Source of the DNA: a virus
Taxonomy: Duplodnaviria > Caudoviricetes
DNA length: 62,833 nucleotides
Direction: 5' to 3' (one strand)
IMG/VR virus record: IMGVR_UViG_3300033144_005983
Location: 1-62,833 of that record
Part shown: piece by piece, positions 1 to 62,833 of the stretch
Layout: each line of letters opens with the position of its first letter
How positions within the stretch are numbered: position 1 is the stretch's first letter
Notes under the pieces: generated by a model
The model's input: only the letters and a program-made list of their open reading frames with translations
Databases searched by the model: none
What the model was told of the DNA's origin: nothing
Position numbers and translations under genes: made by a program

Positions 1-1896
1 AGTGTTCAAGGACATTATGACTATATGAAAGATCTTACAGATATAGGAAAGATGGTTAAACCTGATGTAACTTCAAGACTAGGCGAAGACGGAAAATACT
101 ACTATACAGTAAAAAATACTAACGTATCCAGAGCTAAACTTGAAAGTGCAATAGCAAGTGCAATGCCAGAAGGAGCGAGACAAGCTTTAAAAAATGACTT
201 CTATGTACAAAGAGATAAAGCACAAAGAGCAGGTACTTTAGAAGAGCAACCATACTTAAATGACTTTTATGACTTTGTAAAAGTTAAAGCTGCAGGAGCC
301 GCTACTCCATTTGTACAACATCAGCAAGAAGTTACAGGTAGAGGCATTCTTCCTGAATATACTCAAGGGTTAAAAGATAAAGCAGGAGCAGCTCAGATGA
401 TACAAATGAAAGCTCCTCCAATAAAAGTTGCAGATGGAAGTATAAGTAAGTCACTTAATGATAGAAGGAAAGCAGCAGCAGACCTTAAAGCTATACAAGG
501 ACAACTAGCTAAAACTGGATTTGGCCAACAAAAACTGGATATAAATGATCCTAAAGCTATTGAAGAGTATCTAATACAAAATCCCAATGAGGGAGAGATG
601 CTTATGACTTATAAACAACAGATAGATCAATTAAGTGGAGTAGTAAATAATGAGAATAGTATTCTTAATCAAACTAATAACGCATTTATACAATCCGATC
701 AAGGCAAAGACTACTGGAATAACCAATACAATAAAATTAAGACATTCCATAAAATGGAAAATAATGAGTTTACTTGGCAAGATAAAGACGGTAAAGAAAG
801 AAAAGCAACTATAAATAGTGGAGAAGACTTAATGAACTTCATGGTAAATGGTAAAGCAAATGTTGAAGATGAATATGATTGGTATGATGAAATAAATCCA
901 TTTAGTTCAAACTTCTGGATGGGTACAACACGACAAGCAGCAAGTGCAGTAGCAGGTCCAGACACATTTACAAAACGTATTCCTAAAACAAGTCATGGAG
1001 AATATATGTTACAAGAATTATTAGACAATGTAACAACAGAACTTCAAGACTATGCTGAAAATGAAGATATAACGAGTAATTTAAATCTTCTAGCAGGTCC
1101 TAAAGATTCAGCTATTGGACAACAGCAAGAAATGGTTCATAAAATTCTTCAAGAAGGTCAGGGACAATTTTTCTCTGCTAATGATGCAACTCCTTTAAGA
1201 GACTTAATCCAAGACCAAAAGGTTAAATGGGATGACGTAAGAAAAAGAACAGAAGTAAATCTAACAGATGGTGTAGGTAAAAATGGATTACCTATGGTAT
1301 GGATAACTGCTTATAATAAAGACGGGACAAAGAAAATAGTAGATCAAGCATTTGAAATGCAAACACAAGATGCTTCTCTAACTAACTTTTTAGCCGATCA
1401 GTCAATTGCAGCAGGGCTTGCAAAAAACAATCCCGCATTTGTAAGAAGCGGAGAAACTATGAAAGCAAGACATCTTAAAGATTCTTTACGTGGCACTAAT
1501 CTATATGATACTATAGGCAATGCCAAACTTATCCAGAATTCTCCTACTAGAGATGAAAGAGAAATACAATATATCCAAAGAGGAGTTCCAGGACATCCTA
1601 ACCTTGCTTTAAAAGCAACAGCCTTAACAGGAAGTTTGGTATATACCTTAATGCAACCTGTTCCTAATCAAGAAGGAGAATGGATGCCTGTTAAACATAG
1701 AGAAATAAATGAACAAGGAGAACTACTATCAAGTGACCAGGTAGATACAAGACTTTCACCTGAATTAAAAAGTGTGTCTGCAACTAATATGGCAGCATTA
1801 TCTTGGATGTGGTGGAAATACAAACCAGAAAATCATGGAGAAAGAGCTATCTTTGATCCAGTAACTAATAGATTTAAATATTTACCAGCAGAATAA
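1..1896 (+). CDS. Virion cargo/ejection protein, probably 5'-truncated
   Basis: Frame is open from base 1 (AGT GTT CAA...), so the ORF likely starts outside the window. It lies directly upstream of the giant vRNAP gene, where crAss-like phages encode ejected core proteins. No catalytic motif recognised. Confidence 0.55.
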   Translation, partial: SVQGHYDYMKDLTDIGKMVKPDVTSRLGEDGKYYYTVKNTNVSRAKLESAIASAMPEGARQALKNDFYVQRDKAQRAGTLEEQPYLNDFYDFVKVKAAGAATPFVQHQQEVTGRGILPEYTQGLKDKAGAAQMIQMKAPPIKVADGSISKSLNDRRKAAADLKAIQGQLAKTGFGQQKLDINDPKAIEEYLIQNPNEGEMLMTYKQQIDQLSGVVNNENSILNQTNNAFIQSDQGKDYWNNQYNKIKTFHKMENNEFTWQDKDGKERKATINSGEDLMNFMVNGKANVEDEYDWYDEINPFSSNFWMGTTRQAASAVAGPDTFTKRIPKTSHGEYMLQELLDNVTTELQDYAENEDITSNLNLLAGPKDSAIGQQQEMVHKILQEGQGQFFSANDATPLRDLIQDQKVKWDDVRKRTEVNLTDGVGKNGLPMVWITAYNKDGTKKIVDQAFEMQTQDASLTNFLADQSIAAGLAKNNPAFVRSGETMKARHLKDSLRGTNLYDTIGNAKLIQNSPTRDEREIQYIQRGVPGHPNLALKATALTGSLVYTLMQPVPNQEGEWMPVKHREINEQGELLSSDQVDTRLSPELKSVSATNMAALSWMWWKYKPENHGERAIFDPVTNRFKYLPAE

Positions 1897-1905
1897 TAAT
1901 TAACT

Positions 1906-4900
1906 ATGGCAGATCCAACAGAAGCTTTAAGTGGGACCAAAATAGATAAGCAAACTGGATTAACTAAAGATATACCAAATACAGTAAAAACAGTTAATAC
2001 CAGTGCAGATCCTACTGCAGCGCTTACTAATACTACGCAAGGATTAGAAAAAGTAAGAGCTAAACACTTACCTACTGATATAGATGTAGGAGGACAGGCG
2101 TACTCTCTTCAAAAACAAGGTTATGATACATTAGAAAGTTATCAAGAATATAGTGATGACTTAAGAGCTAATTTAGCTGCTCCAGATCCAGAGATGGCTA
2201 ATAGAATGAGAGCTGAACATCAAGGAGTTGGCGAACAACTTGGAACAGCTGCTTATCAATTACCTCTTAATATAGGTATGGGAATCTTAGAAACTGCTGG
2301 TATGATCGGAGATTTCCAAAACTATTTAGGAATGTTTGGAGTTATAGATACTGATTATGACAACTGGTTATCTAAATCTATGCGAGATGCAAGAACAGGT
2401 CTTGCAAAATGGGATCCTATTTATAGAGAAGCTCCTCAAGATGTATGGTCTCCTACAGACTCAGCATGGTGGATAGATAATATATCAGGATTAGTTGAAT
2501 CAGTAGTAGAGTTCGGTGTAACAGGTTTTGGAGTAGGTACAGGTCTTAAAGCTGGAGCAAAAGCTATAGGAATGGCTGCAGCAGCAGGTAGACTTGGAGC
2601 AGGAGCTGCTAATGTAGCAGGAAAAACAGCAATGGGGCTTCAGAAAGGTACTCAATTAATGACTGCAGCTAGTTTAGCATACTCAGAAGGAGTAATGGTA
2701 GGTATTAATGTATATGATACCGTTTATAAAGAATCTTTAGCTGCAGGTATAAAGAAAGAGCAAGCTGAAAAGAATGCTGCTAATGCGGCAACTACTACAG
2801 TTAGAATGAATATGCTTAATACTGCTCTTAATTATACAGCAGTAGGACAACTCTTTAAATCAACTAAATCTTTAAGAAATAGTGTAAGTAACGGATGGAA
2901 TAGGCAAACACTTAAAAGTGGACAAAAAGAAAACTTCTCAGAGTGGTTAACTAGACTTAAAGGAGAACCTAAAGTAATGAAACATCCAGGTATACTTAAA
3001 AAAGTAGGTACACTAGTTAAAGAAGGTTCTTTCGAGGCTGCAGAAGAATTGGTGAATGAAATATCTCAAAGAGAAGGAGAATTAGTAGGAAGAAGAGAAT
3101 CAGGAATTCTTTTACCAGAAGAAAAAGATTCAGATTTTGGAGATAGAGTACTACATGCCGCAACTTCTCCTGAAGGAACACTAGCTATGACAATGGGATT
3201 TATTGGAGGAGTAGGTAATACAATGTTTCTAGGAGGAGTAGATAAAGGACATAGAGCATATCAAAATAGACAACGAGCTAAAAATGGACAAGAAGCTCTT
3301 AAATCTCCTGAAGAATTAGTATCTGAATCCTATACTGCTGAACTAGAAGGACTTATAGATAAAGCAGAAAACCTTGAAAAAATAAATGATAGTCTTTTAG
3401 AAGCAGTAGCTGCAGGAGATGTGAAAAAGATAAAAGCAGCTCAACAGGCTTTAGCTTCAGAAAGTTTATTTTCAGCTTTCCAAAACGGAAGTCCTGACAT
3501 GATGATTGCAATGTTGGAAGAAATTGAAGGCATAGACGATACTACAATGGGACCTGACGGTCAAACAGATGCAGAAAGAGAGGGACTAGAAACAAATAAA
3601 CAATCTAACCAATATTATAAAAAAGTAGCGAGACAGAAGTTAAATGATATAGGTGAACTTCAAAATGATTACGAAGCTGTAATGGATAAGTTCTGGATGG
3701 GAGACCAAGAAACTATGAACTATGCCAGTAAAGTATTTGGCTATAAAGTTTTAATGAAAAGTGCTAAAAATACTTTAGAAGGCTCCGAACAAGATCTAGC
3801 AAAATTTGAATCTCAATTACAAGAAAGACTAACTAATGCGGGTTATGAAGGAGCTCCTGCAAGCTTAATAGAGACTTTATCAGACTATGATGCAAGTACA
3901 GAGGCATATAACGAAGTTCTTGCAGATATTAAAGCTATTGAAGCTATGTCAAGTATGCAAGATGGCAGAACAGTTTATAAAAAAGATAGGGTCTCTTCAG
4001 CTGAACGAACTAAAATTAGACAAAAATACGGTATAAGAGCTACTGAACGAATAGATAAAACTTTAGCTCTTATTAAGAAACAATTTGAAGGAGTAGAAAA
4101 AGAGACCAGAAAAAAAGCAACTGCTATTACTGAAGTTTTTAAAACATTCAGTGAAGATATTCTTTCAGAAGATGGAGAAAGTTTATTAGAAGAATTAGAC
4201 TCACGATCAGGAGATTCAATTAGACAGATATATAATATATTCAAAGAAAGAGGAGAAGGAGAAACAGGAGAAACAAAAGCATTAAGAGATGCCATAGAGA
4301 AATTTAAAAATATTATAAATCTAACTAATGTAGATTATAACAATGTAGTTCAAACTAAAGCTTTTATTGAGCATCAAAAACAAATGGTTGAGGCTTTTCA
4401 AAAAGAATATGACGAGCTTAATAAACCTGGAGCTTTAAATAAATGGTTAAAAGAAGAAAGAGAAAACAAAAAGAATGCGGTTGAAAAAGAAGCTGAAGAA
4501 AGAGCTAAAACTAAAGCAACTGAAAGGGACAAGAAAAATAAAGAAACAGCAGAAAATATAGATAGAGAAGTACAAGCAGAAAATGAAACTGATTTGTCTC
4601 CAGATCCAGAACCAGAAAGAACCTATACAGGTAGTGAAGGAGAAGTGATTACTGAAGAGGAATATAATTCCTATCAAGAAAACCAAGAAGATAGTACAGG
4701 AACAACTCCTACAAAAGAAGATATAGACTCAGGAGAAACTACAGAACTAAACGAAGAGGATGAAAAGAAAGAGCTAGAAAAAATACTAGGAGATCAAAAA
4801 GAACTAGGATTTCTGAAAGAAAATGTACTTTCTTTTGCATATCTCTCACGAGAATATCAATTAACAGAAACAGGTCTTGAAGGTAAAAAAAGATTTACAA

Positions 4901-7900
4901 CATCAACAGGTGATCAAAAAGAAGGAGCACTTCATAATGATTTAGAATCTCATACTAGATTTCAACCAGGAGATGGTCTTTATACAATCGAAATTGCTCC
5001 TAGCGCTGATGCTGAAATATTAACAGAAGCTGAAGTTTCTAAAGGAAAACCTAAAACTACTACATACGGAGAGTGGAAAAAAGATAAAACAGCTGAAGAG
5101 CAGGCCCAAGGAGTTCCTTTAGTAATTAAAGATGCTAAAGGAACTATTGTAGCTTATATCCATGATGGAAGACCTGCCATAGAAGACGGTAAAGAAATAG
5201 TAGATACTAAAGGAGACCCAGTTTCTACATTTGTTTATAGAAGAATAGCACAAAAAACTGAAGACAATGGTGACAATTGGGCAACTCAAACAGAAAAACT
5301 AAAAAGATTTAGAAGAACAGCTATTGAGATGATCAATACTGGTCAAACACCTCAAATTGCAATTACTAGTAAAAGTTATGGAAGTATTATCCGTAATAAA
5401 GTAAAAGGAGAAGTTACAGAAGCACAAGTAAATGATGTAATGGGTCCTAATGTTCAAGTAGGAGTTTCTATTAATGGTACTCTTATGAAAGGAGATACTC
5501 CTATGAATGGACTAGCTATTGGAGGAGAAATTATAAATGATGGTGATCTTCCTAATGGAGCTGTATATGTAATCTTACCAACTCCTGTTGAAGGAAAATA
5601 CTTTGCTGCTTATGTTAGAGCTCCACAAATAGGCGAAATAACAGGCATAAAGACACAATCTACCGAAGTAGATGGAGATGCTTATGCAGGAATGGTAATG
5701 TTAGCTATAGGGATTCATTTTAAAACAATGGCTAATCAAAACTTAACTCCATCTGAAGAAAATGTAGTCCAAAAAATAAAAGACCACATGGATGGGTTGG
5801 ATATTACAAAAAGTGGATACGACTTAAAGAAATTTGTTTCATATTATGTAGTAGATAGGGCTTTTGATAAAGAAGGTAAAAATGCACAAAAAGGAAATAG
5901 AACTAAACCAGGCTATGGCCAACTCCATATAAGAACAGATGACGAAGGAAATCTAAAAACTATTAAATATGGCAGAAAAGAAACAGATCAAACTACAAAC
6001 ATTTCAAGCTGGAAAGCTTTTGAAGACAAAGGACAAGGTCTACTAGATAGTCTTAATGCAACACAACTTTCTGTTAAAGGAGAATTTTTAGGAGTAGAAG
6101 ATGATGTTAATATTCCTATACCAATAGATAATGGAGATGGTACTTATAGCATAGAGACAATCGAAGGAGCAGGTAATGAAATGACTACAGGCTATGAACA
6201 GTTTGTTAAACAAAACTTGAAAACAAAGCTAAAAGGAGAAAAAGTAACACTTTCTGATGGAGTAGAAGAATGGGTATATTTTGATCAGCCTGTAATATCC
6301 TTTACACCATTAACTGACACTCCTCCTAAAGACACTACCAAAGACCCAGAAGAACAAGGAACACCTCCAAAACAAGATCTACCTCCAGATATTGACCTAA
6401 TTCCTGAAATAGACTTAGATCTTTTAGATCAACTAGGAGAAGAAGGAGATGAAGATGGAGGAGTTAAACTAAATGAAATTGATCCTGAAGCAATCGCAGA
6501 AGCAGGAAAATTATTTGATGAACAAACACGAAAACTAAGAGATGAAGGAGAAATTGGTCAAGAATCTCCTGCTATTTCAGATCCTAATGATAGATTAAAT
6601 AAAATTATTCCAGGAGCATTTGTAGGAATGGATGGTAAAAAATTAGTTCAAGCAGCTGATAGTATCTATACATTAATGCTTAATCACTATGATAAAGCTG
6701 TAGGAAAAGGAAAAACTCCAAGTGCAGATAGTTTATTTAGCTATGCTCTACAACAATTAAAATCAAAACAAGGAATATATGGAATTGCTCTTAAACCAGG
6801 ATTCACAGTAGAAGCTCTTCTAGCACAACTAAAAACTGCAGGCAAATCAAAAGCATATTTAAATAATATAGAAGAAGCCTATTCTATTATTATAAAAGAT
6901 GACAAAGGTAACATTGATCTGGATGCTAATAGAGAAAGAGCTAAAGAATTTGGAGTAGTCATAGATAACTTTGACGGTCTTAAAAAGTTAGTAATTGAAA
7001 AATTAGGACGAATTGGAATTAAAATAAATGACAAAAAGTTATTAGAGTATATATATGAAGGAGAAGAAGCTCGAGAAGAATTAGTAGATATAGAAGTTTC
7101 TGATGGACTTACTGAAAGCTATGCGTCTAAAGCTAAATTAAAAACTGATTTAGGAAAAACAGCTCCATGGCAAGTAAGAATTCTTTTTTCAAGATTTCCT
7201 AAAATCAAGACAGCGATTAAAAACGCAAAAGGAGATTATGTATATACAGAAGAAACTAATTACTTAGGAATGAGAACCTTCATTAATTATGAAGATCTAT
7301 ATAATAACTTACTAAGTATTTTAGTTAATAAACCTGAAACATTTCCCGCTATAATTAATGCAATAGACAAACATGCAGAAAATACTTTAAATCCTCAATT
7401 GATTTTCTTAGCAGGATTTCTTAAGAATATAGATTTAAATCCAAAGATTTTACAACCTAATCAACTTAAATCTCAATTAGTTGTAGCCTTTCCTGCCAAT
7501 GCAGAAGTTCAAAGAGTAGTAGCACAGATTACTCCTGATAAAAACGACGGAGGTGGAAGTATGGGTTCTAAACTTATAAACTTTAGTGGAGATACTAGAA
7601 ATGATACTAATCTAATTATTAGTCAATGGGAAAATAACTTAGCGTCTAGTACTGGTGAAACAGGGCTTATTAGTGAAATAGGGGGAAAACTATTTATATC
7701 TCCCACTAAAGCAGCCAATGTTAAAATGATCTATGAGCAGAAAGCCAAAGAGCTTTTAGCTATAAGAGAAGGAAAAGATGATATTAAACGCTTTGGTAAA
7801 AAATTAAATCCAGAAGAAAGAATAGCGGAAATGGCTAGTGGTATTCAGGATATATTTAAACTACTTGGTATAGAACTTTCGCATCCTTTAGCTGTACAAC

Positions 7901-10900
7901 TTGTAAAAAGCCCTAAAAATGTTTTAGGAAAAGTAAGATCTAAAACAGGAGGAGTTACAAATTTAAGACAGTTAATTGCTCCTGATGGAAACTTTGCAAA
8001 ATACTTATTTGATACGCTAGTTGTAGATGAAACTATAGGTAAAGGACATAACGTTCTTTATAAAGGAAGAGATAGAATAGTCCAAGAAGTTGGTACGGGA
8101 GATAAAATGGGGAAAATTAAGGTAGATGGTGCTTGGATACTAGCCAAAAATGTAGAAAAACTTGCTACCCTAGAATCAAAAAATCCTTTCCGTGATCTAA
8201 CTGAAGGACAAATAGGAAGAATACGAGCACTAGCCAGAGCCGAAGTAAGAACAACAGGAGTAAAAGTAGGAACTGGTTCTCGAAATGTGAGCAATCAGTT
8301 ATTATACAAGTACTCTCAGCTTTCTCAATTTACTGAACAAGCTAAACTATTACAAATAGCTAATGAATACGGAGAAGCAGAAAATAGAAGCCCTGAAGTT
8401 ACAGAAGCTGCAAATAATCTACACCAACTTTCTCAAATGCCTTTTCAAGTTAATTCAGAATGGATAGCTGCATTTGATACATTTATGATGCAAGAGACTC
8501 CTCCTAAAGGATTAAATAAAAATGAGACAAAAAGGTGGAAGAAAAGAAAAGAAAGATATAATAAAGGAGAGCTCTTACGTCAGGTTTTTAAAGTAGAGAT
8601 AGTTGATGGTTTAGCACATGGAATAAGAAGAGGAGTAGCTGCAGAAATAGCTGATATGACTCCTAAAGAATTTGAGTTCTATAAAATAGCTCTTTTTCAA
8701 AACAATGGGAATGAAAAAGTAGCTAAGTATATCTACATGACTCCTGCTGATAATACTGTAATACCTGTAATACATGCATTAAGGAAAAAAATTAATTTAG
8801 GATGGAATGATGCCGCTGAAGAAGGAAAGCCAGGAAGTATTATAAGTATAGGACTTGAAGGACAAAAAGCTGCTTATGATATTTTTGAAGCGGAAATGCT
8901 AAGAATAGCATCTTTTCAAAAATTAAGTACTGCTGAACAAGAAAAAGTAAACGGATATAAAGATGGTGCTAATAAATTCTTAATGTTTCCATTTCTTAAT
9001 AAAGAGATATTAAATAAAGAAGATATAGGAAAATTATGGGATGGGGAAGGAAATCTAATTATTCCTTTTGGTGATGAACAGAAATTAGAAATCATTAGTA
9101 TTATAGAACGAAACTTAATTGCTTCAATAGAAGAACAAGTAGCTGATTGGTCAAACTTAGGAATATTTGAGACATTTGAAAATGACAAAGGAGATAGAAT
9201 ATGGAATCTAGCAGGATTTTCTAAAGACTATATGAAAAGAATGCGGTCAAAAGACATGACCAAGCTGACTACGCAAACTCCAGGTATAACCATGGATGAT
9301 GTTCATCATAGATCTATTCAATCTGCTGCTGCAGACTATGTATTAAATAACATGTTTGCAAACAAAGAGATGTTTCAGTTAATGAGTGGAGACCCTGCTT
9401 ACTACTATAAAGGGAAAGAAGGAAAAACACTTCAAGAGAATCTGATGTCAACTTTTGCAAACCTTAACAAAAGAATAAGTGGAGTAAGAGCAACAGGATC
9501 TAAAGGATATTGGGCTAATCCTTTAATAAAGGATAATCCTATCCATGCTTCAAGAGCAACTTCTTTAAAGATTATAATAGCTAAAGATAGAGATGTTGCA
9601 ATAAAGAATATGGATCAGATGATCAAAATGAATAAGGTCATTGCTGCAAACTTTAAAAATAATCCTTCAACAGATGCACAGTCTCTTACAACTATGGGAG
9701 AACATCTTAGTACTTTAATGGCCTATGGTAAAATAAAAGATACTCAGTTTCAAGACTTAAGTAATAGATATGAAAAACAACTTAAAGCTTTAAAAGATAT
9801 TGTAGCAGCACGAAAAAGTAAAGATAAAGCGAGTGAAAAACAAGCCCTAAAAGAACTTGAGGATAATAAATTTACCGATAAAGAAATAGGTGAAGTAATA
9901 TTACAGCCGCTTAAACCTGTATATACAGGATTTAAATTAGAAGGAACAGCAAGAACAGCCAGAGCCGTCTATTTAAAAACATCTTCTTTTCCTTTGATCC
10001 CACAAATAGTAAAAGATCTAGACGTATCACAAGTTCTGTTACAATTGGAGAATTCAGGTGCTGATATGATGATATATGAAACAGGAGTAAAACTGGGAGC
10101 TTCTAATATTCAAAATGTTTTTGACAGTAAAGGAAACATGAAGGAAGATCTTGAGTTTAAAACTGAAGATGTAATTATTCTTCCAAGAAGTGGTTATAAA
10201 ATACAGCAAGAAAATCCTTATAAAGGGCAAAAAGATATAATTAGAGAATCTACTCAAGGACAAAAACTTCTATTTGAAGGTCTTCCTAAAGTATCTAGAA
10301 ACGGAACTGATATAGAAGCTCTACGTCATAAATTTGATAGCTTACAGAAAGATATATTAGATCTTAAATTTGATAAGTTCTTAGACGATATAGGAGCTAA
10401 AAAAACAATAAAGACTGTTAAAAATCTTGATGGTGAGGAATACGAAACAGAAAATGTATATATAGAAGACTTAAGTGCATTAAGAGATTTTTTAGTAGAC
10501 GAAGCTTTAGAAAGAGGATATCCATTAAATGATATTATGGCTCTTGGTCTCACCAAAGTCAATACATTTGATCTTCCTTTAGGTTTTCATTTAGCTGCAT
10601 TTAGAATGGAGCCCCTTATCTTAAGTTTAATTAAGAATAAAATACTACGTTCTGAATTACCTGGACAATCTTTTATTCAAGGATCTAGCGCAGGCTTTAA
10701 AGGAATAAAAGAATTCAATAAACTTTCTGCAGAAGAAAGAGGGGATATAGCATGGGCAGAAGGATACAATCCTGAAGAAGGATTAAGCTATATGGTTACT
10801 GAGGACAATAAAGTCCAAAGAGCACAGATTATTTTACCATGGACTATTAAAGGAAAGAATGGTAAGATAGCCGATATAAATAAGTATATCAAAAAAGAAA

Positions 10901-13900
10901 AAGGTAAACTTACTATAGATACAAGCAAATTAACTCCTGAGCTTTTAGAAATATTTGGATTTAGGATCCCACTTCAAGGCCATAGTAGTATGGTAACACT
11001 TGAAATAGTTGGATTCCTACCATCTTACCAAGGGGACTTGGCCATAGTTCCTGATGGTATCACAACTCAAATGGGTTCTGACTTCGACGTAGATAAACTC
11101 TTTACCTATAATTACTGGACCTATGAACTTGAAGATGGAAAAATAGTTAAATATGGTTCAAGAGAACATGCTGAAGATAAGCATAGAAAAGACCAAGAAA
11201 GAGCCGCTAAAAAAGCAAAAGAAAAAGATAGTAAAGACTCAGAAATAGGAATTCCTGAAGATTCTACAGAAGGATATGCTAGAGTTGCTGTAACCAATGA
11301 AAAATATACACCTAAATTTATAAAAGATAATCCAGACCTACTCTTTGTATTTGGAGATAATATGGAAAGAAAGGGTAAAGGAGGACAAGCAATAGTCAGA
11401 GATGAATCTAATACTATAGGACTAAGAACTAAAGTATCTCCAACTACAAAAGATGGTGCATATTTCTATGACGAGTTTTTAGAAGATAATAAAAAAGCAA
11501 TAGATGAAGATATTACAGCAATTACAAAAGCAGGTTTTGGAACACAAGTAGTATTTCCTAAAGGAGGTTTAGGAACTGGGCTTTCTAAACTAAAAGAAAA
11601 GGCTCCTAAAACATATGAATATCTTAAGAAAAGACTTATCGAAGAGTTTGGTTTTGATAATGATCTAGGAACAGTAGACCTTGACAAAATAGGAATTCCT
11701 TATGGTAATGTTATAATAGACGCAGAAACAAAAGGGTTACCTAGAGAAGAAAAGACCGTTGAAGAAGTAGAAAACGAGCTTCAGAACAATATGAAAGGCC
11801 TTCAAAATAAAGTAGTTCAGGTATATAATGATGTAATGGAAATACCTGAAGTAGTAGAAAAAGCACTTACACCACTTGATGATGCCAAAAATGAAATAAA
11901 TAAAACAGGAGAAAGACTAGAACAAATAATGACAAGACCAGGAACTTCTCCATTATTTATTGCTCCAACTACTCAAAGAGATTTCTTTTTTATAAACAAA
12001 GATGGACAAACAGCTCTTGGAGTTTATTCTTTGTTTAATACTTTTCTAGCTCAAGCACAGAATGTAGATATAGAATTTGAGTATGCTATAAAAAATGAAG
12101 AAACAGGGAAAATGGAAAATTTTCCTTTACTAATAAAATTTAAAGGCGAAAAAGGAGAAACACTTGTTGGTAATAGAGTTTCAGATACAAAATTAGTATC
12201 AAAAGATGGACTTAAAAATGAAGTTTCAGCGGGGTTCCAATCAGCAGGTGCCGATAATGCAAATGATCAGGCCCTTCATAAATTAAATATGGAAAGTTCT
12301 ACTTTCGGAATATCTTTAGCTTTTATGGCTCAAGGATTTGATGAAAGATATATAGGAGCTTTTGCTAATCAGGAAGCTATTCAATTGTGGATAGACATTT
12401 ATAACAGAAAGAGTAGTAAGGTAACTGAAGATACAATAATGGGACGAACAAAAGCTAGTGAAGAAGCTTTTGAAGAAGTTGAAAGAATATTACTTGATAA
12501 AGCTAAAAGAGATAATACAGTTCCAAACCCAAGAGTAGCTTTAAATGATCAAGAAAAACTAGATAATGTTTTATCTCTTAATGAGATGGAAGATATGCTT
12601 GGTAAAAGAGCAGATCAAAAAGGAACTGCTTACTGGGGAACCCAATTAAACATTTTAGCTCAATTTGAAGTTATTACTCAAATGGGAGAAGATCTTTCCC
12701 AAGCACAGAATGTTACAAATACTAATCAGCCAATGAGGCATCCAGGTAAAACAATGCTAGATGCTATAGAATTAAAAGATAGAATAAAGAAAACTGTAGG
12801 TACAGGAGAAAGAATGGTATTCCTTAAAGGGACAGAACAACTAATAGGAGATGTAGTTCTTGGGCCAGATGGACAAGTAGATATACTTAATCCTCAAGGT
12901 CTCATAGGAACTGCTGCTAAATATGGAGAACTGCTCGCTACAAAACTCTTTGGACAACTATATTCTTATGAATCAAGAGCTTATACACAAGCCCTCAAAG
13001 GAATAGAAGAACTTTCAGGATCTACATATATGCCTATTGAAAGAAAAGCAGAAGTATGGGGAGATCTAAAACAATTTGTAAATGCAAAAGTATTTGAACA
13101 AGTATTTGGAGAATCATTATCAGATGTAAGACAAAGACTTCTTTTTGATGTAAAATCTGAAGCCTCAACTAAAGATGAAATTATCTTAGCAGAAGCCTCT
13201 ATGGCTAGAATAATACATTATTTACAACAAACAGAATGGGGACAAAATAGTAAACTTTTAAAAAGACTCTATCCAAGAATGGCAGAAGTAATAGGTGAAG
13301 AACCTTCCAGGTTAGAGTATATGGCTAGTGGAAATGAAAAAATAGATGAGCCCGATCTTCTGAGAGAATTATATTCTTGGCTAAATAGCACACAAACTAT
13401 AGAAGTAGAAGGAGGACGAAAGATAGTTTTAAAAGATATTGCTTTAGACCTACTTAAATATTCTTTTGCATCAGGAGGTATACAAAATCCTACTAATTTC
13501 ATGAGAATCTTACCTTATGTAAGTCTTCAAGATATGGGCTATGCAAAAGCTATTAGAGATGTTGATTTTAAAAACCCTGATATTTTAGGACCCCCATTAA
13601 CATCTCCTTTTGGGTACCCAAATCCATCTACATTTACTAGACAATACTTCCAACATAAACCCTATAGAACAAAAACTATAGTAAAATTTGATAAAAAGAA
13701 CCAAATTAAAAAAGGAGACATAATTACTTTACTTGGCGGAAGCGATGAGGTTGCAAATGGAACAGAACCAGAAGAAAATAAAGAGTTTGTAACTCAAGTA
13801 GATCTTATTGGAGAAGACGGTAAAGGATTTGCATACATACATTTTCTTGCTTATAGAAATAACGAGACCAATAAATGGGAACTTTACGAAAAGATAGAAA

Positions 13901-16900
13901 ACAATCAAAAAGGTAAAGACGGTAAAATGTATACTGTTTATCACAGAATCAGTACATTAGGAACTCGACAAGATGCTGAATATGATGCAAACGAAGCAAA
14001 CTTACTAAGTAAGAATACTGAGAATCTTCCTAAAACTTTAGCACCTACCCCTGAATCTCCTCAAGTAGTAGAACAAACTAATAATACTCAAAATCAAGGG
14101 CTTAAAAGAGCAGGAGATGGCCAAAACGAGATCATAGCAAAAAAAGATACTCCTATCCAAGGAGTAATTGATGCTATTAGTGAGCCTGTAACAGGAGACA
14201 CTCAAGCAGAAAGACAAAATCAAAGACTAAAAAATCTTCTCTCATATGTAGCAAGAACAAGTGGAAGTAATGCTTTTAATAGACAAATGGCTACACTATA
14301 TTCTAGAATGCTTGGGAGTTTAAGCGAAACTCCGATTGGTCTTAATATGTATGGAGCAGTAGAAAAAGGAGGAGAAGTAGTTCAACTAGATCCTGATGGA
14401 GGAATTTTAGTTACAGGATTTTTCGGAGGAAAATTTACTCCAAAAAAAGGATATGAAGCAGCTCATCTTGATTTATATCAAAGTAAAAAAAGTGATTATG
14501 TAAATACTAAATTTTCAAAAGAAGAGCAAATAGAATATCAAAACAATTTAATACTACATGAATTTACACATGTACTCACATCAGGACTAGCTACCAAAGT
14601 AACAATGGGAAAAGCTACAGCTACTGAGAAGAAATTCTATAAGAATATAGTTAAACTAAGAGATGCTACTCTAGATGCTTTAGTTAAATCAGGTCCAGAA
14701 ACTCAAATAAAATTTAGAATAAAAGGAAGTCAAGATTTTGGTACTAAAACATTAGGAGAATTATTTGGGGATAACTGGAAAGATGAAAAAACCAGAAGAG
14801 ACTATATAAATAAATTACAAGACGATTTTAAAAAAGGTGAAGGAATACCTAATCATTATATTAATGAATTACTATATCCTTTATTTGGAGAAAGAGCAGG
14901 CCAAGGAGATATAGAAGAATTCCTTGCAGGCATAATGACTTCCCCAACATTTCAAATATTTGCTCGTTCTCATTCAATTCCAACAGGTTACCAACAAGGA
15001 AAGAATCTTTGGGAAAAATTAATAGAGATATTCAATACTCTTTTTAAGAGCTGGGAAAAAGAAACTGGAATAACAGGAGTAAAAGACAGTATTCTTAAAT
15101 ATGGAATAGATCAAACCTTACAGATGGCTACTCTTCAAGCTGAAGAAATGGCAAAACTCAAAGAGAAAAAAACAATAGAAGATGGTGAATTCCTTGAAGA
15201 TGCCCTTGAAGATGATGTGGACTATAGCATATCAGGACCAGGAGAAAGAATTGTTATAGATGGAGATGATAATGTAGAAATACATGCTCGTAAAATGTAT
15301 AATAAACAAGATGCTGAACAAGTTTTTAAAATAATTGAAGACATATTTGATAGAACTTATGGTGCAGAACATGCTGAATCTGACAAATCGGGAAGAATAA
15401 GACGTTCTATGTATTATGGAGATGTAGAGTATGTATATGGAACAGGAAAGTCTGAAGTAAGAAGACCTCCAAATACAAATGTACCTCCTGCATTAAATAA
15501 AGTTATAAGAGATGTAGAAAAAAGATTAGGCTATCCTGAAGGTTACTTTGACGTAAATCTGATAAATGAATATAAAGACGGCAAGCAAAAAATTAATTTT
15601 CATACTGATAAAGAACCTATACTTGTAGATAACGGAAGAGTTGACCCTACTGTAGTAACAATAAGTTTTGGGGATACCAGAAGTATGGTTGTTAAGGCAA
15701 TAAGAGGAGGAAAAGAAGTTTCTATTCCTATGGAATCTGGAGTTGCTATAACTATGGGAACTCGTTCTCAACTTGATTACCTACATGGTATAAAAGAAGA
15801 AGGGAATAAAACCAAAAGATTTAGTATAACTCTAAGACATAACGCAGTTAAAGCTAGACAAGTAGCAGAAACAAGTGCCCAAGAAGCTTTAACTCAAGAA
15901 GAGTTGATGGAGCAGGCTGCGGGAATGACTGCAATACAGCAAAACTTTACAGATGGTTCAAAATACCAAGACGAAAATGGTGTATGGAAAGAACGTACTA
16001 TGCAACCTCAATTTAAAGGTAAATCTGCTATGGATCTTATATTGAGTGGAGATAGAACCAGAACTACAAGAGCTAAGACAGATATTCAAAGAATGGTAAA
16101 AGAATATGGGCTAAGCAGAATATCAGATCTTAAAGGAAAAATTGTAAGAATGACCTCTAAAGATGGTCGTTCAGTATTTACTAAAATTACAGGAGTACAT
16201 CAGTTTACTACAGAATATCAAAACCAAACTTGGCAACAAGAAGGATGGACAAAAGATGTGACAGATAGATTAGTAGGTGATTACCCTATTGCCTTAGAAT
16301 TTGAAGTAGTAGAAGGAACTGAAACTCATACAACAGACCCTAGAAAAACTACTGACGAAAAACCAAAGACAGTAGAAGAAATACAATCATTTTTTCCTAT
16401 AAGACGTTTAGACGCTTATACAGTTAGTGAATTGTTTCAAGGCATAAGTGGAGTACTACGTTTACAAGGAGCACCAGGAGTTCAATTAAAAGTATTTGGT
16501 AATAGAGTGCCGAAAGGAGTATATACTTATGATAATGTAGTTCAAGCTGTTCTTGATAAATTGACATTACGAGGAAAATATGACGGTTTACTTGAACTAT
16601 TAGAAAAAGAAAATCTTAAAGAAGAGGTTGAAGGAACAACTACTCCTACACAACCTGCAATAAAAACTGATCCTACACTACCTACAAAAATGGCTGATTT
16701 TACAAATCATTCAGGAGGAGCAAAAGGAGGAGATACACTTTGGGATAAAATAGGAAGAGGTTTTGGAGTAGTTAATCATAAACATTATAGAGAACCTGGA
16801 GCTACTGATGTAGATAGCGACCAATTAAAAAATCGAGGTACTAAACCTACTCATCTATCTACTGAAGATTATCAAGAAGGACAAAAGAAAGCAACTATTG

Positions 16901-19900
16901 CAGCTAGACAAATGGGAAGAGTTGCACCTACTCATCAAGTTAGATCAGCTTATATGATTAGAAACTGGGCACAAGTTAAGTATGCAGATGCTGTATATGC
17001 TATTGGAACTATAATTCCCAAAGGGACTGAAATGAAATATGGCAAAAAAGCCAAAATAGAGCAAGTAAAAGGAGGAACAGGTTATGCAGTTCAAATGGCC
17101 ATCAATGAAGGTAAACCAGTTTATGTATATGATGCAACACAAGATAGTTGGTTTCAATGGGAAGTCAAAACAGAAAGATTTAGAAAAACTGAAATTCCTG
17201 TACTTACTAAAAACTTTGCAGGTATAGGATCTCGTAGTTTAAGTACAAAAGAAGCTTGGGCTAAATCTGAACAAGCTATTAGTGATGTATATCAAAAAAC
17301 TGATAGTTTACTGGAACAATGGTTAGCAGAGACTGTTTATGATTCTCCTCAAGCTATAGCAAAAGGAACAAATATTCCACGTACAAAACTTTTTGATGTA
17401 AACGAAACTCGTACTGATCTTTCACCTGATCCCGTAGAGTTTACTGGAGTTGCTCAAGAATTAGTAGACTACAGAGGAACTATCTATAGAATAGAAGTCG
17501 ATAGTACTTTCCAAAAGAAACAAGTTAAAAACCATAGAACAGATAAGTTAGTTCCTCCAGGCACAGTAATTTATGAAAATGTTATAGCATTAGGAACTGA
17601 AAATTATAGTACTCCTAGTGAACCTCAATCTACAAATAATAGTGTAACTATTAATGGAGTTACGATAGACACAGGCCCTATAGCTCTTACAGAGGATCAG
17701 ACTATAGGCCTTCAAAAAATGGCAGATTTCTTTGATAGAAAAGATGCTAACGCAGGAAATGCATTTTCTTTAAGAGGGTATGCAGGAACTGGAAAAACTA
17801 CTTTAGTTACATTCTTTTTAAGTTATGTTGCCTCTAAAAGAGGAACCCAAGAAAAAATAGAACTTTCTACCCCTACTCATTATGCAAATGATGTTTTATA
17901 CTCCGTAATTTCAACTGCAGGATCTCATATTGGACTTTCTAATGTCGAACTACCAAGAACTGTAGACTCAAGATTGAGCACAGCTAAAATGATAGATAGT
18001 AATGGTAGAGTTGTATTTAGTAATAAATATCAAACACAAGAAAAAATAGAAAAAGGATTTCCTTATGGATCTGTACTTATTATAGATGAGGCCTCTATGA
18101 TAAAAGATGATTTTAATAAAGCAATAAGCATGCTAATTAAAAAGCAAAACATGAAAACCATATTCATGGGAGATCCTTTGCAGTTGCCACCTGTTGGAAA
18201 TAAACAATTAAGTGATGCATTGAATCATGGAGATCACTATGAGCTAACTGAAGTTAAAAGACAAGAAAAAGGTAATCCTTTAATGAAAGTTTTAGGAAGC
18301 ATAAGAAGTAATAGACTTTCTAGAACAGATAAATTTGAACATAAAACAGATGTAAACGAAAAAGGAGAAGGAATAGTTTGGACAAGTAATATGCAAACTT
18401 TTAAAGATACTATTGTAGAATATATGGGAAATTCTGCTATGAAATCAAGTCCTCTTTATGCAAAAGTAATAGCCTATACAAATGCTGCAGTAAAAGAATA
18501 TAATACGCTTGGAAGACGAGCTCTTTTAGGAGATAAAGTAATGAATGGAGCCTTTCAAGTAGGAGAACCACTTACTGGATATGCTAAATCTGGACAAATT
18601 GACAATGCAGGAACCTACGTTATTACAGAACAAACAAGCTACACAGATGAAATGCTTGTTGCAGATAATCCCGATCTTAATGAAAAAATAGGAAATACTT
18701 CTGATGCAGGAGCTTTAGTCAGTAAAATAACAGGTCAAAGAATGTCTGAACTCGCATTTACAGGAAAACTTGTTACAGTACAAAGAAGATATTCAGCTGA
18801 AGTAGAAGAAAAGTTAAAAAAAGAAAATGCTTATCCAAAACCTTTTAAAACATTCATATTTGATCCTGCTGCTAAAGCAGAAGGTAATATTGCAGTATTA
18901 GATGTACTTACTCAAATAGAAACTTATAAAAGTCAAATATATAGTGATGATAGTCTTACTTTAAGAGAAAAAAATAAACGCTATGCACAAAGTTTTGACC
19001 AATTAGACACAATTAAAGATCAGTTTCAGATACCTGCAGAACGATATCAAGCAAAAACTGCTTCACTAGGAGGTGAAACGATGTCGAAAGCGGAAGCAAT
19101 GAAAAGATTTAAAGGAGACTTTTATAAAGGAAAGTGGGTAGGAATAAAAAATAGTAATCTTTTCCAACATGAAAAAACTTTGGATTATGGCTACGCTATT
19201 ACTGCTCATAAAGCTCAAGGTTCTACTTATACAAATGTTCTTATAGACTGGGACAATATGGAAAAAGTATCAGGAAGAGTAATAAACGATTGGGATGGTA
19301 AACCATATATGACTGAAAGCAACTCTTTAAAATATGTAGCTCTTTCCCGACCCACTACTAAAGCTATTATATATAGTGCAGATGTTGTCCCAGGAGAACA
19401 AAAAACAAATACACTAACTGAAGACTCGCCTGCAAGTGCAGTAGGCCTAACTGGTGAAGTAGGCTTTGCAACAGGTGGAATAGATTTCAATGAATTACAA
19501 GATCTGGTAGCAAGTCCAGCAGAAGTCAAAAAAGCATTAGGTAAAGAGAAGCAAGAGTACGACGACTTTATGACAAGGCTAGATGATGATACTTCAGGAG
19601 AATTTGGACAGAAAAAAGAAGTTCCTATAGAATCTATAGCAAAAGACGCTATTTATACAGGAGTATTTTTAGGTAAAGAAGCAAGAAAAATGTTACTAGA
19701 CAAGTTTCCTGCTAAACATAAAAATGTTTTCATGCATCATTCAACAGTTCAGTTTAAACCTGAATCTGAAGATATAATGAATTTGGACTTTAATGGTCAC
19801 ACTGACTTAGTTGTTACAGGAATAGTTCAGGATGATAAAGGACAAGCCCTTATTGTAAAAAATCCTGTTTCTAAAATACCTGTTCCACATATTACAGTAT

Positions 19901-22900
19901 CAACTGCTGAAGGAGTTAAACCTTTTTACTCTAATGCAATGATAAAGAAAGCCATCAAAGAAGGCAATGTACAAACTTTAAAAGACCCTGTTGTAATCAA
20001 GGGTAAATTAGGAGTAATGTCAAAAAAGAATGATATATACCTTTCTAAAGATACTAAACCCGCTCCTAAAGTAATCCCTACTATAAGGAATCTTCCTTTA
20101 CATAAAATTGAAAAAGGATATGGATTACTTAATAGTAAAGGAGGTAAAAAACTATTTACCTTTATTAAAGGTGCCCAAGATATTGCAAAAAAAATAGAAG
20201 CTGAAAATCCTGGAGTACAAACAAAAATAGTTCCAGATACTAACAGAGGCTACATAATATTACTTTCAGATACTAGAGGTGATGGAACAATAAGTCAAGC
20301 ATCTCCTATAGTAAGTTCAAACAGATTAGGAAAACTTGATAATGCTACAAGAATAGTAGTTTCATCAATTGAAAATCAAATAGCTAACCTTAATAGAAGG
20401 ATAACTAGAGCCAGATCTCTTGATAAAGATGATAAGAGAGAAGCAATTGCTCCATTAGAGCATAGAATTACTGTACTAAAAGAGCAAATAGATACTATAA
20501 TAGATAAAAAAACCTCACAACAAGTAGTTGATATAGCAAAAGAACAGCTTCAATGGGCAAGTGATCTATTAGCAAAAAATGGAACAATGGCTGATCTTGA
20601 TTCAGTGATTAAAACTATCAAAGCATGGGAAGGAGTATTAGATAGGGTTAGTAAAGATACTGAGTTTAAAAGATATGATTTCCAAGACTTGCCTGCTATA
20701 TTGTTTGATCTTGAAAGACGATGGACTACTTCTGCAAAAGAAATAATAGGATATCAAGTGAATGCTTCATCAGGAATGGATCTCGCTATGGAAGATATTT
20801 TTGGTCCTCAATTTGATCCAGATTGGTTCAGTGCAACTACTCGAGGAGCATATACTTCTAAAGTACCCCTCGTTAGAATAGTAGATAAATGGCTACAAGA
20901 TGCAATCATTAAAGCTAATAATGAATTTACAGGAATAGCAAAAGAAGTAGACAAAGCTATTAAAGAATTAGCAGAAGCTCCTGGAGGAACTCTCATAGAG
21001 AAATTTGATATGATGGCTCAAATAGATGAAGAAGGAAAGAAAACAGGCAATCTAGTTAGAAGAGTAGGAATAGAATACTATAGACAACTAGCAGCACAAC
21101 GTTCAAAATTAGATACTGCCAGAGGTAAAGCAGGAAATGCAAATACAGCTTATAGAAATCATATCAAATGGTTAGGTGACAATACAGTAGGTATAAATAT
21201 AAACATGCTTATTGATGGTAAAGAAGTATATGATCCTCGTATTCCTATGGAAGATCAGAAAGTTAGATCTGCAGAAGAAGTAGCAGAGTATAGAAAAAGT
21301 TTAATAGAAAAACTAGGAGGAGACGAACAAGCTGAAGAAATAGTAGATGCTTTAATTGAAGATCAAAAATTAAGATTTGAGCAATATAAAAACGCAAGAG
21401 AAGAAATAATAATAGGTAACGAAGCTAAGTATCCTTCTGAAAAGAAAGAAGATATCTCTGGAAGATCTAATGCATTAGGATATTGGGAACAAAGAAATAG
21501 TCCCTTTATATACAGTAGTATAACAGAAAAAATATTAGATCCAACTAAATTGAAAAAAGTTGGTGGTGTAACCGAAAATGCTATTCCAAATAAATTTAGT
21601 TTTAAAAGTAATAGAGCTTCTCAATATGTTCCATCAGTACCTGCTTCTAAATTTTGGGATAGTAGGTTTAAGGAGATCATGAAAGATCCCGCATTAAAGA
21701 AATTCTATGAGTTTTATAGTGATAAAATGGAGGATATGTGGAGTGTGCTTCCTGATAATGGAGACATCAGTAAAAACCGAATACCTGATTTAGTCCGTGA
21801 CCTTCAAGAAAAATATACAGACTCTGCTCTTAGAGGAATAATTACAGGAGCACAAGACAGCTTAGTAAGTTTATTAACTGATAGAACTAATGCTGAAGTA
21901 GAATATGGAACTATAGATTCAGGTACAGGAGAAAAAATTCCTTCCATTCCATTATGGATGACAAATGAATCCTTAATGCCCGATCAAAAAAGTTATGATC
22001 TTGGAAAAATACTTAAAGCTTTTGCGGCCATGGCTACTAATTACAAACATAAAGCACGAGTAGAACCTCAAGTTATTCTAGCAAATAGAATGCTAAGAAA
22101 TGTAAAAGAAGCTACTGAAACTGAACGAGGAACTAAACAGATAGATGGACAAGGGCACTTAATGAGAAAAGAAGCAGGACTAACTCGTTCTAAAGCTCAA
22201 TTACAATACACTATAGAAGCCTTACTTTATGGCATAACAAGAGAACCTGGTACTCCTATTAAAATATTAGAAGATGTAGGAAGTGACTTAAAGATGAGTA
22301 CTGAAGCAAAAGAACAGCTACAACACGCAACTGAGGCAGCCGATCAATTTAAAAAAGATTTAGATAGTGGAGTTGAATACCTACAAGCCTACTCTGATTT
22401 TAAGAAGACTGTTAAAGACCTTCCTAAAGGAGTTAAATCGTTTATATATTCTGATTTAAACCAGAGACCTGAATTTTTAAGCTCAGATCCTGTCCGCCCA
22501 GTCTTTGAACTCACAGAAAAGAACAAAGAAAACTATATTAAAGCTCTACGAAAGCATTTTGAGCGTCCTATAACGTACCAAAGTGCAGGTGATGTGCTTA
22601 TAAGCTACACACAAGCCCTTGGAATGGGTTTTAACTGGTTCTCAGCCACTGCAAACCTTGTATTTGGTACATCTGCAGTGTTCAGACATGCAGCAGGAGG
22701 TTCTGAGTACACTACAAAACAAGCTAGACAAGCATTTGGAATAATGATGGCTTCTACTATGAATGGAGGAAAATACTCTCCTACACAATCAGGTAAAAAA
22801 GTAAGAGCTCTAATGGAAAACTTTGATGGTCTTGCTCAGGTAGTTGAATCTATGTATGGAGATGACTCTTCCAGAAGTGAAAACTGGTTATACTTCTTAC

Positions 22901-23853
22901 AAGAACGTTCAGAGTTCTTTGTATACGGACAGATCCTAGTAGCAATGATGCATAAAGAAAAAGCTATTGATAAAAACGGTAATGAAAGAACAGTATGGGA
23001 AGCTTATGATAACGATGGTGACTGGAACGTAGAAGAATTCCCAATTAAAGATAATCCAGGATGGAATAAATTTGCCAAAACAGACAAAGGAAGCGCTGAC
23101 TGGGTTAAATTCAAAAGAAAATACGATGCTACGGCAAAGAAGATACATGGTAACTATGATAGAAAATCTCCAGTACTTGGAAAGAAAGGAGTATTTGGAA
23201 GAATGCTCTTTCAGTTCAGATCTTGGGTTCCTGAAATGTGGTTTGACAGATGGGAAACAGAAAGATTTGATGAAGGTCTTGACCGATATACTAAAGGAAC
23301 ATGGAAAAGCTATGGAGCTGCTATAGAAAAATCAGGAGGAGCATTTGGTTTTGCTAAACTAATGGCTAAACAATTTGGAATGCAACTATTAGCAAAAGAT
23401 TCTCAGGAATTGCTTGAAATGGATGAAGTTGATCAGATCAATATGAGAAAGAATATGGCAGAGATATATTTTATAATGGCAATGATGAGTGCTTTATATC
23501 TCCTTAGTAAAATAGAAATAGAAGATGATGAAGATGAAGTATTTGCAAGTGCAGCTATGACATTAATGTTCAATACATTTAACCGTGTAAATACAGAGAT
23601 AACCTTCTTTATGAATCCAGACGCAATGTTACAACTCACAAGAGGTCAACCTTTCCCTGCATTAGACACACTCGCAGGTATACTTATAGATCTTCCCACA
23701 GCAGTAGTAGATACATTAATGGGAGATGGTATATATGAAAGAGGTGTAAGAGCGGGGCATTCAAAACTTTTAAAAGAATTTTTAGAACTTATGCCATTAG
23801 GAAATCAGTACTATAAATTTCATTATATGACTAATACTAAAATGGCAGGTTAA
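1906..23853 (+). CDS. Giant (7315 aa) virion-packaged RNA polymerase polyprotein with multiple accessory enzymatic domains
   Basis: Uninterrupted ORF. RNAP motifs FRIPLQG (10960) and MGSDFDVDKLF (DFDVD at 11080-11094), as in crAss-like/phi14:2 gp66 RNAP. N- and C-terminal helical and hydrophobic regions resemble phage ejection proteins (e.g. IHGNY..GRMLFQFRSW). Confidence 0.93.
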   Translation: MADPTEALSGTKIDKQTGLTKDIPNTVKTVNTSADPTAALTNTTQGLEKVRAKHLPTDIDVGGQAYSLQKQGYDTLESYQEYSDDLRANLAAPDPEMANRMRAEHQGVGEQLGTAAYQLPLNIGMGILETAGMIGDFQNYLGMFGVIDTDYDNWLSKSMRDARTGLAKWDPIYREAPQDVWSPTDSAWWIDNISGLVESVVEFGVTGFGVGTGLKAGAKAIGMAAAAGRLGAGAANVAGKTAMGLQKGTQLMTAASLAYSEGVMVGINVYDTVYKESLAAGIKKEQAEKNAANAATTTVRMNMLNTALNYTAVGQLFKSTKSLRNSVSNGWNRQTLKSGQKENFSEWLTRLKGEPKVMKHPGILKKVGTLVKEGSFEAAEELVNEISQREGELVGRRESGILLPEEKDSDFGDRVLHAATSPEGTLAMTMGFIGGVGNTMFLGGVDKGHRAYQNRQRAKNGQEALKSPEELVSESYTAELEGLIDKAENLEKINDSLLEAVAAGDVKKIKAAQQALASESLFSAFQNGSPDMMIAMLEEIEGIDDTTMGPDGQTDAEREGLETNKQSNQYYKKVARQKLNDIGELQNDYEAVMDKFWMGDQETMNYASKVFGYKVLMKSAKNTLEGSEQDLAKFESQLQERLTNAGYEGAPASLIETLSDYDASTEAYNEVLADIKAIEAMSSMQDGRTVYKKDRVSSAERTKIRQKYGIRATERIDKTLALIKKQFEGVEKETRKKATAITEVFKTFSEDILSEDGESLLEELDSRSGDSIRQIYNIFKERGEGETGETKALRDAIEKFKNIINLTNVDYNNVVQTKAFIEHQKQMVEAFQKEYDELNKPGALNKWLKEERENKKNAVEKEAEERAKTKATERDKKNKETAENIDREVQAENETDLSPDPEPERTYTGSEGEVITEEEYNSYQENQEDSTGTTPTKEDIDSGETTELNEEDEKKELEKILGDQKELGFLKENVLSFAYLSREYQLTETGLEGKKRFTTSTGDQKEGALHNDLESHTRFQPGDGLYTIEIAPSADAEILTEAEVSKGKPKTTTYGEWKKDKTAEEQAQGVPLVIKDAKGTIVAYIHDGRPAIEDGKEIVDTKGDPVSTFVYRRIAQKTEDNGDNWATQTEKLKRFRRTAIEMINTGQTPQIAITSKSYGSIIRNKVKGEVTEAQVNDVMGPNVQVGVSINGTLMKGDTPMNGLAIGGEIINDGDLPNGAVYVILPTPVEGKYFAAYVRAPQIGEITGIKTQSTEVDGDAYAGMVMLAIGIHFKTMANQNLTPSEENVVQKIKDHMDGLDITKSGYDLKKFVSYYVVDRAFDKEGKNAQKGNRTKPGYGQLHIRTDDEGNLKTIKYGRKETDQTTNISSWKAFEDKGQGLLDSLNATQLSVKGEFLGVEDDVNIPIPIDNGDGTYSIETIEGAGNEMTTGYEQFVKQNLKTKLKGEKVTLSDGVEEWVYFDQPVISFTPLTDTPPKDTTKDPEEQGTPPKQDLPPDIDLIPEIDLDLLDQLGEEGDEDGGVKLNEIDPEAIAEAGKLFDEQTRKLRDEGEIGQESPAISDPNDRLNKIIPGAFVGMDGKKLVQAADSIYTLMLNHYDKAVGKGKTPSADSLFSYALQQLKSKQGIYGIALKPGFTVEALLAQLKTAGKSKAYLNNIEEAYSIIIKDDKGNIDLDANRERAKEFGVVIDNFDGLKKLVIEKLGRIGIKINDKKLLEYIYEGEEAREELVDIEVSDGLTESYASKAKLKTDLGKTAPWQVRILFSRFPKIKTAIKNAKGDYVYTEETNYLGMRTFINYEDLYNNLLSILVNKPETFPAIINAIDKHAENTLNPQLIFLAGFLKNIDLNPKILQPNQLKSQLVVAFPANAEVQRVVAQITPDKNDGGGSMGSKLINFSGDTRNDTNLIISQWENNLASSTGETGLISEIGGKLFISPTKAANVKMIYEQKAKELLAIREGKDDIKRFGKKLNPEERIAEMASGIQDIFKLLGIELSHPLAVQLVKSPKNVLGKVRSKTGGVTNLRQLIAPDGNFAKYLFDTLVVDETIGKGHNVLYKGRDRIVQEVGTGDKMGKIKVDGAWILAKNVEKLATLESKNPFRDLTEGQIGRIRALARAEVRTTGVKVGTGSRNVSNQLLYKYSQLSQFTEQAKLLQIANEYGEAENRSPEVTEAANNLHQLSQMPFQVNSEWIAAFDTFMMQETPPKGLNKNETKRWKKRKERYNKGELLRQVFKVEIVDGLAHGIRRGVAAEIADMTPKEFEFYKIALFQNNGNEKVAKYIYMTPADNTVIPVIHALRKKINLGWNDAAEEGKPGSIISIGLEGQKAAYDIFEAEMLRIASFQKLSTAEQEKVNGYKDGANKFLMFPFLNKEILNKEDIGKLWDGEGNLIIPFGDEQKLEIISIIERNLIASIEEQVADWSNLGIFETFENDKGDRIWNLAGFSKDYMKRMRSKDMTKLTTQTPGITMDDVHHRSIQSAAADYVLNNMFANKEMFQLMSGDPAYYYKGKEGKTLQENLMSTFANLNKRISGVRATGSKGYWANPLIKDNPIHASRATSLKIIIAKDRDVAIKNMDQMIKMNKVIAANFKNNPSTDAQSLTTMGEHLSTLMAYGKIKDTQFQDLSNRYEKQLKALKDIVAARKSKDKASEKQALKELEDNKFTDKEIGEVILQPLKPVYTGFKLEGTARTARAVYLKTSSFPLIPQIVKDLDVSQVLLQLENSGADMMIYETGVKLGASNIQNVFDSKGNMKEDLEFKTEDVIILPRSGYKIQQENPYKGQKDIIRESTQGQKLLFEGLPKVSRNGTDIEALRHKFDSLQKDILDLKFDKFLDDIGAKKTIKTVKNLDGEEYETENVYIEDLSALRDFLVDEALERGYPLNDIMALGLTKVNTFDLPLGFHLAAFRMEPLILSLIKNKILRSELPGQSFIQGSSAGFKGIKEFNKLSAEERGDIAWAEGYNPEEGLSYMVTEDNKVQRAQIILPWTIKGKNGKIADINKYIKKEKGKLTIDTSKLTPELLEIFGFRIPLQGHSSMVTLEIVGFLPSYQGDLAIVPDGITTQMGSDFDVDKLFTYNYWTYELEDGKIVKYGSREHAEDKHRKDQERAAKKAKEKDSKDSEIGIPEDSTEGYARVAVTNEKYTPKFIKDNPDLLFVFGDNMERKGKGGQAIVRDESNTIGLRTKVSPTTKDGAYFYDEFLEDNKKAIDEDITAITKAGFGTQVVFPKGGLGTGLSKLKEKAPKTYEYLKKRLIEEFGFDNDLGTVDLDKIGIPYGNVIIDAETKGLPREEKTVEEVENELQNNMKGLQNKVVQVYNDVMEIPEVVEKALTPLDDAKNEINKTGERLEQIMTRPGTSPLFIAPTTQRDFFFINKDGQTALGVYSLFNTFLAQAQNVDIEFEYAIKNEETGKMENFPLLIKFKGEKGETLVGNRVSDTKLVSKDGLKNEVSAGFQSAGADNANDQALHKLNMESSTFGISLAFMAQGFDERYIGAFANQEAIQLWIDIYNRKSSKVTEDTIMGRTKASEEAFEEVERILLDKAKRDNTVPNPRVALNDQEKLDNVLSLNEMEDMLGKRADQKGTAYWGTQLNILAQFEVITQMGEDLSQAQNVTNTNQPMRHPGKTMLDAIELKDRIKKTVGTGERMVFLKGTEQLIGDVVLGPDGQVDILNPQGLIGTAAKYGELLATKLFGQLYSYESRAYTQALKGIEELSGSTYMPIERKAEVWGDLKQFVNAKVFEQVFGESLSDVRQRLLFDVKSEASTKDEIILAEASMARIIHYLQQTEWGQNSKLLKRLYPRMAEVIGEEPSRLEYMASGNEKIDEPDLLRELYSWLNSTQTIEVEGGRKIVLKDIALDLLKYSFASGGIQNPTNFMRILPYVSLQDMGYAKAIRDVDFKNPDILGPPLTSPFGYPNPSTFTRQYFQHKPYRTKTIVKFDKKNQIKKGDIITLLGGSDEVANGTEPEENKEFVTQVDLIGEDGKGFAYIHFLAYRNNETNKWELYEKIENNQKGKDGKMYTVYHRISTLGTRQDAEYDANEANLLSKNTENLPKTLAPTPESPQVVEQTNNTQNQGLKRAGDGQNEIIAKKDTPIQGVIDAISEPVTGDTQAERQNQRLKNLLSYVARTSGSNAFNRQMATLYSRMLGSLSETPIGLNMYGAVEKGGEVVQLDPDGGILVTGFFGGKFTPKKGYEAAHLDLYQSKKSDYVNTKFSKEEQIEYQNNLILHEFTHVLTSGLATKVTMGKATATEKKFYKNIVKLRDATLDALVKSGPETQIKFRIKGSQDFGTKTLGELFGDNWKDEKTRRDYINKLQDDFKKGEGIPNHYINELLYPLFGERAGQGDIEEFLAGIMTSPTFQIFARSHSIPTGYQQGKNLWEKLIEIFNTLFKSWEKETGITGVKDSILKYGIDQTLQMATLQAEEMAKLKEKKTIEDGEFLEDALEDDVDYSISGPGERIVIDGDDNVEIHARKMYNKQDAEQVFKIIEDIFDRTYGAEHAESDKSGRIRRSMYYGDVEYVYGTGKSEVRRPPNTNVPPALNKVIRDVEKRLGYPEGYFDVNLINEYKDGKQKINFHTDKEPILVDNGRVDPTVVTISFGDTRSMVVKAIRGGKEVSIPMESGVAITMGTRSQLDYLHGIKEEGNKTKRFSITLRHNAVKARQVAETSAQEALTQEELMEQAAGMTAIQQNFTDGSKYQDENGVWKERTMQPQFKGKSAMDLILSGDRTRTTRAKTDIQRMVKEYGLSRISDLKGKIVRMTSKDGRSVFTKITGVHQFTTEYQNQTWQQEGWTKDVTDRLVGDYPIALEFEVVEGTETHTTDPRKTTDEKPKTVEEIQSFFPIRRLDAYTVSELFQGISGVLRLQGAPGVQLKVFGNRVPKGVYTYDNVVQAVLDKLTLRGKYDGLLELLEKENLKEEVEGTTTPTQPAIKTDPTLPTKMADFTNHSGGAKGGDTLWDKIGRGFGVVNHKHYREPGATDVDSDQLKNRGTKPTHLSTEDYQEGQKKATIAARQMGRVAPTHQVRSAYMIRNWAQVKYADAVYAIGTIIPKGTEMKYGKKAKIEQVKGGTGYAVQMAINEGKPVYVYDATQDSWFQWEVKTERFRKTEIPVLTKNFAGIGSRSLSTKEAWAKSEQAISDVYQKTDSLLEQWLAETVYDSPQAIAKGTNIPRTKLFDVNETRTDLSPDPVEFTGVAQELVDYRGTIYRIEVDSTFQKKQVKNHRTDKLVPPGTVIYENVIALGTENYSTPSEPQSTNNSVTINGVTIDTGPIALTEDQTIGLQKMADFFDRKDANAGNAFSLRGYAGTGKTTLVTFFLSYVASKRGTQEKIELSTPTHYANDVLYSVISTAGSHIGLSNVELPRTVDSRLSTAKMIDSNGRVVFSNKYQTQEKIEKGFPYGSVLIIDEASMIKDDFNKAISMLIKKQNMKTIFMGDPLQLPPVGNKQLSDALNHGDHYELTEVKRQEKGNPLMKVLGSIRSNRLSRTDKFEHKTDVNEKGEGIVWTSNMQTFKDTIVEYMGNSAMKSSPLYAKVIAYTNAAVKEYNTLGRRALLGDKVMNGAFQVGEPLTGYAKSGQIDNAGTYVITEQTSYTDEMLVADNPDLNEKIGNTSDAGALVSKITGQRMSELAFTGKLVTVQRRYSAEVEEKLKKENAYPKPFKTFIFDPAAKAEGNIAVLDVLTQIETYKSQIYSDDSLTLREKNKRYAQSFDQLDTIKDQFQIPAERYQAKTASLGGETMSKAEAMKRFKGDFYKGKWVGIKNSNLFQHEKTLDYGYAITAHKAQGSTYTNVLIDWDNMEKVSGRVINDWDGKPYMTESNSLKYVALSRPTTKAIIYSADVVPGEQKTNTLTEDSPASAVGLTGEVGFATGGIDFNELQDLVASPAEVKKALGKEKQEYDDFMTRLDDDTSGEFGQKKEVPIESIAKDAIYTGVFLGKEARKMLLDKFPAKHKNVFMHHSTVQFKPESEDIMNLDFNGHTDLVVTGIVQDDKGQALIVKNPVSKIPVPHITVSTAEGVKPFYSNAMIKKAIKEGNVQTLKDPVVIKGKLGVMSKKNDIYLSKDTKPAPKVIPTIRNLPLHKIEKGYGLLNSKGGKKLFTFIKGAQDIAKKIEAENPGVQTKIVPDTNRGYIILLSDTRGDGTISQASPIVSSNRLGKLDNATRIVVSSIENQIANLNRRITRARSLDKDDKREAIAPLEHRITVLKEQIDTIIDKKTSQQVVDIAKEQLQWASDLLAKNGTMADLDSVIKTIKAWEGVLDRVSKDTEFKRYDFQDLPAILFDLERRWTTSAKEIIGYQVNASSGMDLAMEDIFGPQFDPDWFSATTRGAYTSKVPLVRIVDKWLQDAIIKANNEFTGIAKEVDKAIKELAEAPGGTLIEKFDMMAQIDEEGKKTGNLVRRVGIEYYRQLAAQRSKLDTARGKAGNANTAYRNHIKWLGDNTVGININMLIDGKEVYDPRIPMEDQKVRSAEEVAEYRKSLIEKLGGDEQAEEIVDALIEDQKLRFEQYKNAREEIIIGNEAKYPSEKKEDISGRSNALGYWEQRNSPFIYSSITEKILDPTKLKKVGGVTENAIPNKFSFKSNRASQYVPSVPASKFWDSRFKEIMKDPALKKFYEFYSDKMEDMWSVLPDNGDISKNRIPDLVRDLQEKYTDSALRGIITGAQDSLVSLLTDRTNAEVEYGTIDSGTGEKIPSIPLWMTNESLMPDQKSYDLGKILKAFAAMATNYKHKARVEPQVILANRMLRNVKEATETERGTKQIDGQGHLMRKEAGLTRSKAQLQYTIEALLYGITREPGTPIKILEDVGSDLKMSTEAKEQLQHATEAADQFKKDLDSGVEYLQAYSDFKKTVKDLPKGVKSFIYSDLNQRPEFLSSDPVRPVFELTEKNKENYIKALRKHFERPITYQSAGDVLISYTQALGMGFNWFSATANLVFGTSAVFRHAAGGSEYTTKQARQAFGIMMASTMNGGKYSPTQSGKKVRALMENFDGLAQVVESMYGDDSSRSENWLYFLQERSEFFVYGQILVAMMHKEKAIDKNGNERTVWEAYDNDGDWNVEEFPIKDNPGWNKFAKTDKGSADWVKFKRKYDATAKKIHGNYDRKSPVLGKKGVFGRMLFQFRSWVPEMWFDRWETERFDEGLDRYTKGTWKSYGAAIEKSGGAFGFAKLMAKQFGMQLLAKDSQELLEMDEVDQINMRKNMAEIYFIMAMMSALYLLSKIEIEDDEDEVFASAAMTLMFNTFNRVNTEITFFMNPDAMLQLTRGQPFPALDTLAGILIDLPTAVVDTLMGDGIYERGVRAGHSKLLKEFLELMPLGNQYYKFHYMTNTKMAG
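9300..12400 (+). other. Two-barrel RNA polymerase catalytic core within the giant ORF (boundaries approximate)
   Basis: TDAQ, QPLKPVY, YLKTSSFPL, ETGVKLG (beta-like barrel), then RIP and DFDVD (beta'-like barrel, aa ~3059-3063). Confidence 0.88.
11290..11660 (+). other. Inserted macrodomain-like module in the giant ORF
   Basis: LFVFGDN..RKGKGGQA..VVFPKGGLGTGL..APKTYEYL resembles stand-alone phage macro-like proteins; the fold assignment is an inference. Confidence 0.6.
14250..15130 (+). other. Zincin metallopeptidase domain in the giant ORF
   Basis: LILHEFTHVLT (HExxH at 14557-14571) plus downstream EEFLAG (~14914) as the third ligand. Confidence 0.8.
15270..15845 (+). other. AlkB-family 2OG-Fe(II) dioxygenase domain in the giant ORF
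   Basis: NEYKDG..FHTD (HxD at 15601), VVTISFGDTR, YLHGI (H at 15784), RFSITLR: the complete AlkB signature. Confidence 0.88.
15990..16320 (+). other. ASCH (PUA-like) domain in the giant ORF
   Basis: MDLILSGDRTRTTR (GxKxxT/ExR-type motif), QQEGW, terminal ALEFEVV strand. Confidence 0.7.
16700..17300 (+). other. SLOG-superfamily (YspA/DprA/LOG-like) nucleotide-binding domain in the giant ORF
   Basis: NHSGGAKGGD, RNWAQVKYADAVYA, GGTGYAVQMAINEGKPVYVYD, FAGIGSR. Confidence 0.78.
17680..19380 (+). other. SF1B (Dda/RecD-like) DNA helicase domain in the giant ORF
   Basis: GYAGTGKT (17776), IIDEASM, GDPLQLPPV, LTEVKRQ, YAITAHKAQGSTY, YVALSRP: all SF1 motifs present. Confidence 0.92.
19640..20020 (+). 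other. 2H phosphoesterase (cyclic phosphodiesterase-like) domain in the giant ORF
   Basis: Two HxT motifs, HST (19738) and PHITV (H at 19888), followed by GVKP..SN as in the CPDase domain of fungal-type tRNA ligase. Confidence 0.78.
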
Positions 23854-23939
23854 TGAATATTGCAGGATTTATAATAGCAATGCTAATAGTAATGTGGCTT
23901 ACATATAAAATATTTTGGGATAACGATCAGTACTTATAA
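23853..23939 (+). CDS. 28-aa single-pass membrane peptide (MNIAGFIIAMLIVMWLTYKIFWDNDQYL)
   Basis: ATG overlaps the giant ORF stop (TAATG); hydrophobic run; too short for the ORF track. Confidence 0.5.
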   Translation: MNIAGFIIAMLIVMWLTYKIFWDNDQYL

Positions 23940-23956
23940 AACGAATTAACGCTTTT

Positions 23957-23998
23957 AAAAAAAAGGGGAATAAGGCGTAGACACTAACCCTATTCCCC
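23957..23998 (-). terminator. Intrinsic terminator of the minus-strand replication operon
   Basis: GGGGAATA/TATTCCCC stem followed by T8 on the minus strand, at the convergence of the two gene blocks. Confidence 0.7.
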
Positions 23999-24062
23999 AA
24001 TAACACTTAGTCCTTATCCTCATAATTACGGACAAAATTGTCCTCCTAAGTGCTTAAAAAAA

Positions 24063-24228
24063 AGAATGAGCCATTCGTAATCATTCGAAAGGGTAGGGTG
24101 ACAGGCCAGCAACCGCGTTACAGTTTTCGCACATTCACCATTTTGTTTCTTTTACAACGAAATCGCCTCTAATCCACAGTCAAATGCTCAAATGGTCTCA
24201 TTCTATTTTGTCCGACCCTCCTACCCTT
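24063..24228 (-). ncRNA. Candidate pseudoknotted structured RNA 3' of polA
   Basis: Two crossing inverted repeats, AGAATGAGCCATT/AATGGTCTCATTCT and AAGGGTAGG/CCTACCCTT, ending in a U-run. Confidence 0.4.
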
Positions 24229-24239
24229 ATTTTGAAAAA

Positions 24240-26141
24240 CTATTTTTTCCAAACATCGGAAACAGATACATCGACGGTCATTTTCATTGATTTAACAAAT
24301 TCAGCACCTGCTTCCTCCATTAAACGTTGCTGTACAGGTAACCATTGGTCTACATACTCTTCTTTCACCTCACAACCTATCTCATCATGTACCTGAGTAA
24401 TAAGCTTTACTTTATCCCATAGATCATTCTCTCTAATATACTCTACAATCTTAGCTAATGCTAACTTGATCATATCTGCTCCAGTCCCCTGGATCGGAGT
24501 ATTCTTAGATTGCCTCTCTATCTCACCAAGAGTCCTAAACATCTCTTTCCTGTCCATCTGACTTAGATAGACATCATCAGGAAAGAATCTTATTCTTCTT
24601 GATGGTTTAAAAGTCCGTATATGCTTATTCTTCTTACCATAATTACCTAAAGCTTCTAAAAACTTCTTGATCTTAGGCAACGCTATAAAATACTTATCAA
24701 TAAAAGCTTTCGCATCTTCTACAGGAATATCAAGAGTATCAGCAAGCTTATGTTCCGACATACCGTATGCAAGTCCGAAATTAATGGTCTTAGCAACATC
24801 CCTATATGATTTTCCTCGTAGAAAGTCTGGCTTATTTCTTACATCAGCCACCTCTATATCAAAGACCATTGCAGCAACCTCCCCATGTACATCTCCACCC
24901 TCATTAAAAGTTTTAATCCACAACGGATCCTGGGCACCCTCTGCGATAAGGCGTAACTCTTGGCCACTAAAATCAAAACTTACAATCTTACAGCCGTCTT
25001 CAGCTATAAAACAGTTTCTATACTCACTCAAAGCAGGAATATTCTGCATGTTAGGATAATCTTCAAAGTAACGACCCCCTTTGGATCCACTCGAGACACG
25101 TCCTGTATTCAAAATTTGCCAGAAAATAGTATGTACCCTACCTGTTTCCTTCTTTATATACTTAACAAACTCTTTCCCATAAGTACTCACTAGTTTAGCC
25201 TCTTTACGATAATCTATAAGGCTCTTAAAAAGCTTATGAAAGTTCTGTCTTTTAAAGAGCTCTCTTACACCAGTTGATTGTATACTAGGATCAAGCGTTT
25301 GAAGTACATTCTGCACCTGTAAAGGTGAAGACCACAGGACCGTAGTATGTTTTTCTTTAACACCAAACATTCCTAACTGAACTCCTGGACTCTTATACTT
25401 ACGTAAGTCATTGTCTTTCAATACTATATCATCTAATTCCTCTTCTTTCTCCTCTAAACGATTCTCTGCATTAGCAGCTAGCCCAAGCCATTTCTCATGA
25501 TCTAGCTTAATTCCATTGTTTTCTATCTCAGCAAATGCAATCGTTGCACGATTTTCAAGATCCAGGACATACTCTAAGTCCCATCCCACAATTGCGAGCA
25601 TTTGAAAATCCCTGATCGAGGGAAGGTGCTCTACATCTTTAGCCCCATAAATGATCTGAGACTCAGTAAACGGAGTACCATTCTGAATCAAATGGAACTC
25701 ACTACGAGTCTCTTTACTTAATTGAATACCTAAATATCTATAAACTAAATCAGAGAGTCCTTTAGATACTCCTTTTTGTCCACAAGTAAGTAAACATTCA
25801 GCTAACAAAGTATCGTATATATTGACCATTCTAATTCCAAAGTTCGACAACAAAAACTTATAGTCGAACTTCGCATTCTGTAAAATCTTAACTATATTAG
25901 GATCTTCCAAAGGAGCCTTAAGCAAAGAAATATCTACAAATCGTGTGTCTATCACAAATTGATCCTGTTCATCCCCTATTTGAAGCATAATCACCTTCTT
26001 TGAAAGCCAATTAAGACCTTCAGTTTCAGTATCTACTCCCATGACTTTATTAGGTGTGTCATAACACCAAATTACTACATCTTCTATAGTTGCTGTTTCA
26101 CAACAAGGCAGTATTCCCTGATTTCCAATAAAATATATCAT
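24240..26141 (-). CDS. polA: Family A DNA polymerase with 3'-5' exonuclease
   Basis: ExoI DTETEG, ExoII NAKFD, ExoIII YGAKD; motif A DFSGQELR, motif B RDVAKTINFGLAYG, motif C VHDEI. Confidence 0.97.
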   Translation of the reverse strand: MIYFIGNQGILPCCETATIEDVVIWCYDTPNKVMGVDTETEGLNWLSKKVIMLQIGDEQDQFVIDTRFVDISLLKAPLEDPNIVKILQNAKFDYKFLLSNFGIRMVNIYDTLLAECLLTCGQKGVSKGLSDLVYRYLGIQLSKETRSEFHLIQNGTPFTESQIIYGAKDVEHLPSIRDFQMLAIVGWDLEYVLDLENRATIAFAEIENNGIKLDHEKWLGLAANAENRLEEKEEELDDIVLKDNDLRKYKSPGVQLGMFGVKEKHTTVLWSSPLQVQNVLQTLDPSIQSTGVRELFKRQNFHKLFKSLIDYRKEAKLVSTYGKEFVKYIKKETGRVHTIFWQILNTGRVSSGSKGGRYFEDYPNMQNIPALSEYRNCFIAEDGCKIVSFDFSGQELRLIAEGAQDPLWIKTFNEGGDVHGEVAAMVFDIEVADVRNKPDFLRGKSYRDVAKTINFGLAYGMSEHKLADTLDIPVEDAKAFIDKYFIALPKIKKFLEALGNYGKKNKHIRTFKPSRRIRFFPDDVYLSQMDRKEMFRTLGEIERQSKNTPIQGTGADMIKLALAKIVEYIRENDLWDKVKLITQVHDEIGCEVKEEYVDQWLPVQQRLMEEAGAEFVKSMKMTVDVSVSDVWKK

Positions 26142-26647
26142 TTTCTAAATAAATTTATTATTAAATTATTCTCTCCATCTTTATTTGTATATTCTTTAAG
26201 TTCTTCTATCTGAAGCTTTTGTTCTTCTGTTATTAGAAACCTATAAAAATATTTTTCTTCTGCTTTTTTACTTTCAAAAGAAAGAACTACACATTGCTGT
26301 GCTCCTTCTACACCATCTATGCCTTCTTCAACAGCTTTTTTAATAGCATCAACATTATCTACTTTTACTTTAGCATAACAACACTCTGAAGCAAAGCAAG
26401 CATGAGTAGCATCATAGTCATTAATAATAGTATTAACACCATCCGCTATGATCTGTTCACCATTTTGTTGTTCAAACAAATGAGGAGGAATAGGGTGTAA
26501 TTTAAAAATACCGTCTCCAGATTTAACAAATAAAGAAGGAGGTAAATGATTTTTATGCTTTTCATAAGTAGCAAGCACAAACTTAATTACCTTCTTCTGG
26601 AATTCAGAATCTTCACTATTAAGATTATCAAATTCTTCATTTTTCAT
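26138..26647 (-). CDS. Hypothetical protein
   Basis: 169-aa ORF with ATGA overlap with polA. Confidence 0.75.
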   Translation of the reverse strand: MKNEEFDNLNSEDSEFQKKVIKFVLATYEKHKNHLPPSLFVKSGDGIFKLHPIPPHLFEQQNGEQIIADGVNTIINDYDATHACFASECCYAKVKVDNVDAIKKAVEEGIDGVEGAQQCVVLSFESKKAEEKYFYRFLITEEQKLQIEELKEYTNKDGENNLIINLFRK

Positions 26648-26718
26648 AACTTATTTTTTATGGATAACCCTTCCCTGGAACCAAACCGATAAGGTTCCAG
26701 GAGAAAGATATATCCGCT

Positions 26719-26913
26719 CTACGCTTTCTTTTTAAAATACTCGGTTATTATCTTATGGATACAAGTATGACTTACACCAAACTTATTACCTATATTCTTT
26801 AAACTATCTCCAGTTGCAGTAAAATGCTTAATAACATCTTCACGAAACTCCTCAGAGATCCAAATATGACCATTACGATTTTTTAAAGTTTTACGTTTCT
26901 TCTTTTGAGTCAT
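26719..26913 (-). CDS. Small HTH DNA-binding protein
   Basis: SLKNIGNKFGVSHTCIHKII helix-turn-helix pattern. Confidence 0.65.
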   Translation of the reverse strand: MTQKKKRKTLKNRNGHIWISEEFREDVIKHFTATGDSLKNIGNKFGVSHTCIHKIITEYFKKKA

Positions 26914-27257
26914 AATATCCTATTATAAGGAGTATTGAACCCATCTTTTACACGTTTAGCTTTAGATTTACGTAAGTTATAATCTTTTCCTCTTAATTCA
27001 GGAATTTCTTCTTGAATTTTTCTACGGCATCTAGTTGCACTCTCCCAGTTAGTCAACTGTCCTTTAGAAACAGCAATGAGTAATTCCTCTGCTGTTTCTA
27101 TAAGGCCTAAAGTTGATTGCACTTCGTCATACCAGATCCTTGCCATAAGCTTACTATCGCTATCACGTAGATCAGGATTGTTCATAAGATAAGTACTTAT
27201 TTTTGAATACAAATCCTTACCAAAAAGGACTTTACTGTTTAGGTTCTTTTTTATCAT
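26910..27257 (-). CDS. Hypothetical phage protein
   Basis: LRDSD..L..IW..ESATRCRRKIQE..PELRG; overlaps neighbouring genes. Confidence 0.75.
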   Translation of the reverse strand: MIKKNLNSKVLFGKDLYSKISTYLMNNPDLRDSDSKLMARIWYDEVQSTLGLIETAEELLIAVSKGQLTNWESATRCRRKIQEEIPELRGKDYNLRKSKAKRVKDGFNTPYNRIL

Positions 27258-27420
27258 CTTCTCTAGATTTTAAAACTCTTCTTAATCTATCAACAATTAC
27301 ATCACCATTACAAATAGAGCAGCACCTTCCATCTTTGACCAAAGGTTCTGCATTATGGCTTTCTCTTGCTTCCATTACGTCTCCGCAAATATCACAATTA
27401 GTTCTGTTATCTTTATTCAT
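27232..27420 (-). CDS. Small Zn-binding protein
   Basis: CDIC..HNAEP..GRCCSICN. Confidence 0.7.
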   Translation of the reverse strand: MNKDNRTNCDICGDVMEARESHNAEPLVKDGRCCSICNGDVIVDRLRRVLKSREDDKKEPKQ

Positions 27421-28049
27421 AACTTACTTCTTCTACGCCCATCTAGCCTCCATTTAGCTTTTCTCACTTGATATAATAGCTCTTTACCAGCAAACCTATG
27501 TATTTTAGCATGCTTAGATCTTACTTCAGCTATTATCTCCTGTTTAGTAAAATGTAAAGAGTTTAAAGCTCTACTAATAGCTTTATTATACTTACTAGTA
27601 GTCTTGGCACCAAAAACATTACTACCATTATCTGTAGTAGGTGGGCCAACTTGAAGAACTACAGTTCCACTTTCTTTCTTCCTCTTTTTATAAGGACCTC
27701 TTTTCTTACCAAGTTGAGCTGTCTTTCTTTTAGAAATCTCTTTAACCATTTCATCAGCTTCAGGAAGAATCTCAAAAATATTCTTTTCAAGATTAGATAC
27801 TCTAATATTTACATTACCTAACTGTCTTGCTAACTTCTCATTTTCCTCAATTAAAGTTTTTACCTTTTTATGAAAATAATCTATATTTAGACCAGGCTGG
27901 TTTCTAGTTTGTTCTTTCCAGTTACCCCATTCAATCAAATGTTTGTTTAAAGTATCTGCAACATCAGTTTCTGAATTTGTAGTTTCTCCATATTGTTTTT
28001 GCACCTGCAAAACTTTTAATACAGTTTCTATTAATTCTTCATTTGTCAT
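27417..28049 (-). CDS. Hypothetical coiled-coil/basic protein
   Basis: 210-aa ORF with a coiled coil and KRGPYKKRK basic patch. Confidence 0.7.
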   Translation of the reverse strand: MTNEELIETVLKVLQVQKQYGETTNSETDVADTLNKHLIEWGNWKEQTRNQPGLNIDYFHKKVKTLIEENEKLARQLGNVNIRVSNLEKNIFEILPEADEMVKEISKRKTAQLGKKRGPYKKRKKESGTVVLQVGPPTTDNGSNVFGAKTTSKYNKAISRALNSLHFTKQEIIAEVRSKHAKIHRFAGKELLYQVRKAKWRLDGRRRSKL

Positions 28050-28246
28050 TCTTTCTTACATTTAAAAATTAAAAAATAACAGACATAAATAGATGCCAAT
28101 TAATTAAGCACTACTGAGAGGTTAAAGAATTGTTAGCTCTATTTTATGTCTGCAATGAATCCTACGAACTCTCCGTATAGGGAGCTACATATGAGACTTT
28201 TTGTTGTGTAACATTTTGTCTCTATATAGCCTCCCATTGGAGTTTC

Positions 28247-28468
28247 TCAATCCATTGTATAATCATCAGGTAACTTACCTGATGAATTTGTAGTTTTATC
28301 ATCCCATACCTTGCTCATTTTTGCAGGATAATCAACAATATGCTCTACTTCATCTCCTGGATCGGAGATAATTACTACTATCGTTTTTAGAGTTTCTGCT
28401 ATACTTTCAAGGGATCTTCTAATCCCAGGCAGATCTCTCTCATACATAATTTGTTCATACTTAGTCAT
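28247..28468 (-). CDS. Hypothetical protein
   Basis: 73-aa ORF 2 nt after the VWA gene. Confidence 0.6.
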   Translation of the reverse strand: MTKYEQIMYERDLPGIRRSLESIAETLKTIVVIISDPGDEVEHIVDYPAKMSKVWDDKTTNSSGKLPDDYTMD

Positions 28469-28470
28469 AA

Positions 28471-29952
28471 TTAAAATTTTCTTCCTGGTTCTATATAGTA
28501 ATATTTCCTATCATAACTACCATCATGTTCTACAATTTTAGAATGGTAAAACTTACCAGTATCCCAATACACATACTTATTTTTAGCAACCATTCTAGCT
28601 AAAGGAACGCTCTTATCACAAACAGAACCACAATATCCTCCACCTCCTGATATATTTATCATATAAGCTTTTTCAGAATGCTGTAGCATACTTGCATGTC
28701 CATCTGTAATGATAATTCCAGGTCTTCCTATCTTTTTGATATTTTTAATTATTTGAGTAAAATCAGTTCCACCTCCTAAACGAGAAGTAAGCAAATTAGC
28801 AAAACTAATTTTTTGCAAAGAATTATCAAAAAGATAAATATCTCTAAGCATCCCTAATTTATGCAACTTAAGAGCAATAAAACGTACTAAAAGTCTTTGT
28901 CTAATACTTTTATTGTTTCCTAAAGAACATGTACCTGTCATAGAAGCGCTATCATCAAGATAAACATCAAAGTTCATATGATACTTAGTAGTCTTAACAA
29001 ATAGATCTCTATAAAGAGCAGGATGAATTAAATTTTCTATCCCTTCTATCTCATCAATCTCCTCTGCTTCAAAGATACTCTCCTGATAAACCTTGGGAAC
29101 ACCTCCCAAAGATTCAGTAGAAGAATCAATTACTTTATCAACAAACTTATTAATAGACTTACCACTTACAGCTACAGCTTTCATAATATCAGGATCAAGA
29201 TATACATCTATATAATCCAATTCAGCTGTAGTATCACCTGCAGAATTTCCCATAAACTCACGATATTTATCAATATCCTTTTTAGCCTGACGAATTCCAC
29301 TTTGAATACCTTTCTCAAGTTTATCTTTGAGCTGTAAAGTTAAGTCCTTAATAGCATCTCTTTCATTCTTTTCATCATCTCCTCCACAATAATATGGCAT
29401 AAAAGATTTACCATCAAAAGAGTCTTTAACTGCTTCCCACAATCCTTCTTTACTCAAAAAATCTCTTAAAGCCCATTGTGTTTGACAAACATCAGTCTGA
29501 AACTTCTGCAATATATTATTAAACTTCTTGCATATTGCAATAGTTGTAAGGACACTATAAAGAACTCGAGAATCAGTTATTGTTTTCAATAACCAATTAT
29601 CCATCTTACTTAAAAGATAATGCCAGTGATAATCATTAGGAGTTACATTTACTATATGACTATATGCTTTATAGAAATACTTAAATATATCAAGTATATG
29701 TTTATCTTCCATTAAAACATCTCCCTTAATACTCTTTTTTACTAAACGTAGTACTTTATCAGATAAATAACTACGTATAGGAGGATCAATGATACAATCA
29801 TCTTGTTTCATATCCCGAAATATTGTATTTACATCAAACAAGCTTGCTTGATATTCATACGAATTTAAATTAGCTTGGCTACTATAGGGATCTACATAAT
29901 CCCCATAGCCATAGCCATCTTCATAACTATATGTTGTATAGTCTTTATCCAT
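28471..29952 (-). CDS. VWA (MIDAS) domain protein, partner of the MoxR ATPase
   Basis: YLDDSASM (DxSxS), GGGTDF, IIITDG; abuts the MoxR gene. Confidence 0.85.
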   Translation of the reverse strand: MDKDYTTYSYEDGYGYGDYVDPYSSQANLNSYEYQASLFDVNTIFRDMKQDDCIIDPPIRSYLSDKVLRLVKKSIKGDVLMEDKHILDIFKYFYKAYSHIVNVTPNDYHWHYLLSKMDNWLLKTITDSRVLYSVLTTIAICKKFNNILQKFQTDVCQTQWALRDFLSKEGLWEAVKDSFDGKSFMPYYCGGDDEKNERDAIKDLTLQLKDKLEKGIQSGIRQAKKDIDKYREFMGNSAGDTTAELDYIDVYLDPDIMKAVAVSGKSINKFVDKVIDSSTESLGGVPKVYQESIFEAEEIDEIEGIENLIHPALYRDLFVKTTKYHMNFDVYLDDSASMTGTCSLGNNKSIRQRLLVRFIALKLHKLGMLRDIYLFDNSLQKISFANLLTSRLGGGTDFTQIIKNIKKIGRPGIIITDGHASMLQHSEKAYMINISGGGGYCGSVCDKSVPLARMVAKNKYVYWDTGKFYHSKIVEHDGSYDRKYYYIEPGRKF

Positions 29953-30993
29953 TTATTCAGTATTTTCTTTGTCAAAAATTTCTTCATGCTCTGTTCCTGC
30001 ATAGTTTTCACCTATATAGTCCTGTAATTCAACCATTAATTCACCAGATTTCTTTTTATAGGTAGTCATTTCACCTAATTCCTTGATATCTGTAATTAAT
30101 TGAGTTAAATACATTTGAGCATAAGACTTGTCATTACCGTTTATAACAGTACTTAAAGATTTAATCTGACTTCTTAAAGATGCAACCCGTGCAGTCTCCA
30201 ATTTACCAGATAGATCAGCTACTTTAGTAGGACATACAAATTCGCATGTCTTCATAAGAGCTTCAACATCTTCTAAACCATATATTGCTTTAATAGCCTT
30301 AGCTACAGTCGGCAAATAAGAAGCAGTTCTATCAGAAGTAGCATCATAGACAACATTTAACATGGTCTCTACTTTAGATTTATGAATTTGAGTTCCTATA
30401 ATTTCTCTACCTGAAGGAATATTAATACGTACATCTTTCATTGTCATATCTTTCCAATAGTTAACAATACCATCTATACCAACACGTTCTACCTTATAGG
30501 TAAGCACAAATCTATCCCAAAAAGGACTATCTGATTCATCATCAGGAATCTCATTACAACTTGCAGCTAAAACTTTCCATTTACATGGAATTACTTTATC
30601 TCCAAAGAAAAGAGTTCTTTCCCTCATTAATGACAACATAGTATTTCTAATTCCAGAATTACATTTATCAACTTCATTTAGTAAAATATACTCAGCATCA
30701 GCTATAGGAGCTTCTACTTCATATTTCTTATCTTCAAGAAGAGTCTTCATATTTACTCTACCTTTAACTTCAGAAGTTTTAGTCCCTTCATCCAATTCAA
30801 TTATAAAGCTCTTTTGTAAAGCTTCTTCTTTATCACCATAAATGGCAGTTGCATAGTCCAACAAAGCTTGGGTTTTACCAACACCTGGAGGGCCTAATAA
30901 TAATACAGGAAGTTTTAAAGCTTCTCCTAAAGCTAGTACTTTAAAGATTTCATCTTTGCCATACATTTTAGTTTTTACAATTCTCTCTTGCAT
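29953..30993 (-). CDS. MoxR-family AAA+ ATPase (RavA-like)
   Basis: GPPGVGKT, LLNEVDK (variant Walker B), ASCNE, PFWDRF. Confidence 0.88.
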   Translation of the reverse strand: MQERIVKTKMYGKDEIFKVLALGEALKLPVLLLGPPGVGKTQALLDYATAIYGDKEEALQKSFIIELDEGTKTSEVKGRVNMKTLLEDKKYEVEAPIADAEYILLNEVDKCNSGIRNTMLSLMRERTLFFGDKVIPCKWKVLAASCNEIPDDESDSPFWDRFVLTYKVERVGIDGIVNYWKDMTMKDVRINIPSGREIIGTQIHKSKVETMLNVVYDATSDRTASYLPTVAKAIKAIYGLEDVEALMKTCEFVCPTKVADLSGKLETARVASLRSQIKSLSTVINGNDKSYAQMYLTQLITDIKELGEMTTYKKKSGELMVELQDYIGENYAGTEHEEIFDKENTE

Positions 30994-31023
30994 TTAAATA
31001 ATTTTAAAATGTTAATTAATTAA

Positions 31024-31566
31024 TTAATCTTGCTTCTTAAGCACTCGATGTACTTCCCTATCATACCTATAAATCTCATCCTTTGGATACGGCAGATCCC
31101 ATACTTCATTTTCTTTAGGTAATTTTGTATTTAAAACTTTTTCCCAATAAACTTTAAGCTCAGGATCTTTAAACAATACTTTATAAATATTAGAACCTTT
31201 TTTAAATAGAGCTTTATACTTTTTACTAAATTGAGAATATTTCCCAATTTTAAATAAATCGTAATCATTTTTAAACTCATCAGGAATTTTAAATACAAAC
31301 ATTACTTGTCCCCGCTGTTCACCAACATCATATACATCTACACATAATGGATGTTCTTCTAATCTTGTTTCATAACTAATATACTGTTGTGTAAATCTAG
31401 GTTTGTATAAACCATATACACAATAGTCATAAAGACATTCATACCCATGATCAGCTAAGTAAAGATTTTTAAATCCATAAGATTTATAATAAGCTCCTAA
31501 TACTTCTTCAATCATTGGTAAAAGAAACAAAGTAGACTTAGTCCAGTTGTCCATTTTTGTTTTCAT
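31024..31566 (-). CDS. Hypothetical replication-module protein
   Basis: KSTLFLLPM..FKIP..DYDLFKIGKYSQFS pattern; position typical of crAss-like/flavophage replication blocks (from recall). Confidence 0.7.
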   Translation of the reverse strand: MKTKMDNWTKSTLFLLPMIEEVLGAYYKSYGFKNLYLADHGYECLYDYCVYGLYKPRFTQQYISYETRLEEHPLCVDVYDVGEQRGQVMFVFKIPDEFKNDYDLFKIGKYSQFSKKYKALFKKGSNIYKVLFKDPELKVYWEKVLNTKLPKENEVWDLPYPKDEIYRYDREVHRVLKKQD

Positions 31567-31568
31567 AG

Positions 31569-32654
31569 CTACTCGTTTTCTAGAGGTACTATACTGTAAG
31601 TACTTCTTTCATCAAATAAATCTAATTCTACTCCATCTACTCTAGCTAATGCCATCTCTCGTCGTATATCCCATCTATTATTATGTTGATGCCACTTAAG
31701 ATCCTCAATAAGATCACAGACTCCTTTAATATATTTAGCACTGTTTTTTAAATATCCTCCGTGTAATCCTACAGTAATATCATTTGAAGTACATTTATAG
31801 ACTAAAGGTGGAGTATAACACGCAGTTTCAGCTACTATAAATCTAAAGTTATCTATTTTATAGTCTTTGATTCGCCTGTCTTTTAACTTCCAACTTTCAA
31901 GAGCTCTCATATAGAAAGCTGCTTGCCTAAAGTATCCGTATTTAAGAACACTTTGATGAAAAGAATATGCAGATTTACCTGTTGTCTTTAAATCCATAGG
32001 ATGTATCATTTGTGCATTATGATTTACTAAGACCTTATCTAAATGAGAAACAGCATCATAGCCACGATACTTCCATTCTATTTCAAGTTGATCATATGTA
32101 TCAATATCAGGATCAGCAGACATTTCTAAAATCCATTTTTTAGTAAGATCTCCTGTTTGAAGAGCTAATACTATACGTGATACAATTTGATCTTCTTCAG
32201 CAGAAATAGGTATTCTTTCATCTGCTACTAATTGCTCATTAAAATAACCCTGAATTTCAGGTTTAGTTTCAAAGTTCTTAATTACAGTCTCTGCTTTAGT
32301 TTTATACCCAGCTCGAACATGCGCATCTAGATAGTAAATCTCCCAATCTTCAATAGATATATCATGAATACCACGATCTTTAACTGACTCTAGTAGGTGA
32401 TCTACAAAATCACCCATCATTCCTGCAGGTCTTTGATGAACTACAAGCCTATACTTATTATAGAAGCTTTCGCTTCCAGTCAGAACATAATCTACCGCAG
32501 ATCCTATTCTGAAGTGCCGAGCATCAATCTGCTCGGGATCTTCAATTCTTCTTTTATAATCAATAGGATTCCAGGCAAGAAGATTTAGCCCGCTTATACT
32601 TATTCTATGATTCAACAACGTTTTCGGCTGTGATATTGATTCCATTACTTTCAT
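31569..32654 (-). CDS. PD-(D/E)XK exonuclease (RecE/ExoVIII-like)
   Basis: S.SGL, GSAVD, SHLDKV..MDLKTT, GYFRQAAFY, FRFIVAE. Confidence 0.85.
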   Translation of the reverse strand: MKVMESISQPKTLLNHRISISGLNLLAWNPIDYKRRIEDPEQIDARHFRIGSAVDYVLTGSESFYNKYRLVVHQRPAGMMGDFVDHLLESVKDRGIHDISIEDWEIYYLDAHVRAGYKTKAETVIKNFETKPEIQGYFNEQLVADERIPISAEEDQIVSRIVLALQTGDLTKKWILEMSADPDIDTYDQLEIEWKYRGYDAVSHLDKVLVNHNAQMIHPMDLKTTGKSAYSFHQSVLKYGYFRQAAFYMRALESWKLKDRRIKDYKIDNFRFIVAETACYTPPLVYKCTSNDITVGLHGGYLKNSAKYIKGVCDLIEDLKWHQHNNRWDIRREMALARVDGVELDLFDERSTYSIVPLENE

Positions 32655-33225
32655 ATTTTGTAAGCTTTATATTAAAAATTAATTTTCTTTCATCCGATTC
32701 AACGTAATTTACTTGGCCTACGCTTCTTACGTAGTTTACGCTGTCATCTGGAATCTTTTTATACTCAACTAAAGTATCCATAAACCACTTTGTCCATGGC
32801 CATAGATTATCTAAATCCCAATTTGCTTCTCCAATAGGTCTATATAAATTAAGACACACATGTACATAATGATCTTTAGGAATAACTATTTTAGGTAATT
32901 TCCTTACATACTTAGAAAAATACTCATGTACCCATCTTGTTACCTTAGATCGTGCTGTATAATGTAATGTACCATCATATAGTCTTTGACCATTAATAGT
33001 CCAATACTTAGGTGTACCCGCTGATCTTGGATTTGCCAAAAGACGTTCTCCTTTTTCATCTACTAAAACATTATCTGGATTCCATTTATAAGAACCATTT
33101 GCTAATTTAGTTTGATTGCGTTTACTTAAAGGATGTCTATCCTTTTGGATATACTTAGCTCTTCTCTTAAGAGATAAAGGAACTTTATCAATATAGTCAG
33201 AAATTTCAACTGTCCATTCTTTCAT
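32605..33225 (-). CDS. RusA-like Holliday junction resolvase
   Basis: WDLDNL..KWFMDTL...IPDDS. Confidence 0.7.
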   Translation of the reverse strand: MKEWTVEISDYIDKVPLSLKRRAKYIQKDRHPLSKRNQTKLANGSYKWNPDNVLVDEKGERLLANPRSAGTPKYWTINGQRLYDGTLHYTARSKVTRWVHEYFSKYVRKLPKIVIPKDHYVHVCLNLYRPIGEANWDLDNLWPWTKWFMDTLVEYKKIPDDSVNYVRSVGQVNYVESDERKLIFNIKLTKYESNGINITAENVVES

Positions 33226-34267
33226 ATTTTTTGATTTTACGTGTTAAAAGATTAAGAGTTTCCTCTTTTCCATACATAGCGTAGAAATCACTAATATCCT
33301 TACACTCACTTTCCACAGAAATTATTATATTCATCAAATTATCTTTACTAAAATAAGATGATAATTGACTATATAATTTAGCTGCTCCTCGAATACCTGC
33401 TTCATCATTATCAAACAATATATAAATTTTATCGAATTTTACAAAAAAATCTTCTATGATCGCTTCACTTAAATGTTGCGTTTCTCCTTGTGGAGCAACA
33501 GCTTTATAACCCATTTCATACAAACACATTACATCTTTCATCGATTTAGTAATGATTAAATCATTTTCCTCTTTAAGCCATGGTAACCTTCCTTGAATAG
33601 TATCAGACGTAGTATTAGACAACCACCTAAAATTAAAAGCTAGTGGTCTATATACTTTTATTCTACTATTAGGAAAGACATAACAATAAACAGGACAATG
33701 ACTATTATAATACATAACCAATTGTTTACGAAGAAATACATATTTAGCTGAATAAACATTGAACTTAACTAAAGTGTCTTTAGTGACACCATATTGCATC
33801 CAATAACCTATATCATGAGAAGTAAATAACTGAGGCTTGAATTGTATTTGAGTATTCTTACTCTTAAACTTTTCTTTAAACTCAGTATAGTCTAACTTTT
33901 CACGTTTAGCTAAAATTGTATATACATTTCCTTTTCTTTCTGCAAAACTTCCAAATCCCAGAGAAAAATCTCTATTAATAATTTGAAGTCCTTCATAAAA
34001 ACCAACTCGGTACATATTCATAACAAGATCAAAACAACTACCTTGACTGCCATTAAAGTCCTTATAACAAAGTTCTCCTCTGGAATTATAGTAAAGACCA
34101 AATGTAGGCTTCCTATCATCCCTCAAAGGACTCAGATATAACTTCTTACATGCAAAATCAAAACCAAGATAATGTCTAAAGATCTCTTCTGGAGAAATAG
34201 CATTTAGGATATTAACTTTAGTTATTGGTACAAACTCTTTTATATTATTAAAATCATATTTACCCAT
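33206..34267 (-). CDS. dnaG: DNA primase (TOPRIM)
   Basis: SPLRDDRKPTF, YKDF, ITKSMKDVMCL, FDNDEAG, KDISD; crAss-type primase. Confidence 0.9.
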   Translation of the reverse strand: MGKYDFNNIKEFVPITKVNILNAISPEEIFRHYLGFDFACKKLYLSPLRDDRKPTFGLYYNSRGELCYKDFNGSQGSCFDLVMNMYRVGFYEGLQIINRDFSLGFGSFAERKGNVYTILAKREKLDYTEFKEKFKSKNTQIQFKPQLFTSHDIGYWMQYGVTKDTLVKFNVYSAKYVFLRKQLVMYYNSHCPVYCYVFPNSRIKVYRPLAFNFRWLSNTTSDTIQGRLPWLKEENDLIITKSMKDVMCLYEMGYKAVAPQGETQHLSEAIIEDFFVKFDKIYILFDNDEAGIRGAAKLYSQLSSYFSKDNLMNIIISVESECKDISDFYAMYGKEETLNLLTRKIKKYERMDS

Positions 34268-34280
34268 AACTTTTGTAATA

Positions 34281-34383
34281 AAGATAAGGAAAAAGATTTA
34301 CCTCATAATTGAACTACGTGGCATTAACCTTGTTCGCCCACTATGTTAATCCTAACTGGATTAGGATCTTTATTCCTTATCTT
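34281..34383 (-). promoter_or_regulatory. Structured RNA element in the primase leader
   Basis: Outer inverted repeat AAGATAAGGAA/TTCCTTATCTT encloses two hairpins and a possible pseudoknot. Confidence 0.45.
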
Positions 34384-34399
34384 ATTAACAACCTAAAAT

Positions 34400-34936
34400 C
34401 TAAAATGGTAGAATTTCTTCATCACTACTACTTACTTCTGCAGTAGCCAACGAAGCAGCTTTTTCTAACTTATCAATATTGTTCATCTTTAATTTAGACT
34501 CAGCTAAAGAAGAGTAAGTTACTTTTAGTCTTACAGCAGTAGTTGAAATATCATCTTTATTAGCATCTAAAGTTTTACAAACAGACTCACATAAAGACTT
34601 CCAATCTGTTGCAGTAATAACAAAGTCATTAGGATCAACAAATTTAGTACAAATATGTTTAATCCTTTGAAGAAGATTACTAAGCTTACGATCAGAAGCT
34701 TCTTCTTGAGTTTCACCTGCTTTAGGAGTTACTCTATCAGGATCTACATCCCATTCAGTATGGCTTAATGTAGCTTTCTTAGAGTCTGTAAATCCAAACC
34801 AAAGATAAGTACTACCATTACTGGCTTCTTTCACTTCCCATCCAGTTAAGTGACAATCTTCATTAATACCAATAGGAATAATGCTTGAACCATTTCCTTC
34901 TTGGACTGCGGTATTTTGATTAATTGAATAATTCAT
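34400..34936 (-). CDS. Putative single-stranded DNA-binding protein
   Basis: Beta-rich N-terminus, acidic tail ending SSDEEILPF, located next to primase. Confidence 0.7.
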   Translation of the reverse strand: MNYSINQNTAVQEGNGSSIIPIGINEDCHLTGWEVKEASNGSTYLWFGFTDSKKATLSHTEWDVDPDRVTPKAGETQEEASDRKLSNLLQRIKHICTKFVDPNDFVITATDWKSLCESVCKTLDANKDDISTTAVRLKVTYSSLAESKLKMNNIDKLEKAASLATAEVSSSDEEILPF

Positions 34937-34964
34937 TTTTTTTATTTTTTAAAGTTAGTTAATA

Positions 34965-35555
34965 TTAAAACATGTCAAGTTCCTCCTCCTCATCGTCTTG
35001 GGCTATTCCATCTACGACAGGTTGAGTTTTAAATTCAGGTGTACTTGCATTCACCTCTTTTTCCAATTCTTCATCAGTACCAGCTACAAATTGCTGAGCA
35101 TCGTCTTTTGTTGCTTCAGCAGTAACTTCTCTTTCTACGAGCTTATATCCTCTATCATCATCATCATTTGCTGAATTATTATCCAATTCAAATAGTTGAT
35201 AGCCTTCAAAAGCATCGGTAATTGGTTCAGGATCTACCATTATAACATGTTCTTCTGTTAATGGAAATCCTAATAAGTTTCTAATATCCCTATTATGAGG
35301 CATATTAAATAACCTTCCTTGTTTATTCACAGACACGCCATCACCGTCAATAGATGCATAAACACAACATTGAACAGCTTCACCTGCTTCAGAATAAGCA
35401 AAACCAATTTTATTAGCGCCAACTACACCAGCTTTTATGCCTAATGCAGATACTAATGCAGGAGATAATTTTATGTGACCAGTCTCCTGTATGGTCATAC
35501 AAAGAGAATTACCGTGGGCATTCCCTCTTTCTACTCGTTTACCTAATAGTTTCAT
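34965..35555 (-). CDS. Hypothetical protein with acidic C-terminal tail
   Basis: Ends DDEEEELDMF. Confidence 0.75.
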   Translation of the reverse strand: MKLLGKRVERGNAHGNSLCMTIQETGHIKLSPALVSALGIKAGVVGANKIGFAYSEAGEAVQCCVYASIDGDGVSVNKQGRLFNMPHNRDIRNLLGFPLTEEHVIMVDPEPITDAFEGYQLFELDNNSANDDDDRGYKLVEREVTAEATKDDAQQFVAGTDEELEKEVNASTPEFKTQPVVDGIAQDDEEEELDMF

Positions 35556-35574
35556 TTAATAAATTTTATAATGA

Positions 35575-36183
35575 TTAATTAATTACAACAGCTCCTTCCG
35601 CATCTACAGTATGTGCTACCTTCATAACTTCAGCTATTTCAGCAGTTTCATAGATACCTAATAATGCATCAGGTGCAACAAATCGAGCTCCTATCGCCAA
35701 AGCTCTGCTCCTCAACATGATTTGAGGCATTCTTTTCCAATTATCTTTAACTGTGAGTCCCTGTGCTTGGGCTTCTTTCCACGTAAAGCTAATATCATTT
35801 TCGATAGTTTCTCCATGCCATCTTTTAAAGAATCTGATAGTAGTTATTTTATCAACTACTTTACCATCTCTTTCTACATTTTCACAATCCTTTATTAACT
35901 TCCATACAATGCCTGCTCTTGCTAGAAGTGCAGCTATCGCATGAACTGATAATGTAGGCTTGCCTTGAATGACATGCAAATTACTAAGAGAAGTCATAGG
36001 ATCAAATCCTAATTCCTTTCCTTGTGTTACAGCTGCAACTACCTTTTCAGGTGTATTATAGGCTGGCGGTAACATTTTACTTTTAATAAGAGTTTCAGCA
36101 AAACCCATCATATCTCCAATATCATTGAAGTCATTGAATTTAGCTACTCTTTCTTCTTTTACAGCTAATTTATTCTTGTCCAT
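35575..36183 (-). CDS. ssDNA-annealing recombinase (RecT/Redbeta-like)
   Basis: GKELGFDPM..LHVIQGKP, AQAQGL..KDNWKRMPQIMLRSRA..GIYE..E. Confidence 0.8.
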   Translation of the reverse strand: MDKNKLAVKEERVAKFNDFNDIGDMMGFAETLIKSKMLPPAYNTPEKVVAAVTQGKELGFDPMTSLSNLHVIQGKPTLSVHAIAALLARAGIVWKLIKDCENVERDGKVVDKITTIRFFKRWHGETIENDISFTWKEAQAQGLTVKDNWKRMPQIMLRSRALAIGARFVAPDALLGIYETAEIAEVMKVAHTVDAEGAVVIN

Positions 36184-37204
36184 TTAGTTGTTCTTTTTCT
36201 TGATTAACAAATTGTAATTCACCAGGGTTAAAATATTCGTCCACCCTGTTGTACTTTAAATTATCCACCATACTCATAATAAGACCACCTTCGCCATCTC
36301 TATTTTTAATTAAATGCCAATAGATCATAGCAATGTTCTTATTAAGTGGATTAAGCACAGGAAGTTTCTTAGGTCCATAGACCTGAAGATTCAGCATACA
36401 TGGTTTATGTGATATAAGTACATAATCAGAGCCATGAAATACTGAGTCACTACCAAAGAGATCTTTCTTCATAGGATAATGAACTTGAGGATTACTCACT
36501 CGTTCATTACTTTCAATATCCCTATTCAATTGACTTAATATTACAAAGATGCATTTGATATGCTTTTTTACAGTCATACACATCTTATATAAACTAACCA
36601 ATATCTCTCTTTCAGATTGACTTTGTCTTCCTTTAGTTAAAAGAGTATGATCTAACATAATAACTGTTCCATAACCAAGTCCTTTTTTAGTTAATTGACC
36701 TTTATGGAATTTCATTATCGTATTATACATCTCTTCAACTGTTCCAGGAGTATCCACATAAAATATATCATATTGTGCAGATATTTCCCTTGCAAGTTTT
36801 TGGGCTTTAGCGTAATGTTCATCGCTTAAAGCTTCTCTCGCCGAGTACAGATCTTGAACTGTCATATTCATTTTGGAAGAAATTTTCCTTCCTACTTGCT
36901 TTGGAGCAAGCATCTCAAAATTAAAACTAAGAACCGAAAACTTTTCAGTTGGATTCTTATCAAATAAACTTGTTTCAAGTTCGTTTCCAATAGATGACTT
37001 ACCGCATCCTGACATACCAGCTATAGTAATGATAGTGTTCCAATCAATTCCTCCCATTGCAGAGTTATTAAATTTAGCCCACCGTGTCATTAATGATCGC
37101 TGAAGTCCATGCCTTCTATCATCCATATACTTCATAAGTTCCTTTGCAGGATCTTGTATATGTTTATATTGTAAAACTCGATTATTATAAAACCTTTCCT
37201 CCAT
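36170..37204 (-). CDS. dnaB: DnaB-like replicative helicase
   Basis: IAGMSGCGKS, FNFEM, LDH, LSQLNR, DLFGSD, IKNRDG. Confidence 0.9.
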   Translation of the reverse strand: MEERFYNNRVLQYKHIQDPAKELMKYMDDRRHGLQRSLMTRWAKFNNSAMGGIDWNTIITIAGMSGCGKSSIGNELETSLFDKNPTEKFSVLSFNFEMLAPKQVGRKISSKMNMTVQDLYSAREALSDEHYAKAQKLAREISAQYDIFYVDTPGTVEEMYNTIMKFHKGQLTKKGLGYGTVIMLDHTLLTKGRQSQSEREILVSLYKMCMTVKKHIKCIFVILSQLNRDIESNERVSNPQVHYPMKKDLFGSDSVFHGSDYVLISHKPCMLNLQVYGPKKLPVLNPLNKNIAMIYWHLIKNRDGEGGLIMSMVDNLKYNRVDEYFNPGELQFVNQEKEQLNGQE

Positions 37205-37823
37205 AATCTACAGTATTATCAGTCTTATTACTAGATTTCAAATCCTCAAGATACGGAGCAAAACATTCTTCTCCTAACCAGTTCTTCATACTTTTCATCC
37301 ACTTCATATCACCATTACTATCTCTCATTTTAAGTTCATGTTTTAAAGCACGAAGAATATCTCCTGCTTTATAACCTTTCTTTAAAAGTTTAAGATAAGT
37401 GACTTTAGAGTCTTTAGCTCCTTGCTTAAGAAACATTTCCTTACCATTAGGTCGTGTAACTTTAACAGGATAAGCTTTCTGAAACTCATTGAAGTCTTTT
37501 CCTTGAACATCGTTCATTAAATCCTCCATATCATCTATATCAATGAAGGGATTGTTTGCCTTTGCTACATCAAAATTATCTACAAGAGCATGAATAAAAT
37601 CTTTTCCCTTATCGGTTGCTGTATATTCTTCAGCATTATTATAAGCTATATGCTCACGTTTCAGTAATGCCTGATAATCAGTCCAATCCATAACATTACC
37701 AACCTTTTGATACTCATTCAAAAGGGCTCTGTCATGTACTAAACTATACAGGATAAAATATTGGGCAAGATTCATTCTATGCTCTATTAACATTTCAATA
37801 AAAGGTTTTCCAAATGCTATCAT
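37185..37823 (-). CDS. Putative replication initiator/helicase loader
   Basis: wHTH-like N-terminus, FNEFQKAYP..K and WMKSMKNWL; overlaps the DnaB gene start. Confidence 0.6.
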   Translation of the reverse strand: MIAFGKPFIEMLIEHRMNLAQYFILYSLVHDRALLNEYQKVGNVMDWTDYQALLKREHIAYNNAEEYTATDKGKDFIHALVDNFDVAKANNPFIDIDDMEDLMNDVQGKDFNEFQKAYPVKVTRPNGKEMFLKQGAKDSKVTYLKLLKKGYKAGDILRALKHELKMRDSNGDMKWMKSMKNWLGEECFAPYLEDLKSSNKTDNTVDYGGKVL

Positions 37824-38029
37824 TATTTATTATTTTCCAGTTGTTCTTTAAATTCGTAATGATTAATCTCATTAACTATCTTTCTTTCTGCTTCATACTT
37901 TTCCGCTTCAATAATAAATTTATCAGGATCTAACGGAATATGATAATCTTCAGGAAGTTTTGGTTGTGCTACTTTTGTAGCTTTTATTACATACTTACCA
38001 GGCTGTCCTCGTACAGTTTGTTTACTCAT
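37823..38029 (-). CDS. Hypothetical protein
   Basis: 68-aa ORF with coupled stop/start. Confidence 0.6.
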   Translation of the reverse strand: MSKQTVRGQPGKYVIKATKVAQPKLPEDYHIPLDPDKFIIEAEKYEAERKIVNEINHYEFKEQLENNK

Positions 38030-38051
38030 AGGGCTTACTATTTATAAAATT

Positions 38052-38090
38052 AAAAAATATATACCCGTCCCATTAACTGAGACAGGTATA
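38052..38090 (-). terminator. Intrinsic terminator-like hairpin
   Basis: TATACCTGTCTC/GGGACGGGTATA stem (G-U pairs on the minus strand) followed by T6. Confidence 0.55.
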
Positions 38091-38126
38091 CTTAAAACAC
38101 ACACACTTTTAAAAATACATTTAAGG

Positions 38127-39341
38127 TCATACAATTATATCATCTAATGAATCAACCCAATGCACATTGGGATCATTCAGGCATCTTTTCCTGACCCATT
38201 TGACTTCTTGTGAACCTTTTACAAAGAGATTTATATATAAGGAGATCTTCCCTTCTTGCAACCTTAATGTTCTACCTGTCCGTTGAATATTATCCAACTT
38301 CATAGAACTTCCAGCTGCACATATGCCAAGAGAACACTCTGGCACATTTAAACCTTGATTTAAGGCTTTTACAGAACTGATTACTCTCGCTTTCGTTCTG
38401 TTGTCTCCAAATCTCTGTAAAGTTTCCTCTCTCTGTTTTTTAGACATCTTAGAATGAAATGTAACACATTCATCACCTATTCTGTCCTGAAGTTTTTGAG
38501 CAAACTCAATTGATTCACTAAATACTAGGGCCTTTCTATCTACAAATTTACGCAAAATCTGATCAGTAATCACTAATTTATTAGACGCATTATAACATAA
38601 TTTCTTACGCTTTTGCATCATTGCATAAAACATATTTGCCCATTTAGCCTGCTCCTTATCAGAAGAATTCTTCCATTTAGTAGCATTAGTAAAAGCAGTC
38701 CATTGACCACCTAATTTTACTGTACATAGCTTAAAAAGATTATCTACTCTATCATACTCAATCTTTTCAGCAGGTGTAAAATTTAATCCTACATTATATA
38801 TAATATAAGGAGAAACAAGTCCCATTTTAACAGCAGACTTTAGATCAGTTTGAGAGCATACAGGAGCTATCTCTTTTAGAAATTTCCTATATTCAACATT
38901 CTCTGGTGGAGTAGCTGTTAAGCACATTAAGTTATCCCAAGAATTGTTATCATAAAACTTACCATATTCCCCTGAAAGAGTAGTATGAGCTTCATCAACA
39001 ACAACAATATCATAATGCCTATTTGTTAACTTATAAGCTGAATGAATACACATTATCACTACATCCTTAAGGTAAGGTTTCATTTTCCATTTAGTAAACT
39101 CTTTGGGCCATTCATTATCCCTTAAATTCTCATTAGGAACAATAATAAGAGCACTACGTGTACTTTTATTTTTAAAGACATGCTCTATTGCCATTAAACC
39201 TATTCGGGTCTTACCTAAACCTGTAGCTGCTATACAACTACCTGTTCCACCATTTTGAACCCAAGAATTTAAATGGCGCTTTTGTTCTAGAGTCTTTTCC
39301 ATAGCTCCAATATCAAACTTAGTTTTTTTAAATTCTATCAT
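38127..39341 (-). CDS. SF2 helicase (UvsW/XPB-like)
   Basis: ATGLGKT, VVDEAH, LTATP, QGLNVP, IQRTGRTLR. Confidence 0.92.
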   Translation of the reverse strand: MIEFKKTKFDIGAMEKTLEQKRHLNSWVQNGGTGSCIAATGLGKTRIGLMAIEHVFKNKSTRSALIIVPNENLRDNEWPKEFTKWKMKPYLKDVVIMCIHSAYKLTNRHYDIVVVDEAHTTLSGEYGKFYDNNSWDNLMCLTATPPENVEYRKFLKEIAPVCSQTDLKSAVKMGLVSPYIIYNVGLNFTPAEKIEYDRVDNLFKLCTVKLGGQWTAFTNATKWKNSSDKEQAKWANMFYAMMQKRKKLCYNASNKLVITDQILRKFVDRKALVFSESIEFAQKLQDRIGDECVTFHSKMSKKQREETLQRFGDNRTKARVISSVKALNQGLNVPECSLGICAAGSSMKLDNIQRTGRTLRLQEGKISLYINLFVKGSQEVKWVRKRCLNDPNVHWVDSLDDIIV

Positions 39342-39345
39342 AATA

Positions 39346-39633
39346 CTATTTATTTAATTTCTCAATATTGTGTTCAATTAAAATAAACCAATGGATAGCT
39401 TTCTTATGTAGAGCATCTGCTCTATCAAAAGTATCCTTTAGATTATTTTTTAATAACGCATCAATAAAATGACCAGGGTATAAATGAACCCCGTCTCGGG
39501 CTAATAGTAATGTCTTTCCTGTTTCTATAAGTTTTTCACAATCAGTATTATCTAGATCATCAAATCCTATAACTGCAGTCTCCCCATTAGACCAAAAATG
39601 TTCTCTTATAATTTTATCAACAAACTTTGCCAT
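39346..39633 (-). CDS. Hypothetical phage protein (start re-called at MAKFV)
   Basis: PGHFIDALLKNNL..RAD; the longer upstream start in the track overlaps the preceding ORF. Confidence 0.65.
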   Translation of the reverse strand: MAKFVDKIIREHFWSNGETAVIGFDDLDNTDCEKLIETGKTLLLARDGVHLYPGHFIDALLKNNLKDTFDRADALHKKAIHWFILIEHNIEKLNK

Positions 39634-39805
39634 CAATATAAACTTTTCCGTCTTTATCATCTTTATCATTTTTATTGTCAATCCAATCATGAAAACTTTT
39701 TCCATGTTTATTACGGATAGTTTCTTCAAGTCTCTTTAGAGACTCATCATTTACAGGCCATCCTCTTTCCTGTATTTCTTCTATTGCTCTCTTTATGTAA
39801 CTCAT
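39617..39805 (-). CDS. Hypothetical protein
   Basis: 62-aa ORF with A-rich leader. Confidence 0.6.
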   Translation of the reverse strand: MSYIKRAIEEIQERGWPVNDESLKRLEETIRNKHGKSFHDWIDNKNDKDDKDGKVYIDGKVC

Positions 39806-39985
39806 TTTTTTAGGTTTTTAAATACGATTTAAATTTTTTATATAATGAAGTGCAGGAGGACCACAGCATGGGCCCTCCCTCTTTCTATTGTTTGGAAAGA
39901 ATCTCGTTAACATTAACAAACAATAGACTATCACTTCTGTTGCACACACGCAACTAAATCTATATACCACAAAAAATTTAAGAAA

Positions 39986-40210
39986 CTAACGATTACGAAT
40001 ACTCCTTTTTTTACGGCCTTCGTCTCCATAATATCTTAAAATATATTGTGCATATACTGTTGTAATAGTTAATTTTTGAAATTCAAATTTAGTTCTACCT
40101 TGTGTCAAGGCTTCATCTAAAATAGTTCTCAAATTTATAAGACTATTTGGTGTAAGAGTAAGATTATGAAGTCCTCCAAAACTCTTATTTGCTGACATTC
40201 CGTTTGACAT
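39986..40210 (-). CDS. Hypothetical protein
   Basis: 74-aa ORF. Confidence 0.55.
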   Translation of the reverse strand: MSNGMSANKSFGGLHNLTLTPNSLINLRTILDEALTQGRTKFEFQKLTITTVYAQYILRYYGDEGRKKRSIRNR

Positions 40211-40300
40211 ACTCTTCCATTTTGTAAGGATTAACTAAATACATCCAAAACTTGCTATTAAACCAAGTTTCACACTTATAATAAATACTAATTAGTTTTC

Positions 40301-40555
40301 TCATCTTTTTTTTTCTACAAAACCAACATTAACATAATCAACTATTTCAAGAGTATACTCTCCATCTGCATCTTTATACTTTTTATGTATAGATCCGTCA
40401 GTATCTTGAGTATCATAATCTTTAATAAGTATAACACATCCTTTTGGACATTTGTCTACTGTGGCCATTCCGCCTTTAACTGATATTTGAATAATTTTAT
40501 CCATATAGTCTAAATAAAATACTTGCTTTTTTCCTTTTCTTGCCACTTCTACCAT
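40301..40555 (-). CDS. Hypothetical protein
   Basis: IQISVKGG..VILIKDYD; 84 aa. Confidence 0.6.
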   Translation of the reverse strand: MVEVARKGKKQVFYLDYMDKIIQISVKGGMATVDKCPKGCVILIKDYDTQDTDGSIHKKYKDADGEYTLEIVDYVNVGFVEKKR

Positions 40556-41181
40556 ATCTCAAAGCCACCACAATTTCGCAAAAATCTAACAAATTCCCTA
40601 ATATGAGAAAGGTATACCGAATGTGCAGGCTCTATAAGAACATACTCATCTTTAGGATCTTCTATTAAATAAGGCTTTGTTCCATATACTCCTTGACTCT
40701 TTAAATAATGTATTGCTTTTTTATACTTACCATTTCTCTCTTCTTCAGTTACAAACTCACTACCTCCAGTTCCTAAAGCTGTATTATCTACACCTTTTAT
40801 TTTACAATACATTCCTCCCTCTAAATATACTTTACCAATTCCTTGAGCTTCAAAGACTTTCATTTCATCTTCAATCCCATCAGCTAGTTTAGTACACTCT
40901 TCTTGAGTATCAAGTCCTGCTCCACTATTATTATCCCAATTATGCATATTAAGCTTTAAGTCACATACAGAATCAACTATAACACACATAGCATGCATAG
41001 GTCTCCACGCCCATACATTAGCTCTAAAATATTGCCCAGGTTCTACTTCTTCTCTGTATTTATCCCGAGCTTTCAAATAGATACCCCAATCTTCATCACT
41101 TGCCTCATCTAAAGGCCGAGTTGGTTCTATACTATCTACAATAAGTTTAAATGGTTTAATACCATATATATCCATACCCAT
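40549..41181 (-). CDS. Hypothetical phage protein
   Basis: MGMDIYG..YFRANVWAWRP..FLRNCGGFEIW. Confidence 0.8.
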   Translation of the reverse strand: MGMDIYGIKPFKLIVDSIEPTRPLDEASDEDWGIYLKARDKYREEVEPGQYFRANVWAWRPMHAMCVIVDSVCDLKLNMHNWDNNSGAGLDTQEECTKLADGIEDEMKVFEAQGIGKVYLEGGMYCKIKGVDNTALGTGGSEFVTEEERNGKYKKAIHYLKSQGVYGTKPYLIEDPKDEYVLIEPAHSVYLSHIREFVRFLRNCGGFEIW

Positions 41182-41183
41182 TA

Positions 41184-41678
41184 CTAAACTTTTAATTTAC
41201 TTTCCTGACGTTCAATAATTTTCATAATTTTAATCTGTTCAGTAGTATTATGTTTCTTAACTTCTTGATAAACATTAGTTAATATACTTAAAAACACAAT
41301 ATTGTCTAATTTATCTAATCTTACAGTTTTAGATAAATTAACCTTTTGTCCTTTTCCTACATCACCTCCTCCTATCTTATGTCTTAACATACCTAGGTTT
41401 TTAGTAAATGCTTCAGGATCTTGAGACCCACATAAAGTTTCTAATAAAGATTGAGCTGTTCCTCCTTCAGGATCTATATTTTCTCTAATAGCTTCAGGAT
41501 ATTCCACTTCAAACATCACTTTAATCTTTACTTGTGCATCTTTATTCTCTAATGCAAGTTTTGCAATCTCATCTATACTTTCTAAATAACCATTTTGATC
41601 ATTAAGATCTTCAATCTTACTTTTAAGATTGTCAGAAAATGATTTAAGTTTTTCTAATCTATTGACTAAGTTCTCCAT
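41184..41678 (-). CDS. Hypothetical protein
   Basis: 164-aa ORF. Confidence 0.7.
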   Translation of the reverse strand: MENLVNRLEKLKSFSDNLKSKIEDLNDQNGYLESIDEIAKLALENKDAQVKIKVMFEVEYPEAIRENIDPEGGTAQSLLETLCGSQDPEAFTKNLGMLRHKIGGGDVGKGQKVNLSKTVRLDKLDNIVFLSILTNVYQEVKKHNTTEQIKIMKIIERQESKLKV

Positions 41679-41728
41679 TTTTATAGTTTTAGTTTTATAA
41701 GTTACTTAATAAATAATAACATTAACAA

Positions 41729-42028
41729 TTAAAAATCATCAATATTATCACCTTTTATTTTAAATTTATTTCGCATATCATCTACCATTTTTCGGTACAT
41801 CACAGCATGTGCATCATATCCTCCCATTAATATTCCTATTATTAAGATTTCAGATGCATTTTTAGGCTTAATTACTTCAAGAAGTTTCTCTACTCCCATA
41901 GATTTAGTTCCTATTTTGGATACAGAAGTAATATTTTTCTTGAACATATCTTGAATTTCTTCAAATCTTTCCAATGGTACTCCTAGAGCCCCAAAATAAA
42001 AATCACTTTTATGATTAAACTTTATCAT
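41729..42028 (-). CDS. Hypothetical protein
   Basis: 99-aa ORF. Confidence 0.7.
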   Translation of the reverse strand: MIKFNHKSDFYFGALGVPLERFEEIQDMFKKNITSVSKIGTKSMGVEKLLEVIKPKNASEILIIGILMGGYDAHAVMYRKMVDDMRNKFKIKGDNIDDF

Positions 42029-42049
42029 ACTTATTTCAATTTAAAAAAA

Positions 42050-42235
42050 ACACATGAAGATTATCTTTTACACTTAAAAGCGGTTTAGAAGTCCTCTCGA
42101 GTTAAAACAGAGGATCAGGGAGCTCACAAACAGATTCTGTATACAAAATCAAGTAACCCAGTTACTCGTGGAAGCTATAATCGTGTGATTCCTACTAGGA
42201 GTCTATGTTGTCTTAAGAGATAATCGTTCACGTGT
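42050..42235 (-). ncRNA. Candidate ~185-nt structured RNA closed by a long terminal stem
   Basis: ACACGTGAA..ATTATCT / AGATAAT.TTCATGTGT terminal pairing, internal hairpins, U8 tail, no ORF. Confidence 0.5.
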
Positions 42236-42250
42236 AATTTACTAATTATT

Positions 42251-42355
42251 TTAAAACAATCCTACATGATCTAGTATAACAACTATCGTAAAGATACCCA
42301 TCATAACCACAAATAATGCAGAACCTGTTTCAAACCATTCTATTAATTGTTTCAT
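42251..42355 (-). CDS. 34-aa membrane peptide
   Basis: MKQLIEWFETGSALFVVMMGIFTIVVILDHVGLF; ATGA overlap with the upstream gene. Confidence 0.5.
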   Translation of the reverse strand: MKQLIEWFETGSALFVVMMGIFTIVVILDHVGLF

Positions 42356-42627
42356 AATCGTATTATTTCATCATCAATATAACCCCAGGATGGACCTTTC
42401 ATAATCCAACTAATATGCTCTCCATTTCTGGCTCTTTCCGCATACTTTGAAGTCCTTGTCTTGTTTTGCTCCATAACCATAGGACCACCATCTAATTTGA
42501 CAGCTCTACAGGAATTCACACGTTTCATTATATTATACTTCTTCCCTCCAATTATTACAGACGTTCTATCTGAATGGAGAGCATTATGGACTGTTTTAAA
42601 GTCCGCCATACTATATTTACCTATCAT
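42352..42627 (-). CDS. Hypothetical protein
   Basis: 91-aa ORF. Confidence 0.7.
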   Translation of the reverse strand: MIGKYSMADFKTVHNALHSDRTSVIIGGKKYNIMKRVNSCRAVKLDGGPMVMEQNKTRTSKYAERARNGEHISWIMKGPSWGYIDDEIIRL

Positions 42628-42630
42628 ATT

Positions 42631-43074
42631 TTATAGTTTTATATCAAATCTATCCTTTTGTTTCTCTACTATATCAGTAGATATTCCATGCAAAGAATTA
42701 GATTGATGTCGGTTTTCAATAATAATATGTGTTACTTTATAACCATATTTAACTGCAAGCATCTCATACGCTTTAAATTCCCAAGCTCTTGTAAAAGTAT
42801 TATGAATCATAATCAATGCACTTACCTTAAGATCATGAGCTTTTAACATATTATGCTCGCATTTGTCTTCACAATATTTATGAGCTTCATTTAACTGAAA
42901 GGCATCAAACTTATATATACCTTTATCATCAGTAAAATAATCATCAGCACATATATTTGTAATAATACTTCCTTCTTTATGTGGACCATCAATTCCAAAG
43001 TTTGCCAACATATTTACAAATGTTGTCTTACCTGCACCTGATGCACCTCTAACTAAAATAAGTTCCTTTTTCAT
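42631..43074 (-). CDS. P-loop kinase (AAA_33 / polynucleotide-kinase-like)
   Basis: LVRGASGAGKTT, ICADDYF, AHKYC, HNTF..WE, HG.....VEKQ..RF. Confidence 0.85.
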   Translation of the reverse strand: MKKELILVRGASGAGKTTFVNMLANFGIDGPHKEGSIITNICADDYFTDDKGIYKFDAFQLNEAHKYCEDKCEHNMLKAHDLKVSALIMIHNTFTRAWEFKAYEMLAVKYGYKVTHIIIENRHQSNSLHGISTDIVEKQKDRFDIKL

Positions 43075-43141
43075 TTCAAATAATTTAACAAGTAATAAAA
43101 AAAAATAAAAGCAACATAATAATTACATTGCCTTTATTTAC

Positions 43142-43762
43142 TTAAACATAAATCCATAAAAGGACATTTTTACGATTCTTAAGAACCTTATCTAAATGCT
43201 TCATGTATTCATTTGATACCGCAGGACATCCATAGCCTTTAACGATTTCCCTTCTAGATCTGCCACTTTGACTAGGTATAGCACTCCACGAGTGTAATAC
43301 TATATTCCTTTCTTTTGCATTACTATTAGTTCGATCAAGACCATGAAGAATATACTTAATGTTTATTCCCCAATTAGACCATCCTCTAGATCCAACTTTA
43401 TACTTCCCTAAAGAAGATAAATGAGATCCTTCTACATTACTAAACATAATTTTATTAGTAGATGTTAATCCCATTCCATGACATACTAATCCTCTAGATA
43501 TAGGTTTACCTGATTGTAAATCAACTACCTTCATTCTAGGCCATTTAGATGACATTTTAAAATTGATTAAGATACAAACAGTTGTATCCATCTTATTGTC
43601 TTTAGCGTACTTTAAAGCCATACTGGCTTTAGTTGGTTTCACATCTGGTAAAATTTCTGAAGTTCTACTACAAGATGTAAATGATAATACCCATAGTATA
43701 AATATTGTAGCTATTACACTAAATACTACAGGAGTAATTAATATTTCAATTATCTTTTTCAT
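43142..43762 (-). CDS. Murein L,D-transpeptidase (YkuD-like), membrane-anchored
   Basis: N-terminal TM segment and FTSC possible lipobox; VCHG.G, FSN..GS..SSLG.Y, LHGLD.TNSNA..RNIVLH, GYGCPAV. Confidence 0.85.
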   Translation of the reverse strand: MKKIIEILITPVVFSVIATIFILWVLSFTSCSRTSEILPDVKPTKASMALKYAKDNKMDTTVCILINFKMSSKWPRMKVVDLQSGKPISRGLVCHGMGLTSTNKIMFSNVEGSHLSSLGKYKVGSRGWSNWGINIKYILHGLDRTNSNAKERNIVLHSWSAIPSQSGRSRREIVKGYGCPAVSNEYMKHLDKVLKNRKNVLLWIYV

Positions 43763-43871
43763 TTTTTTATCGGTTTAAAAGATTAACAAAATAAAAAGAT
43801 TATAGAGCCTAAGTTAAATTAACCATAGGAGAGGTTTTAACCTAGCTCTATATATCTTTAAAAACTACAAT

Positions 43872-44405
43872 CTAGCCATTAAAACCTGCAGCTGACTCTG
43901 CTTCCACAGATGCTTCAAGTTTAATATCAGGTGTAGTTTCAGAACTGGTAGCTTCACTCATTAAAGTGTGACCCGCTCTGCTGAACAACTGGACGATGTT
44001 CTCACCTTTCAATGCAACGCAAGTATAAGAAGTAACTTCCCTTTCAGTACCATCCTGAGATGTTACAGCGTAAGCTTCAACTTCTTTTGTTACTATTGCA
44101 CCAGGTAATGCCTTACCAACATAATTTTTGATCATTGAAGGATCTCCTCCTTTCCAGATAGAGTTTCCATTACTATCAAACTGTTGACTGATTACTCTGA
44201 ATCTAGTAGATTGAAATGGATTATCCAAATCTTGGAAAATAGCAAGGTAATACTTTCTACCATCGCTTGTCTCATTGATCTTGCCATTAAGGCCTTTAAT
44301 ACCAGTAGTATCAGAGTCATCTAATACTGTAGCATTTGGATTGCTCGAAAGAGTAATCCCTACCAACTTAATTTGTTGGCCCTCATTTACGAATTCTGCA
44401 CTCAT
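43872..44405 (-). CDS. Hypothetical early protein
   Basis: 177-aa ORF, beta-rich, acidic tail. Confidence 0.8.
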   Translation of the reverse strand: MSAEFVNEGQQIKLVGITLSSNPNATVLDDSDTTGIKGLNGKINETSDGRKYYLAIFQDLDNPFQSTRFRVISQQFDSNGNSIWKGGDPSMIKNYVGKALPGAIVTKEVEAYAVTSQDGTEREVTSYTCVALKGENIVQLFSRAGHTLMSEATSSETTPDIKLEASVEAESAAGFNG

Positions 44406-44563
44406 AATTTAAGAATTTAAAAATTAAAAAATATAAAAAGAAGTTATTAGTATGCATACGCATAGTCTATCTCACCACATAAAGGTTAACTCCATGAGAT
44501 AGATTTCAGGGATAATAAAATCCCTAGGTATTTCAACCTATTCTTGAATGTAACAAATCAATT

Positions 44564-44839
44564 TCATTCTGGAAGTGGAAGTCCCATCTCTACACAATCT
44601 GTAACGTTTTTAGGTACACCAAAGAAATTAAACTTTAAAGCTATTTCTGCTAAAGTCAATCCTTCTGCGTAGTAATCTCGTGCCAGATAATCAGTCCTAT
44701 TGGATTTCCATTCGATTAACTGTTGGTCAGCGTCTTCGATATCATGATCATATATTTGGTAAAAATACTCACCTAATGGGCGATCATACCCATATACAAA
44801 TTCTAAATTGCCCTTATGTATAGTATATCTACTCATCAT
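44564..44839 (-). CDS. Hypothetical phage protein
   Basis: VYGYDRPLGEYFYQIYD motif. Confidence 0.7.
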   Translation of the reverse strand: MMSRYTIHKGNLEFVYGYDRPLGEYFYQIYDHDIEDADQQLIEWKSNRTDYLARDYYAEGLTLAEIALKFNFFGVPKNVTDCVEMGLPLPE

Positions 44840-45143
44840 TCATATTCTTTTTAGCCTGAGCATACTTGATTGGAAGCGCTAATTCTGGATTCCATGGATG
44901 TTTAAGTAATCCTTCTTCTTCGGATGTATCTTCAGCTTGCATTAAAAGAATAGCTTCATGATCAAGTCCCCATAGAACTTCATCATGTGATAATGTTATA
45001 GCACGTGCTAAATCTATATCAGGGTTATTTTTTACTATAATAAGTGCTAGTAACACTACTTCAGGTGCTAATTTATATTTGGATGCTTCTTTAAGCACAC
45101 CAATAACAACTGATAAAGGATCTATTTCTTCGAGTTCTTTCAT
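44829..45143 (-). CDS. Hypothetical protein
   Basis: 104-aa ORF. Confidence 0.7.
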   Translation of the reverse strand: MKELEEIDPLSVVIGVLKEASKYKLAPEVVLLALIIVKNNPDIDLARAITLSHDEVLWGLDHEAILLMQAEDTSEEEGLLKHPWNPELALPIKYAQAKKNMNDE

Positions 45144-45174
45144 TTCATCGGTTTTAAAGGTAAAAAAATAAAAA

Positions 45175-45865
45175 GTGATAGGTATAGCTTGAGATTACAG
45201 CCCTATCTGGTCAGTCTTTAGTTAGCTTATTTCCATCCTGTCAAGGTGGTTACTAACATATCCACTCTGTTTGCACAAAGTAACTGCCAATGGCGATTGG
45301 TAAAGCCAATCATTCTTAACGTCATCACCTACTCAAATCATAATAAGTTCAATTATAGGACGGCCATCCCATTATTGACCTTTCTGATCCAAACAACAGC
45401 TACCTTGCGAGTAACTGAAGCACTATGTTCACCGAAGTGCATAGTATTAGCCATCTTTCGATGAATAACGCCAAAGTAATTTTGCTCTCTTTTTGAAAGA
45501 CTTCCCAATTGAATAACAGCTCCTTTGGATAAGCTCCATTCTCTTTTGAAGAACAGAATACTTAACTGTTATTTGTAATGCTATCAACATCACGGTACAG
45601 AGTTATACTCAAGAGCATATCGTTGTACTGAAGTGTACTCCTCCTAGACTGATAAAATCTGATCGGAACCACCCCTTGCAAGCTTACCTATTGTCATCGC
45701 TGACTCAACTCTGATTGGGCATCAGAATAGAAACGCTAAGGATTTCCCCATTGTTTCCGTCACTTGGATGTTTAGATTGACCATATTGCTATGGCAACAA
45801 AGAAAGAGCTCTATAACCCTTGCAGTGTCTTTATACTCTATTGCTAGAGTTATCGCGCTAAACCG
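45175..45865 (-). ncRNA. Large ornate structured RNA, GOLLD-like (~690 nt)
   Basis: No credible ORF. Many minus-strand tetraloop hairpins: ACUCUA-GCAA-UAGAGU, CCAUA-GCAA-UAUGG, CAUC-GAAA-GAUG, CAC-UUCG-GUG, ACUUUGU-GCAA-ACAGAGU. The 3' end GCUGUAAUCUCAAGC resembles GOLLD 3' ends as I recall them, and is followed by a U-run. Adjacent to a tRNA-like gene. Confidence 0.7.
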
Positions 45866-45870
45866 CGTAG

Positions 45871-45950
45871 TGGAGATGGATGGAATCGAACCATCGTCTT
45901 GAATGTGCTCATAATAAGCCCTGCATTCAGTCAATGCCTGAATCATCCCC
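45871..45950 (-). ncRNA. ssrA: Minimal tmRNA: tRNA-like domain only, no mRNA-like/tag domain
   Basis: GGGGAUG/CAUCUCC acceptor stem with G3-U70 and A73; stemless D-loop AUUCAGGCAUUGAC; helix UGAAUG/CAUUCA; GAC; T-arm GAUGG-UUCGAUU-CCAUC. Confidence 0.8.
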
Positions 45951-46288
45951 ATAATTTATAAAGTTACGATATTGTAACTTACATTCCTATATGATAAAGA
46001 TAAGAATATTCAGTGCATCCTCTAGAAGATACAACTGAACATACCTTACCTATAAAAAGATAGCCCACGGAGCTTATGTCTAATGCATCAGACATTACTT
46101 CAATGTGCAGAGTGTCCCAGGATTACGCAACTGCATTCCTATTCCCCTTTTGTTTGGCTTTAATGATATTTGACTGTGCAAATACCAAAACCTTTCTATT
46201 ATTATAAACAAAAGCACTCTCTTTTTACTGTATACCTGGTCGTCATACCATATCGACCAAAGGTAATTGCTAATACTGTTAACAATAA

Positions 46289-46338
46289 CGCCAGTAGCTT
46301 ACTGGATAGTTACGAGGTTTTCGAAATCGTAACAATAC
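46289..46338. repeat. 50-nt double-hairpin motif, copy 1
   Basis: Second copy at 48744-48793; three compensatory base-pair changes. Confidence 0.85.
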
Positions 46339-46507
46339 GTTTTCAATCTTAAGGCGATTGAATAAATTTTCTAGTCTCCGTCTTTTCATACTCATGCTAA
46401 AACCTTATTGTATGTAACGCTTTACATAAATATATCTTCGTTCTCTCATCAATACAATGAGCTTTTTTAAAAGATATAACCTAGACAATGTAAACAGAGC
46501 AACTTGA

Positions 46508-46624
46508 TTACATTCCTTGACTTGCTCCATATAAAAATAAAGCAAGTATAGTTATTGGGTTAGCTATCACAAATAATGTAATAACTACTACCCAATACAA
46601 ATACTTATTTCTAATCTTGATCAT
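46508..46624 (-). CDS. 38-aa membrane peptide
   Basis: MIKIRNKYLYWVVVITLFVIANPITILALFLYGASQGM; ATGA overlap. Confidence 0.5.
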   Translation of the reverse strand: MIKIRNKYLYWVVVITLFVIANPITILALFLYGASQGM

Positions 46625-46815
46625 ATCTTTATTCTCTTAGATGGTGACTTTTCTATTTCTAGTTGCCAACATAAAAATGGTAAAATAAAAATAAATTCAA
46701 GATCTCTAGGATCTTTTTGGAAACATATTCCAAAAGCTAATCCCCAATAAAACTCTCTTTTAAGAGTAATCTGTCTATTATTAATAGACGCATTTATTAC
46801 AGTTTTCTGACTCAT
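46621..46815 (-). CDS. Hypothetical protein
   Basis: 64-aa ORF with ATGA overlaps on both sides. Confidence 0.6.
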   Translation of the reverse strand: MSQKTVINASINNRQITLKREFYWGLAFGICFQKDPRDLEFIFILPFLCWQLEIEKSPSKRIKI

Positions 46816-47024
46816 AAACTATCGGTTTTAAAATTGTGTGAATCAATAAAATATCCATGAAGATCTTCAAATTCTTCTTGCGATATACTCAATACTCCTG
46901 TTTGATCAGGAAGTTTAGGACTTGAATGCTTAACTGCTTGTTTAGCAGTACCACATCCAATTCCAATAAACATTAGGATGACAACTATCTTAGTCATTAC
47001 TTCTACAATCTTCACTGTAGGCAC
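46812..47024 (-). CDS. Small lipoprotein-like protein
   Basis: Hydrophobic signal ending IGIGC; the true start may be the downstream Met (MTKIVV). Confidence 0.55.
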   Translation of the reverse strand: MPTVKIVEVMTKIVVILMFIGIGCGTAKQAVKHSSPKLPDQTGVLSISQEEFEDLHGYFIDSHNFKTDSL

Positions 47025-47241
47025 AAGCCATACATATGTGCATAAATAAAAGAATAAAAGATAGACCGCACCAAACTCCAGCTAATCCCTGAATTTCATG
47101 CATATATTCCCATCCAAATAAAAAACCTATTATAATAGCTAGTAGTTTACCAACTATAACAACAGAAAATGGTGTGCTTAATAAAATAAGCGATACTTTA
47201 AAGACTTCATTGAAGTCACGGTTTTTGCTATATCTAGCCAT
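46990..47241 (-). CDS. Two-TM membrane protein
   Basis: Two hydrophobic segments. Confidence 0.65.
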   Translation of the reverse strand: MARYSKNRDFNEVFKVSLILLSTPFSVVIVGKLLAIIIGFLFGWEYMHEIQGLAGVWCGLSFILLFMHICMACAYSEDCRSND

Positions 47242-47274
47242 GTGTGTGTGATTTAAAGATTAAAAATTAAAAAA

Positions 47275-47526
47275 TTAATACATTACTATACCATTAATAG
47301 TTATTTCAACTGGACCTTTAATGCCCAATCTAGTTTTATTTTGGTATACATATTTACCCACAATTAATTTAGCGTACACGGGGTTATTTGCACATTTAAC
47401 ATATTCAGTCTCATTATCAAGACTAGGATTCCATCCAAACTTTTTCCCATTTGCATCAGTAATTGTTGCAAAATCAGGATACACGTCAAGACCAAACCCT
47501 TTCACTTTACTTTGTCCAAATTGCAT
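47275..47526 (-). CDS. Hypothetical protein
   Basis: 83-aa ORF preceded by the shared leader motif. Confidence 0.7.
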   Translation of the reverse strand: MQFGQSKVKGFGLDVYPDFATITDANGKKFGWNPSLDNETEYVKCANNPVYAKLIVGKYVYQNKTRLGIKGPVEITINGIVMY

Positions 47527-48134
47527 GATTAAAAAATTTAAAGATTAAAAATTAAGAAAATATAAAAGACAAAGAATATAAGGGACTATTGCCCTCATAC
47601 CTTTGTAATTGCTGTTTTAATACATTAACAGGATTACATTGCGATTGTTTTCTGTTAATATTACAAATAAGCACAGCAAAATCGACAGTATTCTAATAGA
47701 ACACTGACCAACAAAAAAACATTTGTTGTCTGCTTACTCACTCTCATAGTTACGACTTGTGGTTTCCCTTCGTGTGACTGACATGGTATTTGTCCCGCTA
47801 AAGATTGCTCTTATAATAGCATCGAGTCATCGCATCATTATAATCTCTTATAATCCGCTCGTCTGGGTGTAATGATATAATGTACACTATATCAATACTA
47901 ACTTTCCCTCACACACTAGTCCTTTGGCCCGTTGGGTCTTGAGATGGTAACAAACTCGAGATTCTTTCGTATCGACTTCGCTTGTGCTAATTGTAACATG
48001 TGCTATAATATATAACACATATGCCTATTGGTTATAGGACTTTATTATTATTACAATGGAGTGCTTTACTCACCACGCATTTATCTCCAACCCTTGGTGT
48101 AGGGCTTCAAAGTAATAATTATATTTTGATTGAT

Positions 48135-48338
48135 TTAAGGTTCAATCACTCCCACTTGATGGACATCTTCGTATGGTTCATCTCGTGCAATCCCACCATA
48201 TTTAGCGTAGACAGAGTCTCCGATAATATAGTATTCTGCATAAGACTGACAACAATCGCCACCACAGTCCCATTGCCAATCATAACTGCTATATTCACAA
48301 TAGCGTTCTGCTTCTTCATAAGATTTGAATTTTTCCAT
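48135..48338 (-). CDS. Small acidic Cys-rich protein
   Basis: YCE..WDCGGDCCQS; A-rich leader. Confidence 0.6.
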   Translation of the reverse strand: MEKFKSYEEAERYCEYSSYDWQWDCGGDCCQSYAEYYIIGDSVYAKYGGIARDEPYEDVHQVGVIEP

Positions 48339-48394
48339 AATAATACATTTAGTTAATAATTAGTTATTATTAAATGTAATGAAGAAGGTATCTT

Positions 48395-48543
48395 AAGAGC
48401 ACCGTGCCAGAACGTCATAAATTCATGGTAAAAACCACACATCATCTGTTCCTTAAATTGCACGTCTTGCTTGGCTCTCGTTATTTTAAAGAGCACCAGG
48501 CACAAGTATTTCTACTTGCGTTATTCCTGTCTTGCTTGGCTCT
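48395..48543 (-). repeat. Tandem pair of stem/internal-loop elements with variable inserts
   Basis: Plus-strand AAGAGCACC...GTCTTGCTTGGCTCT at 48395-48478 and 48489-48543; inner stem differs but keeps pairing. Confidence 0.8.
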
Positions 48544-48743
48544 AATTTTTTAAGGAACGATTCTGTTATCATTTATGATTTACTTTATCTAACAGAGTGA
48601 GCTCTTACTGATACTCCATCTCCTGCGCATACATCACCATGCGATACCTAATTTAGGTTAATAAATGTTTACTATCAGTTCCTTATTCTAATGTATGCTT
48701 ACGCATCATTAAATATGTCTACAACTTTACTGATAGTTGTCAT

Positions 48744-48793
48744 CGCTAGTAGCTTACTAGATAGTTATGTGGTTAATGAAAACATAACAATAC
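48744..48793. repeat. 50-nt double-hairpin motif, copy 2
   Basis: Ungapped homologue of 46289-46338. Confidence 0.85.
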
Positions 48794-48997
48794 ATATCTT
48801 TCACCGTTTTTAGTTTAACGCCAAAGACGATGTCTGGAAAAATGCGTTAGTTGCGGGATAACAGCTATAGGTAATTACTCCTACACCACTCTACTTCTAT
48901 AGTTGCAACTATGAGTAGTTAATATCCCCAGAGACTCAATGGAAGCTCCTTTGCAGGTCCATGAGACAATTAAATATATCTTTGAGATAAACAAAGA

Positions 48998-49162
48998 CTA
49001 AATATTAAAGTCTTTGTCATCTACTTTCATGCTATGATTTGGTTGAATAGGACTAGCATCTATCCTATGAATAAACTTAAGCCTTGCCAACTGCTCTTCA
49101 AGCTCTTTAACTTTGGCAATTTGCTCCTTAAGTAAATTCTTTACTATAATTAATTCAGTCAT
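48998..49162 (-). CDS. 54-aa coiled-coil protein
   Basis: MTELIIVKNLLKEQIAKVKELEEQLARLK...; too short for the ORF track. Confidence 0.55.
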   Translation of the reverse strand: MTELIIVKNLLKEQIAKVKELEEQLARLKFIHRIDASPIQPNHSMKVDDKDFNI

Positions 49163-49782
49163 CTTTACAAGGTTTAGTTAATAGATATGAATAAAAGTTT
49201 TACCTATGCGTCATACCAAACATGACTGCAGACCATGCGCTTATTACCACGCTGATACTTACATAGGATTACAGATACTATTGCTGCTCAATATCGACGA
49301 CTCCTTTGGTGAAAGCCAAGGTCAATAAAGTTCACAATAATTGTGCACTCAAATATGCTATGGATTTACTGACTAACTCAATGTTAGCCATAACCATGCA
49401 TACGGCACTCCTGGTTCGTCCTCTGTTAAGGAAGAACTATATTGTAATGTTCTAATCATTACTACTATGTAATGTTAGGCTTATCTTCAGATCCAATAAG
49501 ACTTTGTGCTATAATATAAGTATGTTATGAAAACATAAAGGTAGGAATTATAGCGATAAAGTGATGAATATGTACTGGAATACACATTCAAACACTTTTA
49601 TAAATTTCAGACTAAAAAAAGCAATAGTTTTTTTAATTCAGCTACGAGATTCAACTCGGTAAAGTAAAAAACAGTCTGTAAAGAACAACAATAATCTTCC
49701 AAGGAAGATAAAAACACGTTTTACCCTGTAACGTGTAAGGAAGGCAGTTTGCGACATACCTAGGTCAAGCAGTAGTAGTCTA

Positions 49783-50097
49783 CTAGCCAGTGACAGGCTC
49801 CACGCTGTGCATGAAGGGTTTCCCTGTCTCTTTGTCCACGAGCTTCTCAATGAGAGCACCGAACTTGAAATCTCCCTTCAAGGTAGAACCTTGCTTGAAG
49901 TATTTCTGATTAGGCACGACATCACCGTTAATCTCTTCAGTACCATAAGCCTGTAAAAGACCGATACCATCAGAAGATTGACCAATGAAGCCAATGCCGT
50001 CTTCTAGTTCGTGAAGAACAACTGAAGCTAGCGTTAACCAAACTTTGCCATTCTCACTCACGGACGACTTGATTATTTTCGGATTTGTTACAATCAT
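49783..50097 (-). CDS. First gene of the minus-strand early block, hypothetical (start re-called at MIVTN)
   Basis: 104-aa ORF, visibly more GC-rich than neighbours. Confidence 0.7.
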   Translation of the reverse strand: MIVTNPKIIKSSVSENGKVWLTLASVVLHELEDGIGFIGQSSDGIGLLQAYGTEEINGDVVPNQKYFKQGSTLKGDFKFGALIEKLVDKETGKPFMHSVEPVTG

Positions 50098-50508
50098 GTG
50101 AAAACAATTTTCTGCAAAAAGGTGCAGTACCACGGGAAGTATTCCCCTGACCATCACGTACCCACATTATAGGGGGTACCAACGGCTCAACTACAATTGG
50201 GGATGACTTGATGGAGAGACCCTTACAAACTCGAAAATATAAACAAAAATTTTTTTTTGGAATTTTTTATACTTAAATTGCAAAACTGATTAGAGAGAGA
50301 AACTAACACAACATATCAGGACACCCTACCAAGAAAACAAAATGGTTAAATGAAGTAGGGCTGCTACGCCATCATCTATTATTACTACTTAATAAAAACT
50401 TATGGAGTTCTTCACGTACTGAAGTTTCAAATGGGAATTCAAAATCACATGCGGGGGGGATAAGGTGATCTATCTACGAATGTAACTATAATTAAGGTTA
50501 TATAATGT

Positions 50509-50539
50509 TTTGTATTATGCTCTAAAGTGAGTAAGTTTA
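50509..50539 (+). promoter_or_regulatory. Possible Bacteroidota-type sigma promoter for late genes
   Basis: TTTG-19 nt-TAAGTTTA versus consensus TTTG-(19-21)-TAnnTTTG; one mismatch; AT-rich background. Confidence 0.35.
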
Positions 50540-50560
50540 CAGAAACCTATCATTAATATA

Positions 50561-50929
50561 ATGAAGAGAGAAAAAAAAGAAAAAGTTCCAAGGAGTAAGT
50601 TCTATCACAAGTATCTTCAGATGATCAATGTCATACTCCCTGAACCTTTAACTTCTAAAGAGATAGAGATTCTATCTGCCTTTATGGAACTAAAAGGAGA
50701 TCTAATTGAAGAAGATAGATTCGGTACCCAATGTAGGAAGTATATAAGGGATAAGTTTAAGTTCAAGTCTTATTCGAACTTAGATAATTATATAAAGTAT
50801 ATGAAACAGAAAGGAGTTCTATTAAAGGACGAAGACACTGGAAAGCTTTATATAAATAAGAGAATAGAAATACCAAAAGATACAAAGGATATTGAATTGG
50901 TATTTAAATTTCAACTAGTTGATGGGTAA
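50561..50929 (+). CDS. Putative winged-helix DNA-binding protein
   Basis: LTSKEIEILSAFM..NLDNYIKYMKQKGVL. Confidence 0.65.
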   Translation: MKREKKEKVPRSKFYHKYLQMINVILPEPLTSKEIEILSAFMELKGDLIEEDRFGTQCRKYIRDKFKFKSYSNLDNYIKYMKQKGVLLKDEDTGKLYINKRIEIPKDTKDIELVFKFQLVDG

Positions 50930-51302
50930 GATAGAAGATATCGCAAAACAACTTTCTAAAGAAACAGGAATAAGCTTCTTAACAGTAGAGAGTGTTGTAA
51001 GACATCAATTTGGATTTGTTAAAAGAAGAATGGAAGACAATGACTTGAACTCTATTAAGATTCATGGCCTTGGAACATTTGAAGTAAAGCTAGAAAGATT
51101 AAACTCTTTAATAAGGAATCTTATAAAAGGTTTCAGAAAAAATCCTAACTTGTACAGCGAAACAGCTAAAGAAGAGCTGGCAAGGCTATGGGAGATACGG
51201 AATAGGAAAGTTAATGAGAAACTAGAATATAAAAAGAAGAATGAACACTTCACACGAATTCAAAGTAGTAACAGACCTGTACGAGGAAGACAAAGAAGGT
51301 GA
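50922..51302 (+). CDS. HU/IHF-like DNA-binding protein
   Basis: IAKQLSKETGIS..VESVV..IKIHGLGTFEVK; IHF homologues are typical of crAss-like capsid modules. Confidence 0.8.
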   Translation: MGKIEDIAKQLSKETGISFLTVESVVRHQFGFVKRRMEDNDLNSIKIHGLGTFEVKLERLNSLIRNLIKGFRKNPNLYSETAKEELARLWEIRNRKVNEKLEYKKKNEHFTRIQSSNRPVRGRQRR

Positions 51303-51543
51303 AGAACAACTCGTGAAGAAGAATATAGTTACAAGATGGTTATGTGACGACATCTCAAGTGTAGAGATAGAGCAGCATTTTGATGATAGAGGAAGAATAA
51401 AGAAAGGGCATTGTAGAATACATCATAAGACAAGGCCTATAACATTAGTGGTTAAAGACGACTATTATAAGCTTAAGAGATTAAAGCAGAGAATAGTGAA
51501 TGAAAAAAGTATAATAGGTTTTAAATCTAAAGGTAATGGCTAA
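51241..51543 (+). CDS. Hypothetical protein
   Basis: 100-aa ORF ending IIGFK. Confidence 0.7.
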   Translation: MNTSHEFKVVTDLYEEDKEGEEQLVKKNIVTRWLCDDISSVEIEQHFDDRGRIKKGHCRIHHKTRPITLVVKDDYYKLKRLKQRIVNEKSIIGFKSKGNG

Positions 51544-51784
51544 AAAGAAAATAAGCGCAAAAACAAAGGCAGCCCGTAAGAAACCAGGAGGTTCTAATGC
51601 AGGTAAGTATAAAGGAGTTAAGTCTTTTTGTGGGCCCGCAGGTGGAGCACCCGCTGGTTCATTCCCAACTAATACTTTAGCAAGAGCTAAGTCAGCTCTT
51701 AAGCTAGCACATAATGCACCTAACCCAGGAAAACTTAAAGCTTGTGTATATAGAAAATATCCCCAATTGAAAAAGGGAAAATAG
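51536..51784 (+). CDS. Small basic protein
   Basis: Lys/Ala/Gly-rich; FCGPAGG..FPTNT..RAKSAL..AHNAPNP. Confidence 0.75.
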   Translation: MAKKKISAKTKAARKKPGGSNAGKYKGVKSFCGPAGGAPAGSFPTNTLARAKSALKLAHNAPNPGKLKACVYRKYPQLKKGK

Positions 51785-51975
51785 TGTATTTGGAAAAGTT
51801 AATTAAAAAATTGCAAAAAGCACCAAGTATGACTCAAGGTGATAGACAGAATGTTGCAATCAATATTGCAATATGCGAGATGCAGATAAAAATAAGAGAT
51901 AAATGGGTAAAGAGGAAGAAGTAAAACCAGTAACAGTAGAGACACAAGTATTAGGAACCATAAGATTATTATAAT

Positions 51976-52986
51976 ATGCCAAAATTAGGATTATCATTAG
52001 GAGCACCTACATCAAGAGTAATCGGAATTCCTTGTGACCCATTATTTCCTCTTGACTTACACCCTAATGCATTGGGTGGTTTTTCTTTACGGAAGTTAAG
52101 AAGTGCTTATACAGGTAGTGCAATACGAATACGTAGAGGTACATTAGGACAAATGGAAGAAGTAAATGTAGCATTTGACGGAAATAATGAGGTAAGTATG
52201 GATTCTACTATAACTGCAGTAGTAGGTACTACTTTGGCAACCAATCTAGGAGAATTTGTTGGGGCTCCAACATATACAAATCCTGATGCCTTACCTGCTC
52301 AAGCTAATGCTTACATTCATACTTGGTATGACCAAAGTGGTAATGGTTTTGAGTTGCAACAAACTGTAACTGGAAGACAACCTATAATTATTAAATTAGC
52401 AGAGTTTTTCGTTGTAAATGGAAGAAAATGCATATACTTTGATGGGAGTGATGATACATTAACAGAGTGGGATTTGTTTAATTTAGAAGCCACATCTACT
52501 AATATAGTTCACTATTCAGTTCAATATATAGAAGATGAAAAATTTGTTTTTGCAAGAGGAGGACATGGAGGAGATTATTATGGAACGGGACAATATGCCA
52601 ACACCACTACGGGAAGTTATGGAACTTCTCCAGGCACTTCGCCTCCTAATGATTGGTATGTAAATGGGGTTGCATTACCAAAAACTTTACCTGCTGGTGG
52701 GCCATTTACTAATGTAGATAGAGATAGCGTTTTTTATGCTTTGTCTAATTTTGGAGGAAGCGTACCTCCTGCATCAGCAGGACAAACACTATGTACCTTT
52801 ACTGGAATAGATTTCATTTCATGGTCATACCCATCGCCTGGCAATGCAGAATATGAGTTGTGGTCTTATGGGGGAGGATATATAGTTAAAGGAAAACTTC
52901 AAGAACTTATTCTTTATAATGCTCCCAATCATCCAACACAAACAGATATAGAAAAGGACTTAAATTGTTATTATTCTGTTTATTAA
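51976..52986 (+). CDS. Putative virion carbohydrate-binding/decoration protein (ConA/LamG-like)
   Basis: FSLRKLRSAYTGSAIRIRR, TWYDQSGNG, YFDGSDD, GKLQELILY. Confidence 0.7.
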   Translation: MPKLGLSLGAPTSRVIGIPCDPLFPLDLHPNALGGFSLRKLRSAYTGSAIRIRRGTLGQMEEVNVAFDGNNEVSMDSTITAVVGTTLATNLGEFVGAPTYTNPDALPAQANAYIHTWYDQSGNGFELQQTVTGRQPIIIKLAEFFVVNGRKCIYFDGSDDTLTEWDLFNLEATSTNIVHYSVQYIEDEKFVFARGGHGGDYYGTGQYANTTTGSYGTSPGTSPPNDWYVNGVALPKTLPAGGPFTNVDRDSVFYALSNFGGSVPPASAGQTLCTFTGIDFISWSYPSPGNAEYELWSYGGGYIVKGKLQELILYNAPNHPTQTDIEKDLNCYYSVY

Positions 52987-52995
52987 TAACTAATA

Positions 52996-53175
52996 ATGGA
53001 AAGATATATGACAACAGAAGAGATAAAACAGTTAGCACAAAAGTATCATACTCCTGGAGAGCACATTAAGAAAAACTGGCATCCAGAGTATATAAAGGAA
53101 TGCGAAAAGATAAATAGAAAACATCTTGAAGCACAAATAATGAAGAAATATGAGAGAGTTAAAAGATTTGTATGA
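52996..53175 (+). CDS. 59-aa hypothetical protein
   Basis: MERYMTTEEIKQLAQKYH..WHPEY..EC; fills the intergenic gap. Confidence 0.55.
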   Translation: MERYMTTEEIKQLAQKYHTPGEHIKKNWHPEYIKECEKINRKHLEAQIMKKYERVKRFV

Positions 53176-53239
53176 AAAAAATATTGTATCTTTTGCATAG
53201 AATTACTATGCATTTATTTATTAACTAAAATTAACTATT

Positions 53240-53389
53240 ATGCCATTTGTAAGATTTTTAAAATATATAAAGAATAGATCTCAAGGATTTCCTAAAGGAG
53301 GAAGCACTGTGCGTACAAGCGCACCCAAAGCAAAAAAAGGTAAAGCTCCTTCAAAGAAAAGTTTGAAAGGACCTGCTTTAAATGGATAA
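53240..53389 (+). CDS. 49-aa basic protein
   Basis: MPFVRFLKYIKNRSQG...; A-rich leader. Confidence 0.5.
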   Translation: MPFVRFLKYIKNRSQGFPKGGSTVRTSAPKAKKGKAPSKKSLKGPALNG

Positions 53390-53395
53390 ACCATT

Positions 53396-53797
53396 ATGGG
53401 ATGTGGGTGTAAAAAAGGTAAAGCGAAAAGTATAGTAGCTAGTGCCAAAAAAATTAAAGAGACTGCTTCTCAAATACTTAAGGGGTGGTCTATTTATGCT
53501 AAAGGCAACGCAAATGCTAATCTTCAGGCAATAGCAGATTATCGTGCAGAAATATGTACAGGATGCCCTGAATTAAAAGCATCAAGTTTTTGGAAGTTCA
53601 TGACGACCCAAGTTTTGAAACACGGAAACCTTGAAGTAAATCAAATAAAGAAAGAAGTAGGAGAAAATCAAGACTGGGATCTGGCAGGTTACAAATGTAA
53701 CAAATGTGGATGTGCTTTTCCTGCTGCACTTTATGTAGAAGAAAAAGAATGTCCTTTAGGAAAATGGGAAAAAAAAGAAACAAATGAATCTCTTTGA
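53396..53797 (+). CDS. Cys-rich Zn-binding protein
   Basis: R..ICTGCP, CNKCGC, CPLGKW. Confidence 0.75.
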   Translation: MGCGCKKGKAKSIVASAKKIKETASQILKGWSIYAKGNANANLQAIADYRAEICTGCPELKASSFWKFMTTQVLKHGNLEVNQIKKEVGENQDWDLAGYKCNKCGCAFPAALYVEEKECPLGKWEKKETNESL

Positions 53798-54329
53798 TCT
53801 TAAAGATAGAAAAGTAATTGTATCGACAGAAGCACTTCTTATTCCTGAATTCAAAGAATTATGGAGTAGAGATAAAACAAAAGATAAAGAAAAAGCAATA
53901 AAAGAACTTTCTTATATTTACTTTTCTACAGACTTTAAATCACCATATGTACAAAGCGCAGATATAGGTTTTGCAGCAAGGGTAGTAGCTAAAGACTTCA
54001 TGAAAGATCCGAAGTACAAACCCGATAAAAGTATAGAAGAGGCTATAGATAAATATATAGAATTACAAGAAACACCGTCTATGAGGTTACTTAAAGCTTC
54101 ATTAAAAACTATAAGTAACTTGACAAATTACTTAGAAACTGTTAACTTGCATGAGCGAGATAAAAATGACAGGCCTATTTATAAACCAAATGATGTGACA
54201 TCAGCATTAAAAGCAATAGGTCCTGTGATAGAATCCCTTAATAAAGTTAAAGAACAAGTGGAACGTGAAGTAGCTCAATTAGCTACATTGCGTGGACAAA
54301 GAATTAAAGGAAATAGAGAAGACCCTTAA
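53784..54329 (+). CDS. Conserved crAss-like protein upstream of terminase (possible small terminase subunit)
   Basis: LLIPEFKELW.RDK.KDKEKA.KEL.YIYF..D..SPY; helical; function inferred from position only. Confidence 0.6.
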   Translation: MNLFDLKDRKVIVSTEALLIPEFKELWSRDKTKDKEKAIKELSYIYFSTDFKSPYVQSADIGFAARVVAKDFMKDPKYKPDKSIEEAIDKYIELQETPSMRLLKASLKTISNLTNYLETVNLHERDKNDRPIYKPNDVTSALKAIGPVIESLNKVKEQVEREVAQLATLRGQRIKGNREDP

Positions 54330-54330
54330 A

Positions 54331-54564
54331 ATGGAACAAGTAAAAATAGATATAAAATTCCTAGTCACCATTGGTGCTATAGTTGCATCACTTGGTGGTT
54401 TCTACTTTACAACATCTATGCGAATAGATCAATTGGAGGAAAAGGTAGGCCAATTAGAAAAGAATAATGAAGCTATTATTCGGTTAGAAGAAAGATTAAA
54501 AAACGTTCAAACAAAAACAGATGAAATATACGCACATATTATGGATTTTATTAGCGATAAGTAG
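54331..54564 (+). CDS. TM + coiled-coil protein (holin or i-spanin candidate)
   Basis: One N-terminal TM segment then a heptad repeat; upstream of the amidase; ATG start at 54331 preferred. Confidence 0.6.
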   Translation: MEQVKIDIKFLVTIGAIVASLGGFYFTTSMRIDQLEEKVGQLEKNNEAIIRLEERLKNVQTKTDEIYAHIMDFISDK

Positions 54565-54748
54565 TTGTACTTATTTCCAAGGAGAAGGCAGTCAAACAAT
54601 TGATAGTCTTAAAACAGATAGTATAAAAATAGATACTACAAAAGTGGATACACCAGAAGTGGATTCTAGAACAGAGGTCCTTGACACTTTAAAAAAAAAG
54701 ACTGCGAGCATTCACTACACAATCAAGTGCGTAGCGTACAGGAGCTAG
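54521..54748 (+). CDS. Lipoprotein (o-spanin candidate); probable -1 frameshift extension to 54870
   Basis: Lipobox-like AISSC; in-frame A_AAA_AAG at 54694-54700. Confidence 0.65.
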   Translation: MKYTHILWILLAISSCTYFQGEGSQTIDSLKTDSIKIDTTKVDTPEVDSRTEVLDTLKKKTASIHYTIKCVAYRS

Positions 54749-54883
54749 AGAACAAGTTAGACAGACTTAAAACCAAATTAGAAGAGCGTAAAAAACGCAA
54801 AGCTGATAGACAAAAAAGAAGAAAGCAAAGTGCTGAAACTTATAATAAAGGGAATAAAGAAAGTTATTAAAAACTACATAGTT

Positions 54884-55543
54884 ATGGATATGGATCTTAA
54901 AATAGAAGATAAATCTAAAAATGACTCAAAATATCTTTGGTTATTAGATCCTGGACATGGCGGTATGATCGACGGGCAATACCAAACAGCAGGAAAAAGA
55001 TCACCTAAATTTGCAGATGGAACTGTATTATATGAAGGAGAACTTAACAGAGCTATTGTACAAAGAATTGATAGTGCATGTAATGCAGCAGGTATAGATT
55101 CAATAGTACTTGTTCCTGAAGAAGAAGATATTTCTTTAAAGGAAAGAGTGCGACGTGCTAATGATTTTTATAAAGTTGATAAAAGAGCGGTCTATCTAAG
55201 TGTTCACGCAAATGCCTTTGGTAATGATTGGAATCAAGCTCATGGATGGTCCTGTTATACTTCAAAAGGAGAGACACGATCAGACCAAATAGCTACTATA
55301 TTTTATAGAATGATGGCAGCTGAATTTCCAGAAGAGAGAATGCGTAAAGACAATACAGATAATGATCCTGATAAGGAAGCAGACTTTTACGTTTTAAAGA
55401 AAACAGCTATGCCTGCCGTGTTAACTGAGAATTTTTTTATGACAAATAGTACAGAAGCATTAATGCTGCTAAATGAAAATATAAGAGATAGAATAGCAGA
55501 TGCACATATGGATGCGATATACTATTTAAGTAAAGTAATTTAA
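54884..55543 (+). CDS. N-acetylmuramoyl-L-alanine amidase (Amidase_3 endolysin)
   Basis: LDPGHGG, E..LN, SL.ERV..AN, LSVHANA, FYVLK.T.MPAVLTENFFM. Confidence 0.93.
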   Translation: MDMDLKIEDKSKNDSKYLWLLDPGHGGMIDGQYQTAGKRSPKFADGTVLYEGELNRAIVQRIDSACNAAGIDSIVLVPEEEDISLKERVRRANDFYKVDKRAVYLSVHANAFGNDWNQAHGWSCYTSKGETRSDQIATIFYRMMAAEFPEERMRKDNTDNDPDKEADFYVLKKTAMPAVLTENFFMTNSTEALMLLNENIRDRIADAHMDAIYYLSKVI

Positions 55544-57597
55544 TGGAAAATGAAAAGATAATAGTAGCTAAAAACCATATTAATCTTGACTATAATCCTA
55601 TTTATCATACGGGCCAAAATTATCTTAAGTTTATTAATACTAGCTACTTTTCTGTTTCTGCTCAACATTATCTTAAGCATAAATGTTATACACATGCTCC
55701 TTCAGGAACAACAGAATTTCTAGAATTTTGGGATGAAGAAGAAAATAGATGTAAGAATGGATATACAGTGGGTGGAGTTAGTATCACAGGTGAGCATTAC
55801 GCTTATCTCAATTATGGTAGGATACTTGCTACGGTGGGTGAAGGAAAAAGACAACGAAAAGTAGAGACCTTTCCCCGATTTTTAGATATGGATTACTATT
55901 GGTATCACGAGCTTGACCAAGCTGAAAAGAATGGTGAAGGGATGATAGTAGTAAAGGCACGGCGGAAAGGATTTTCTTACAAGAATGCCTTTGGTATGGT
56001 ATGGCGATATAATTGGTTTCCGTATTCTATATCAATACTAGCTGCATTTGAAAAAACATTCTGGGCTAATACTATGGAGATGGCTAAATCTATGATAAAC
56101 TTTATTAATGATAATACTGATTGGGCAAAAGGATATTTAGTAGACAGACAAGAAACTGTTAAAAGTGGATATGTAGTAAAAAATAGAGATGGAATAGCTG
56201 TCCAAAAAGGATTTAAATCTGAAATACTAGCGCTATCATTTAAAGACAGCCCACAAAAATCAGTAGGACGGACTGCAGAACGCATGCTTTTTGAGGAAGC
56301 TGGTGACTGGCCTGGATTGCTTCAGGCATATCAGCGTTCATATCCTTTATTCAAAGATGGTAATATAATGGTAGGAATTCCTATTATTTACGGAACAGGC
56401 GGTAACTCAAAGAACGGCACTAACTTCGATTTCGAAGAGATGTTTTATAACCCATCGTTTTACGGACTAAGATCTTACGAGAACATATATGATGAGAATA
56501 CAGTAGGAGAATGTGGGTGGTTTGTAGATGAACAATGGTATAGACCTCCTTTTGTAGATAAACAAGGGAATCATTTACGTGCAGAAGCAACCAAAGATGT
56601 AGACTTAGAAAGAGAAGAAAAGAAAGCAGTCCAACCTGTAGCTTATAATCTTTTTATTACTCAGCATCCCAAGACTCCAAAAGAAGCATTCCTTAGACCT
56701 GAAGGTGCAGTCTTTCCAGTCGTCGAACTTTATAAAGTTCTTAATAGACTCAAGTCAGATAATAAATATAAAAAACTAGGAGATCCTGGAATGTTAGTAC
56801 GTTCTGATAATGACAAACATCCTGTAAAATTTGAAATGGATATGGAGAATAGACTTCATCCTATTACTAAATACCCACATAAACCAAATGACCCTCAACA
56901 AGGATGTATAATTGTTTATCAACATCCCCCTTCCCATATTCCTCAAGGGCTATATAAGATTGGGCTTGATCCTGTTGCTTTTGATAAAGCAGGCGGAAAG
57001 TCTTTGAATGCTGCTTATGTTTACAAATCTTTTAATAAATTTGATTTTGGTTACGACGAGATTGTAGCTGAATATGTGGGAAGACCTGAGAATATAGAAA
57101 TATATCATAAAAATCTCGAGATGCTCTCGCAATACTACGGAGATGCAAAGATCATGTTTGAGAATGATCGAGGTGAAGTTCTATCTTATTTTAAGAGAAA
57201 AGGAAAACTCTACCTTCTTGCAGATCAACCAGATAATGTAATATCCAAGGTTATCAAAAATAGCACAGTAGCTAGAATCAAGGGGTGTCACATGAATGAA
57301 AGAATGAAGGACGCAGGAGAAAAGTATATACTACGTTGGTTATGGAGTGAAAGAGGAAAAAATTCAGATAACGAACTTGTATATAATATGGATCTTATAC
57401 CTTCCATAGCATTAGTAGAAGAATTAATTGCGTATAATAGAAAAGGAAACTTTGATAGAGTCATGGGTTTTATGCAACTGATGTTTATGATCGAAGAAGA
57501 ATACGAAGAAGAGATAGATGAAGTAGCACCTAAAAATATGGTTATAGACTTTCTACTCGGTAACTTAAAAAACAGTAATAAAATTAGCACATTATGA
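55543..57597 (+). CDS. terL: Terminase large subunit
   Basis: VKARRKGFSY (Walker A), LFEEAG (Walker B), GTGG, IGLDP nuclease motif, FEND, NFDRV. Confidence 0.95.
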   Translation: MENEKIIVAKNHINLDYNPIYHTGQNYLKFINTSYFSVSAQHYLKHKCYTHAPSGTTEFLEFWDEEENRCKNGYTVGGVSITGEHYAYLNYGRILATVGEGKRQRKVETFPRFLDMDYYWYHELDQAEKNGEGMIVVKARRKGFSYKNAFGMVWRYNWFPYSISILAAFEKTFWANTMEMAKSMINFINDNTDWAKGYLVDRQETVKSGYVVKNRDGIAVQKGFKSEILALSFKDSPQKSVGRTAERMLFEEAGDWPGLLQAYQRSYPLFKDGNIMVGIPIIYGTGGNSKNGTNFDFEEMFYNPSFYGLRSYENIYDENTVGECGWFVDEQWYRPPFVDKQGNHLRAEATKDVDLEREEKKAVQPVAYNLFITQHPKTPKEAFLRPEGAVFPVVELYKVLNRLKSDNKYKKLGDPGMLVRSDNDKHPVKFEMDMENRLHPITKYPHKPNDPQQGCIIVYQHPPSHIPQGLYKIGLDPVAFDKAGGKSLNAAYVYKSFNKFDFGYDEIVAEYVGRPENIEIYHKNLEMLSQYYGDAKIMFENDRGEVLSYFKRKGKLYLLADQPDNVISKVIKNSTVARIKGCHMNERMKDAGEKYILRWLWSERGKNSDNELVYNMDLIPSIALVEELIAYNRKGNFDRVMGFMQLMFMIEEEYEEEIDEVAPKNMVIDFLLGNLKNSNKISTL

Positions 57598-59987
57598 GCC
57601 ATTATTTTCCACAGCAGAAACTAACTGATGCCGCAAAAAACAGAAATAAACAACAATGGGCAAAAAATGTAATAGACTCCTTAGATACATATAGGTTTAC
57701 TAGTATAAATGGAACAGATGATCGAATACGTAAAAAACTTAATTATGATCTTTTTAACGGACAGCTTTCACCTGAAGATTTTGATTATGTATTAAAACCA
57801 TATGGACAAGATATGGGAGATATGCCAGCAGAGTTACGAAACTATGATATAACAAGTCCTAAACTACGAGTACTATTCGGCGAAGAAATAAAAAGGCCAT
57901 TTAATTTTAGAGTAACTACTGTTAATCCCGAAGCAGTTTCAGTACGTGAAAAAGAAAAAATGAGGCTATTAAAAAAATATGTGGCTGAAAGAATTCAAAT
58001 GCAGATCCAAGAAGAGATCAAAAAAGAAGAAATGCAAATAGCAGGTATGCCTGCAGAAGAACAAGAAAAAGCAATTGAAGCTATTACTCAAGAAATGACT
58101 CCTCCAGATATCGAGCTGTATATGAAAAGAGAATATAGATCCAACGAAGAGATAACAGCGCAAAATTTAATTAACTTCCTAATTAAGAAAGAAACAGTTA
58201 GGGATAAATTTAATAAAGGCTGGAGACATGCACTAATTGCAGGAGAAGAAGCTTATTGGATTGGTATTGTAAATGGAGAACCAAAACTAAATGTAGTAAA
58301 CCCTCTTTATTTTCAATACGATAAAGATCCTGATATTGAATATATCCAAGACGGACAATGGGCAAAGTACGAAATGAGAATGACTCCTGGATCTGTAATT
58401 GATACATTCGGAGAATATCTTACATCAAAACAAATAAGTAATCTTTATGAAGATAATGTGTCTGATCCAAATTCAGATCCGCTTGCTTGGGAAGGAGGTA
58501 TTGATACAGATATTTTTGATAACTATATTACATTTGATTTCGATACTCAAAACGACTCATCACGATTTATTAGGGTAGTACATGTAGAATGGAGATCTTT
58601 AAGGAAGATTGGTTTTCTTGAGTACATGGATATTAATGGAGAAGTACAAGAAACAATAGTTAATGACACATATAAAAAGGATAAAGAAAAAGGAGATATT
58701 TCTTTAGAATGGCAATGGGTTCCTGAAATATGGGAAGGAACAAAAATCGGAAATGAGATCTATGTGAACATGAGGCCAAAACCTAATCAACATAGAGATA
58801 TAGATAATATCTTTACATGTAAATTAGGATTCTATGGAATAGCATATAATAACTTAAATGCTCAAACAGTATCTATGATTGATAGAATGAAGCCTTATCA
58901 GTATCTATATAATATAATGATGTATAGACTTGAACTTGATATAGCTTCTGATAAAGGAAAAAAATTCTTAGCAGATATTAATCAAATACCAAGTCATGCG
59001 GGAATGGACATGCAAAAATGGCTGTACTATTTTGATGCTATGGGAATAGCTTGGGTAAACCCACAAGAAGAAGGAAAACGAGGGCAAGCAAGTTCATTTA
59101 ATCAATGGCAAACCCTTGACTTATCTATGGGACAAACTATTGCTCAAAAAGTACAAATGCTAGAATATCTAGAAAATCAAGCAGGTGAAGTAGCAGGTGT
59201 AACTAAACAAAGAGAAGGACAAATCGGTCCATCAGAATTAGCCACCAATGCAAGACAAGCTGTAGTTCAGTCAAGTCATATTACTGAAGAATGGTTTCAT
59301 GCACATAATAGTCTAAAAAGAGAAGTATTAACAGGACTCTTAGAAGCATCTAAAGTAGCTTATGCGGCTGAACCAAAGAAAATCCAATATGTTCTAGATG
59401 ATATGTCAATAAGTACATTAGTATTAGATGAAGGATTTTCAGAAGCAAGCTATGGTATATTCTTATCTGACTCTGCAAGAGATCAAGAAACAATGGAGAT
59501 CTTAAAACAGTTGACACATGCAGCATTGCAAAACCAACAAGCAGATCTTTCAGATATTGTTTCTATGTTATCAAGTAATTCTCCTGAAGAAATTAAAACC
59601 CTTCTTCAAGCTGCTGAAGAGAAGAAAAGAGAACAAGCTCTTCAACAACAACGTGAACAACTTGAAGCTCAAAAACAAATGCAAGAAAAACAATTGGCTA
59701 GTGATCAAGATAAACAAGAATTTGATAAGTATAAAGCAGATACTAATAATCAAACTAAAATCACTGTTGCAGAAATTGGAGCACATTCTCGAGAAGACAA
59801 TGACAAGAACAATAATCAGGTTCCCGACGATCTTGAAGTACAAAGACTTCAAACAGAAACTCAAGTCAATAACCAAAAAGCTTCTATTGAGGAACAAAAA
59901 ATAGCCTTAAAAGAAAAAGAGCTTAGAACTAAAGAAAGGATAGAAAGTAAGAAATTAAAACAAGCAAAGAAAAAAGATAAGAAATGA
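57594..59987 (+). CDS. Portal protein
   Basis: 797 aa, directly after terL; L.GEEIKRP, KPYQYLYNI, GVTKQREGQI; Q/E/K-rich coiled-coil tail. Confidence 0.9.
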   Translation: MSHYFPQQKLTDAAKNRNKQQWAKNVIDSLDTYRFTSINGTDDRIRKKLNYDLFNGQLSPEDFDYVLKPYGQDMGDMPAELRNYDITSPKLRVLFGEEIKRPFNFRVTTVNPEAVSVREKEKMRLLKKYVAERIQMQIQEEIKKEEMQIAGMPAEEQEKAIEAITQEMTPPDIELYMKREYRSNEEITAQNLINFLIKKETVRDKFNKGWRHALIAGEEAYWIGIVNGEPKLNVVNPLYFQYDKDPDIEYIQDGQWAKYEMRMTPGSVIDTFGEYLTSKQISNLYEDNVSDPNSDPLAWEGGIDTDIFDNYITFDFDTQNDSSRFIRVVHVEWRSLRKIGFLEYMDINGEVQETIVNDTYKKDKEKGDISLEWQWVPEIWEGTKIGNEIYVNMRPKPNQHRDIDNIFTCKLGFYGIAYNNLNAQTVSMIDRMKPYQYLYNIMMYRLELDIASDKGKKFLADINQIPSHAGMDMQKWLYYFDAMGIAWVNPQEEGKRGQASSFNQWQTLDLSMGQTIAQKVQMLEYLENQAGEVAGVTKQREGQIGPSELATNARQAVVQSSHITEEWFHAHNSLKREVLTGLLEASKVAYAAEPKKIQYVLDDMSISTLVLDEGFSEASYGIFLSDSARDQETMEILKQLTHAALQNQQADLSDIVSMLSSNSPEEIKTLLQAAEEKKREQALQQQREQLEAQKQMQEKQLASDQDKQEFDKYKADTNNQTKITVAEIGAHSREDNDKNNNQVPDDLEVQRLQTETQVNNQKASIEEQKIALKEKELRTKERIESKKLKQAKKKDKK

Positions 59988-62833
59988 ACCGTCCTAAACC
60001 TGAAATAAGATTTATAGGAGAAGAAGATGAAGAACAAGAGTTTACAACTGATTTATCTCCAATAGAAGAAGGACAATTTATGGCATGGTATAGAAAAATG
60101 TCAGAAACTTTGCAACTTTCTCCTAATCCCGACGACAGGTTACACTATTATGATTATAGAGGATACTGGAAAGAAAATCCACTAGAGATTCTAGAAAGAG
60201 GAGATCATTTTGGAGACAAGTTTAAAAGACCAGGACATCCTACATTTTCAGACCAATCCCAATACTCTGCTCAAAAAGGAGGAAGTAATATATATGGAGG
60301 AGTATGGGATGGAAAGAATTTTGTACATTCTAAAGATACCGATCAACATGCAGACAGAACTGATGAGTATCTTGAAGGCTCAGGAGAAGAAGCAATTTAT
60401 GAGGGAGGAGATTTAGAAGAAATAGAAGTAACTCCTCAATATGATTCAAGTGGTTCTGTTTCAAGTGAAAAAGCTAAAGAGATTTTAAGACACGGTACAA
60501 TCCGTGGAAAAGGAATTACTGATAAACAAAAAAGGTACTTTGGGTTTATAGCAGGAGGGGGAAAACCTAAATACCATGCATCAGGAAATGTTAATGTCCA
60601 ATATGCACATACCCATGCACCAGGGGAAGATAGAACAGGTCATGACGCAGGAGAAAAAAAGTTAGATGTTACAGCGTCAGGAGTAATAACTCCAGAAGAA
60701 TTAGAAAGAAGAAAAACTCAATATACTATTTATGGGAGTAAAAAAGATGAAATAGAGCAATACGAAACAGATGAAATAACCCAAACAGATGAAAGTCAGA
60801 TAATATATGATGATCCTAGTAGTAGATATACAGAAAGAACTAAAATGAACCCTGATTGGGTAACAAAAAATCTATGGGAAAATCGTTACGAAGGCGATAT
60901 AAAATATCTAACAGATACAGAACTAGGAAAATTTCTTCAAAAAGAAAGACTACAAGATAGAGTAATGATGAATGATTTTGTAATTACTCCTACTGAAATG
61001 GCTCTTTTAAATTATAAAAGGCCAAAAAAACTAGAACATTTAGATAAAGAGGATAACCTATATAAAAGTTCTCAACAACTTGAAGAAACATGGTGTCCAG
61101 AAGGATTAAAAAAAGGATGTCTAGGAAGTGCAAATGCTGCATATGATTTAAGAGCCGAACAAGCTGGATTACCTACATCAATGCAAATAAAAGAAAAAGC
61201 GGGAGTACTTTCTCAAAGTAAAGAAGATATGAGTAAAAGATATCCTCTATATGAAGAAAATAGATCAGAAAAATGGCTAGTAGAAGATAAAATAAACAAA
61301 CTTGAAAATAAAGAAGATATAAATGAAACTGAAGCAGCTGGACTTTCTAATCTAAGATACGAGCTCAATAAGCTTGATGAAATGATAGAGAATGATGAAA
61401 ATTCATTTAAAGAATGGCATATGGAATTTACAAAAAACCATCCTTATCTAAGTGGTCCTACTAATCTAGGCGATGCATTTCATAGAGATTTCTCACCAGA
61501 CAGTTGGACACTTCCTGCAGCCTATGTAAAACAAGGAGGAACACTTCTATATAATAGAATGGATCATGTTCCTAAACTTCGTAATGGAAAAGTAGATCAA
61601 GCTAAAGAAATAAAAACACCACACGGAGATATCTTTGAAATGGATATTGACGGAAAATATCTTTACCCCGATAAAGTAAAAGATCTTTGGTCAACTATAA
61701 GTGTAGGTTCTATATTCTCAATGGGTTCAGGAGAACTAGCTATAGATCTAATGAGTCCTAAAAGATTAAAAGAGCAAAGAGAGAAAAGAGGAAAACCTAA
61801 CTATAATCAAGAAGAGCTTGGTATGGCATGGGCGGGCCATAGTCTAGAAGTTGTAGGCTGGACTCCATCTGGAGAACCAATTCTATATGATGGATTTTAT
61901 GGACCAAAAGGAACTCTTGTACCTAACACTTATCCAGATGAAGAAGGAAATGATATAACTGAATATGAAGTAGATGCTTATGGAGCAGGAGCGGGTAGAG
62001 GATATCATACTTTTTCAAATATGCTAATGACTTTGTGGAAAAGAGGCTACAGAATGCAAGGAATTACAGCACCTCCAGGTACTCAAAAGAATACTTTTAA
62101 AAATATGATGGAAGAAGGAACCGCTCTAGAAGTTATGACTAACTATGATACTGAATATGTTCGAAGTCTAGCTAATCTGTTAGAAGATAACAAACTAGAA
62201 TTAGGAGATAGCTTAGATATAGATGTTAATGCCACACAAAAATTTGTAGATACTTTAGGCAATATCAAAGCAAATTTTAAGAATCTAACAGGAATGGGAG
62301 ATGAAGAATACGACAGTCTTGCAGATATCGCCGTTGCATTGGGAATAAATGAAACATCAGGAATGGGGGGAAGCTTTAAAGCCCAAGGAATTTCCCATCC
62401 TCTTATAGATAGGGAAGGGGATACTCAAGGATTTACTCAATTAAATATGGAGAACATAACAGGAAAATACGGAGAAGATCATCCTGATGTATTAGCAGGA
62501 GTAAAAAAGAAGGGCGACGTCCGAGACGAACTTTTAAATAAAAGATATAAACAATTAGATGCAAGATGGAGAGAATCAAGGGGAAGAAGTCTTGATATAC
62601 AAAATCCCGAAGATGCCGCTGCGCTAACTATGATATATATATCGGAAGCGCATAAAAGAGCAATGAAAGATTACAATACAGGCAGACGACCATCCGAAAG
62701 AACTTTTAAGCCGCCAACAGACGAACAAATAACCAAGTCTTATATTAAAAACCCGCAAGCATATTTACCATTGGTAGATCTACCAGGAGGATCAACTTGG
62801 AATGACGATGGATTTTTAGTAGCAGATACAGAT
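59984..62833 (+). CDS. Large virion-associated protein with peptidoglycan-hydrolase-like domains, 3'-truncated (at least 950 aa)
   Basis: Open from ATG 59984 (ATGA overlap) to the window end and absent from the ORF track. GCLGSA..GHSLEVVGW (Cys/His) and INETS..QGFTQL..NPEDAA (SLT-like). Confidence 0.8.
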   Translation, partial: MNRPKPEIRFIGEEDEEQEFTTDLSPIEEGQFMAWYRKMSETLQLSPNPDDRLHYYDYRGYWKENPLEILERGDHFGDKFKRPGHPTFSDQSQYSAQKGGSNIYGGVWDGKNFVHSKDTDQHADRTDEYLEGSGEEAIYEGGDLEEIEVTPQYDSSGSVSSEKAKEILRHGTIRGKGITDKQKRYFGFIAGGGKPKYHASGNVNVQYAHTHAPGEDRTGHDAGEKKLDVTASGVITPEELERRKTQYTIYGSKKDEIEQYETDEITQTDESQIIYDDPSSRYTERTKMNPDWVTKNLWENRYEGDIKYLTDTELGKFLQKERLQDRVMMNDFVITPTEMALLNYKRPKKLEHLDKEDNLYKSSQQLEETWCPEGLKKGCLGSANAAYDLRAEQAGLPTSMQIKEKAGVLSQSKEDMSKRYPLYEENRSEKWLVEDKINKLENKEDINETEAAGLSNLRYELNKLDEMIENDENSFKEWHMEFTKNHPYLSGPTNLGDAFHRDFSPDSWTLPAAYVKQGGTLLYNRMDHVPKLRNGKVDQAKEIKTPHGDIFEMDIDGKYLYPDKVKDLWSTISVGSIFSMGSGELAIDLMSPKRLKEQREKRGKPNYNQEELGMAWAGHSLEVVGWTPSGEPILYDGFYGPKGTLVPNTYPDEEGNDITEYEVDAYGAGAGRGYHTFSNMLMTLWKRGYRMQGITAPPGTQKNTFKNMMEEGTALEVMTNYDTEYVRSLANLLEDNKLELGDSLDIDVNATQKFVDTLGNIKANFKNLTGMGDEEYDSLADIAVALGINETSGMGGSFKAQGISHPLIDREGDTQGFTQLNMENITGKYGEDHPDVLAGVKKKGDVRDELLNKRYKQLDARWRESRGRSLDIQNPEDAAALTMIYISEAHKRAMKDYNTGRRPSERTFKPPTDEQITKSYIKNPQAYLPLVDLPGGSTWNDDGFLVADTD

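What the first reader, a model, noticed from the sequence alone, without database searches (positions are those of the whole stretch)
1906..23853. 7315-aa virion RNA polymerase fused to a nucleic-acid repair and counter-defence toolkit
Seen: one ORF holds an RNAP core plus, in order, macro-like, HExxH zincin, AlkB, ASCH, SLOG, SF1 helicase and 2H phosphoesterase motifs, with the catalytic residues apparently intact. Known: crAss-like phages inject a virion RNAP (phi14:2 gp66, about 2200 aa), and phage 'polyvalent proteins' string enzymes together with zincin peptidases. Inference: this phage injects a pre-made transcription complex with enzymes that could reverse base alkylation, ADP-ribosylation and cyclic-phosphate damage before any phage gene is expressed. 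I do not know of this exact domain combination on a vRNAP.
Basis: partly seen in the sequence, partly recalled or inferred. Interest (0 to 1): 0.92.

Follow-up and report, generated by a model that had tools for sequence, protein, structure and literature searches.

The report
Giant phage RNA-polymerase polyprotein with swappable enzymes
One 7315-residue gene of a marine crAss-like phage joins the phage's virion RNA polymerase and its two partner proteins to a set of nucleic-acid enzymes, and related phages carry different enzymes at the same positions.

Summary
The ORF is real and lies exactly at 1906-23853 (7315 aa, about 818 kDa). It belongs to a crAss-like phage found in seawater and sediment metagenomes.

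Significant hits support five modules:
- a phi14:2 gp66-type virion RNA polymerase with an intact DFDVD motif
- AlkB
- a SLOG domain
- a RecD/Dda-like SF1B helicase
- a 2H phosphoesterase

Two more have weaker support. The zincin has a conserved HExxH...E motif, homologous to the known zincin protein next to the vRNAP. The ASCH call rests on a confident model whose nine best PDB matches are ASCH proteins, at borderline scores.

The "macro-like" call fails. That segment is DUF7831, and its confident model matches no solved fold.

The protein fuses three crassvirus cargo proteins and has two variable slots. One is a loop just after the catalytic motif; a 95-99%-identical strain lacks the DUF7831 module there. 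The other lies between the zincin and the 2H domain; a collinear 6647-aa relative carries unrelated sequence there.

Giant vRNAP fusions are already in print, and a RefSeq gut crassvirus already has an RNAP-helicase ORF. This is a new variant of a known kind. The AlkB, helicase, ASCH and 2H set resembles the eukaryotic ASCC-ALKBH3 complex.

The parts
1906..23853 (+). Whole ORF, 7315 aa, about 818 kDa: virion-cargo polyprotein
1906..6276 (+). N-terminal region (aa 1-1457). No known family. By position it corresponds to the cargo protein upstream of the vRNAP (phi14:2 gp078, GenBank numbering).
   Evidence: No Pfam hit. Collinear with P0002 (60% identity) and P0259 (48%). No similarity to gp078 by BLASTP or phmmer. 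The correspondence is inferred from position only.
6277..6420 (+). Polar/charged linker (aa 1458-1505), near where the gp078|gp077 gene boundary would map
   Evidence: composition scan; boundary mapping inferred offsets
9019..12789 (+). gp66-type two-barrel vRNAP homology (aa 2372-3628). Catalytic DFDVD at aa 3059-3063 (nt 11080-11094).
   Evidence: 6vr4_A E 2.1e-14. BLASTP to phi14:2 gp077, 1.8e-22 and 5.4e-7, and to FpV4 gp32, 3.5e-54. phrog_16227, 4.1e-48. Motif positions.
11179..11751 (+). Inserted module (aa 3092-3282) holding DUF7831 (aa 3131-3242), between the catalytic loop and the bridge-helix region. Its presence varies between strains.
   Evidence: Pfam PF25176 E 1.5e-33. Absent at this site in P0003/P0259. 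An X1 contig skips 11172-11793 and carries 175 other letters, in frame. Model pLDDT 91.9. No solved fold matched.
14005..14133 (+). Polar linker (aa 4034-4076), near where the gp077|gp076 boundary would map
   Evidence: offsets
14203..15225 (+). Zincin-like region (aa 4100-4440). HEFTH at aa 4218-4222 (nt 14557-14571). Conserved EF at aa 4338-4339.
   Evidence: Motif aligned with phi14:2 gp076 HExxH at 245 and FpV4 gp32 at 4065. No Pfam or PDB hit. The preprint names the zincin domain in the neighbouring protein.
15364..15837 (+). AlkB-type Fe(II)/2OG dioxygenase (aa 4487-4644). H4566-x-D4568, H4627, R4638-x-S-x-T-x-R4644.
   Evidence: Pfam PF13532 1.1e-18. phrog_21963 3.4e-12. Best PDB match ALKBH3 2iuw_A, 4.3e-6. 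Motifs.
15895..16323 (+). ASCH-like (PUA-like) module (aa 4664-4806)
   Evidence: AF2 pLDDT 90.0. Foldseek ranks 1-9 are ASCH or ASCH-like, best E 2.3e-3. 91 relatives, mostly inside giant proteins. No Pfam hit.
16681..17625 (+). SLOG-superfamily module with its conserved C-terminal extension (aa 4926-5240). GGAKGGD at aa 4937.
   Evidence: phrog_768 DprA-like 8.8e-5. Atlas 0.90 with DNA_processg_A, LDcluster4 and cpYpsA clusters. Found in 57 of 95 giant homologues.
17629..19395 (+). SF1B (RecD/Dda-like) helicase (aa 5242-5830). Walker A at 5291, DEAS at 5394, GDPLQLPPV at 5422, QGST at 5771, YVALSR at 5810.
   Evidence: (9kwf_B 2.2e-14)
19612..20115 (+). 2H phosphoesterase (aa 5903-6070). HxT motifs at aa 5945-5947 and 5995-5997.
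   Evidence: Pfam tRNA_lig_CPD 3.8e-6, 27 bits against a cut-off of 23. Motifs. No PDB sequence hit. Conserved in P0259 and P0003.
20116..23850 (+). Conserved C-terminal region (aa 6071-7315), homologous to the C-terminus of phi14:2 gp076. Hydrophobic helix at aa 7187-7205.
   Evidence: BLASTP aa 6898-7310 against gp076 979-1417, 3.7e-12. P0259 57% identical over aa 5903-7314. Hydropathy.

Best explanation
This is the virion-cargo, or 'transcription block', polyprotein of a marine crAss-like phage. One ORF fuses the three large cargo proteins that phi14:2 encodes separately. In GenBank numbering these are gp078, the vRNAP gp077 (called gp66 in the paper), and the zincin-bearing gp076.

Two slots in this scaffold hold accessory enzyme modules that differ between relatives. 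Slot 1 is a loop directly after the catalytic DFDVD motif and holds DUF7831. Slot 2 lies between the zincin-like domain and the 2H/C-terminal region and holds AlkB, an ASCH-like domain, a SLOG domain and an SF1B helicase.

Proposed mechanism; every step below is inferred, none is shown:
1. The protein is made late, packed in the capsid and ejected with the DNA.
2. It is either cut at its polar linkers, perhaps by its own zincin, or it acts as one tethered assembly.
3. The RNAP transcribes the early genes.
4. The RecD/Dda-like helicase supplies the single-stranded template that gp66-type RNAPs use in vitro.
5. The ALKBH3-like AlkB, the ASCH-like nucleic-acid binder and the 2H esterase clean single-stranded template or new RNA. 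This is the same set of activities as the eukaryotic ASCC-ALKBH3 complex.
6. SLOG, and possibly DUF7831 and 2H, act on nucleotide-derived molecules.

Shown here: the ORF, the homologies, the fusion, the two variable slots and the intact motifs.
For: ORF and context.

vRNAP: 6vr4_A E 2.1e-14 with GSDFDVDK aligned to GSDFDIDK. The fourth motif residue is V, as the preprint says holds for crAss-like RNAPs (I or V; passages).

Fusion of three proteins:
- The C-terminus (aa 6898-7310) matches gp076 979-1417, E 3.7e-12.
- The HExxH aligns with that of gp076.
- FpV4 gp32 (4287 aa) has its catalytic region at the same offset, 2477 against 2474.
- Polar linkers lie at about the mapped gene boundaries.
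- The preprint states that such fusions exist and are probably cleaved.

Virion location of homologues: phi14:2 gp076-gp082 are annotated as structural from MS/MS. crAss001 gp47, gp49 and gp50 were detected in virions (PMC10172136, passages).

Not a chimera:
- P0002 is collinear over aa 1-4811 at 60% identity.
- P0259 (6647 aa, on a 90,316-bp contig) is collinear everywhere except the two slots.
- Contigs of run X1 bridge every junction from the RNAP C-terminus to the C-terminal region: 12951-16086, 16316-17875, 18746-20226 and 20261-22360.

Slots:
- An X1 contig replaces 11172-11793 with 175 letters, in frame. An X2 contig diverges at 11171.
- P0003 and P0259 lack the module at that site.
- P0259 residues 4271-5239 are unrelated to P0001 aa 4439-5902 and have no Pfam hit at E<=0.01.
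- Module order differs among the 95 giant homologues.

ssDNA template: the gp66 preprint.

ASCC-ALKBH3 parts list: PMC11214414 and PMC10076317 (passages).
Against: - No evidence from this phage shows that the protein is packaged, ejected or cleaved.
- No RNA run holding the stretch was listed.
- The N-terminal 2370 aa match nothing in phi14:2, so the claim that it corresponds to gp078 rests on position only.
- The zincin has no profile or structural support.
- The ASCH call is borderline: E 2.3e-3 and TM below 0.5.
- The helicase is SF1B, whereas ASCC3 is a Ski2-like enzyme. In the human complex TRIP4 (ASCH) and ALKBH3 bind ASCC3 mutually exclusively. The ASCC parallel is therefore a list of activities, not homology of a complex.
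- Co-occurrence of AlkB, ASCH, helicase and 2H was not shown to be non-random. With single-sequence searches, AlkB was found in 1 of 95 giants and 2H in 2 of 95.
- X1 may be the sample the window was assembled from, so its contigs may not be independent.
Confidence: 0.65

Rival explanations
1. The cassette is mainly counter-defence and has nothing to do with transcription. SLOG, 2H and perhaps DUF7831 would destroy host immune signalling nucleotides on entry. AlkB would reset methyl marks, and the helicase would strip or evade host nucleases. This is what has been proposed for polyvalent proteins.
For: - Iyer et al. 2017 (PMC5512222, passages) propose that 2H domains in polyvalent proteins counter host nucleotide signalling.
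- PMC9503650 section 3.4.4 (read) proposes that viral SLOG domains degrade cADPR-like signals.
- Relatives carry NADAR (PF08719, 18 of 95) and PF18760 (4 of 95) in the same proteins.
- A BFVD hit from gut phage cr116_1 is named 'ART-PolyVal-like'.
- The rapid turnover of slot content fits an arms race.
Against: - No anti-defence family was matched directly. The PADLOC hits are helicase look-alikes.
- AlkB's best solved match is ALKBH3, a repair enzyme for single-stranded nucleic acid.
- This reading and the best explanation do not exclude each other.
Confidence: 0.3
2. The ORF is an assembly chimera, or it is not expressed as one protein. For example, it might be really several genes whose stops were lost through consensus errors, or strains joined wrongly.
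For: - The genome held is only this 62,833-base metagenomic contig.
- The population is mosaic. 23-59% of the laid contigs run on into unlike sequence, and shared breakpoints lie at 9359, 13416, 17782 and 20387.
Against: - There are no stops in 7315 codons, against about 607 expected.
- P0002 and P0259, from other contigs, are collinear at 44-60% identity, with the same fusion from the N-terminus through the RNAP and zincin, and from the 2H domain through the C-terminus.
- X1 contigs bridge each module junction from 12951 to 22360, and X2 contigs cover 12634-15489.
- Composition and GC3 are even across modules.
Confidence: 0.04
3. The accessory modules are decaying passengers, remnants of domain shuffling, and only the RNAP matters.
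For: The content of both slots is dispensable in close relatives.
Against: - The catalytic motifs checked are intact in AlkB, the helicase (five motifs) and 2H, and the SLOG glycine-rich loop is present.
- DUF7831 is 88% identical to that of P0002, while its flanks are 64-68% identical.
- The models of DUF7831 and the ASCH-like module are confident.
Confidence: 0.05

Closest known systems
Cellulophaga phage phi14:2 virion RNAP gp66 (PDB 6VR4) with its two neighbouring cargo proteins; crAss001 gp47, gp49 and gp50
   Same: - Homologous catalytic region with DFDxD and V/I at the fourth position.
- A zincin-like HExxH directly downstream.
- A homologous C-terminal region.
- The same genome position, between the structural genes and the oppositely oriented replication block.
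   Different: - phi14:2 has three separate genes (1797, 2180 and 1421 aa); here they are one 7315-aa ORF.
- About 190 aa holding DUF7831 are inserted after the catalytic loop.
- About 1460 aa of enzymes sit between the zincin and 2H domains.
- The N-terminal third shows no detectable similarity.
Polyvalent proteins of phages and conjugative elements (Iyer et al. 2017, PMC5512222), seeded on N4-like vRNAPs
   Same: - Many unrelated enzyme domains in one virion-associated polypeptide.
- A zincin-type peptidase motif.
- A 2H phosphoesterase as a listed component.
- Shuffled architectures among relatives.
   Different: - The anchor here is the two-barrel crAss-type RNAP. The N4 virion RNAP is related to single-subunit RNAPs (title of a reference in that paper).
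- The words AlkB, ASCH and SLOG do not occur in that paper's main text (0 occurrences each).
Giant vRNAP-block proteins of other crAss-like phages: RefSeq cr118_1 gp14 (4946 aa, annotated 'exonuclease V'), P0259 (6647 aa), P0012 (7385 aa), FpV4 gp32 (4287 aa)
   Same: - RNAP plus accessory modules in one ORF.
- cr118_1 has GSDFDIDK followed by a C-terminal SF1 helicase.
- P0259 has the same scaffold, including the 2H and C-terminal regions.
   Different: - None has the same cassette.
- 0 of 366 matching phage records cover 80% or more of aa 4451-6070.
- P0259 lacks DUF7831 and carries unrelated sequence in slot 2.
Eukaryotic ASCC-ALKBH3 alkylation-repair complex (ALKBH3, ASCC3 helicase, ASCC1 2H phosphodiesterase, TRIP4 ASCH)
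   Same: The same four kinds of activity occur together. The AlkB module's best solved match is ALKBH3 (papers).
   Different: - The helicase is SF1B, not Ski2-like.
- The parts are domains of one chain, not subunits.
- No homology of the assembly is implied.
- TRIP4 and ALKBH3 bind mutually exclusively in the human complex.

Membership tests
crAss-type (gp66-like, two-barrel) virion RNA polymerase | Sequence homology to gp66 across the catalytic DPBB region | tested here: met
   6vr4_A E 2.1e-14, query 2658-3067 against chain 1014-1383, with two further stretches. BLASTP 1.8e-22.
crAss-type (gp66-like, two-barrel) virion RNA polymerase | DFDxD catalytic motif with I or V at the fourth position | tested here: met
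   DFDVD at aa 3059-3063. The criterion comes from the preprint passages.
crAss-type (gp66-like, two-barrel) virion RNA polymerase | Gene lies in the cargo/transcription block of a crAss-like genome, next to the oppositely oriented replication block | tested here: met
   The replication genes on the minus strand start at 24240. Terminase and portal lie at 55543-59987. The layout is the same in phi14:2, FpV4 and cr118_1.
crAss-type (gp66-like, two-barrel) virion RNA polymerase | Protein present in virions, with RNA synthesis activity | not testable with these tools
   Only homologues are documented.
Polyvalent proteins (Iyer et al. 2017) | 2 to 15 unrelated effector domains in one polypeptide, shuffled among relatives | tested here: met
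   At least 7 modules. Their order and content vary among the 95 homologues.
Polyvalent proteins (Iyer et al. 2017) | Zincin-like metallopeptidase (MPTase) or another processing peptidase | tested here: inconclusive
   HExxH plus a conserved downstream EF motif, but no profile or PDB hit.
AlkB family (Fe(II)/2OG dioxygenase) | Profile match above the curated cut-off, plus HxD...H and RxSxTxR residues | tested here: met
   PF13532, 68.6 bits against 31.2. H4566, D4568, H4627, R4638 and R4644.
ASCH domain (PUA-like) | Profile match to PF04266 | tested here: not met
   No Pfam hit at E<=5 for aa 4640-4940. A relative, P0232, scores E 0.0081, below the cut-off.
ASCH domain (PUA-like) | ASCH/PUA-like fold | tested here: inconclusive
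   Model pLDDT 90.0. Foldseek ranks 1-9 are ZmASCH, PH0355 and TTHA0113, followed by YTH and EOLA1. Best E is 2.3e-3, probability 0.99, TM 0.38/0.44, and there are 0 hits at E<=0.001.
Macro domain | Macro fold or profile match | tested here: not met
   The segment is DUF7831. The confident model has no macro domain among the 50 listed PDB matches and 0 hits at E<=0.001. All 9 significant BFVD matches are DUF7831 proteins or proteins with no functional name (one is named 'NTF2 domain-containing protein').
SLOG superfamily | Profile or feature match to SLOG families, plus the glycine-rich loop | tested here: met
   phrog_768 DprA-like E 8.8e-5. Atlas first hit 0.90 with 181 features; DNA_processg_A, LDcluster4 and cpYpsA clusters. 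GGAKGGD at aa 4937. No Pfam SLOG family at E<=0.1.
SF1B (RecD/Dda-like) helicase | Profile matches and helicase motifs I, II, III, V and VI | tested here: met
   AAA_30 3.8e-16, UvrD_C_2. phrog_325 2.3e-56. TIGR01447 and TIGR01448. Motifs.
2H phosphoesterase | Two HxT/S motifs and a profile match | tested here: met
   PF08302, 27 bits against a cut-off of 23, E 3.8e-6, covering only the second half of the profile. HST at aa 5945 and HIT at aa 5995. No PDB sequence hit.

The most novel reading that the evidence does not exclude
The injected RNA polymerase of this phage lineage may serve as a scaffold with two in-frame slots that swap modules. The slot between the zincin and the 2H domain would evolve like a defence island, but inside one ORF. 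In this phage it would carry a phage counterpart of the eukaryotic ASCC-ALKBH3 machine: AlkB, helicase, an ASCH-like domain and 2H, all tethered to the polymerase. That would give transcription-coupled unwinding and dealkylation of template and transcript at the moment of entry. The second slot, right beside the catalytic loop, takes or loses DUF7831 between strains that are 95-99% identical. That suggests a module which tunes or shields the active site.
Probability: 0.2. Interest if true: 0.75.

Novelty: new variant of a known kind. Interest (0 to 1): 0.5.

Why it matters
It would show that crassvirus virion RNA polymerases are also delivery vehicles for changeable sets of enzymes, as was proposed for N4-type polyvalent proteins.

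It offers a compact natural system for testing whether a helicase and an AlkB dioxygenase work together with a polymerase that prefers single-stranded templates.

The strain-level gain or loss of a folded domain next to a polymerase active site is a clear case of domain-level variation inside an essential enzyme.

It also gives DUF7831 a context. The family is widespread in phages and giant viruses, has no assigned function, and matched no solved fold here.

Practically, it flags misleading annotation. RefSeq cr118_1 gp14 is named 'exonuclease V' but holds the vRNAP.

Tried and rejected
Macro-like reading of aa 3131-3242: rejected.

Searches that found nothing:
- Pfam at E<=5 on six pieces gave nothing credible for the N-terminus, the zincin region, the ASCH region or the C-terminus.
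- NCBIfam and PADLOC added only helicase and AlkB look-alikes.
- PDB sequence searches of the 2H and zincin segments found nothing meaningful.
- An IMG/VR scan with aa 4451-6070 found no locus.
- phmmer and BLASTP of the window's flanking ORFs and of the N-terminus against the phi14:2 and FpV4 cargo proteins found nothing.
- No tRNA in the window.

Other checks:
- The window ends join in frame. A 62.8-kb circle would lack capsid and tail genes, so I treat this as chance.
- Co-occurrence of cassette modules in 246 stored proteins was too insensitive with single-sequence queries to test the ASCC parallel.
- Compositional signs of recent transfer of modules: none.
- No RNA holder was listed among the 12 runs.
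- One X3 record appears to link 12376 to 21387 with 40 letters between (table 5c). It did not reach the joint table and I did not interpret it.

Literature:
- Searches found no paper in the held library that describes AlkB, ASCH, SLOG or DUF7831 on a crAss-type vRNAP.
- Yutin et al. 2018 is not held.
- Figures are not held and supplements are closed. Fig. 3 and the supplements of Yutin 2021 (PMC7886860) may already draw such domains.
- Names for PF18760 and PF18762 (ART-PolyVal, Kinase-PolyVal) are recalled, not taken from a call. NADAR as the name of PF08719 is also recalled; a JGI source name describes one of its carriers as 'YbiA (DUF1768 family)'.
- By eye, the P0259 cassette shows an FGSN..G.HG.GAA-like motif and a NADAR-like motif. 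That is recall only, and Pfam gave no hit.


Full report
THE OBSERVATION. The window has one ORF at 1906..23853 on the plus strand: 7315 codons with an ATG start and no internal stop. The other two frames of that stretch hold 718 and 917 stops, and random codons of this composition would give about 607 stops. The product is about 818 kDa.

WHAT KIND OF GENOME. The held genome is this 62,833-base contig alone. It has no terminal overlap and no tRNA.
- Downstream on the minus strand lie a family A DNA polymerase, an ATPase, an exonuclease, a primase and a helicase.
- On the plus strand, at 55543-59987, lie a large terminase (phrog_6681, 1.3e-125) and a portal (phrog_6547, 9.7e-174).
- The nearest deposited phages are the Flavobacterium psychrophilum FpV4 group (about 30% identity over the RNAP catalytic region) and Cellulophaga phage phi14:2, a member of Crassvirales.
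- Twelve public runs from ten studies hold part of the stretch. By their records they are seawater or sediment metagenomes, apart from one run whose organism is coded.
This is a marine crAss-like phage, probably of a Bacteroidota host. The host is inferred from the hosts of the nearest isolates.

THE MODULES. Profile and sequence searches give the following.
- A gp66-type virion RNAP: PDB 6vr4_A, E 2.1e-14, aa 2658-3067 against chain 1014-1383, with GSDFDVDK aligned to GSDFDIDK. Weaker stretches lie at aa 2372-2501 and 3293-3516. BLASTP to phi14:2 gives 1.8e-22 and to FpV4 gp32 3.5e-54.
- DUF7831 at aa 3131-3242 (1.5e-33).
- AlkB at aa 4514-4644 (PF13532, 1.1e-18, above the cut-off; PHROG 'alkylated DNA repair', 3.4e-12). 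Its best solved match is human ALKBH3 (4.3e-6). The HxD...H and RxSxTxR residues are present.
- A SLOG-type module at aa 4930-5084 (PHROG DprA-like, 8.8e-5). The atlas first hit scores 0.90 with 181 shared features, and the clusters carry DNA_processg_A, LDcluster4 and cpYpsA.
- A RecD/Dda-like SF1B helicase at aa 5242-5830, with five motifs intact.
- A 2H phosphoesterase: PF08302, 27 bits against a cut-off of 23, with two HxT motifs 50 residues apart.

THE THREE UNCERTAIN CALLS.
(a) 'Macro-like'. I aligned the segment with 57 stand-alone homologues and folded it (pLDDT 91.9). Foldseek against the PDB found no match at E<=0.001. The best was a tyrosine phosphatase at E 0.035 and TM 0.27, and no macro domain is among the 50 listed. 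Against BFVD, the nine significant matches are DUF7831 proteins or proteins with no functional name. They come from giant eukaryotic viruses, Rhizobium and Caulobacter phages, and gut crAss-like phages cr272_1, cr130_1 and cr131_1; one has only an identifier. The macro reading is rejected. The domain is a small alpha/beta fold of unknown function.
(b) ASCH. Pfam finds nothing. A whole-library search found 91 relatives, mostly inside giant proteins. A model built on 29 sequences is confident (pLDDT 90.0). Its nine best PDB matches are Zymomonas ASCH, PH0355 and TTHA0113, followed by YTH domains and EOLA1. The best E is 2.3e-3 and TM is below 0.5. A weak ASCH profile hit in one relative (0.0081) and a weak atlas lead (0.80) point the same way. 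I call it ASCH-like, probable but not proven.
(c) Zincin. There is no profile or PDB hit. The HEFTH at aa 4218 and a downstream EF motif align with phi14:2 gp076 (HExxH at 245), FpV4 gp32 (4065) and many giant homologues. The gp66 preprint says the protein next to the vRNAP carries a zincin-like protease domain (passages).

ANATOMY: A FUSION WITH TWO SLOTS. phi14:2 encodes three consecutive structural proteins of 1797, 2180 (the RNAP) and 1421 aa.
- The C-terminus of the window's protein (aa 6898-7310) matches the C-terminus of the third protein (3.7e-12). The HExxH matches that protein's N-terminal part.
- FpV4 gp32 (4287 aa) has its catalytic region at the same offset as here.
- Polar linkers at aa 1458-1505 and 4034-4076 lie about where the phi14:2 gene boundaries map (the mapping is inferred).
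- A full-length relative, P0259 (6647 aa, on a 90,316-bp contig), is collinear over aa 13-3091, 3283-4438 and 5903-7314 at 44-57% identity. It has only 23 residues where this protein has the 191-residue DUF7831 insert. It has 969 unrelated residues, with no Pfam hit, where this protein has AlkB, ASCH-like, SLOG and helicase.
- P0002 (5268 aa; its match to the helicase stops about 40 residues before its end, so it is probably cut short by the end of its contig, which is my inference) is collinear over aa 1-4811 at 60% identity and then runs straight into the helicase, without the SLOG module.

OTHER GIANT HOMOLOGUES. The search returned 95 giant homologues. Segments of this protein found the following with BLASTP at E<1e-4: RNAP catalytic part in 93, SLOG in 57, helicase in 47, DUF7831 in 17, ASCH-like in 5, 2H in 2, zincin in 2 and AlkB in 1. 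phmmer gave lower counts: 61, 57, 29 and 11 for the first four. The positions of the modules differ from protein to protein. Only P0002 has DUF7831 at the intra-RNAP site, and there it is 88% identical against 64-68% for its flanks. The precomputed Pfam lists add AlkB in 5 of 95, PF08719 in 18, PF18760 in 4 and PF18762 in 7.

POPULATION EVIDENCE. I laid contigs of four runs on 3900-23899.
- X1 contigs at about 93-99% identity bridge every junction from the RNAP C-terminus to the C-terminal region: 12951-16086, 16316-17875, 18746-20226 and 20261-22360. X2 contigs cover 12634-15489.
- One X1 contig joins 11171 to 11794. It skips 622 letters and carries 175 others, a difference of 447 letters or 149 codons, so the frame is kept. 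An X2 contig diverges at the same place.
- A strain that is otherwise near-identical therefore lacks the DUF7831 module at this site.
- A short linker at 17137-17197 is replaced in three runs. Shared loose ends at 9359, 13416, 17782 and 20387 show a mosaic population.
- X1 may be the source sample, so its contigs are not independent. The collinear relatives are.
A chimeric assembly is very unlikely.

WHERE THE INSERT SITS. In the gp66 preprint the catalytic motif is at 1361-1365, the bridge helix at 1529-1559 and the trigger loop at 1598-1636 (passages). The PDB chain index runs 14 ahead of this numbering, by my count from the alignment. The insert lies after about native residue 1369 and before about 1470. 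That is between the catalytic loop and the bridge helix.

HOW IT PROBABLY WORKS. Shown: the fusion, the modules, the intact motifs and the variable slots. Inferred from homologues: the protein is packed in the capsid and ejected, as for phi14:2 and crAss001, and the RNAP transcribes the early genes. [quoted passage not shown] An attached 5'-3' SF1B helicase is then a natural supplier of template. An ALKBH3-like AlkB, which acts on single-stranded DNA and RNA, is a natural cleaner of that template or of the transcripts. ALKBH3, a helicase (ASCC3), a 2H enzyme (ASCC1) and an ASCH protein (TRIP4) also assemble in the eukaryotic ASCC system. That parallel is one of activities, not of homologous complexes. 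Following published proposals, SLOG and 2H could instead or in addition remove immune signalling nucleotides. Whether the chain is cut at its linkers by its own zincin is unknown.

WHAT IS KNOWN AND WHAT IS NEW.
Already in print or in public records:
- RNAP genes reach about 6000 aa.
- Polyvalent proteins were described around N4-type vRNAPs, with zincin and 2H domains.
- P0012 (7385 aa) comes from a source that includes NCBI.
- RefSeq cr118_1 gp14 (4946 aa, named 'exonuclease V') holds GSDFDIDK and a C-terminal SF1 helicase.
- In the prototype crAssphage, the best match to this helicase is a separate gene annotated as a putative DNA helicase.
Not found in the searchable literature:
- a description of AlkB, ASCH, SLOG or DUF7831 modules on crAss-type vRNAPs
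- the two-slot scaffold
- the strain-level insertion beside the catalytic loop
- the ASCC-like composition
Figures and supplements of the Yutin papers could not be seen.

VERDICT. This is a new variant of a known kind and of moderate interest.

Noticed in passing
window 11172-11793: A contig of run X1 replaces this 622-nt stretch (the DUF7831 module) with 175 other letters, keeping the frame. A contig of run X2 diverges at the same point. This is domain-level presence/absence variation inside the RNAP among strains that are about 95-99% identical.
   Followed up: partly
window 17137-17197: A 59-nt linker at the end of the SLOG module is replaced by 65 other letters in contigs of three runs (X1, X2, X3). 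It is a small hypervariable in-frame patch.
   Followed up: no
window 59984-62833 and 1-1896: The 3'-open ORF at the window's end and the 5'-open ORF at its start join in frame without a stop. A 62.8-kb circle would lack capsid and tail genes, so this is probably chance, or the contig was cut from a larger genome.
   Followed up: partly
window 44405-51976: This stretch has no ORF of 150 aa or more, and GC skew changes sign near 50 kb where the coding strand switches. It may be an early-gene or origin region.
   Followed up: no
window 24240-26647 (minus strand): The family A DNA polymerase match (633 aa) covers only positions 667-1230 of a 1445-position PHROG profile. A 169-aa ORF overlaps its start by 4 nt. 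The polymerase may be split or lack its N-terminal part.
   Followed up: no
L003 (NC_055872.1) 1-13647: RefSeq cr118_1 gp14, 4946 aa, is annotated 'exonuclease V'. It contains the crAss vRNAP catalytic motif GSDFDIDK and a C-terminal SF1 helicase, so the product name hides the RNAP.
   Followed up: partly
proteins P0227, P0247, P0216: Small proteins pair the ASCH-like module with AlkB (P0227) or with SLOG families YAcAr and cpYpsA (P0247, P0216). This hints at a recurrent functional link among these three modules outside giant proteins.
   Followed up: partly
BFVD hits: DUF7831 occurs in giant eukaryotic viruses (Yasminevirus, Hyperionvirus, Tupanvirus) as well as in Caulobacter and Rhizobium phages and gut crassviruses. 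It is a widespread viral domain whose model matched no solved structure here.
   Followed up: no

What the first reader, a model, noticed from the sequence alone, without database searches (positions are those of the whole stretch)
45175..45865. ~690-nt GOLLD-like giant RNA starting right after the mini-tmRNA
Seen: an ORF-free, GC-elevated segment with at least six GNRA/UUCG-capped hairpins, all on the minus strand, a closing GAUAGG/CCUAUC stem and a U-run. It begins within a few nt of the tRNA-like 3' end. Known: GOLLD and ROOL RNAs are large phage-associated ncRNAs of unknown function, often next to tRNA genes. The GOLLD match rests on my recall of its 3' motif. Inference: co-transcription, with tRNA-type processing of the mini-tmRNA defining the 5' end of the large RNA.
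Basis: partly seen in the sequence, partly recalled or inferred. Interest (0 to 1): 0.8.

Follow-up and report, generated by a model that had tools for sequence, protein, structure and literature searches.

The report
Phage GOLLD RNA beside a mini-tmRNA
This is a genuine member of the known GOLLD family of giant phage RNAs that build RNA-only cages, found here in a marine crAss-like phage and joined directly to a tiny tmRNA-like gene, which is a useful clue to their unknown function rather than a new kind of molecule.

Summary
Window 45867..45186 (minus strand) is a GOLLD RNA. Its 3' half matches Rfam RF02032 end to end at 211.6 bits (cut-off 150). Its 294-nt 5' half is a conserved, covarying domain: 80 pairs, 39 with compensatory changes, none of 500 shuffles as high. 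The window is an uncultured tailed phage record. Its terminase is closest to crAss-like and Flavobacterium phages.

An 83-nt tmRNA acceptor/T-arm-only gene lies at 45950..45868 and ends one base before the first GOLLD helix. The same mini-tmRNA lies upstream on the same strand in 9 of 12 related loci, 0 to 1182 nt away. Only this genome has them touching.

No canonical tRNA gene scores above cut-off in this record or in two near-complete relatives. That differs from the usual tRNA-island setting.

At 682 nt it is a compact GOLLD. It lacks one of two adjacent hairpins in the Rfam model and has an invariant self-complementary GGCC loop.

Co-transcription with tRNA-type processing is plausible but untested. 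Verdict: new member of a known kind, moderate interest.

The parts
45186..45573 (-). GOLLD conserved 3' domain
   Evidence: Rfam RF02032, 211.6 bits (gathering score 150), E 2.1e-58, model 1-416 of 416, not truncated
45574..45867 (-). GOLLD 5' domain, 294 nt, 12 predicted helices
   Evidence: Conserved in 11 related loci. RNAalifold gives 80 pairs, 39 with compensatory changes. 97.1% of cells are paired and 0 of 500 shuffles are as high; slid controls give 3-10 pairs.
45471..45511 (-). Short single-stranded linker between the first 3'-domain hairpin and the rest. This is the position where other GOLLDs carry a long disordered linker or embedded tRNAs.
   Evidence: In the Rfam alignment about 33 model positions are absent here. 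The linker's role comes from passages of PMC12286853 and PMC12990946.
45355..45372 (-). Hairpin with the self-complementary loop UGGCCG (45366..45361). It is a candidate symmetric kissing loop between subunits. The neighbouring second hairpin of the Rfam model is absent.
   Evidence: GGCC is invariant in 9 of 9 full-length homologues, with a covarying stem. The same loop occurs in the distant GOLLD of L094. The deletion of model positions about 251-266 is seen.
45471..45528 (-). Non-nested 6-bp pairing: 45528..45523 (CCAAAG, internal loop of the first 3'-domain hairpin) with 45476..45471 (CUUUGG, 3' end of the linker)
   Evidence: 6 of 6 pairs change on both sides and 100% are paired. In column-order shuffles, stacks with 3 or more double changes occur 0.125 times per shuffle.
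45581..45655 (-). Loop-loop pairing in the 5' domain: 45655..45651 (UUAUC) with 45585..45581 (GAUAG)
   Evidence: 3 of 5 pairs change on both sides and 100% are paired
45289..45455 (-). Long-range 6-bp pairing: 45455..45450 with 45294..45289
   Evidence: 3 of 6 pairs change on both sides and 100% are paired
45770..45863 (-). Possible pairing of the loop of the 5'-terminal hairpin (45863..45858) with 45775..45770
   Evidence: 6 bp are paired in 9 of 9 sequences, but only 2 pairs change on both sides. That is the background level in the shuffle control. L293 adds a one-sided change that keeps the pair.
45162..45207 (-). Terminator-like end. The GAUAGG/CCUAUC stem encloses the last GOLLD hairpin and is followed by a U-run.
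   Evidence: Coordinates. It is conserved in L093, L142 and L092; other relatives have a different hairpin after the GOLLD end. The consensus scan did not list it.
45868..45950 (-). Mini-tmRNA: the tRNA-like domain of tmRNA without the mRNA-like part
   Evidence: RF00023 scores 44.6 bits (gathering score 47), E 1e-15, with 310 model positions replaced by 18 nt. Relatives score 45.6-55.5 bits. The P2-like and T stems covary. ARAGORN calls nothing.
45951..45990 (-). Conserved upstream element, a candidate promoter of the mini-tmRNA plus GOLLD unit
   Evidence: It is near-identical in L093 and L142, where it precedes GOLLD by about 50 nt. It is unique in the window. It has no sigma-70 consensus hit. 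Its function was not tested.
46062..46074 (-). Terminator-like hairpin plus U-run that bounds the unit upstream

Best explanation
Window 45867..45186 (minus strand) encodes a GOLLD RNA of about 682 nt, or about 705 nt to the end of the U-run. The window is an uncultured marine tailed phage related to crAss-like and Flavobacterium phages.

Shown here:
- Family membership of the 3' domain.
- A conserved 5' domain with compensatory base changes.
- At least three covarying non-nested pairings.
- An invariant self-complementary GGCC hairpin loop.
- Phage context.
- Near-identical sequence in marine RNA libraries.

Inferred from solved GOLLD structures (Kretsch 2025, and the 2026 review of RNA quaternary assemblies): the RNA assembles without protein into a closed dihedral cage. 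The 3' domains would form the ring and the 5' domains the caps. The GGCC loops would kiss across the equator. It is compact and lacks the second of two adjacent hairpins, as the 700-nt Streptococcus agalactiae GOLLD is described to. I therefore guess a 12-mer rather than a 14-mer (probability 0.4).

Inferred from the layout (probability about 0.6): the mini-tmRNA at 45950..45868 and GOLLD are made as one transcript. It would start from the conserved element at about 45990..45951 and stop at the GAUAGG/CCUAUC hairpin plus U-run. RNase P and a tRNA 3'-end nuclease would release the mini-tmRNA and so create the GOLLD 5' end at about 45870-45867.

The biological role of the cage is unknown for the whole family. 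My best guess is that it acts on the translation apparatus during lytic infection. The reasons are that tRNA-shaped genes are its constant neighbours, that a CDS-less phage tmRNA is reported to inhibit host tmRNA, and that ribosome binding by GOLLD is reported.
For: - Rfam RF02032: 211.6 bits against 150, full model, the only gathering-level hit in 62.8 kb.
- All 10 complete related loci also exceed the cut-off, at 171.8-213.9 bits.
- 5' domain: 80 pairs, 97.1% paired, 39 pairs with double changes. Shuffles give 16.5 +/- 2.5 (0 of 500 as high) and slid controls give 3-10.
- Non-nested helices: 29 pairs, 100% paired, 14 with double changes (0 of 500 shuffles as high). The scan that found them was checked against column-order shuffles: 15 stacks with 3 or more double changes were observed, against 0.125 per shuffle.
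- GGCC loop invariant in 9 of 9 homologues.
- Strand-specific stability: z -3.16 on the minus strand against -0.93 on the plus strand.
- No conserved ORF.
- Phage genes: terminase, portal, DNA polymerase, primase, helicases. The terminase is 36-37% identical to crAss-like and Flavobacterium psychrophilum phages.
- Pieces that are near-identical to the window occur in contigs of RNA libraries from 4 studies. Examples are 167 nt with 1 difference, 124 nt with 1 difference, 92 nt with 0 and 182 nt with 3, all within 45211-45859.
- Unit layout: same strand and a 0-nt gap, with independent folding of both modules at the junction. A terminator-like hairpin lies upstream at 46074..46062. A conserved element lies directly 5' of the mini-tmRNA.
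- The mini-tmRNA lies upstream on the same strand in 9 of 12 loci of this GOLLD subtype.
- Literature, passages read: cage architecture, tRNA neighbourhood, linker tRNAs and ribosome pull-down (PMC12286853; PMC12990946). CDS-less tmRNA of phage DS6A inhibits endogenous tmRNA (PMC11915505).
Against: - No experiment on this RNA exists. Oligomer formation, stoichiometry, transcript ends and processing are all inferred.
- The consensus structures were derived from the same alignments on which pairs were counted. The 11-12 sequences fall into about 7 lineages of one phage group.
- The RNA-library evidence comes from assembled contigs. They show neither strand nor ends, and the tool warns that DNA can be present in RNA libraries.
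- The 0-nt junction is unique to this genome.
- The closest relative (G001, 97% complete) has no mini-tmRNA, yet it keeps the same upstream element and GOLLD. GOLLD therefore does not need the mini-tmRNA in cis.
- The conserved upstream element has no sigma-70 consensus match.
- My mapping of the GGCC hairpin and the missing hairpin onto the published P21a/P21b is by position in the Rfam model and by text descriptions, not by a structure alignment.
Confidence: 0.85

Rival explanations
1. The RNA is the same GOLLD, but it is not coupled to the mini-tmRNA. The two genes touch only because an intervening spacer was lost. The GOLLD ends would then be set by its own promoter or by cleavage from a long minus-strand operon transcript, as must happen in relatives.
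For: Spacers of 117, 165, 166, 343, 345, 490 and 1182 nt occur in relatives. The mini-tmRNA is absent from G001 (L093), L142 and L157. L093 has the same upstream element followed by about 50 nt and then GOLLD. All genes from about 24 kb to 50 kb are on the minus strand, so read-through transcription is possible.
Against: In this window there is no room for a promoter between 45868 and 45867. Any GOLLD transcript that starts upstream must therefore contain the mini-tmRNA, and a tRNA-like 3' end is a normal nuclease target. A terminator-like hairpin at 46074..46062 separates the unit from upstream genes.
Confidence: 0.3
2. The mini-tmRNA stays covalently attached. The functional molecule would be a tmRNA-like-domain plus GOLLD chimera that displays or stores 12-14 tRNA-like domains on the cage. 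This would parallel the tRNAs embedded in the linker of other GOLLDs.
For: There is a 0-nt gap. The literature notes tRNAs embedded in GOLLD and an 'inhibited storage' idea (PMC12990946; PMC12286853). The encoded 3' end of the mini-tmRNA reads CUA rather than CCA here.
Against: Relatives keep the two genes apart, and four other loci also encode CUA with a free-standing gene. A tRNA-like domain needs a free 3' end to be charged. The loop of the 5'-terminal GOLLD hairpin may itself pair inside the 5' domain.
Confidence: 0.1
3. The region is a decaying or non-functional GOLLD remnant.
For: It is shorter than the 833-nt env-38 GOLLD. One model hairpin and most of the linker are missing.
Against: The match to the model is full-length. 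The helices are kept by compensatory changes across lineages. The same compact form occurs in 10 complete loci. Near-identical sequence occurs in RNA libraries. A 700-nt GOLLD that lacks the same element is reported to assemble (PMC12990946).
Confidence: 0.03
4. The region is protein-coding, or is only a leader of the downstream ORF 45143..44829.
For: Short ORFs of 48-76 aa exist in the region. The next ORF starts 19 nt after the U-run.
Against: No frame is kept open among homologues. Indels are not in threes, and substitutions are compensatory in helices. A family-level Rfam match exists.
Confidence: 0.01

Closest known systems
GOLLD RNA (Rfam RF02032; Weinberg et al. 2009, recalled and not read here); cryo-EM structures of env-38 GOLLD (14-mer, 833 nt) and Streptococcus agalactiae GOLLD (12-mer, 700 nt), from passages of PMC12286853 and PMC12990946
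   Same: It has the conserved 3' domain over the whole model, and a separate structured 5' domain that varies between lineages. It is phage-encoded and has a tRNA-shaped neighbour. It has a self-complementary hairpin loop at the position where symmetric kissing loops join the two half-cages. Like the S. agalactiae RNA it is about 700 nt and lacks the second of the two adjacent hairpins.
   Different: There is no tRNA island. No canonical tRNA scores above cut-off in this record or in two near-complete relatives. The linker is very short, about 41 nt. The 5' domain is 294 nt, and its sequence is not recognisable in the one distant GOLLD at hand, L094. The host phage is crAss-like and marine. 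0 of 3 cultured relatives checked have GOLLD. No paper in the library holds both 'GOLLD RNA' and 'crAssphage'.
ROOL RNA
   Same: It is also a large phage-associated RNA near tRNAs that forms an RNA-only cage (PMC12286853).
   Different: It has an unrelated sequence and secondary structure. cmscan of all 4227 Rfam families gave no match other than GOLLD over the region at E up to 5.
CDS-less tmRNA forms, e.g. that of mycobacteriophage DS6A (PMC11915505, passage read)
   Same: The neighbouring 83-nt gene has the tmRNA acceptor stem, including the G-U third pair, and the T arm. It has no tag reading frame or pseudoknots, and it is phage-encoded.
   Different: It is a different phage group. Here it is linked to a GOLLD gene in 9 of 12 loci. 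Its activity was not tested.

Membership tests
GOLLD RNA (RF02032) | Conserved 3' domain scores at or above the curated gathering score of the covariance model | tested here: met
   211.6 bits against 150, E 2.1e-58, model 1-416 of 416, no truncation
GOLLD RNA (RF02032) | A structured but less conserved 5' domain lies directly upstream of the 3' domain | tested here: met
   294 nt, 12 helices, 39 of 80 pairs with compensatory changes, 0 of 500 shuffles as high. It is contiguous with the 3' domain in 11 of 11 loci aligned.
GOLLD RNA (RF02032) | A single-stranded variable linker follows the first 3'-domain hairpin | tested here: met
   Present but short, about 41 nt at 45511..45471. About 33 model positions are absent.
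GOLLD RNA (RF02032) | Encoded by a phage or prophage | tested here: met
   Virus record. Terminase, portal and replication genes are present.
GOLLD RNA (RF02032) | Located in or near tRNA genes or arrays. The papers read describe this as frequent, not obligatory. | tested here: not met
   ARAGORN finds 0 genes in the window. RF00005 has no hit above cut-off in G000, G001 (97% complete) or G002 (100% complete). Only the tmRNA-like domain is adjacent.
GOLLD RNA (RF02032) | Self-complementary loop able to form the symmetric kissing contact between half-cages | tested here: met
   Loop UGGCCG at 45366..45361. GGCC is invariant in 9 of 9 homologues and the stem covaries. Equating it with the published L21/L21a is my inference.
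GOLLD RNA (RF02032) | Protein-free homo-oligomeric cage (12- or 14-mer) | not testable with these tools
   Needs in-vitro transcription plus mass photometry or cryo-EM
GOLLD RNA (RF02032) | Expressed as RNA | tested here: inconclusive
   Near-identical contig pieces occur in RNA libraries of 4 studies. Contigs show neither strand nor ends, and DNA carry-over cannot be excluded.
tmRNA (RF00023), for the neighbouring gene | tRNA-like domain plus an mRNA-like tag region with pseudoknots, scoring above the gathering score | tested here: not met
   44.6 bits against 47. 310 model positions are replaced by 18 nt and there is no tag frame. It is a tRNA-like-domain-only form. Relatives score 45.6-55.5 bits.
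ROOL RNA | Match to the family covariance model | tested here: not met
   No match at E up to 5 in 44000-47500 among all Rfam 15 families. That ROOL is among them is recalled, not checked.

The most novel reading that the evidence does not exclude
In this group of marine crAss-like phages, GOLLD and a CDS-less mini-tmRNA form one conserved two-RNA module that has no tRNA genes around it. The cage would work with, or on, the tmRNA/SmpB ribosome-rescue route. For example, it might carry, store or deliver the alanine-accepting tRNA-like domain, or trap ribosomes. In this genome the two RNAs have become a single precursor or even a chimera. If so, the long-unknown function of GOLLD becomes testable through trans-translation assays.
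Probability: 0.15. Interest if true: 0.8.

Novelty: new member of a known kind. Interest (0 to 1): 0.42.

Why it matters
GOLLD RNAs are among the largest structured bacterial and phage RNAs. They were recently shown to form RNA-only cages larger than a ribosome, yet their function is unknown.

This locus adds three things:
- A compact, well-delimited natural variant of 682 nt, with a family of 11 relatives. These give a covariation-supported 5'-domain structure and several tertiary or quaternary pairings. They are useful for structure work and for asking what sets the subunit number.
- GOLLD in crAss-like marine phages that carry no tRNA genes. The tRNA-island association is therefore not required.
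- A recurring neighbour, a tag-less mini-tmRNA, which points to ribosome rescue and translation as the process to test.

None of this changes what GOLLD is. It narrows where to look for what it does.

Tried and rejected
- blastn of 45144-46620 against 50,697 phage records: no match.
- Relaxed 3'-motif pattern in viral contigs: 90 stretches. Only L002, L003 and L004 proved to be GOLLD. 12 further candidates, picked by a motif heuristic, gave 0 GOLLD hits by cmscan. The rest were judged by the heuristic only.
- 5'-domain pattern in viral contigs: 10 stretches. 5 were real (L002, L004, L096, L098, L099) and 5 were chance matches in coding sequence.
5 were real by nhmmer.
- Prokaryote genome scan with the 5'-domain pattern: 0 of 63 real. 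No host was found this way.
- Mini-tmRNA pattern in prokaryote genomes: 1 hit, in a cyanobacterial MAG. It was not followed.
- Single-sequence nhmmer missed all but close relatives.
- The sigma-70 promoter scan found nothing at the conserved upstream element. The Bacteroidota -7 motif that I compared by eye upstream of the mini-tmRNAs is recalled and only partly matched, so I make no claim from it.
- RNA-library contigs gave no cover on the mini-tmRNA (45866-45952), on the junction or on the flanking ORFs.
- Depth figures of those contigs were not used to rank expression.
- The search 'golld'+'crass' matched plant papers only.
- PMC7549688 (Morgado 2020) is not held.
- I could not map my helices onto the published P1-P27 numbering. 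Figures are not held and supplements, which hold the alignments and the env-38 sequence, are closed.
- The pairing 45863..45858 with 45775..45770 and the pairing 45337..45332 with 45193..45188 are fully paired, but they vary too little to count as supported.

Full report
**What is there.** The window is an IMG/VR virus record of 62,833 bases, estimated 67% complete. A cmscan of the whole window against Rfam 15 gives one hit at gathering level. It is GOLLD (RF02032) at 45573..45186 on the minus strand: 211.6 bits against a cut-off of 150, E 2.1e-58, covering model positions 1-416 with no truncation. A permissive scan of 44000-47500 adds a tmRNA (RF00023) match at 45950..45868, minus strand. It scores 44.6 bits against a cut-off of 47, E 1e-15. 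Only the acceptor stem, the first helix and the T arm match, and 310 model positions are replaced by 18 nt. ARAGORN calls no tRNA or tmRNA in the window.

- GC is 0.400 in 45186-45867, against 0.32-0.34 in the flanks.
- Only short ORFs occur, and they are not conserved.
- Five GNRA-capped hairpins have stems of 4 bp or more on the minus strand, and none on the plus strand. Shuffles give 0.63 +/- 0.79, and 0 of 1000 reach 5.
- With stems of 3 bp or more there are nine, including the UUCG cap.
- GAUAGG (45207..45202) and CCUAUC (45182..45177) are followed by a U-run at 45175..45162.
- The minus strand folds better than its shuffles (z -3.16). The plus strand does not (z -0.93).

**Extent, and the 5' half.** The Rfam model covers only the conserved 3' domain. 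To test the 294 nt between it and the tmRNA-like gene, I collected relatives with DNA patterns and confirmed them with cmscan or nhmmer. Eleven further loci carry the same kind of GOLLD: L093, L142, L096, L098, L185, L092, L220, L157, L169, L099 and L293. They fall into about seven lineages. All ten loci that are not cut by a contig end score 171.8-213.9 bits on RF02032. Most pattern hits were chance matches, as listed under Tried and rejected.

Sequence conservation begins exactly at window 45867, with a small hairpin whose stem changes by compensatory substitutions in L092 and in the L096 group. RNAalifold on 11 sequences predicts 12 helices and 80 pairs, and 39 pairs keep pairing through changes on both sides. 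Counting gives 97.1% of cells paired. Double changes occur in 39 pairs, against 16.5 +/- 2.5 in shuffles (0 of 500 as high) and 3-10 when partners are slid by 1-3 columns. One caveat applies: the structure was derived from the same alignment, and the sequences are related. No reading frame is kept open among homologues. The 5' half is therefore a conserved structured RNA domain, contiguous with the 3' domain in every locus. This fits the published description of GOLLD as a universally conserved 3' region plus a less conserved 5' region (PMC12286853, passages).

**Higher-order pairings.** I scanned the 9-sequence full-length alignment for non-nested stacks that pair in every sequence. The scan was checked with column-order shuffles. 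Stacks with three or more double changes occur 0.125 times per shuffle, against 15 observed; 12 of the 15 are ordinary nested helices. Three non-nested pairings pass.
- 45528..45523 with 45476..45471: all 6 pairs change on both sides.
- A loop-loop pairing in the 5' domain, 45655..45651 with 45585..45581: 3 of 5 pairs.
- 45455..45450 with 45294..45289: 3 of 6 pairs.

A pairing of the 5'-terminal hairpin loop with 45775..45770 is fully paired, but it varies no more than background. Covariation cannot say whether these contacts lie within one chain or between chains. The published structures contain both kinds, including a loop-loop kiss between 5' domains of neighbouring chains (PMC12990946).

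The hairpin at 45372..45355 has the loop UGGCCG. GGCC is invariant in 9 of 9 homologues while the stem covaries. The distant GOLLD in L094 has the same loop. A self-complementary loop at this place fits the symmetric kissing loops that join the two half-cages. The second hairpin next to it in the Rfam model is absent here. The 700-nt S. agalactiae GOLLD is described as lacking P21b, and it forms a 12-mer rather than the 14-mer of the 833-nt env-38 RNA (PMC12990946). I could not align my helices to the published numbering because figures and supplements are not available, so these equivalences are inferences.

**Context.** PHROGs identifies a terminase large subunit, a portal, a DNA polymerase, a primase, helicases and an exonuclease. 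Nine of the ten small ORFs around the RNA match nothing. The terminase is 36-37% identical to crAss-like phages and to Flavobacterium psychrophilum phages, so a Bacteroidota host is likely but not shown. Three of those cultured relatives have no GOLLD (0 of 3). No canonical tRNA scores above cut-off in this record or in the 97% and 100% complete relatives G001 and G002. This GOLLD subtype therefore lacks the tRNA island that the papers describe as usual. A distant GOLLD (L094, 138 bits) sits in a large tRNA array with a full tmRNA elsewhere in the contig.

**The mini-tmRNA link.** The same 83-nt tRNA-like domain is well conserved, with covarying stems. It lies upstream of GOLLD on the same strand in 9 of 12 loci.

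| Locus | Gap to GOLLD (nt) |
|---|---|
| window | 0 |
| L098 | 117 |
| L293 | about 117 |
| L220 | 165 |
| L092 | 166 |
| L099 | 343 |
| L169 | 345 |
| L185 (weak hit, 22.5 bits) | 490 |
| L096 | 1182 |

- It is absent from the whole G001 record (L093) and from the L142 locus.
- It is also absent from the 979 nt available upstream in L157.
- A pattern scan for the mini-tmRNA alone in viral contigs returned five loci, and all five have GOLLD downstream. All belong to this same phage group, so shared descent may explain the linkage.
- A tag-less tmRNA form is known from mycobacteriophage DS6A and is reported to inhibit the endogenous tmRNA in E. coli (PMC11915505, passage).

**Transcription unit.** Upstream of the mini-tmRNA lies a 40-nt element (45990..45951). 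It is near-identical in L093 and L142, where it precedes GOLLD by about 50 nt, and it is unique in the window. Further upstream is a terminator-like hairpin at 46074..46062. Downstream, the GAUAGG/CCUAUC stem plus U-run closes the unit, and the next ORF starts at 45143. At the junction, the mini-tmRNA acceptor stem and the first two GOLLD hairpins fold as independent modules. One transcript that is then cut by tRNA-processing enzymes is the simplest reading for this genome. It remains an inference.

Contigs of four marine or hydrothermal metatranscriptome libraries from four studies contain pieces near-identical to 45211-45859. This is consistent with expression. Contigs give neither strand nor ends.

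**Verdict.** This is a true GOLLD RNA and a new member of a known family. It has a compact architecture, an unusual phage lineage, no tRNA island and a recurring mini-tmRNA neighbour. The function remains inferred from the family: a self-assembling RNA cage made during infection. The neighbour makes translation and ribosome rescue the most sensible process to test.

Noticed in passing
window 1906-23853 (+): A single ORF of 7315 aa. Pfam finds DUF7831, a 2OG-Fe(II) oxygenase (AlkB-like) domain, AAA_30/PIF1-like helicase motifs and a tRNA-ligase cyclic phosphodiesterase domain. It looks like a giant multi-domain protein with RNA or DNA repair-type modules in a crAss-like phage.
   Followed up: partly
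window about 45981-46510 (-): Relative to the closest relative L093, the window has about 530 extra bases between two copies of a 10-nt direct repeat (AGGAATGTAA). About 106 nt of the extra sequence (around 46335-46240) resemble the sequence directly upstream of GOLLD in L157 (nhmmer E 1e-13). The stretch ends with a terminator-like hairpin at 46074..46062. It may be another small RNA gene or a mobile cassette. One RNA-library contig (X1) covers 46033-46174.
   Followed up: partly
window 42631-43074 (-): A 147-aa P-loop protein matches phage ATPase, polynucleotide kinase and RNA ligase families (PHROGs; Pfam AAA_33). It may be an RNA-repair kinase, 2 kb downstream of GOLLD.
   Followed up: partly
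window 42029-42351 (-): A 320-nt gap with no ORF of 40 aa or more, containing several hairpin-like stretches. It has no Rfam hit at gathering level.
   Followed up: no
L094 1501-2004 (-) and L003: A divergent GOLLD (138.2 bits, below the cut-off of 150) inside a dense tRNA array. It has a tRNA-like insert in its linker, seen as a partial beta_tmRNA hit at 1859-1922. A full-length tmRNA (113 bits) lies about 7 kb away in the same contig.
   Followed up: partly
L099 about 976-1000 (-): This GOLLD lacks about 115 nt, including the first hairpin of the 3' domain. Its close relative L169 keeps that hairpin. It still scores 171.8 bits.
   Followed up: no
L099/L169, L185 and L096, upstream of GOLLD: A shared short hairpin element (stem CCUAU/AUAGG with an AACAA loop) recurs 20-250 nt upstream of GOLLD in three lineages. 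It may be a further conserved signal.
   Followed up: no
L061 195-355 (-): A FuFi-1 RNA (138 bits) in an unrelated viral contig that was fetched by a chance pattern match.
   Followed up: no

Follow-up and report, generated by a model that had tools for sequence, protein, structure and literature searches.

For GOLLD and other giant phage RNAs, cage structures have been solved, while their functions have not. A cryo-EM preprint on GOLLD and ROOL describes bridges formed by conserved loops on variable stems, and ties loops that stay fixed while their stems covary to contacts within the tertiary fold and between chains (10.1101/2024.12.08.627333). GOLLD (RF02032) has a 'less conserved' 5' region. 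The hatchet ribozyme (RF02678) carries a hairpin, P0, a few nucleotides before its cleavage site, and this hairpin is described as having no sequence conservation (PMC4604424). Further objects for comparison are the RAGATH motifs, orphan structured RNAs from the vicinity of self-cleaving ribozymes, and 8,495 unnamed IMG/VR candidates (Fremin and Kyrpides 2023).

Here, we describe an element that occurs twice in the window, by which we mean the whole 62,833-nt stretch of viral DNA that was analysed. Like GOLLD, it is phage-borne, lies in the same ORF-poor block and on the same strand, and has loops that stay fixed while the stems covary. Unlike GOLLD, it falls outside the Rfam model, is missing upstream of a high-scoring GOLLD in two genomes, and also heads non-GOLLD RNAs and hatchets. 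Its last hairpin takes the place of P0 in two relatives (G001 and G009). The element differs from P0 in its high conservation; moreover, a hatchet adjoins only a minority of family members, and the hatchet model gives no match to the element itself. As a covarying phage RNA motif near hatchet and pistol ribozymes, it resembles the RAGATH and IMG/VR candidates in kind, and it has no match in Rfam 15 at E up to 5. On balance, we favour a reading in which each of the two 50-mers first noticed in the window is the 5' half of one copy of a structured RNA module on the minus strand, and in which this module would serve long untranslated phage RNAs as a portable 5' domain.

Sequence, strand and extent of the two copies

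The original prediction quoted two 50-mers on the plus strand, and both are found with the same letters at 46289-46338 and 48744-48793. They agree at 41 of 50 positions (82%), and a repeat search returns them as one two-copy family. The claim that every stem difference is compensated holds: six of the nine differences sit in stems and make up three compensated pairs, namely one C-G to U-A change in hairpin 1 and two changes, C-G to U-A and A-U to U-A, in hairpin 2. The other three all lie in the hairpin 2 loop, and direct reading of the sequence confirms that the linkers are invariant. The third hairpin is likewise present beside both copies; on the plus strand, its stem and loop read ATTGCTAA/TTAACAAT and TACTG in copy 1, ACAACT/AGTTGT and TTACTGAT in copy 2. 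With up to three mismatches allowed, a 20-nt core has two matches in the window, where 0.01 would be expected (0 of 100 shuffles reach two), and covariance models run across all 62.8 kb return the same two copies only.

The strand of the fold is not the one on which it was first read. Across the family, 45 base-pair cells of the alignment form G·U pairs when read on the minus strand and C·A mismatches when read on the plus strand, and no cell shows the opposite; the fold therefore belongs to the minus strand. Correspondingly, 95.7% of cells are paired on the minus strand and 88.5% on the plus strand. In copy 1, one pair of H0' is likewise G·U on the minus strand and a C·A mismatch on the plus strand. 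The element is co-oriented with its flanking ORFs and, in 8 of 8 cases, with Rfam RNAs near family members; in the window, the minus strand also carries the local genes and GOLLD. The polarity of G·U pairs across relatives can thus correct a strand call made from two copies. As G·T pairs are also tolerated in single-stranded DNA, the strand asymmetry alone is no proof of RNA.

The 50-mers also fall short of the full extent, covering only the 5' halves of units of ~85-125 nt (Table 1). Each unit starts with 5'-GUAUUG, followed by two hairpins and a third one; in copy 1, the order is GUAUUG, H2', UAU, H1', H0', an H-type pseudoknot, and a tentative closing helix P1. The 5' edge is sharp, with conservation beginning 1-2 nt before GUAUUG. 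For copy 2, the 3' limit is tentative and was taken from an AUAUGU/ACAUAU closing helix in the minimum-energy fold. In run X1, copy 1 is a discrete block: one contig retains 46231-46349 alone, with other sequence on either side. The stretch of copy 2 is missing from contigs of runs X1 and X6, and the orthologue of copy 2 in G001 shows two further compensated pairs.

Table 1. Positions of the element's parts and of neighbouring RNA features in the window
Feature	Position	Strand	Remark
Copy 1, full unit	46230..46338	-	model R2, 70.3 bits at 46288-46342, minus strand
Copy 1, closing helix P1 (tentative)	GUAU 46335-46338 with AUAC 46230-46233	-	read against alignment A6
Copy 1, hairpin H2' (hairpin 2 as first described)	46309..46333	-	7-bp stem, 11-nt loop UUUCGAAAACC
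Copy 1, hairpin H1' (hairpin 1 as first described)	46291..46305	-	CCAGUA AGC UACUGG
Copy 1, hairpin H0' (third hairpin as first described)	46266..46286	-	AUUGUUAA CAGUA UUAGCAAU
Copy 1, pseudoknot	46238..46265	-	UACC-UUU-GGUCG-AUAU-GGUA-UGA-CGACC; read from sequence against A6
Copy 2, short form without pseudoknot	48713..48797	-	model R2, 71.8 bits at 48743-48797, minus strand
Copy 2, hairpins	H2' 48764-48788, H1' 48746-48760, H0' 48721-48740	-	
GOLLD RNA gene, downstream of copy 1	45135..45988	-	RF02032, 211.6 bits vs gathering score 150
tRNA-like insert, 83 nt, between copy 1 and GOLLD	45868..45950	-	resembles the tmRNA tRNA-like domain

Covariation and distribution of the family

A functional fold had been proposed from the two copies, and the relatives bear it out through covariation of the hairpins and of the pseudoknot. 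Over 48 distinct 55-nt cores, the paired fraction given above refers to 624 cells, and changes on both sides occur at 7 of 13 pairs; control alignments slid out of register pair at most 51% of cells. The covariation score of the 48 cores is 0.468 versus 0.201 in shuffles, none of 500 shuffles reaching it. H2' contributes most of these changes (both sides at 6 of 7 pairs, 92.3% of cells paired). H1' is paired in 99.7% of cells, an invariance that is partly due to ascertainment because this stem is largely fixed by the search pattern taken from the window; at one of its pairs, 25 of the 48 sequences have U·G and 22 have U-A. By a visual count, 47 of 48 cores have AGCU or AGUU as the loop tetranucleotide of H1', which is self-complementary if G·U is counted. 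Among relatives with one common loop type, H0' has six different stem versions, all of them still paired.

The pseudoknot helices, 4 and 5 of alignment A6, are 98-100% paired in 14 long forms. Helix 5 changes on both sides at 3 of 5 pairs, and helix 4, AGGN/NCCU in the family, has all four pairs swapped in the window copy with complementarity kept. In A6, all changes within the closing helix P1 are from G-C to G·U. Folding energies of the window copies are unremarkable on either strand (z-scores -1.5 to -1.8), and this weak signal is equal on both strands, so that the case for the fold comes from the relatives and not from thermodynamics. Likewise, the 36 nt after H1' fold at -5.17 and -5.02 kcal/mol on the two strands (shuffles -4.18), with no strand preference.

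Many members carry ACCA after the tentative closing helix, and a subtype carries ACAA. A tRNA-like acceptor end made of this helix and the encoded ACCA was considered and dropped, and the helix itself is now regarded as tentative. A tRNA or tRNA-like RNA was also rejected: ARAGORN at default settings calls none of 50 units, relaxed thresholds give inconsistent results, and Rfam yields no tRNA match over 45000-50600.

The covariance-model search suggested at the outset does find homologues: with a family gathered by patterns taken from the window, 99 model matches (53 strong, 46 weaker) were obtained in 100 loci of uncultured viral contigs. The underlying pattern searches of IMG/VR gave 19 and 102 matches. 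Among 18 large genomes, all pre-selected for the pattern, 15 have one copy and three have two; tandem units lie 81 nt apart in four loci. The hosts of the family are uncultured, mostly marine, crAss-like phages, and in four of five genomes tested the portal protein is only 26-30% identical to that of the window. A megablast search of cultured phages with 45500-49500 gave no match, and blastn of the long-form unit against 50,697 cultured-phage records gave none either, nor did blastn of the GOLLD block against cultured phages. In the first 15 kb of phage phi14:2, the element was not found (best model match 10.4 bits). A 596-Gb collection of bacterial genomes contains 45 matches to a 19-nt pattern, about as many as a rough estimate expects by chance; they lie mostly in unrelated coding sequence, and only two (L220 and L223) resemble family members.

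The idea of a new RNA motif stands, in that no Rfam 15 family matches. Over 45000-50600, at E up to 5, Rfam 15 returns GOLLD, a tmRNA-like match and two noise matches, none of which overlaps either copy; at E up to 1, five other family loci yield only a separate hatchet. Literature searches with core sequence strings gave, among the matches listed, only papers unrelated by title. Literature searches for phage structured-RNA surveys and for ribozyme contexts turned up no description of the motif, although some published full-length GOLLD alignments may already draw the module and the unnamed IMG/VR candidates may include it. Clustering of 860 co-oriented ORFs near 85 elements gave no informative Pfam or PHROG match for the ten largest clusters.

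The RNA-rich neighbourhood

After the element, no ORF of at least 60 aa occurs for ~150-1000 nt. In all six places that could be mapped (the window, G008, G012, G022, G037 and G045), the element is followed on the same strand by a GOLLD or GOLLD-like match at a distance of 475-765 nt. Conserved sequence runs continuously from the element into the GOLLD-like match in G008, G012 and G022, and the spacing in G037 and G045 is compatible with such continuity. In the window, the 416 positions of the Rfam GOLLD model align to 45186-45573 only, with copy 1 lying 716 nt upstream. GOLLD-like matches are found in 8 of 11 records with a UGUUGUUACCCUCAGAG block after the element, compared to 0 of 27 in the other group. 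GOLLD itself has no need of the element, because G001 and G002 carry a high-scoring GOLLD without the element upstream. The block 45135-45869 is 95% identical to G001, although copy 1 lies within a 519-nt segment that G001 lacks.

The tRNA-like insert between copy 1 and GOLLD scores 44.6 bits with the Rfam tmRNA model (gathering score 47) and is not called by ARAGORN. Contigs of three runs have TT in its place, and G001 lacks it.

Ribozymes form the other recurrent neighbours, hatchets occurring in 8 of 74 family records and pistol in 1 of 16 loci scanned. The distance from the core to the start of the hatchet is 88 nt in G009 (81.5 bits) and 26 nt in G001 (48.5 bits, gathering score 51). For G001, the C^U hatchet cleavage site predicted after Li et al. 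2015 (PMC4604424) falls 7 nt after H0'. A further context is an undescribed RNA of ~300 nt ending in UGCAGAGGGG. Its downstream H3...UGCAGAGGGG domain was considered as a hatchet variant and rejected, as the topology differs and no model matches.

Contigs of the RNA-library run X24, available as contigs only, include GOLLD-like ones and none on either copy. For phi14:2, the one relative that has been studied, the published data describe a comparable long early intergenic stretch transcribed above most genes (10.1101/2020.03.07.982082). Marine crAss-like phages keep a whole structured-RNA block, consisting of the module, GOLLD, tmRNA-like pieces and ribozymes.

Candidate roles of the module

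From these comparisons, we infer that the module acts as RNA, as a portable 5' domain of large RNAs. It would be transcribed within leftward transcripts of the ORF-poor, RNA-rich region. The comparisons do establish the fold, its strand, the family and the positions. The module begins sharply at GUAUUG with two hairpins whose stems vary while loops and linkers are fixed. A third hairpin with a CAGUA-type loop follows, in copy 1 succeeded by the H-type pseudoknot, and a short helix may close the fold. So built, the module lies at the head of GOLLD or GOLLD-like RNAs, a hatchet ribozyme, or the undescribed ~300-nt RNA. Being small, sharply bounded and highly conserved, and recurring ahead of GOLLD-like RNAs, the second large RNA and hatchets, it probably marks the start of these transcripts. 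It offers an experimental handle on the giant phage RNAs, as it can be deleted or swapped, and its length of ~110 nt puts probing, cleavage assays and structural work within reach.

In the GOLLD and ROOL cryo-EM work, loops kept fixed on covarying stems are the signature of contacts, and we therefore tentatively prefer a role as a folding, assembly or end-protecting domain. In a more specific version, to which we would give only a small chance, the module would be a portable unit of assembly, common to GOLLD-like cage RNAs and the second, undescribed class; RNA-RNA contacts made by its fixed loops would nucleate or cap homo-oligomeric RNA particles. One candidate contact of this kind would be the H1' loop tetranucleotide.

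An antiterminator or a protein-binding site, both named in the original prediction, may still be what the motif is. The best of the competing explanations, though an unlikely one, is a cis-acting processive antiterminator. On the model of the put RNAs of phage HK022, the two hairpins of the nascent RNA would bind the polymerase that is making it and carry this enzyme through a long, untranslated, hairpin-rich stretch that would otherwise be prone to Rho-dependent or intrinsic termination. The put RNAs are two-hairpin RNAs present in one or two copies early in transcripts, before long read-through stretches. The element matches this picture in its copy number, its co-orientation with genes at the head of ORF-free stretches, its position upstream of GOLLD-like RNAs and its fixed unpaired nucleotides beside covarying stems. 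It differs from put by an extra hairpin and the pseudoknot, and we know of no sequence relation between the two. The pseudoknot and the tandem copies would be superfluous for such a role, and GOLLD does without the element in G001 and G002. Moreover, no terminator pattern stands out downstream in the window: a simple scan of 5.9 kb found 7 terminator-like sites against 2.5 expected, one of which is H1' itself.

Quite unlikely, too, is a processing unit, either a new self-cleaving ribozyme or a discrete trans-acting small RNA cut out by flanking ribozymes or host RNases. The fold is self-contained with invariant junction nucleotides, its 5' conservation edge is sharp, tandem units exist, and hatchets abut its 3' side in G009 and G001. 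However, such direct adjacency is limited to these two independent genomes, no Rfam ribozyme model matches the element at the thresholds given above, and none of the units is called a tRNA. According to a review, neighbourhoods of exactly this kind yielded new ribozyme classes, while other RNA structures beside ribozymes showed no cleavage in experiments (PMC6765202). A new self-cleaving ribozyme class is compatible with the data and is as bold an alternative as the assembly module.

At the DNA level, the element could be a single-strand initiation or priming signal or another replication or recombination site, including the edge of a mobile cassette, which we regard as improbable. If a replication fork departs from the GC-skew minimum near 50 kb, the strand of the element would serve it as lagging-strand template, and breakpoints of presence and absence among close strains fall at the unit's edges. 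In addition, 18 Microviridae contigs contain an exact 19-nt match, which lies next to the Rep gene on the gene-sense strand, a place in which priming signals would be expected. However, all 18 stem from a single metagenome and amount to one independent match, against a rough estimate of one to four by chance; the helix that covaries in them is another, longer hairpin, and they score low with the models (20-25 bits). Neither a transposase nor an HUH gene is found next to the two copies in the window, and we know of no DNA priming or recombination site with a pseudoknot.

The second idea of the original prediction, a single-stranded-DNA hairpin promoter for a virion RNA polymerase as in phage N4, is now highly improbable. 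Promoter hairpins of the N4 type have a stem of 5-7 bp and a 3-nt loop and lie on the template strand, upstream of the transcript that they drive. H1', with its 6-bp stem and 3-nt loop, has this format, and the few copies per genome in a phage with a virion polymerase add to the likeness. But since the N4-type hairpin forms on the template strand and the fold here on the coding strand, as G·U polarity and co-oriented genes and RNAs indicate, such a promoter is not supported. The unit is also a multi-helix structure containing a covarying pseudoknot, and conservation extends from GUAUUG downstream into the would-be transcript. Upstream of 49 units, there is no common -35/-10 or Bacteroidota-type box and no conserved motif. 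A sigma-70 scan stays at shuffle level (22 vs 25.5). In the phi14:2 study, the virion polymerase of this crAss-like phage is described as transcribing single-stranded DNA well, crAss-like virion polymerases as two-barrel enzymes that are not T7-like, and the early transcripts as having no common upstream motif (10.1101/2020.03.07.982082). Against the promoter reading, the first 15 kb of phi14:2 are free of the element, as mentioned above.

Least credible of all is a short conserved peptide-coding segment (ASSLLDSY) on the plus strand: both copies lie in a common frame in small ORFs (46170..46352, 60 aa; 48691..48813, 40 aa), 47 of 48 family members keep this frame open across the core, and three window differences are synonymous in it, but the median stop-to-stop length is only 45 aa, the ORFs run against local gene direction and GC skew, and all six differences between the G001 orthologue and copy 2 alter an amino acid, four of them keeping two base pairs.

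Fold and strand of the two copies

The two 50-mers of the window (plus-strand 46289-46338, copy 1; 48744-48793, copy 2) lie at the positions originally predicted and are identical at 41 of 50 positions. Six of the nine differences fall in stems and form the three compensated pairs that had been described, while the remaining three lie in a loop; the third hairpin is likewise present at both copies. A 20-nt core occurs twice in the window (0.01 expected; two matches reached in 0 of 100 shuffles), and the folding energies of both copies are ordinary on either strand (z -1.5 to -1.8). In the related genome G001, whose terminase is 89% identical, the orthologue of copy 2 carries two more compensated pairs, and one position reads A-U, U-A, and C-G across copy 1, copy 2, and this orthologue.

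The original prediction of a functional fold holds for a selected, covarying structure, but not for the strand on which it was drawn. Across 48 distinct 55-nt cores, which align without gaps, the minus-strand reading pairs 95.7% of 624 cells, with seven of 13 pairs varying on both sides, compared with 88.5% of cells paired in the plus-strand reading. Moreover, 45 G·U pairs occur across the family on the minus strand and none on the plus strand. The covariation score is 0.468 versus 0.201 after shuffling (0 of 500 shuffles as high), and in slid controls no more than 51% of cells pair. Hairpin H2', unconstrained by any search pattern, shows both-sided changes at six of seven pairs; the apparent invariance of H1' is partly due to the pattern having fixed it. 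Further, the eight Rfam RNAs identified across 16 family loci (three hatchets, one pistol, three tRNAs, one permuted tmRNA) all share the element's strand, as does the window's copy of the large phage RNA GOLLD, and the ORFs flanking elements are mostly co-oriented. By these sequence comparisons, the fold is real and belongs to the minus strand.

The window is a linear 62.8-kb fragment of an uncultured virus, estimated to be 67% complete. Both copies lie within 45.1-50.2 kb, which is taken to be read leftwards because credible ORFs are few and GC skew is negative; a strand switch and the GC-skew minimum of the window coincide at ~50.2 kb. Many IMG/VR contigs encode terminases 70-90% identical to the window's. 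The sequencing runs holding most of the stretch are labeled seawater metagenome (shares up to 0.48), and run X1 covers 27 of its 30 bins. Close strains vary in the presence of the copies: G001 is missing the 519-nt segment holding copy 1, contigs of runs X1 and X6 skip copy 2, and one X1 contig sets exactly 46231-46349 (copy 1) between different flanks.

Features of the window and of related sequences
Feature	Position	Strand	Remarks
DNA polymerase and helicase block	window	minus	
Terminase and portal block	window	plus	
ORF of 7,315 aa	1906-23853	plus	presumably crAss-like giant virion protein
Full GOLLD RNA gene	45135-45988	minus	RF02032, 211.6 bits on 45186-45573
RNA-library run contigs over GOLLD	45241-45804		summed depths 100-280
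tRNA-like piece, 83 nt	45868-45950	minus	Rfam tmRNA 44.6 bits vs 47; 3' end close to tmRNA T-arm and acceptor
Copy 1, full unit	46338 to 46230	minus	pseudoknot-bearing form
ORF-free segment	47565-48043		82-85% conserved in G001, there in two copies, one at each contig end, 88.5% identical mutually
RNA-library contigs touching that segment	47894-48038		
23-nt repeat, two copies	48464-48486; 48529-48551		87% identical to each other, spaced 65 nt; in ORF-free sequence downstream of copy 2
Family-like H1' and H0'	L223 (Mucilaginibacter MAG contig) 7771-7820	plus	right after apparent tRNA/tmRNA gene 3' end; may belong to an integrated element
Hatchet-like ribozyme	L234 212-469 (G001 88011-88268)	plus	very large P4 insert; opens 1.2-kb segment missing from window
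Long early intergenic region	L229 (NC_021806, phi14:2) 4031-4502	plus	tmRNA match at 46 bits, one below gathering score; weak permuted-tmRNA match

Extent of the unit and its family

The unit exceeds the 50 nt first described. Conservation begins 1-2 nt before GUAUUG, upstream of which the units have no sequence in common, and H0' comes after H1'. In nine relatives of one loop type, H0' takes six stem versions with pairing kept in all; a crude energy test of this segment gave no signal. Long forms continue with an H-type pseudoknot whose helices are 98 and 100% paired (n = 14 sequences), one of them with both-sided changes at three of five pairs. In copy 1, all four pairs of the first pseudoknot helix are exchanged but remain complementary, with UUU and AUAU linkers retained. 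A short helix GUAUU/AAUGC (AGUAC in a subtype), varying by G-C to G·U changes only, may close the fold. The limits of copy 1 in the table follow from this long-form layout of H0', pseudoknot, and possible closing helix, while copy 2, a short form, lacks the pseudoknot.

A search pattern fixing only loops and linkers returned 19 IMG/VR stretches, and a hairpin-1-only pattern 102, including some chance matches in coding sequence. The covariance-model search proposed with the original prediction, run with model R2 built from the 48 cores, gave 99 matches in 100 loci (960,655 nt), of which 53 score ≥69 bits and the other 46 score 22-36 bits. Carrier contigs are large (up to 176 kb), and in four of five tested the portal is only 26-30% identical to the window's; thus, conservation of the element far exceeds that of the phages. 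All 18 large genomes, which were pre-selected for the pattern, contain it, 15 once and three twice. Blastn against cultured phages gave no element match, and none lies within the initial 15 kb of Cellulophaga phage phi14:2 (top match 10.4 bits). Judged from the alignments, the element constitutes a family beyond a two-copy curiosity. It matches none of the Rfam 15 families, in line with the predicted new RNA motif; a description was not found in the literature searched, supplementary alignments and tables that might hold the module lying outside the search's reach.

In Microviridae contigs of ~5.5 kb from one metagenome (L003-L020), an exact 19-nt core match sits on the gene-sense strand, in a hairpin just past the Rep gene. 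The free position shows covariation (CAAGUA/UACUUG), but so does a different, longer helix there; the match may reflect chance or a common site. Beside it lies a long GC-rich palindrome of alternating purines and pyrimidines.

Neighboring structured RNAs

At the head of a 1.2-kb stretch free of ORFs, copy 1 is followed by the 83-nt tmRNA-like piece and then GOLLD. ARAGORN made no call on this piece. It is replaced by TT in contigs of X1, X6, and X16 and absent from G001, and is therefore regarded as having been inserted recently, immediately upstream of GOLLD. The GOLLD block 45135-45869 is 95% identical to G001, versus 72-86% for the flanking genes.

GOLLD matches occur in six of 24 genomes searched. 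The element lies upstream on the same strand by 765 nt in the window and by 515, 548, and 550 nt in G008, G012, and G022, where conserved sequence extends from the element through to the GOLLD-like portion; G001 and G002 have GOLLD with no element at that upstream place. In a further set of 38 records, eight of the 11 having a UGUUGUUACCCUCAGAG block after the element gave GOLLD-like matches (84-117 bits, under the gathering score of 150), versus 0 of 27 in the other group. Two GOLLD-like records are whole contigs, with element spacings of 475 and 563 nt. The other group (~35 loci) carries a different conserved downstream RNA terminating in UGCAGAGGGG.

A second conserved structured RNA, 140-370 nt past H1' in L083, L085, L090, L094-L097, and ~30 more loci, comprises in order a block UUAAUGCACCAU, a hairpin CUCAC-UUCCCAAGG-GUGAG, a long helix CAGUUGUAA/UUACAACUG enclosing a variable insert, and AGUGCAGAGGGG. 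It has no Rfam match, and its end is found ~10 nt upstream of an element in L131 and L180.

Hatchet ribozymes follow the core in two genomes, starting 88 nt beyond it in G009 (81.5 bits) and 26 nt beyond it in G001 (48.5 bits, gathering score 51); in G001, H0' occupies the position of the hatchet's P0. Hatchets occur somewhere in six of 50 further records.

Possible roles of the unit

In every comparative respect, namely G·U polarity, presence of a pseudoknot, shared orientation, and continuity of its sequence with known RNAs, the element is RNA-like, and it would represent a portable module at the 5' end of long untranslated phage RNAs. A cryo-EM preprint on GOLLD and ROOL describes covariation in variable hairpin stems, some of which keep highly conserved loops that bridge chains, and a less conserved GOLLD 5' region (10.1101/2024.12.08.627333). 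As the unit matches this pattern of conserved loops and variable stems, a first guess is that it might act in folding, assembly, or end protection.

Antitermination is a live alternative to such a structural role, as is processing or catalysis. The N4-style vRNAP promoter of the original prediction is disfavored by the minus-strand location of the fold, by the extent of the unit, and by the reported absence of a common motif upstream of phi14:2 early transcripts (10.1101/2020.03.07.982082). Peptide coding is disfavored by a median open length of 45 aa and by substitutions that keep the structure and alter amino acids. The long early intergenic region of phi14:2 is reported to be transcribed above most genes (10.1101/2020.03.07.982082).
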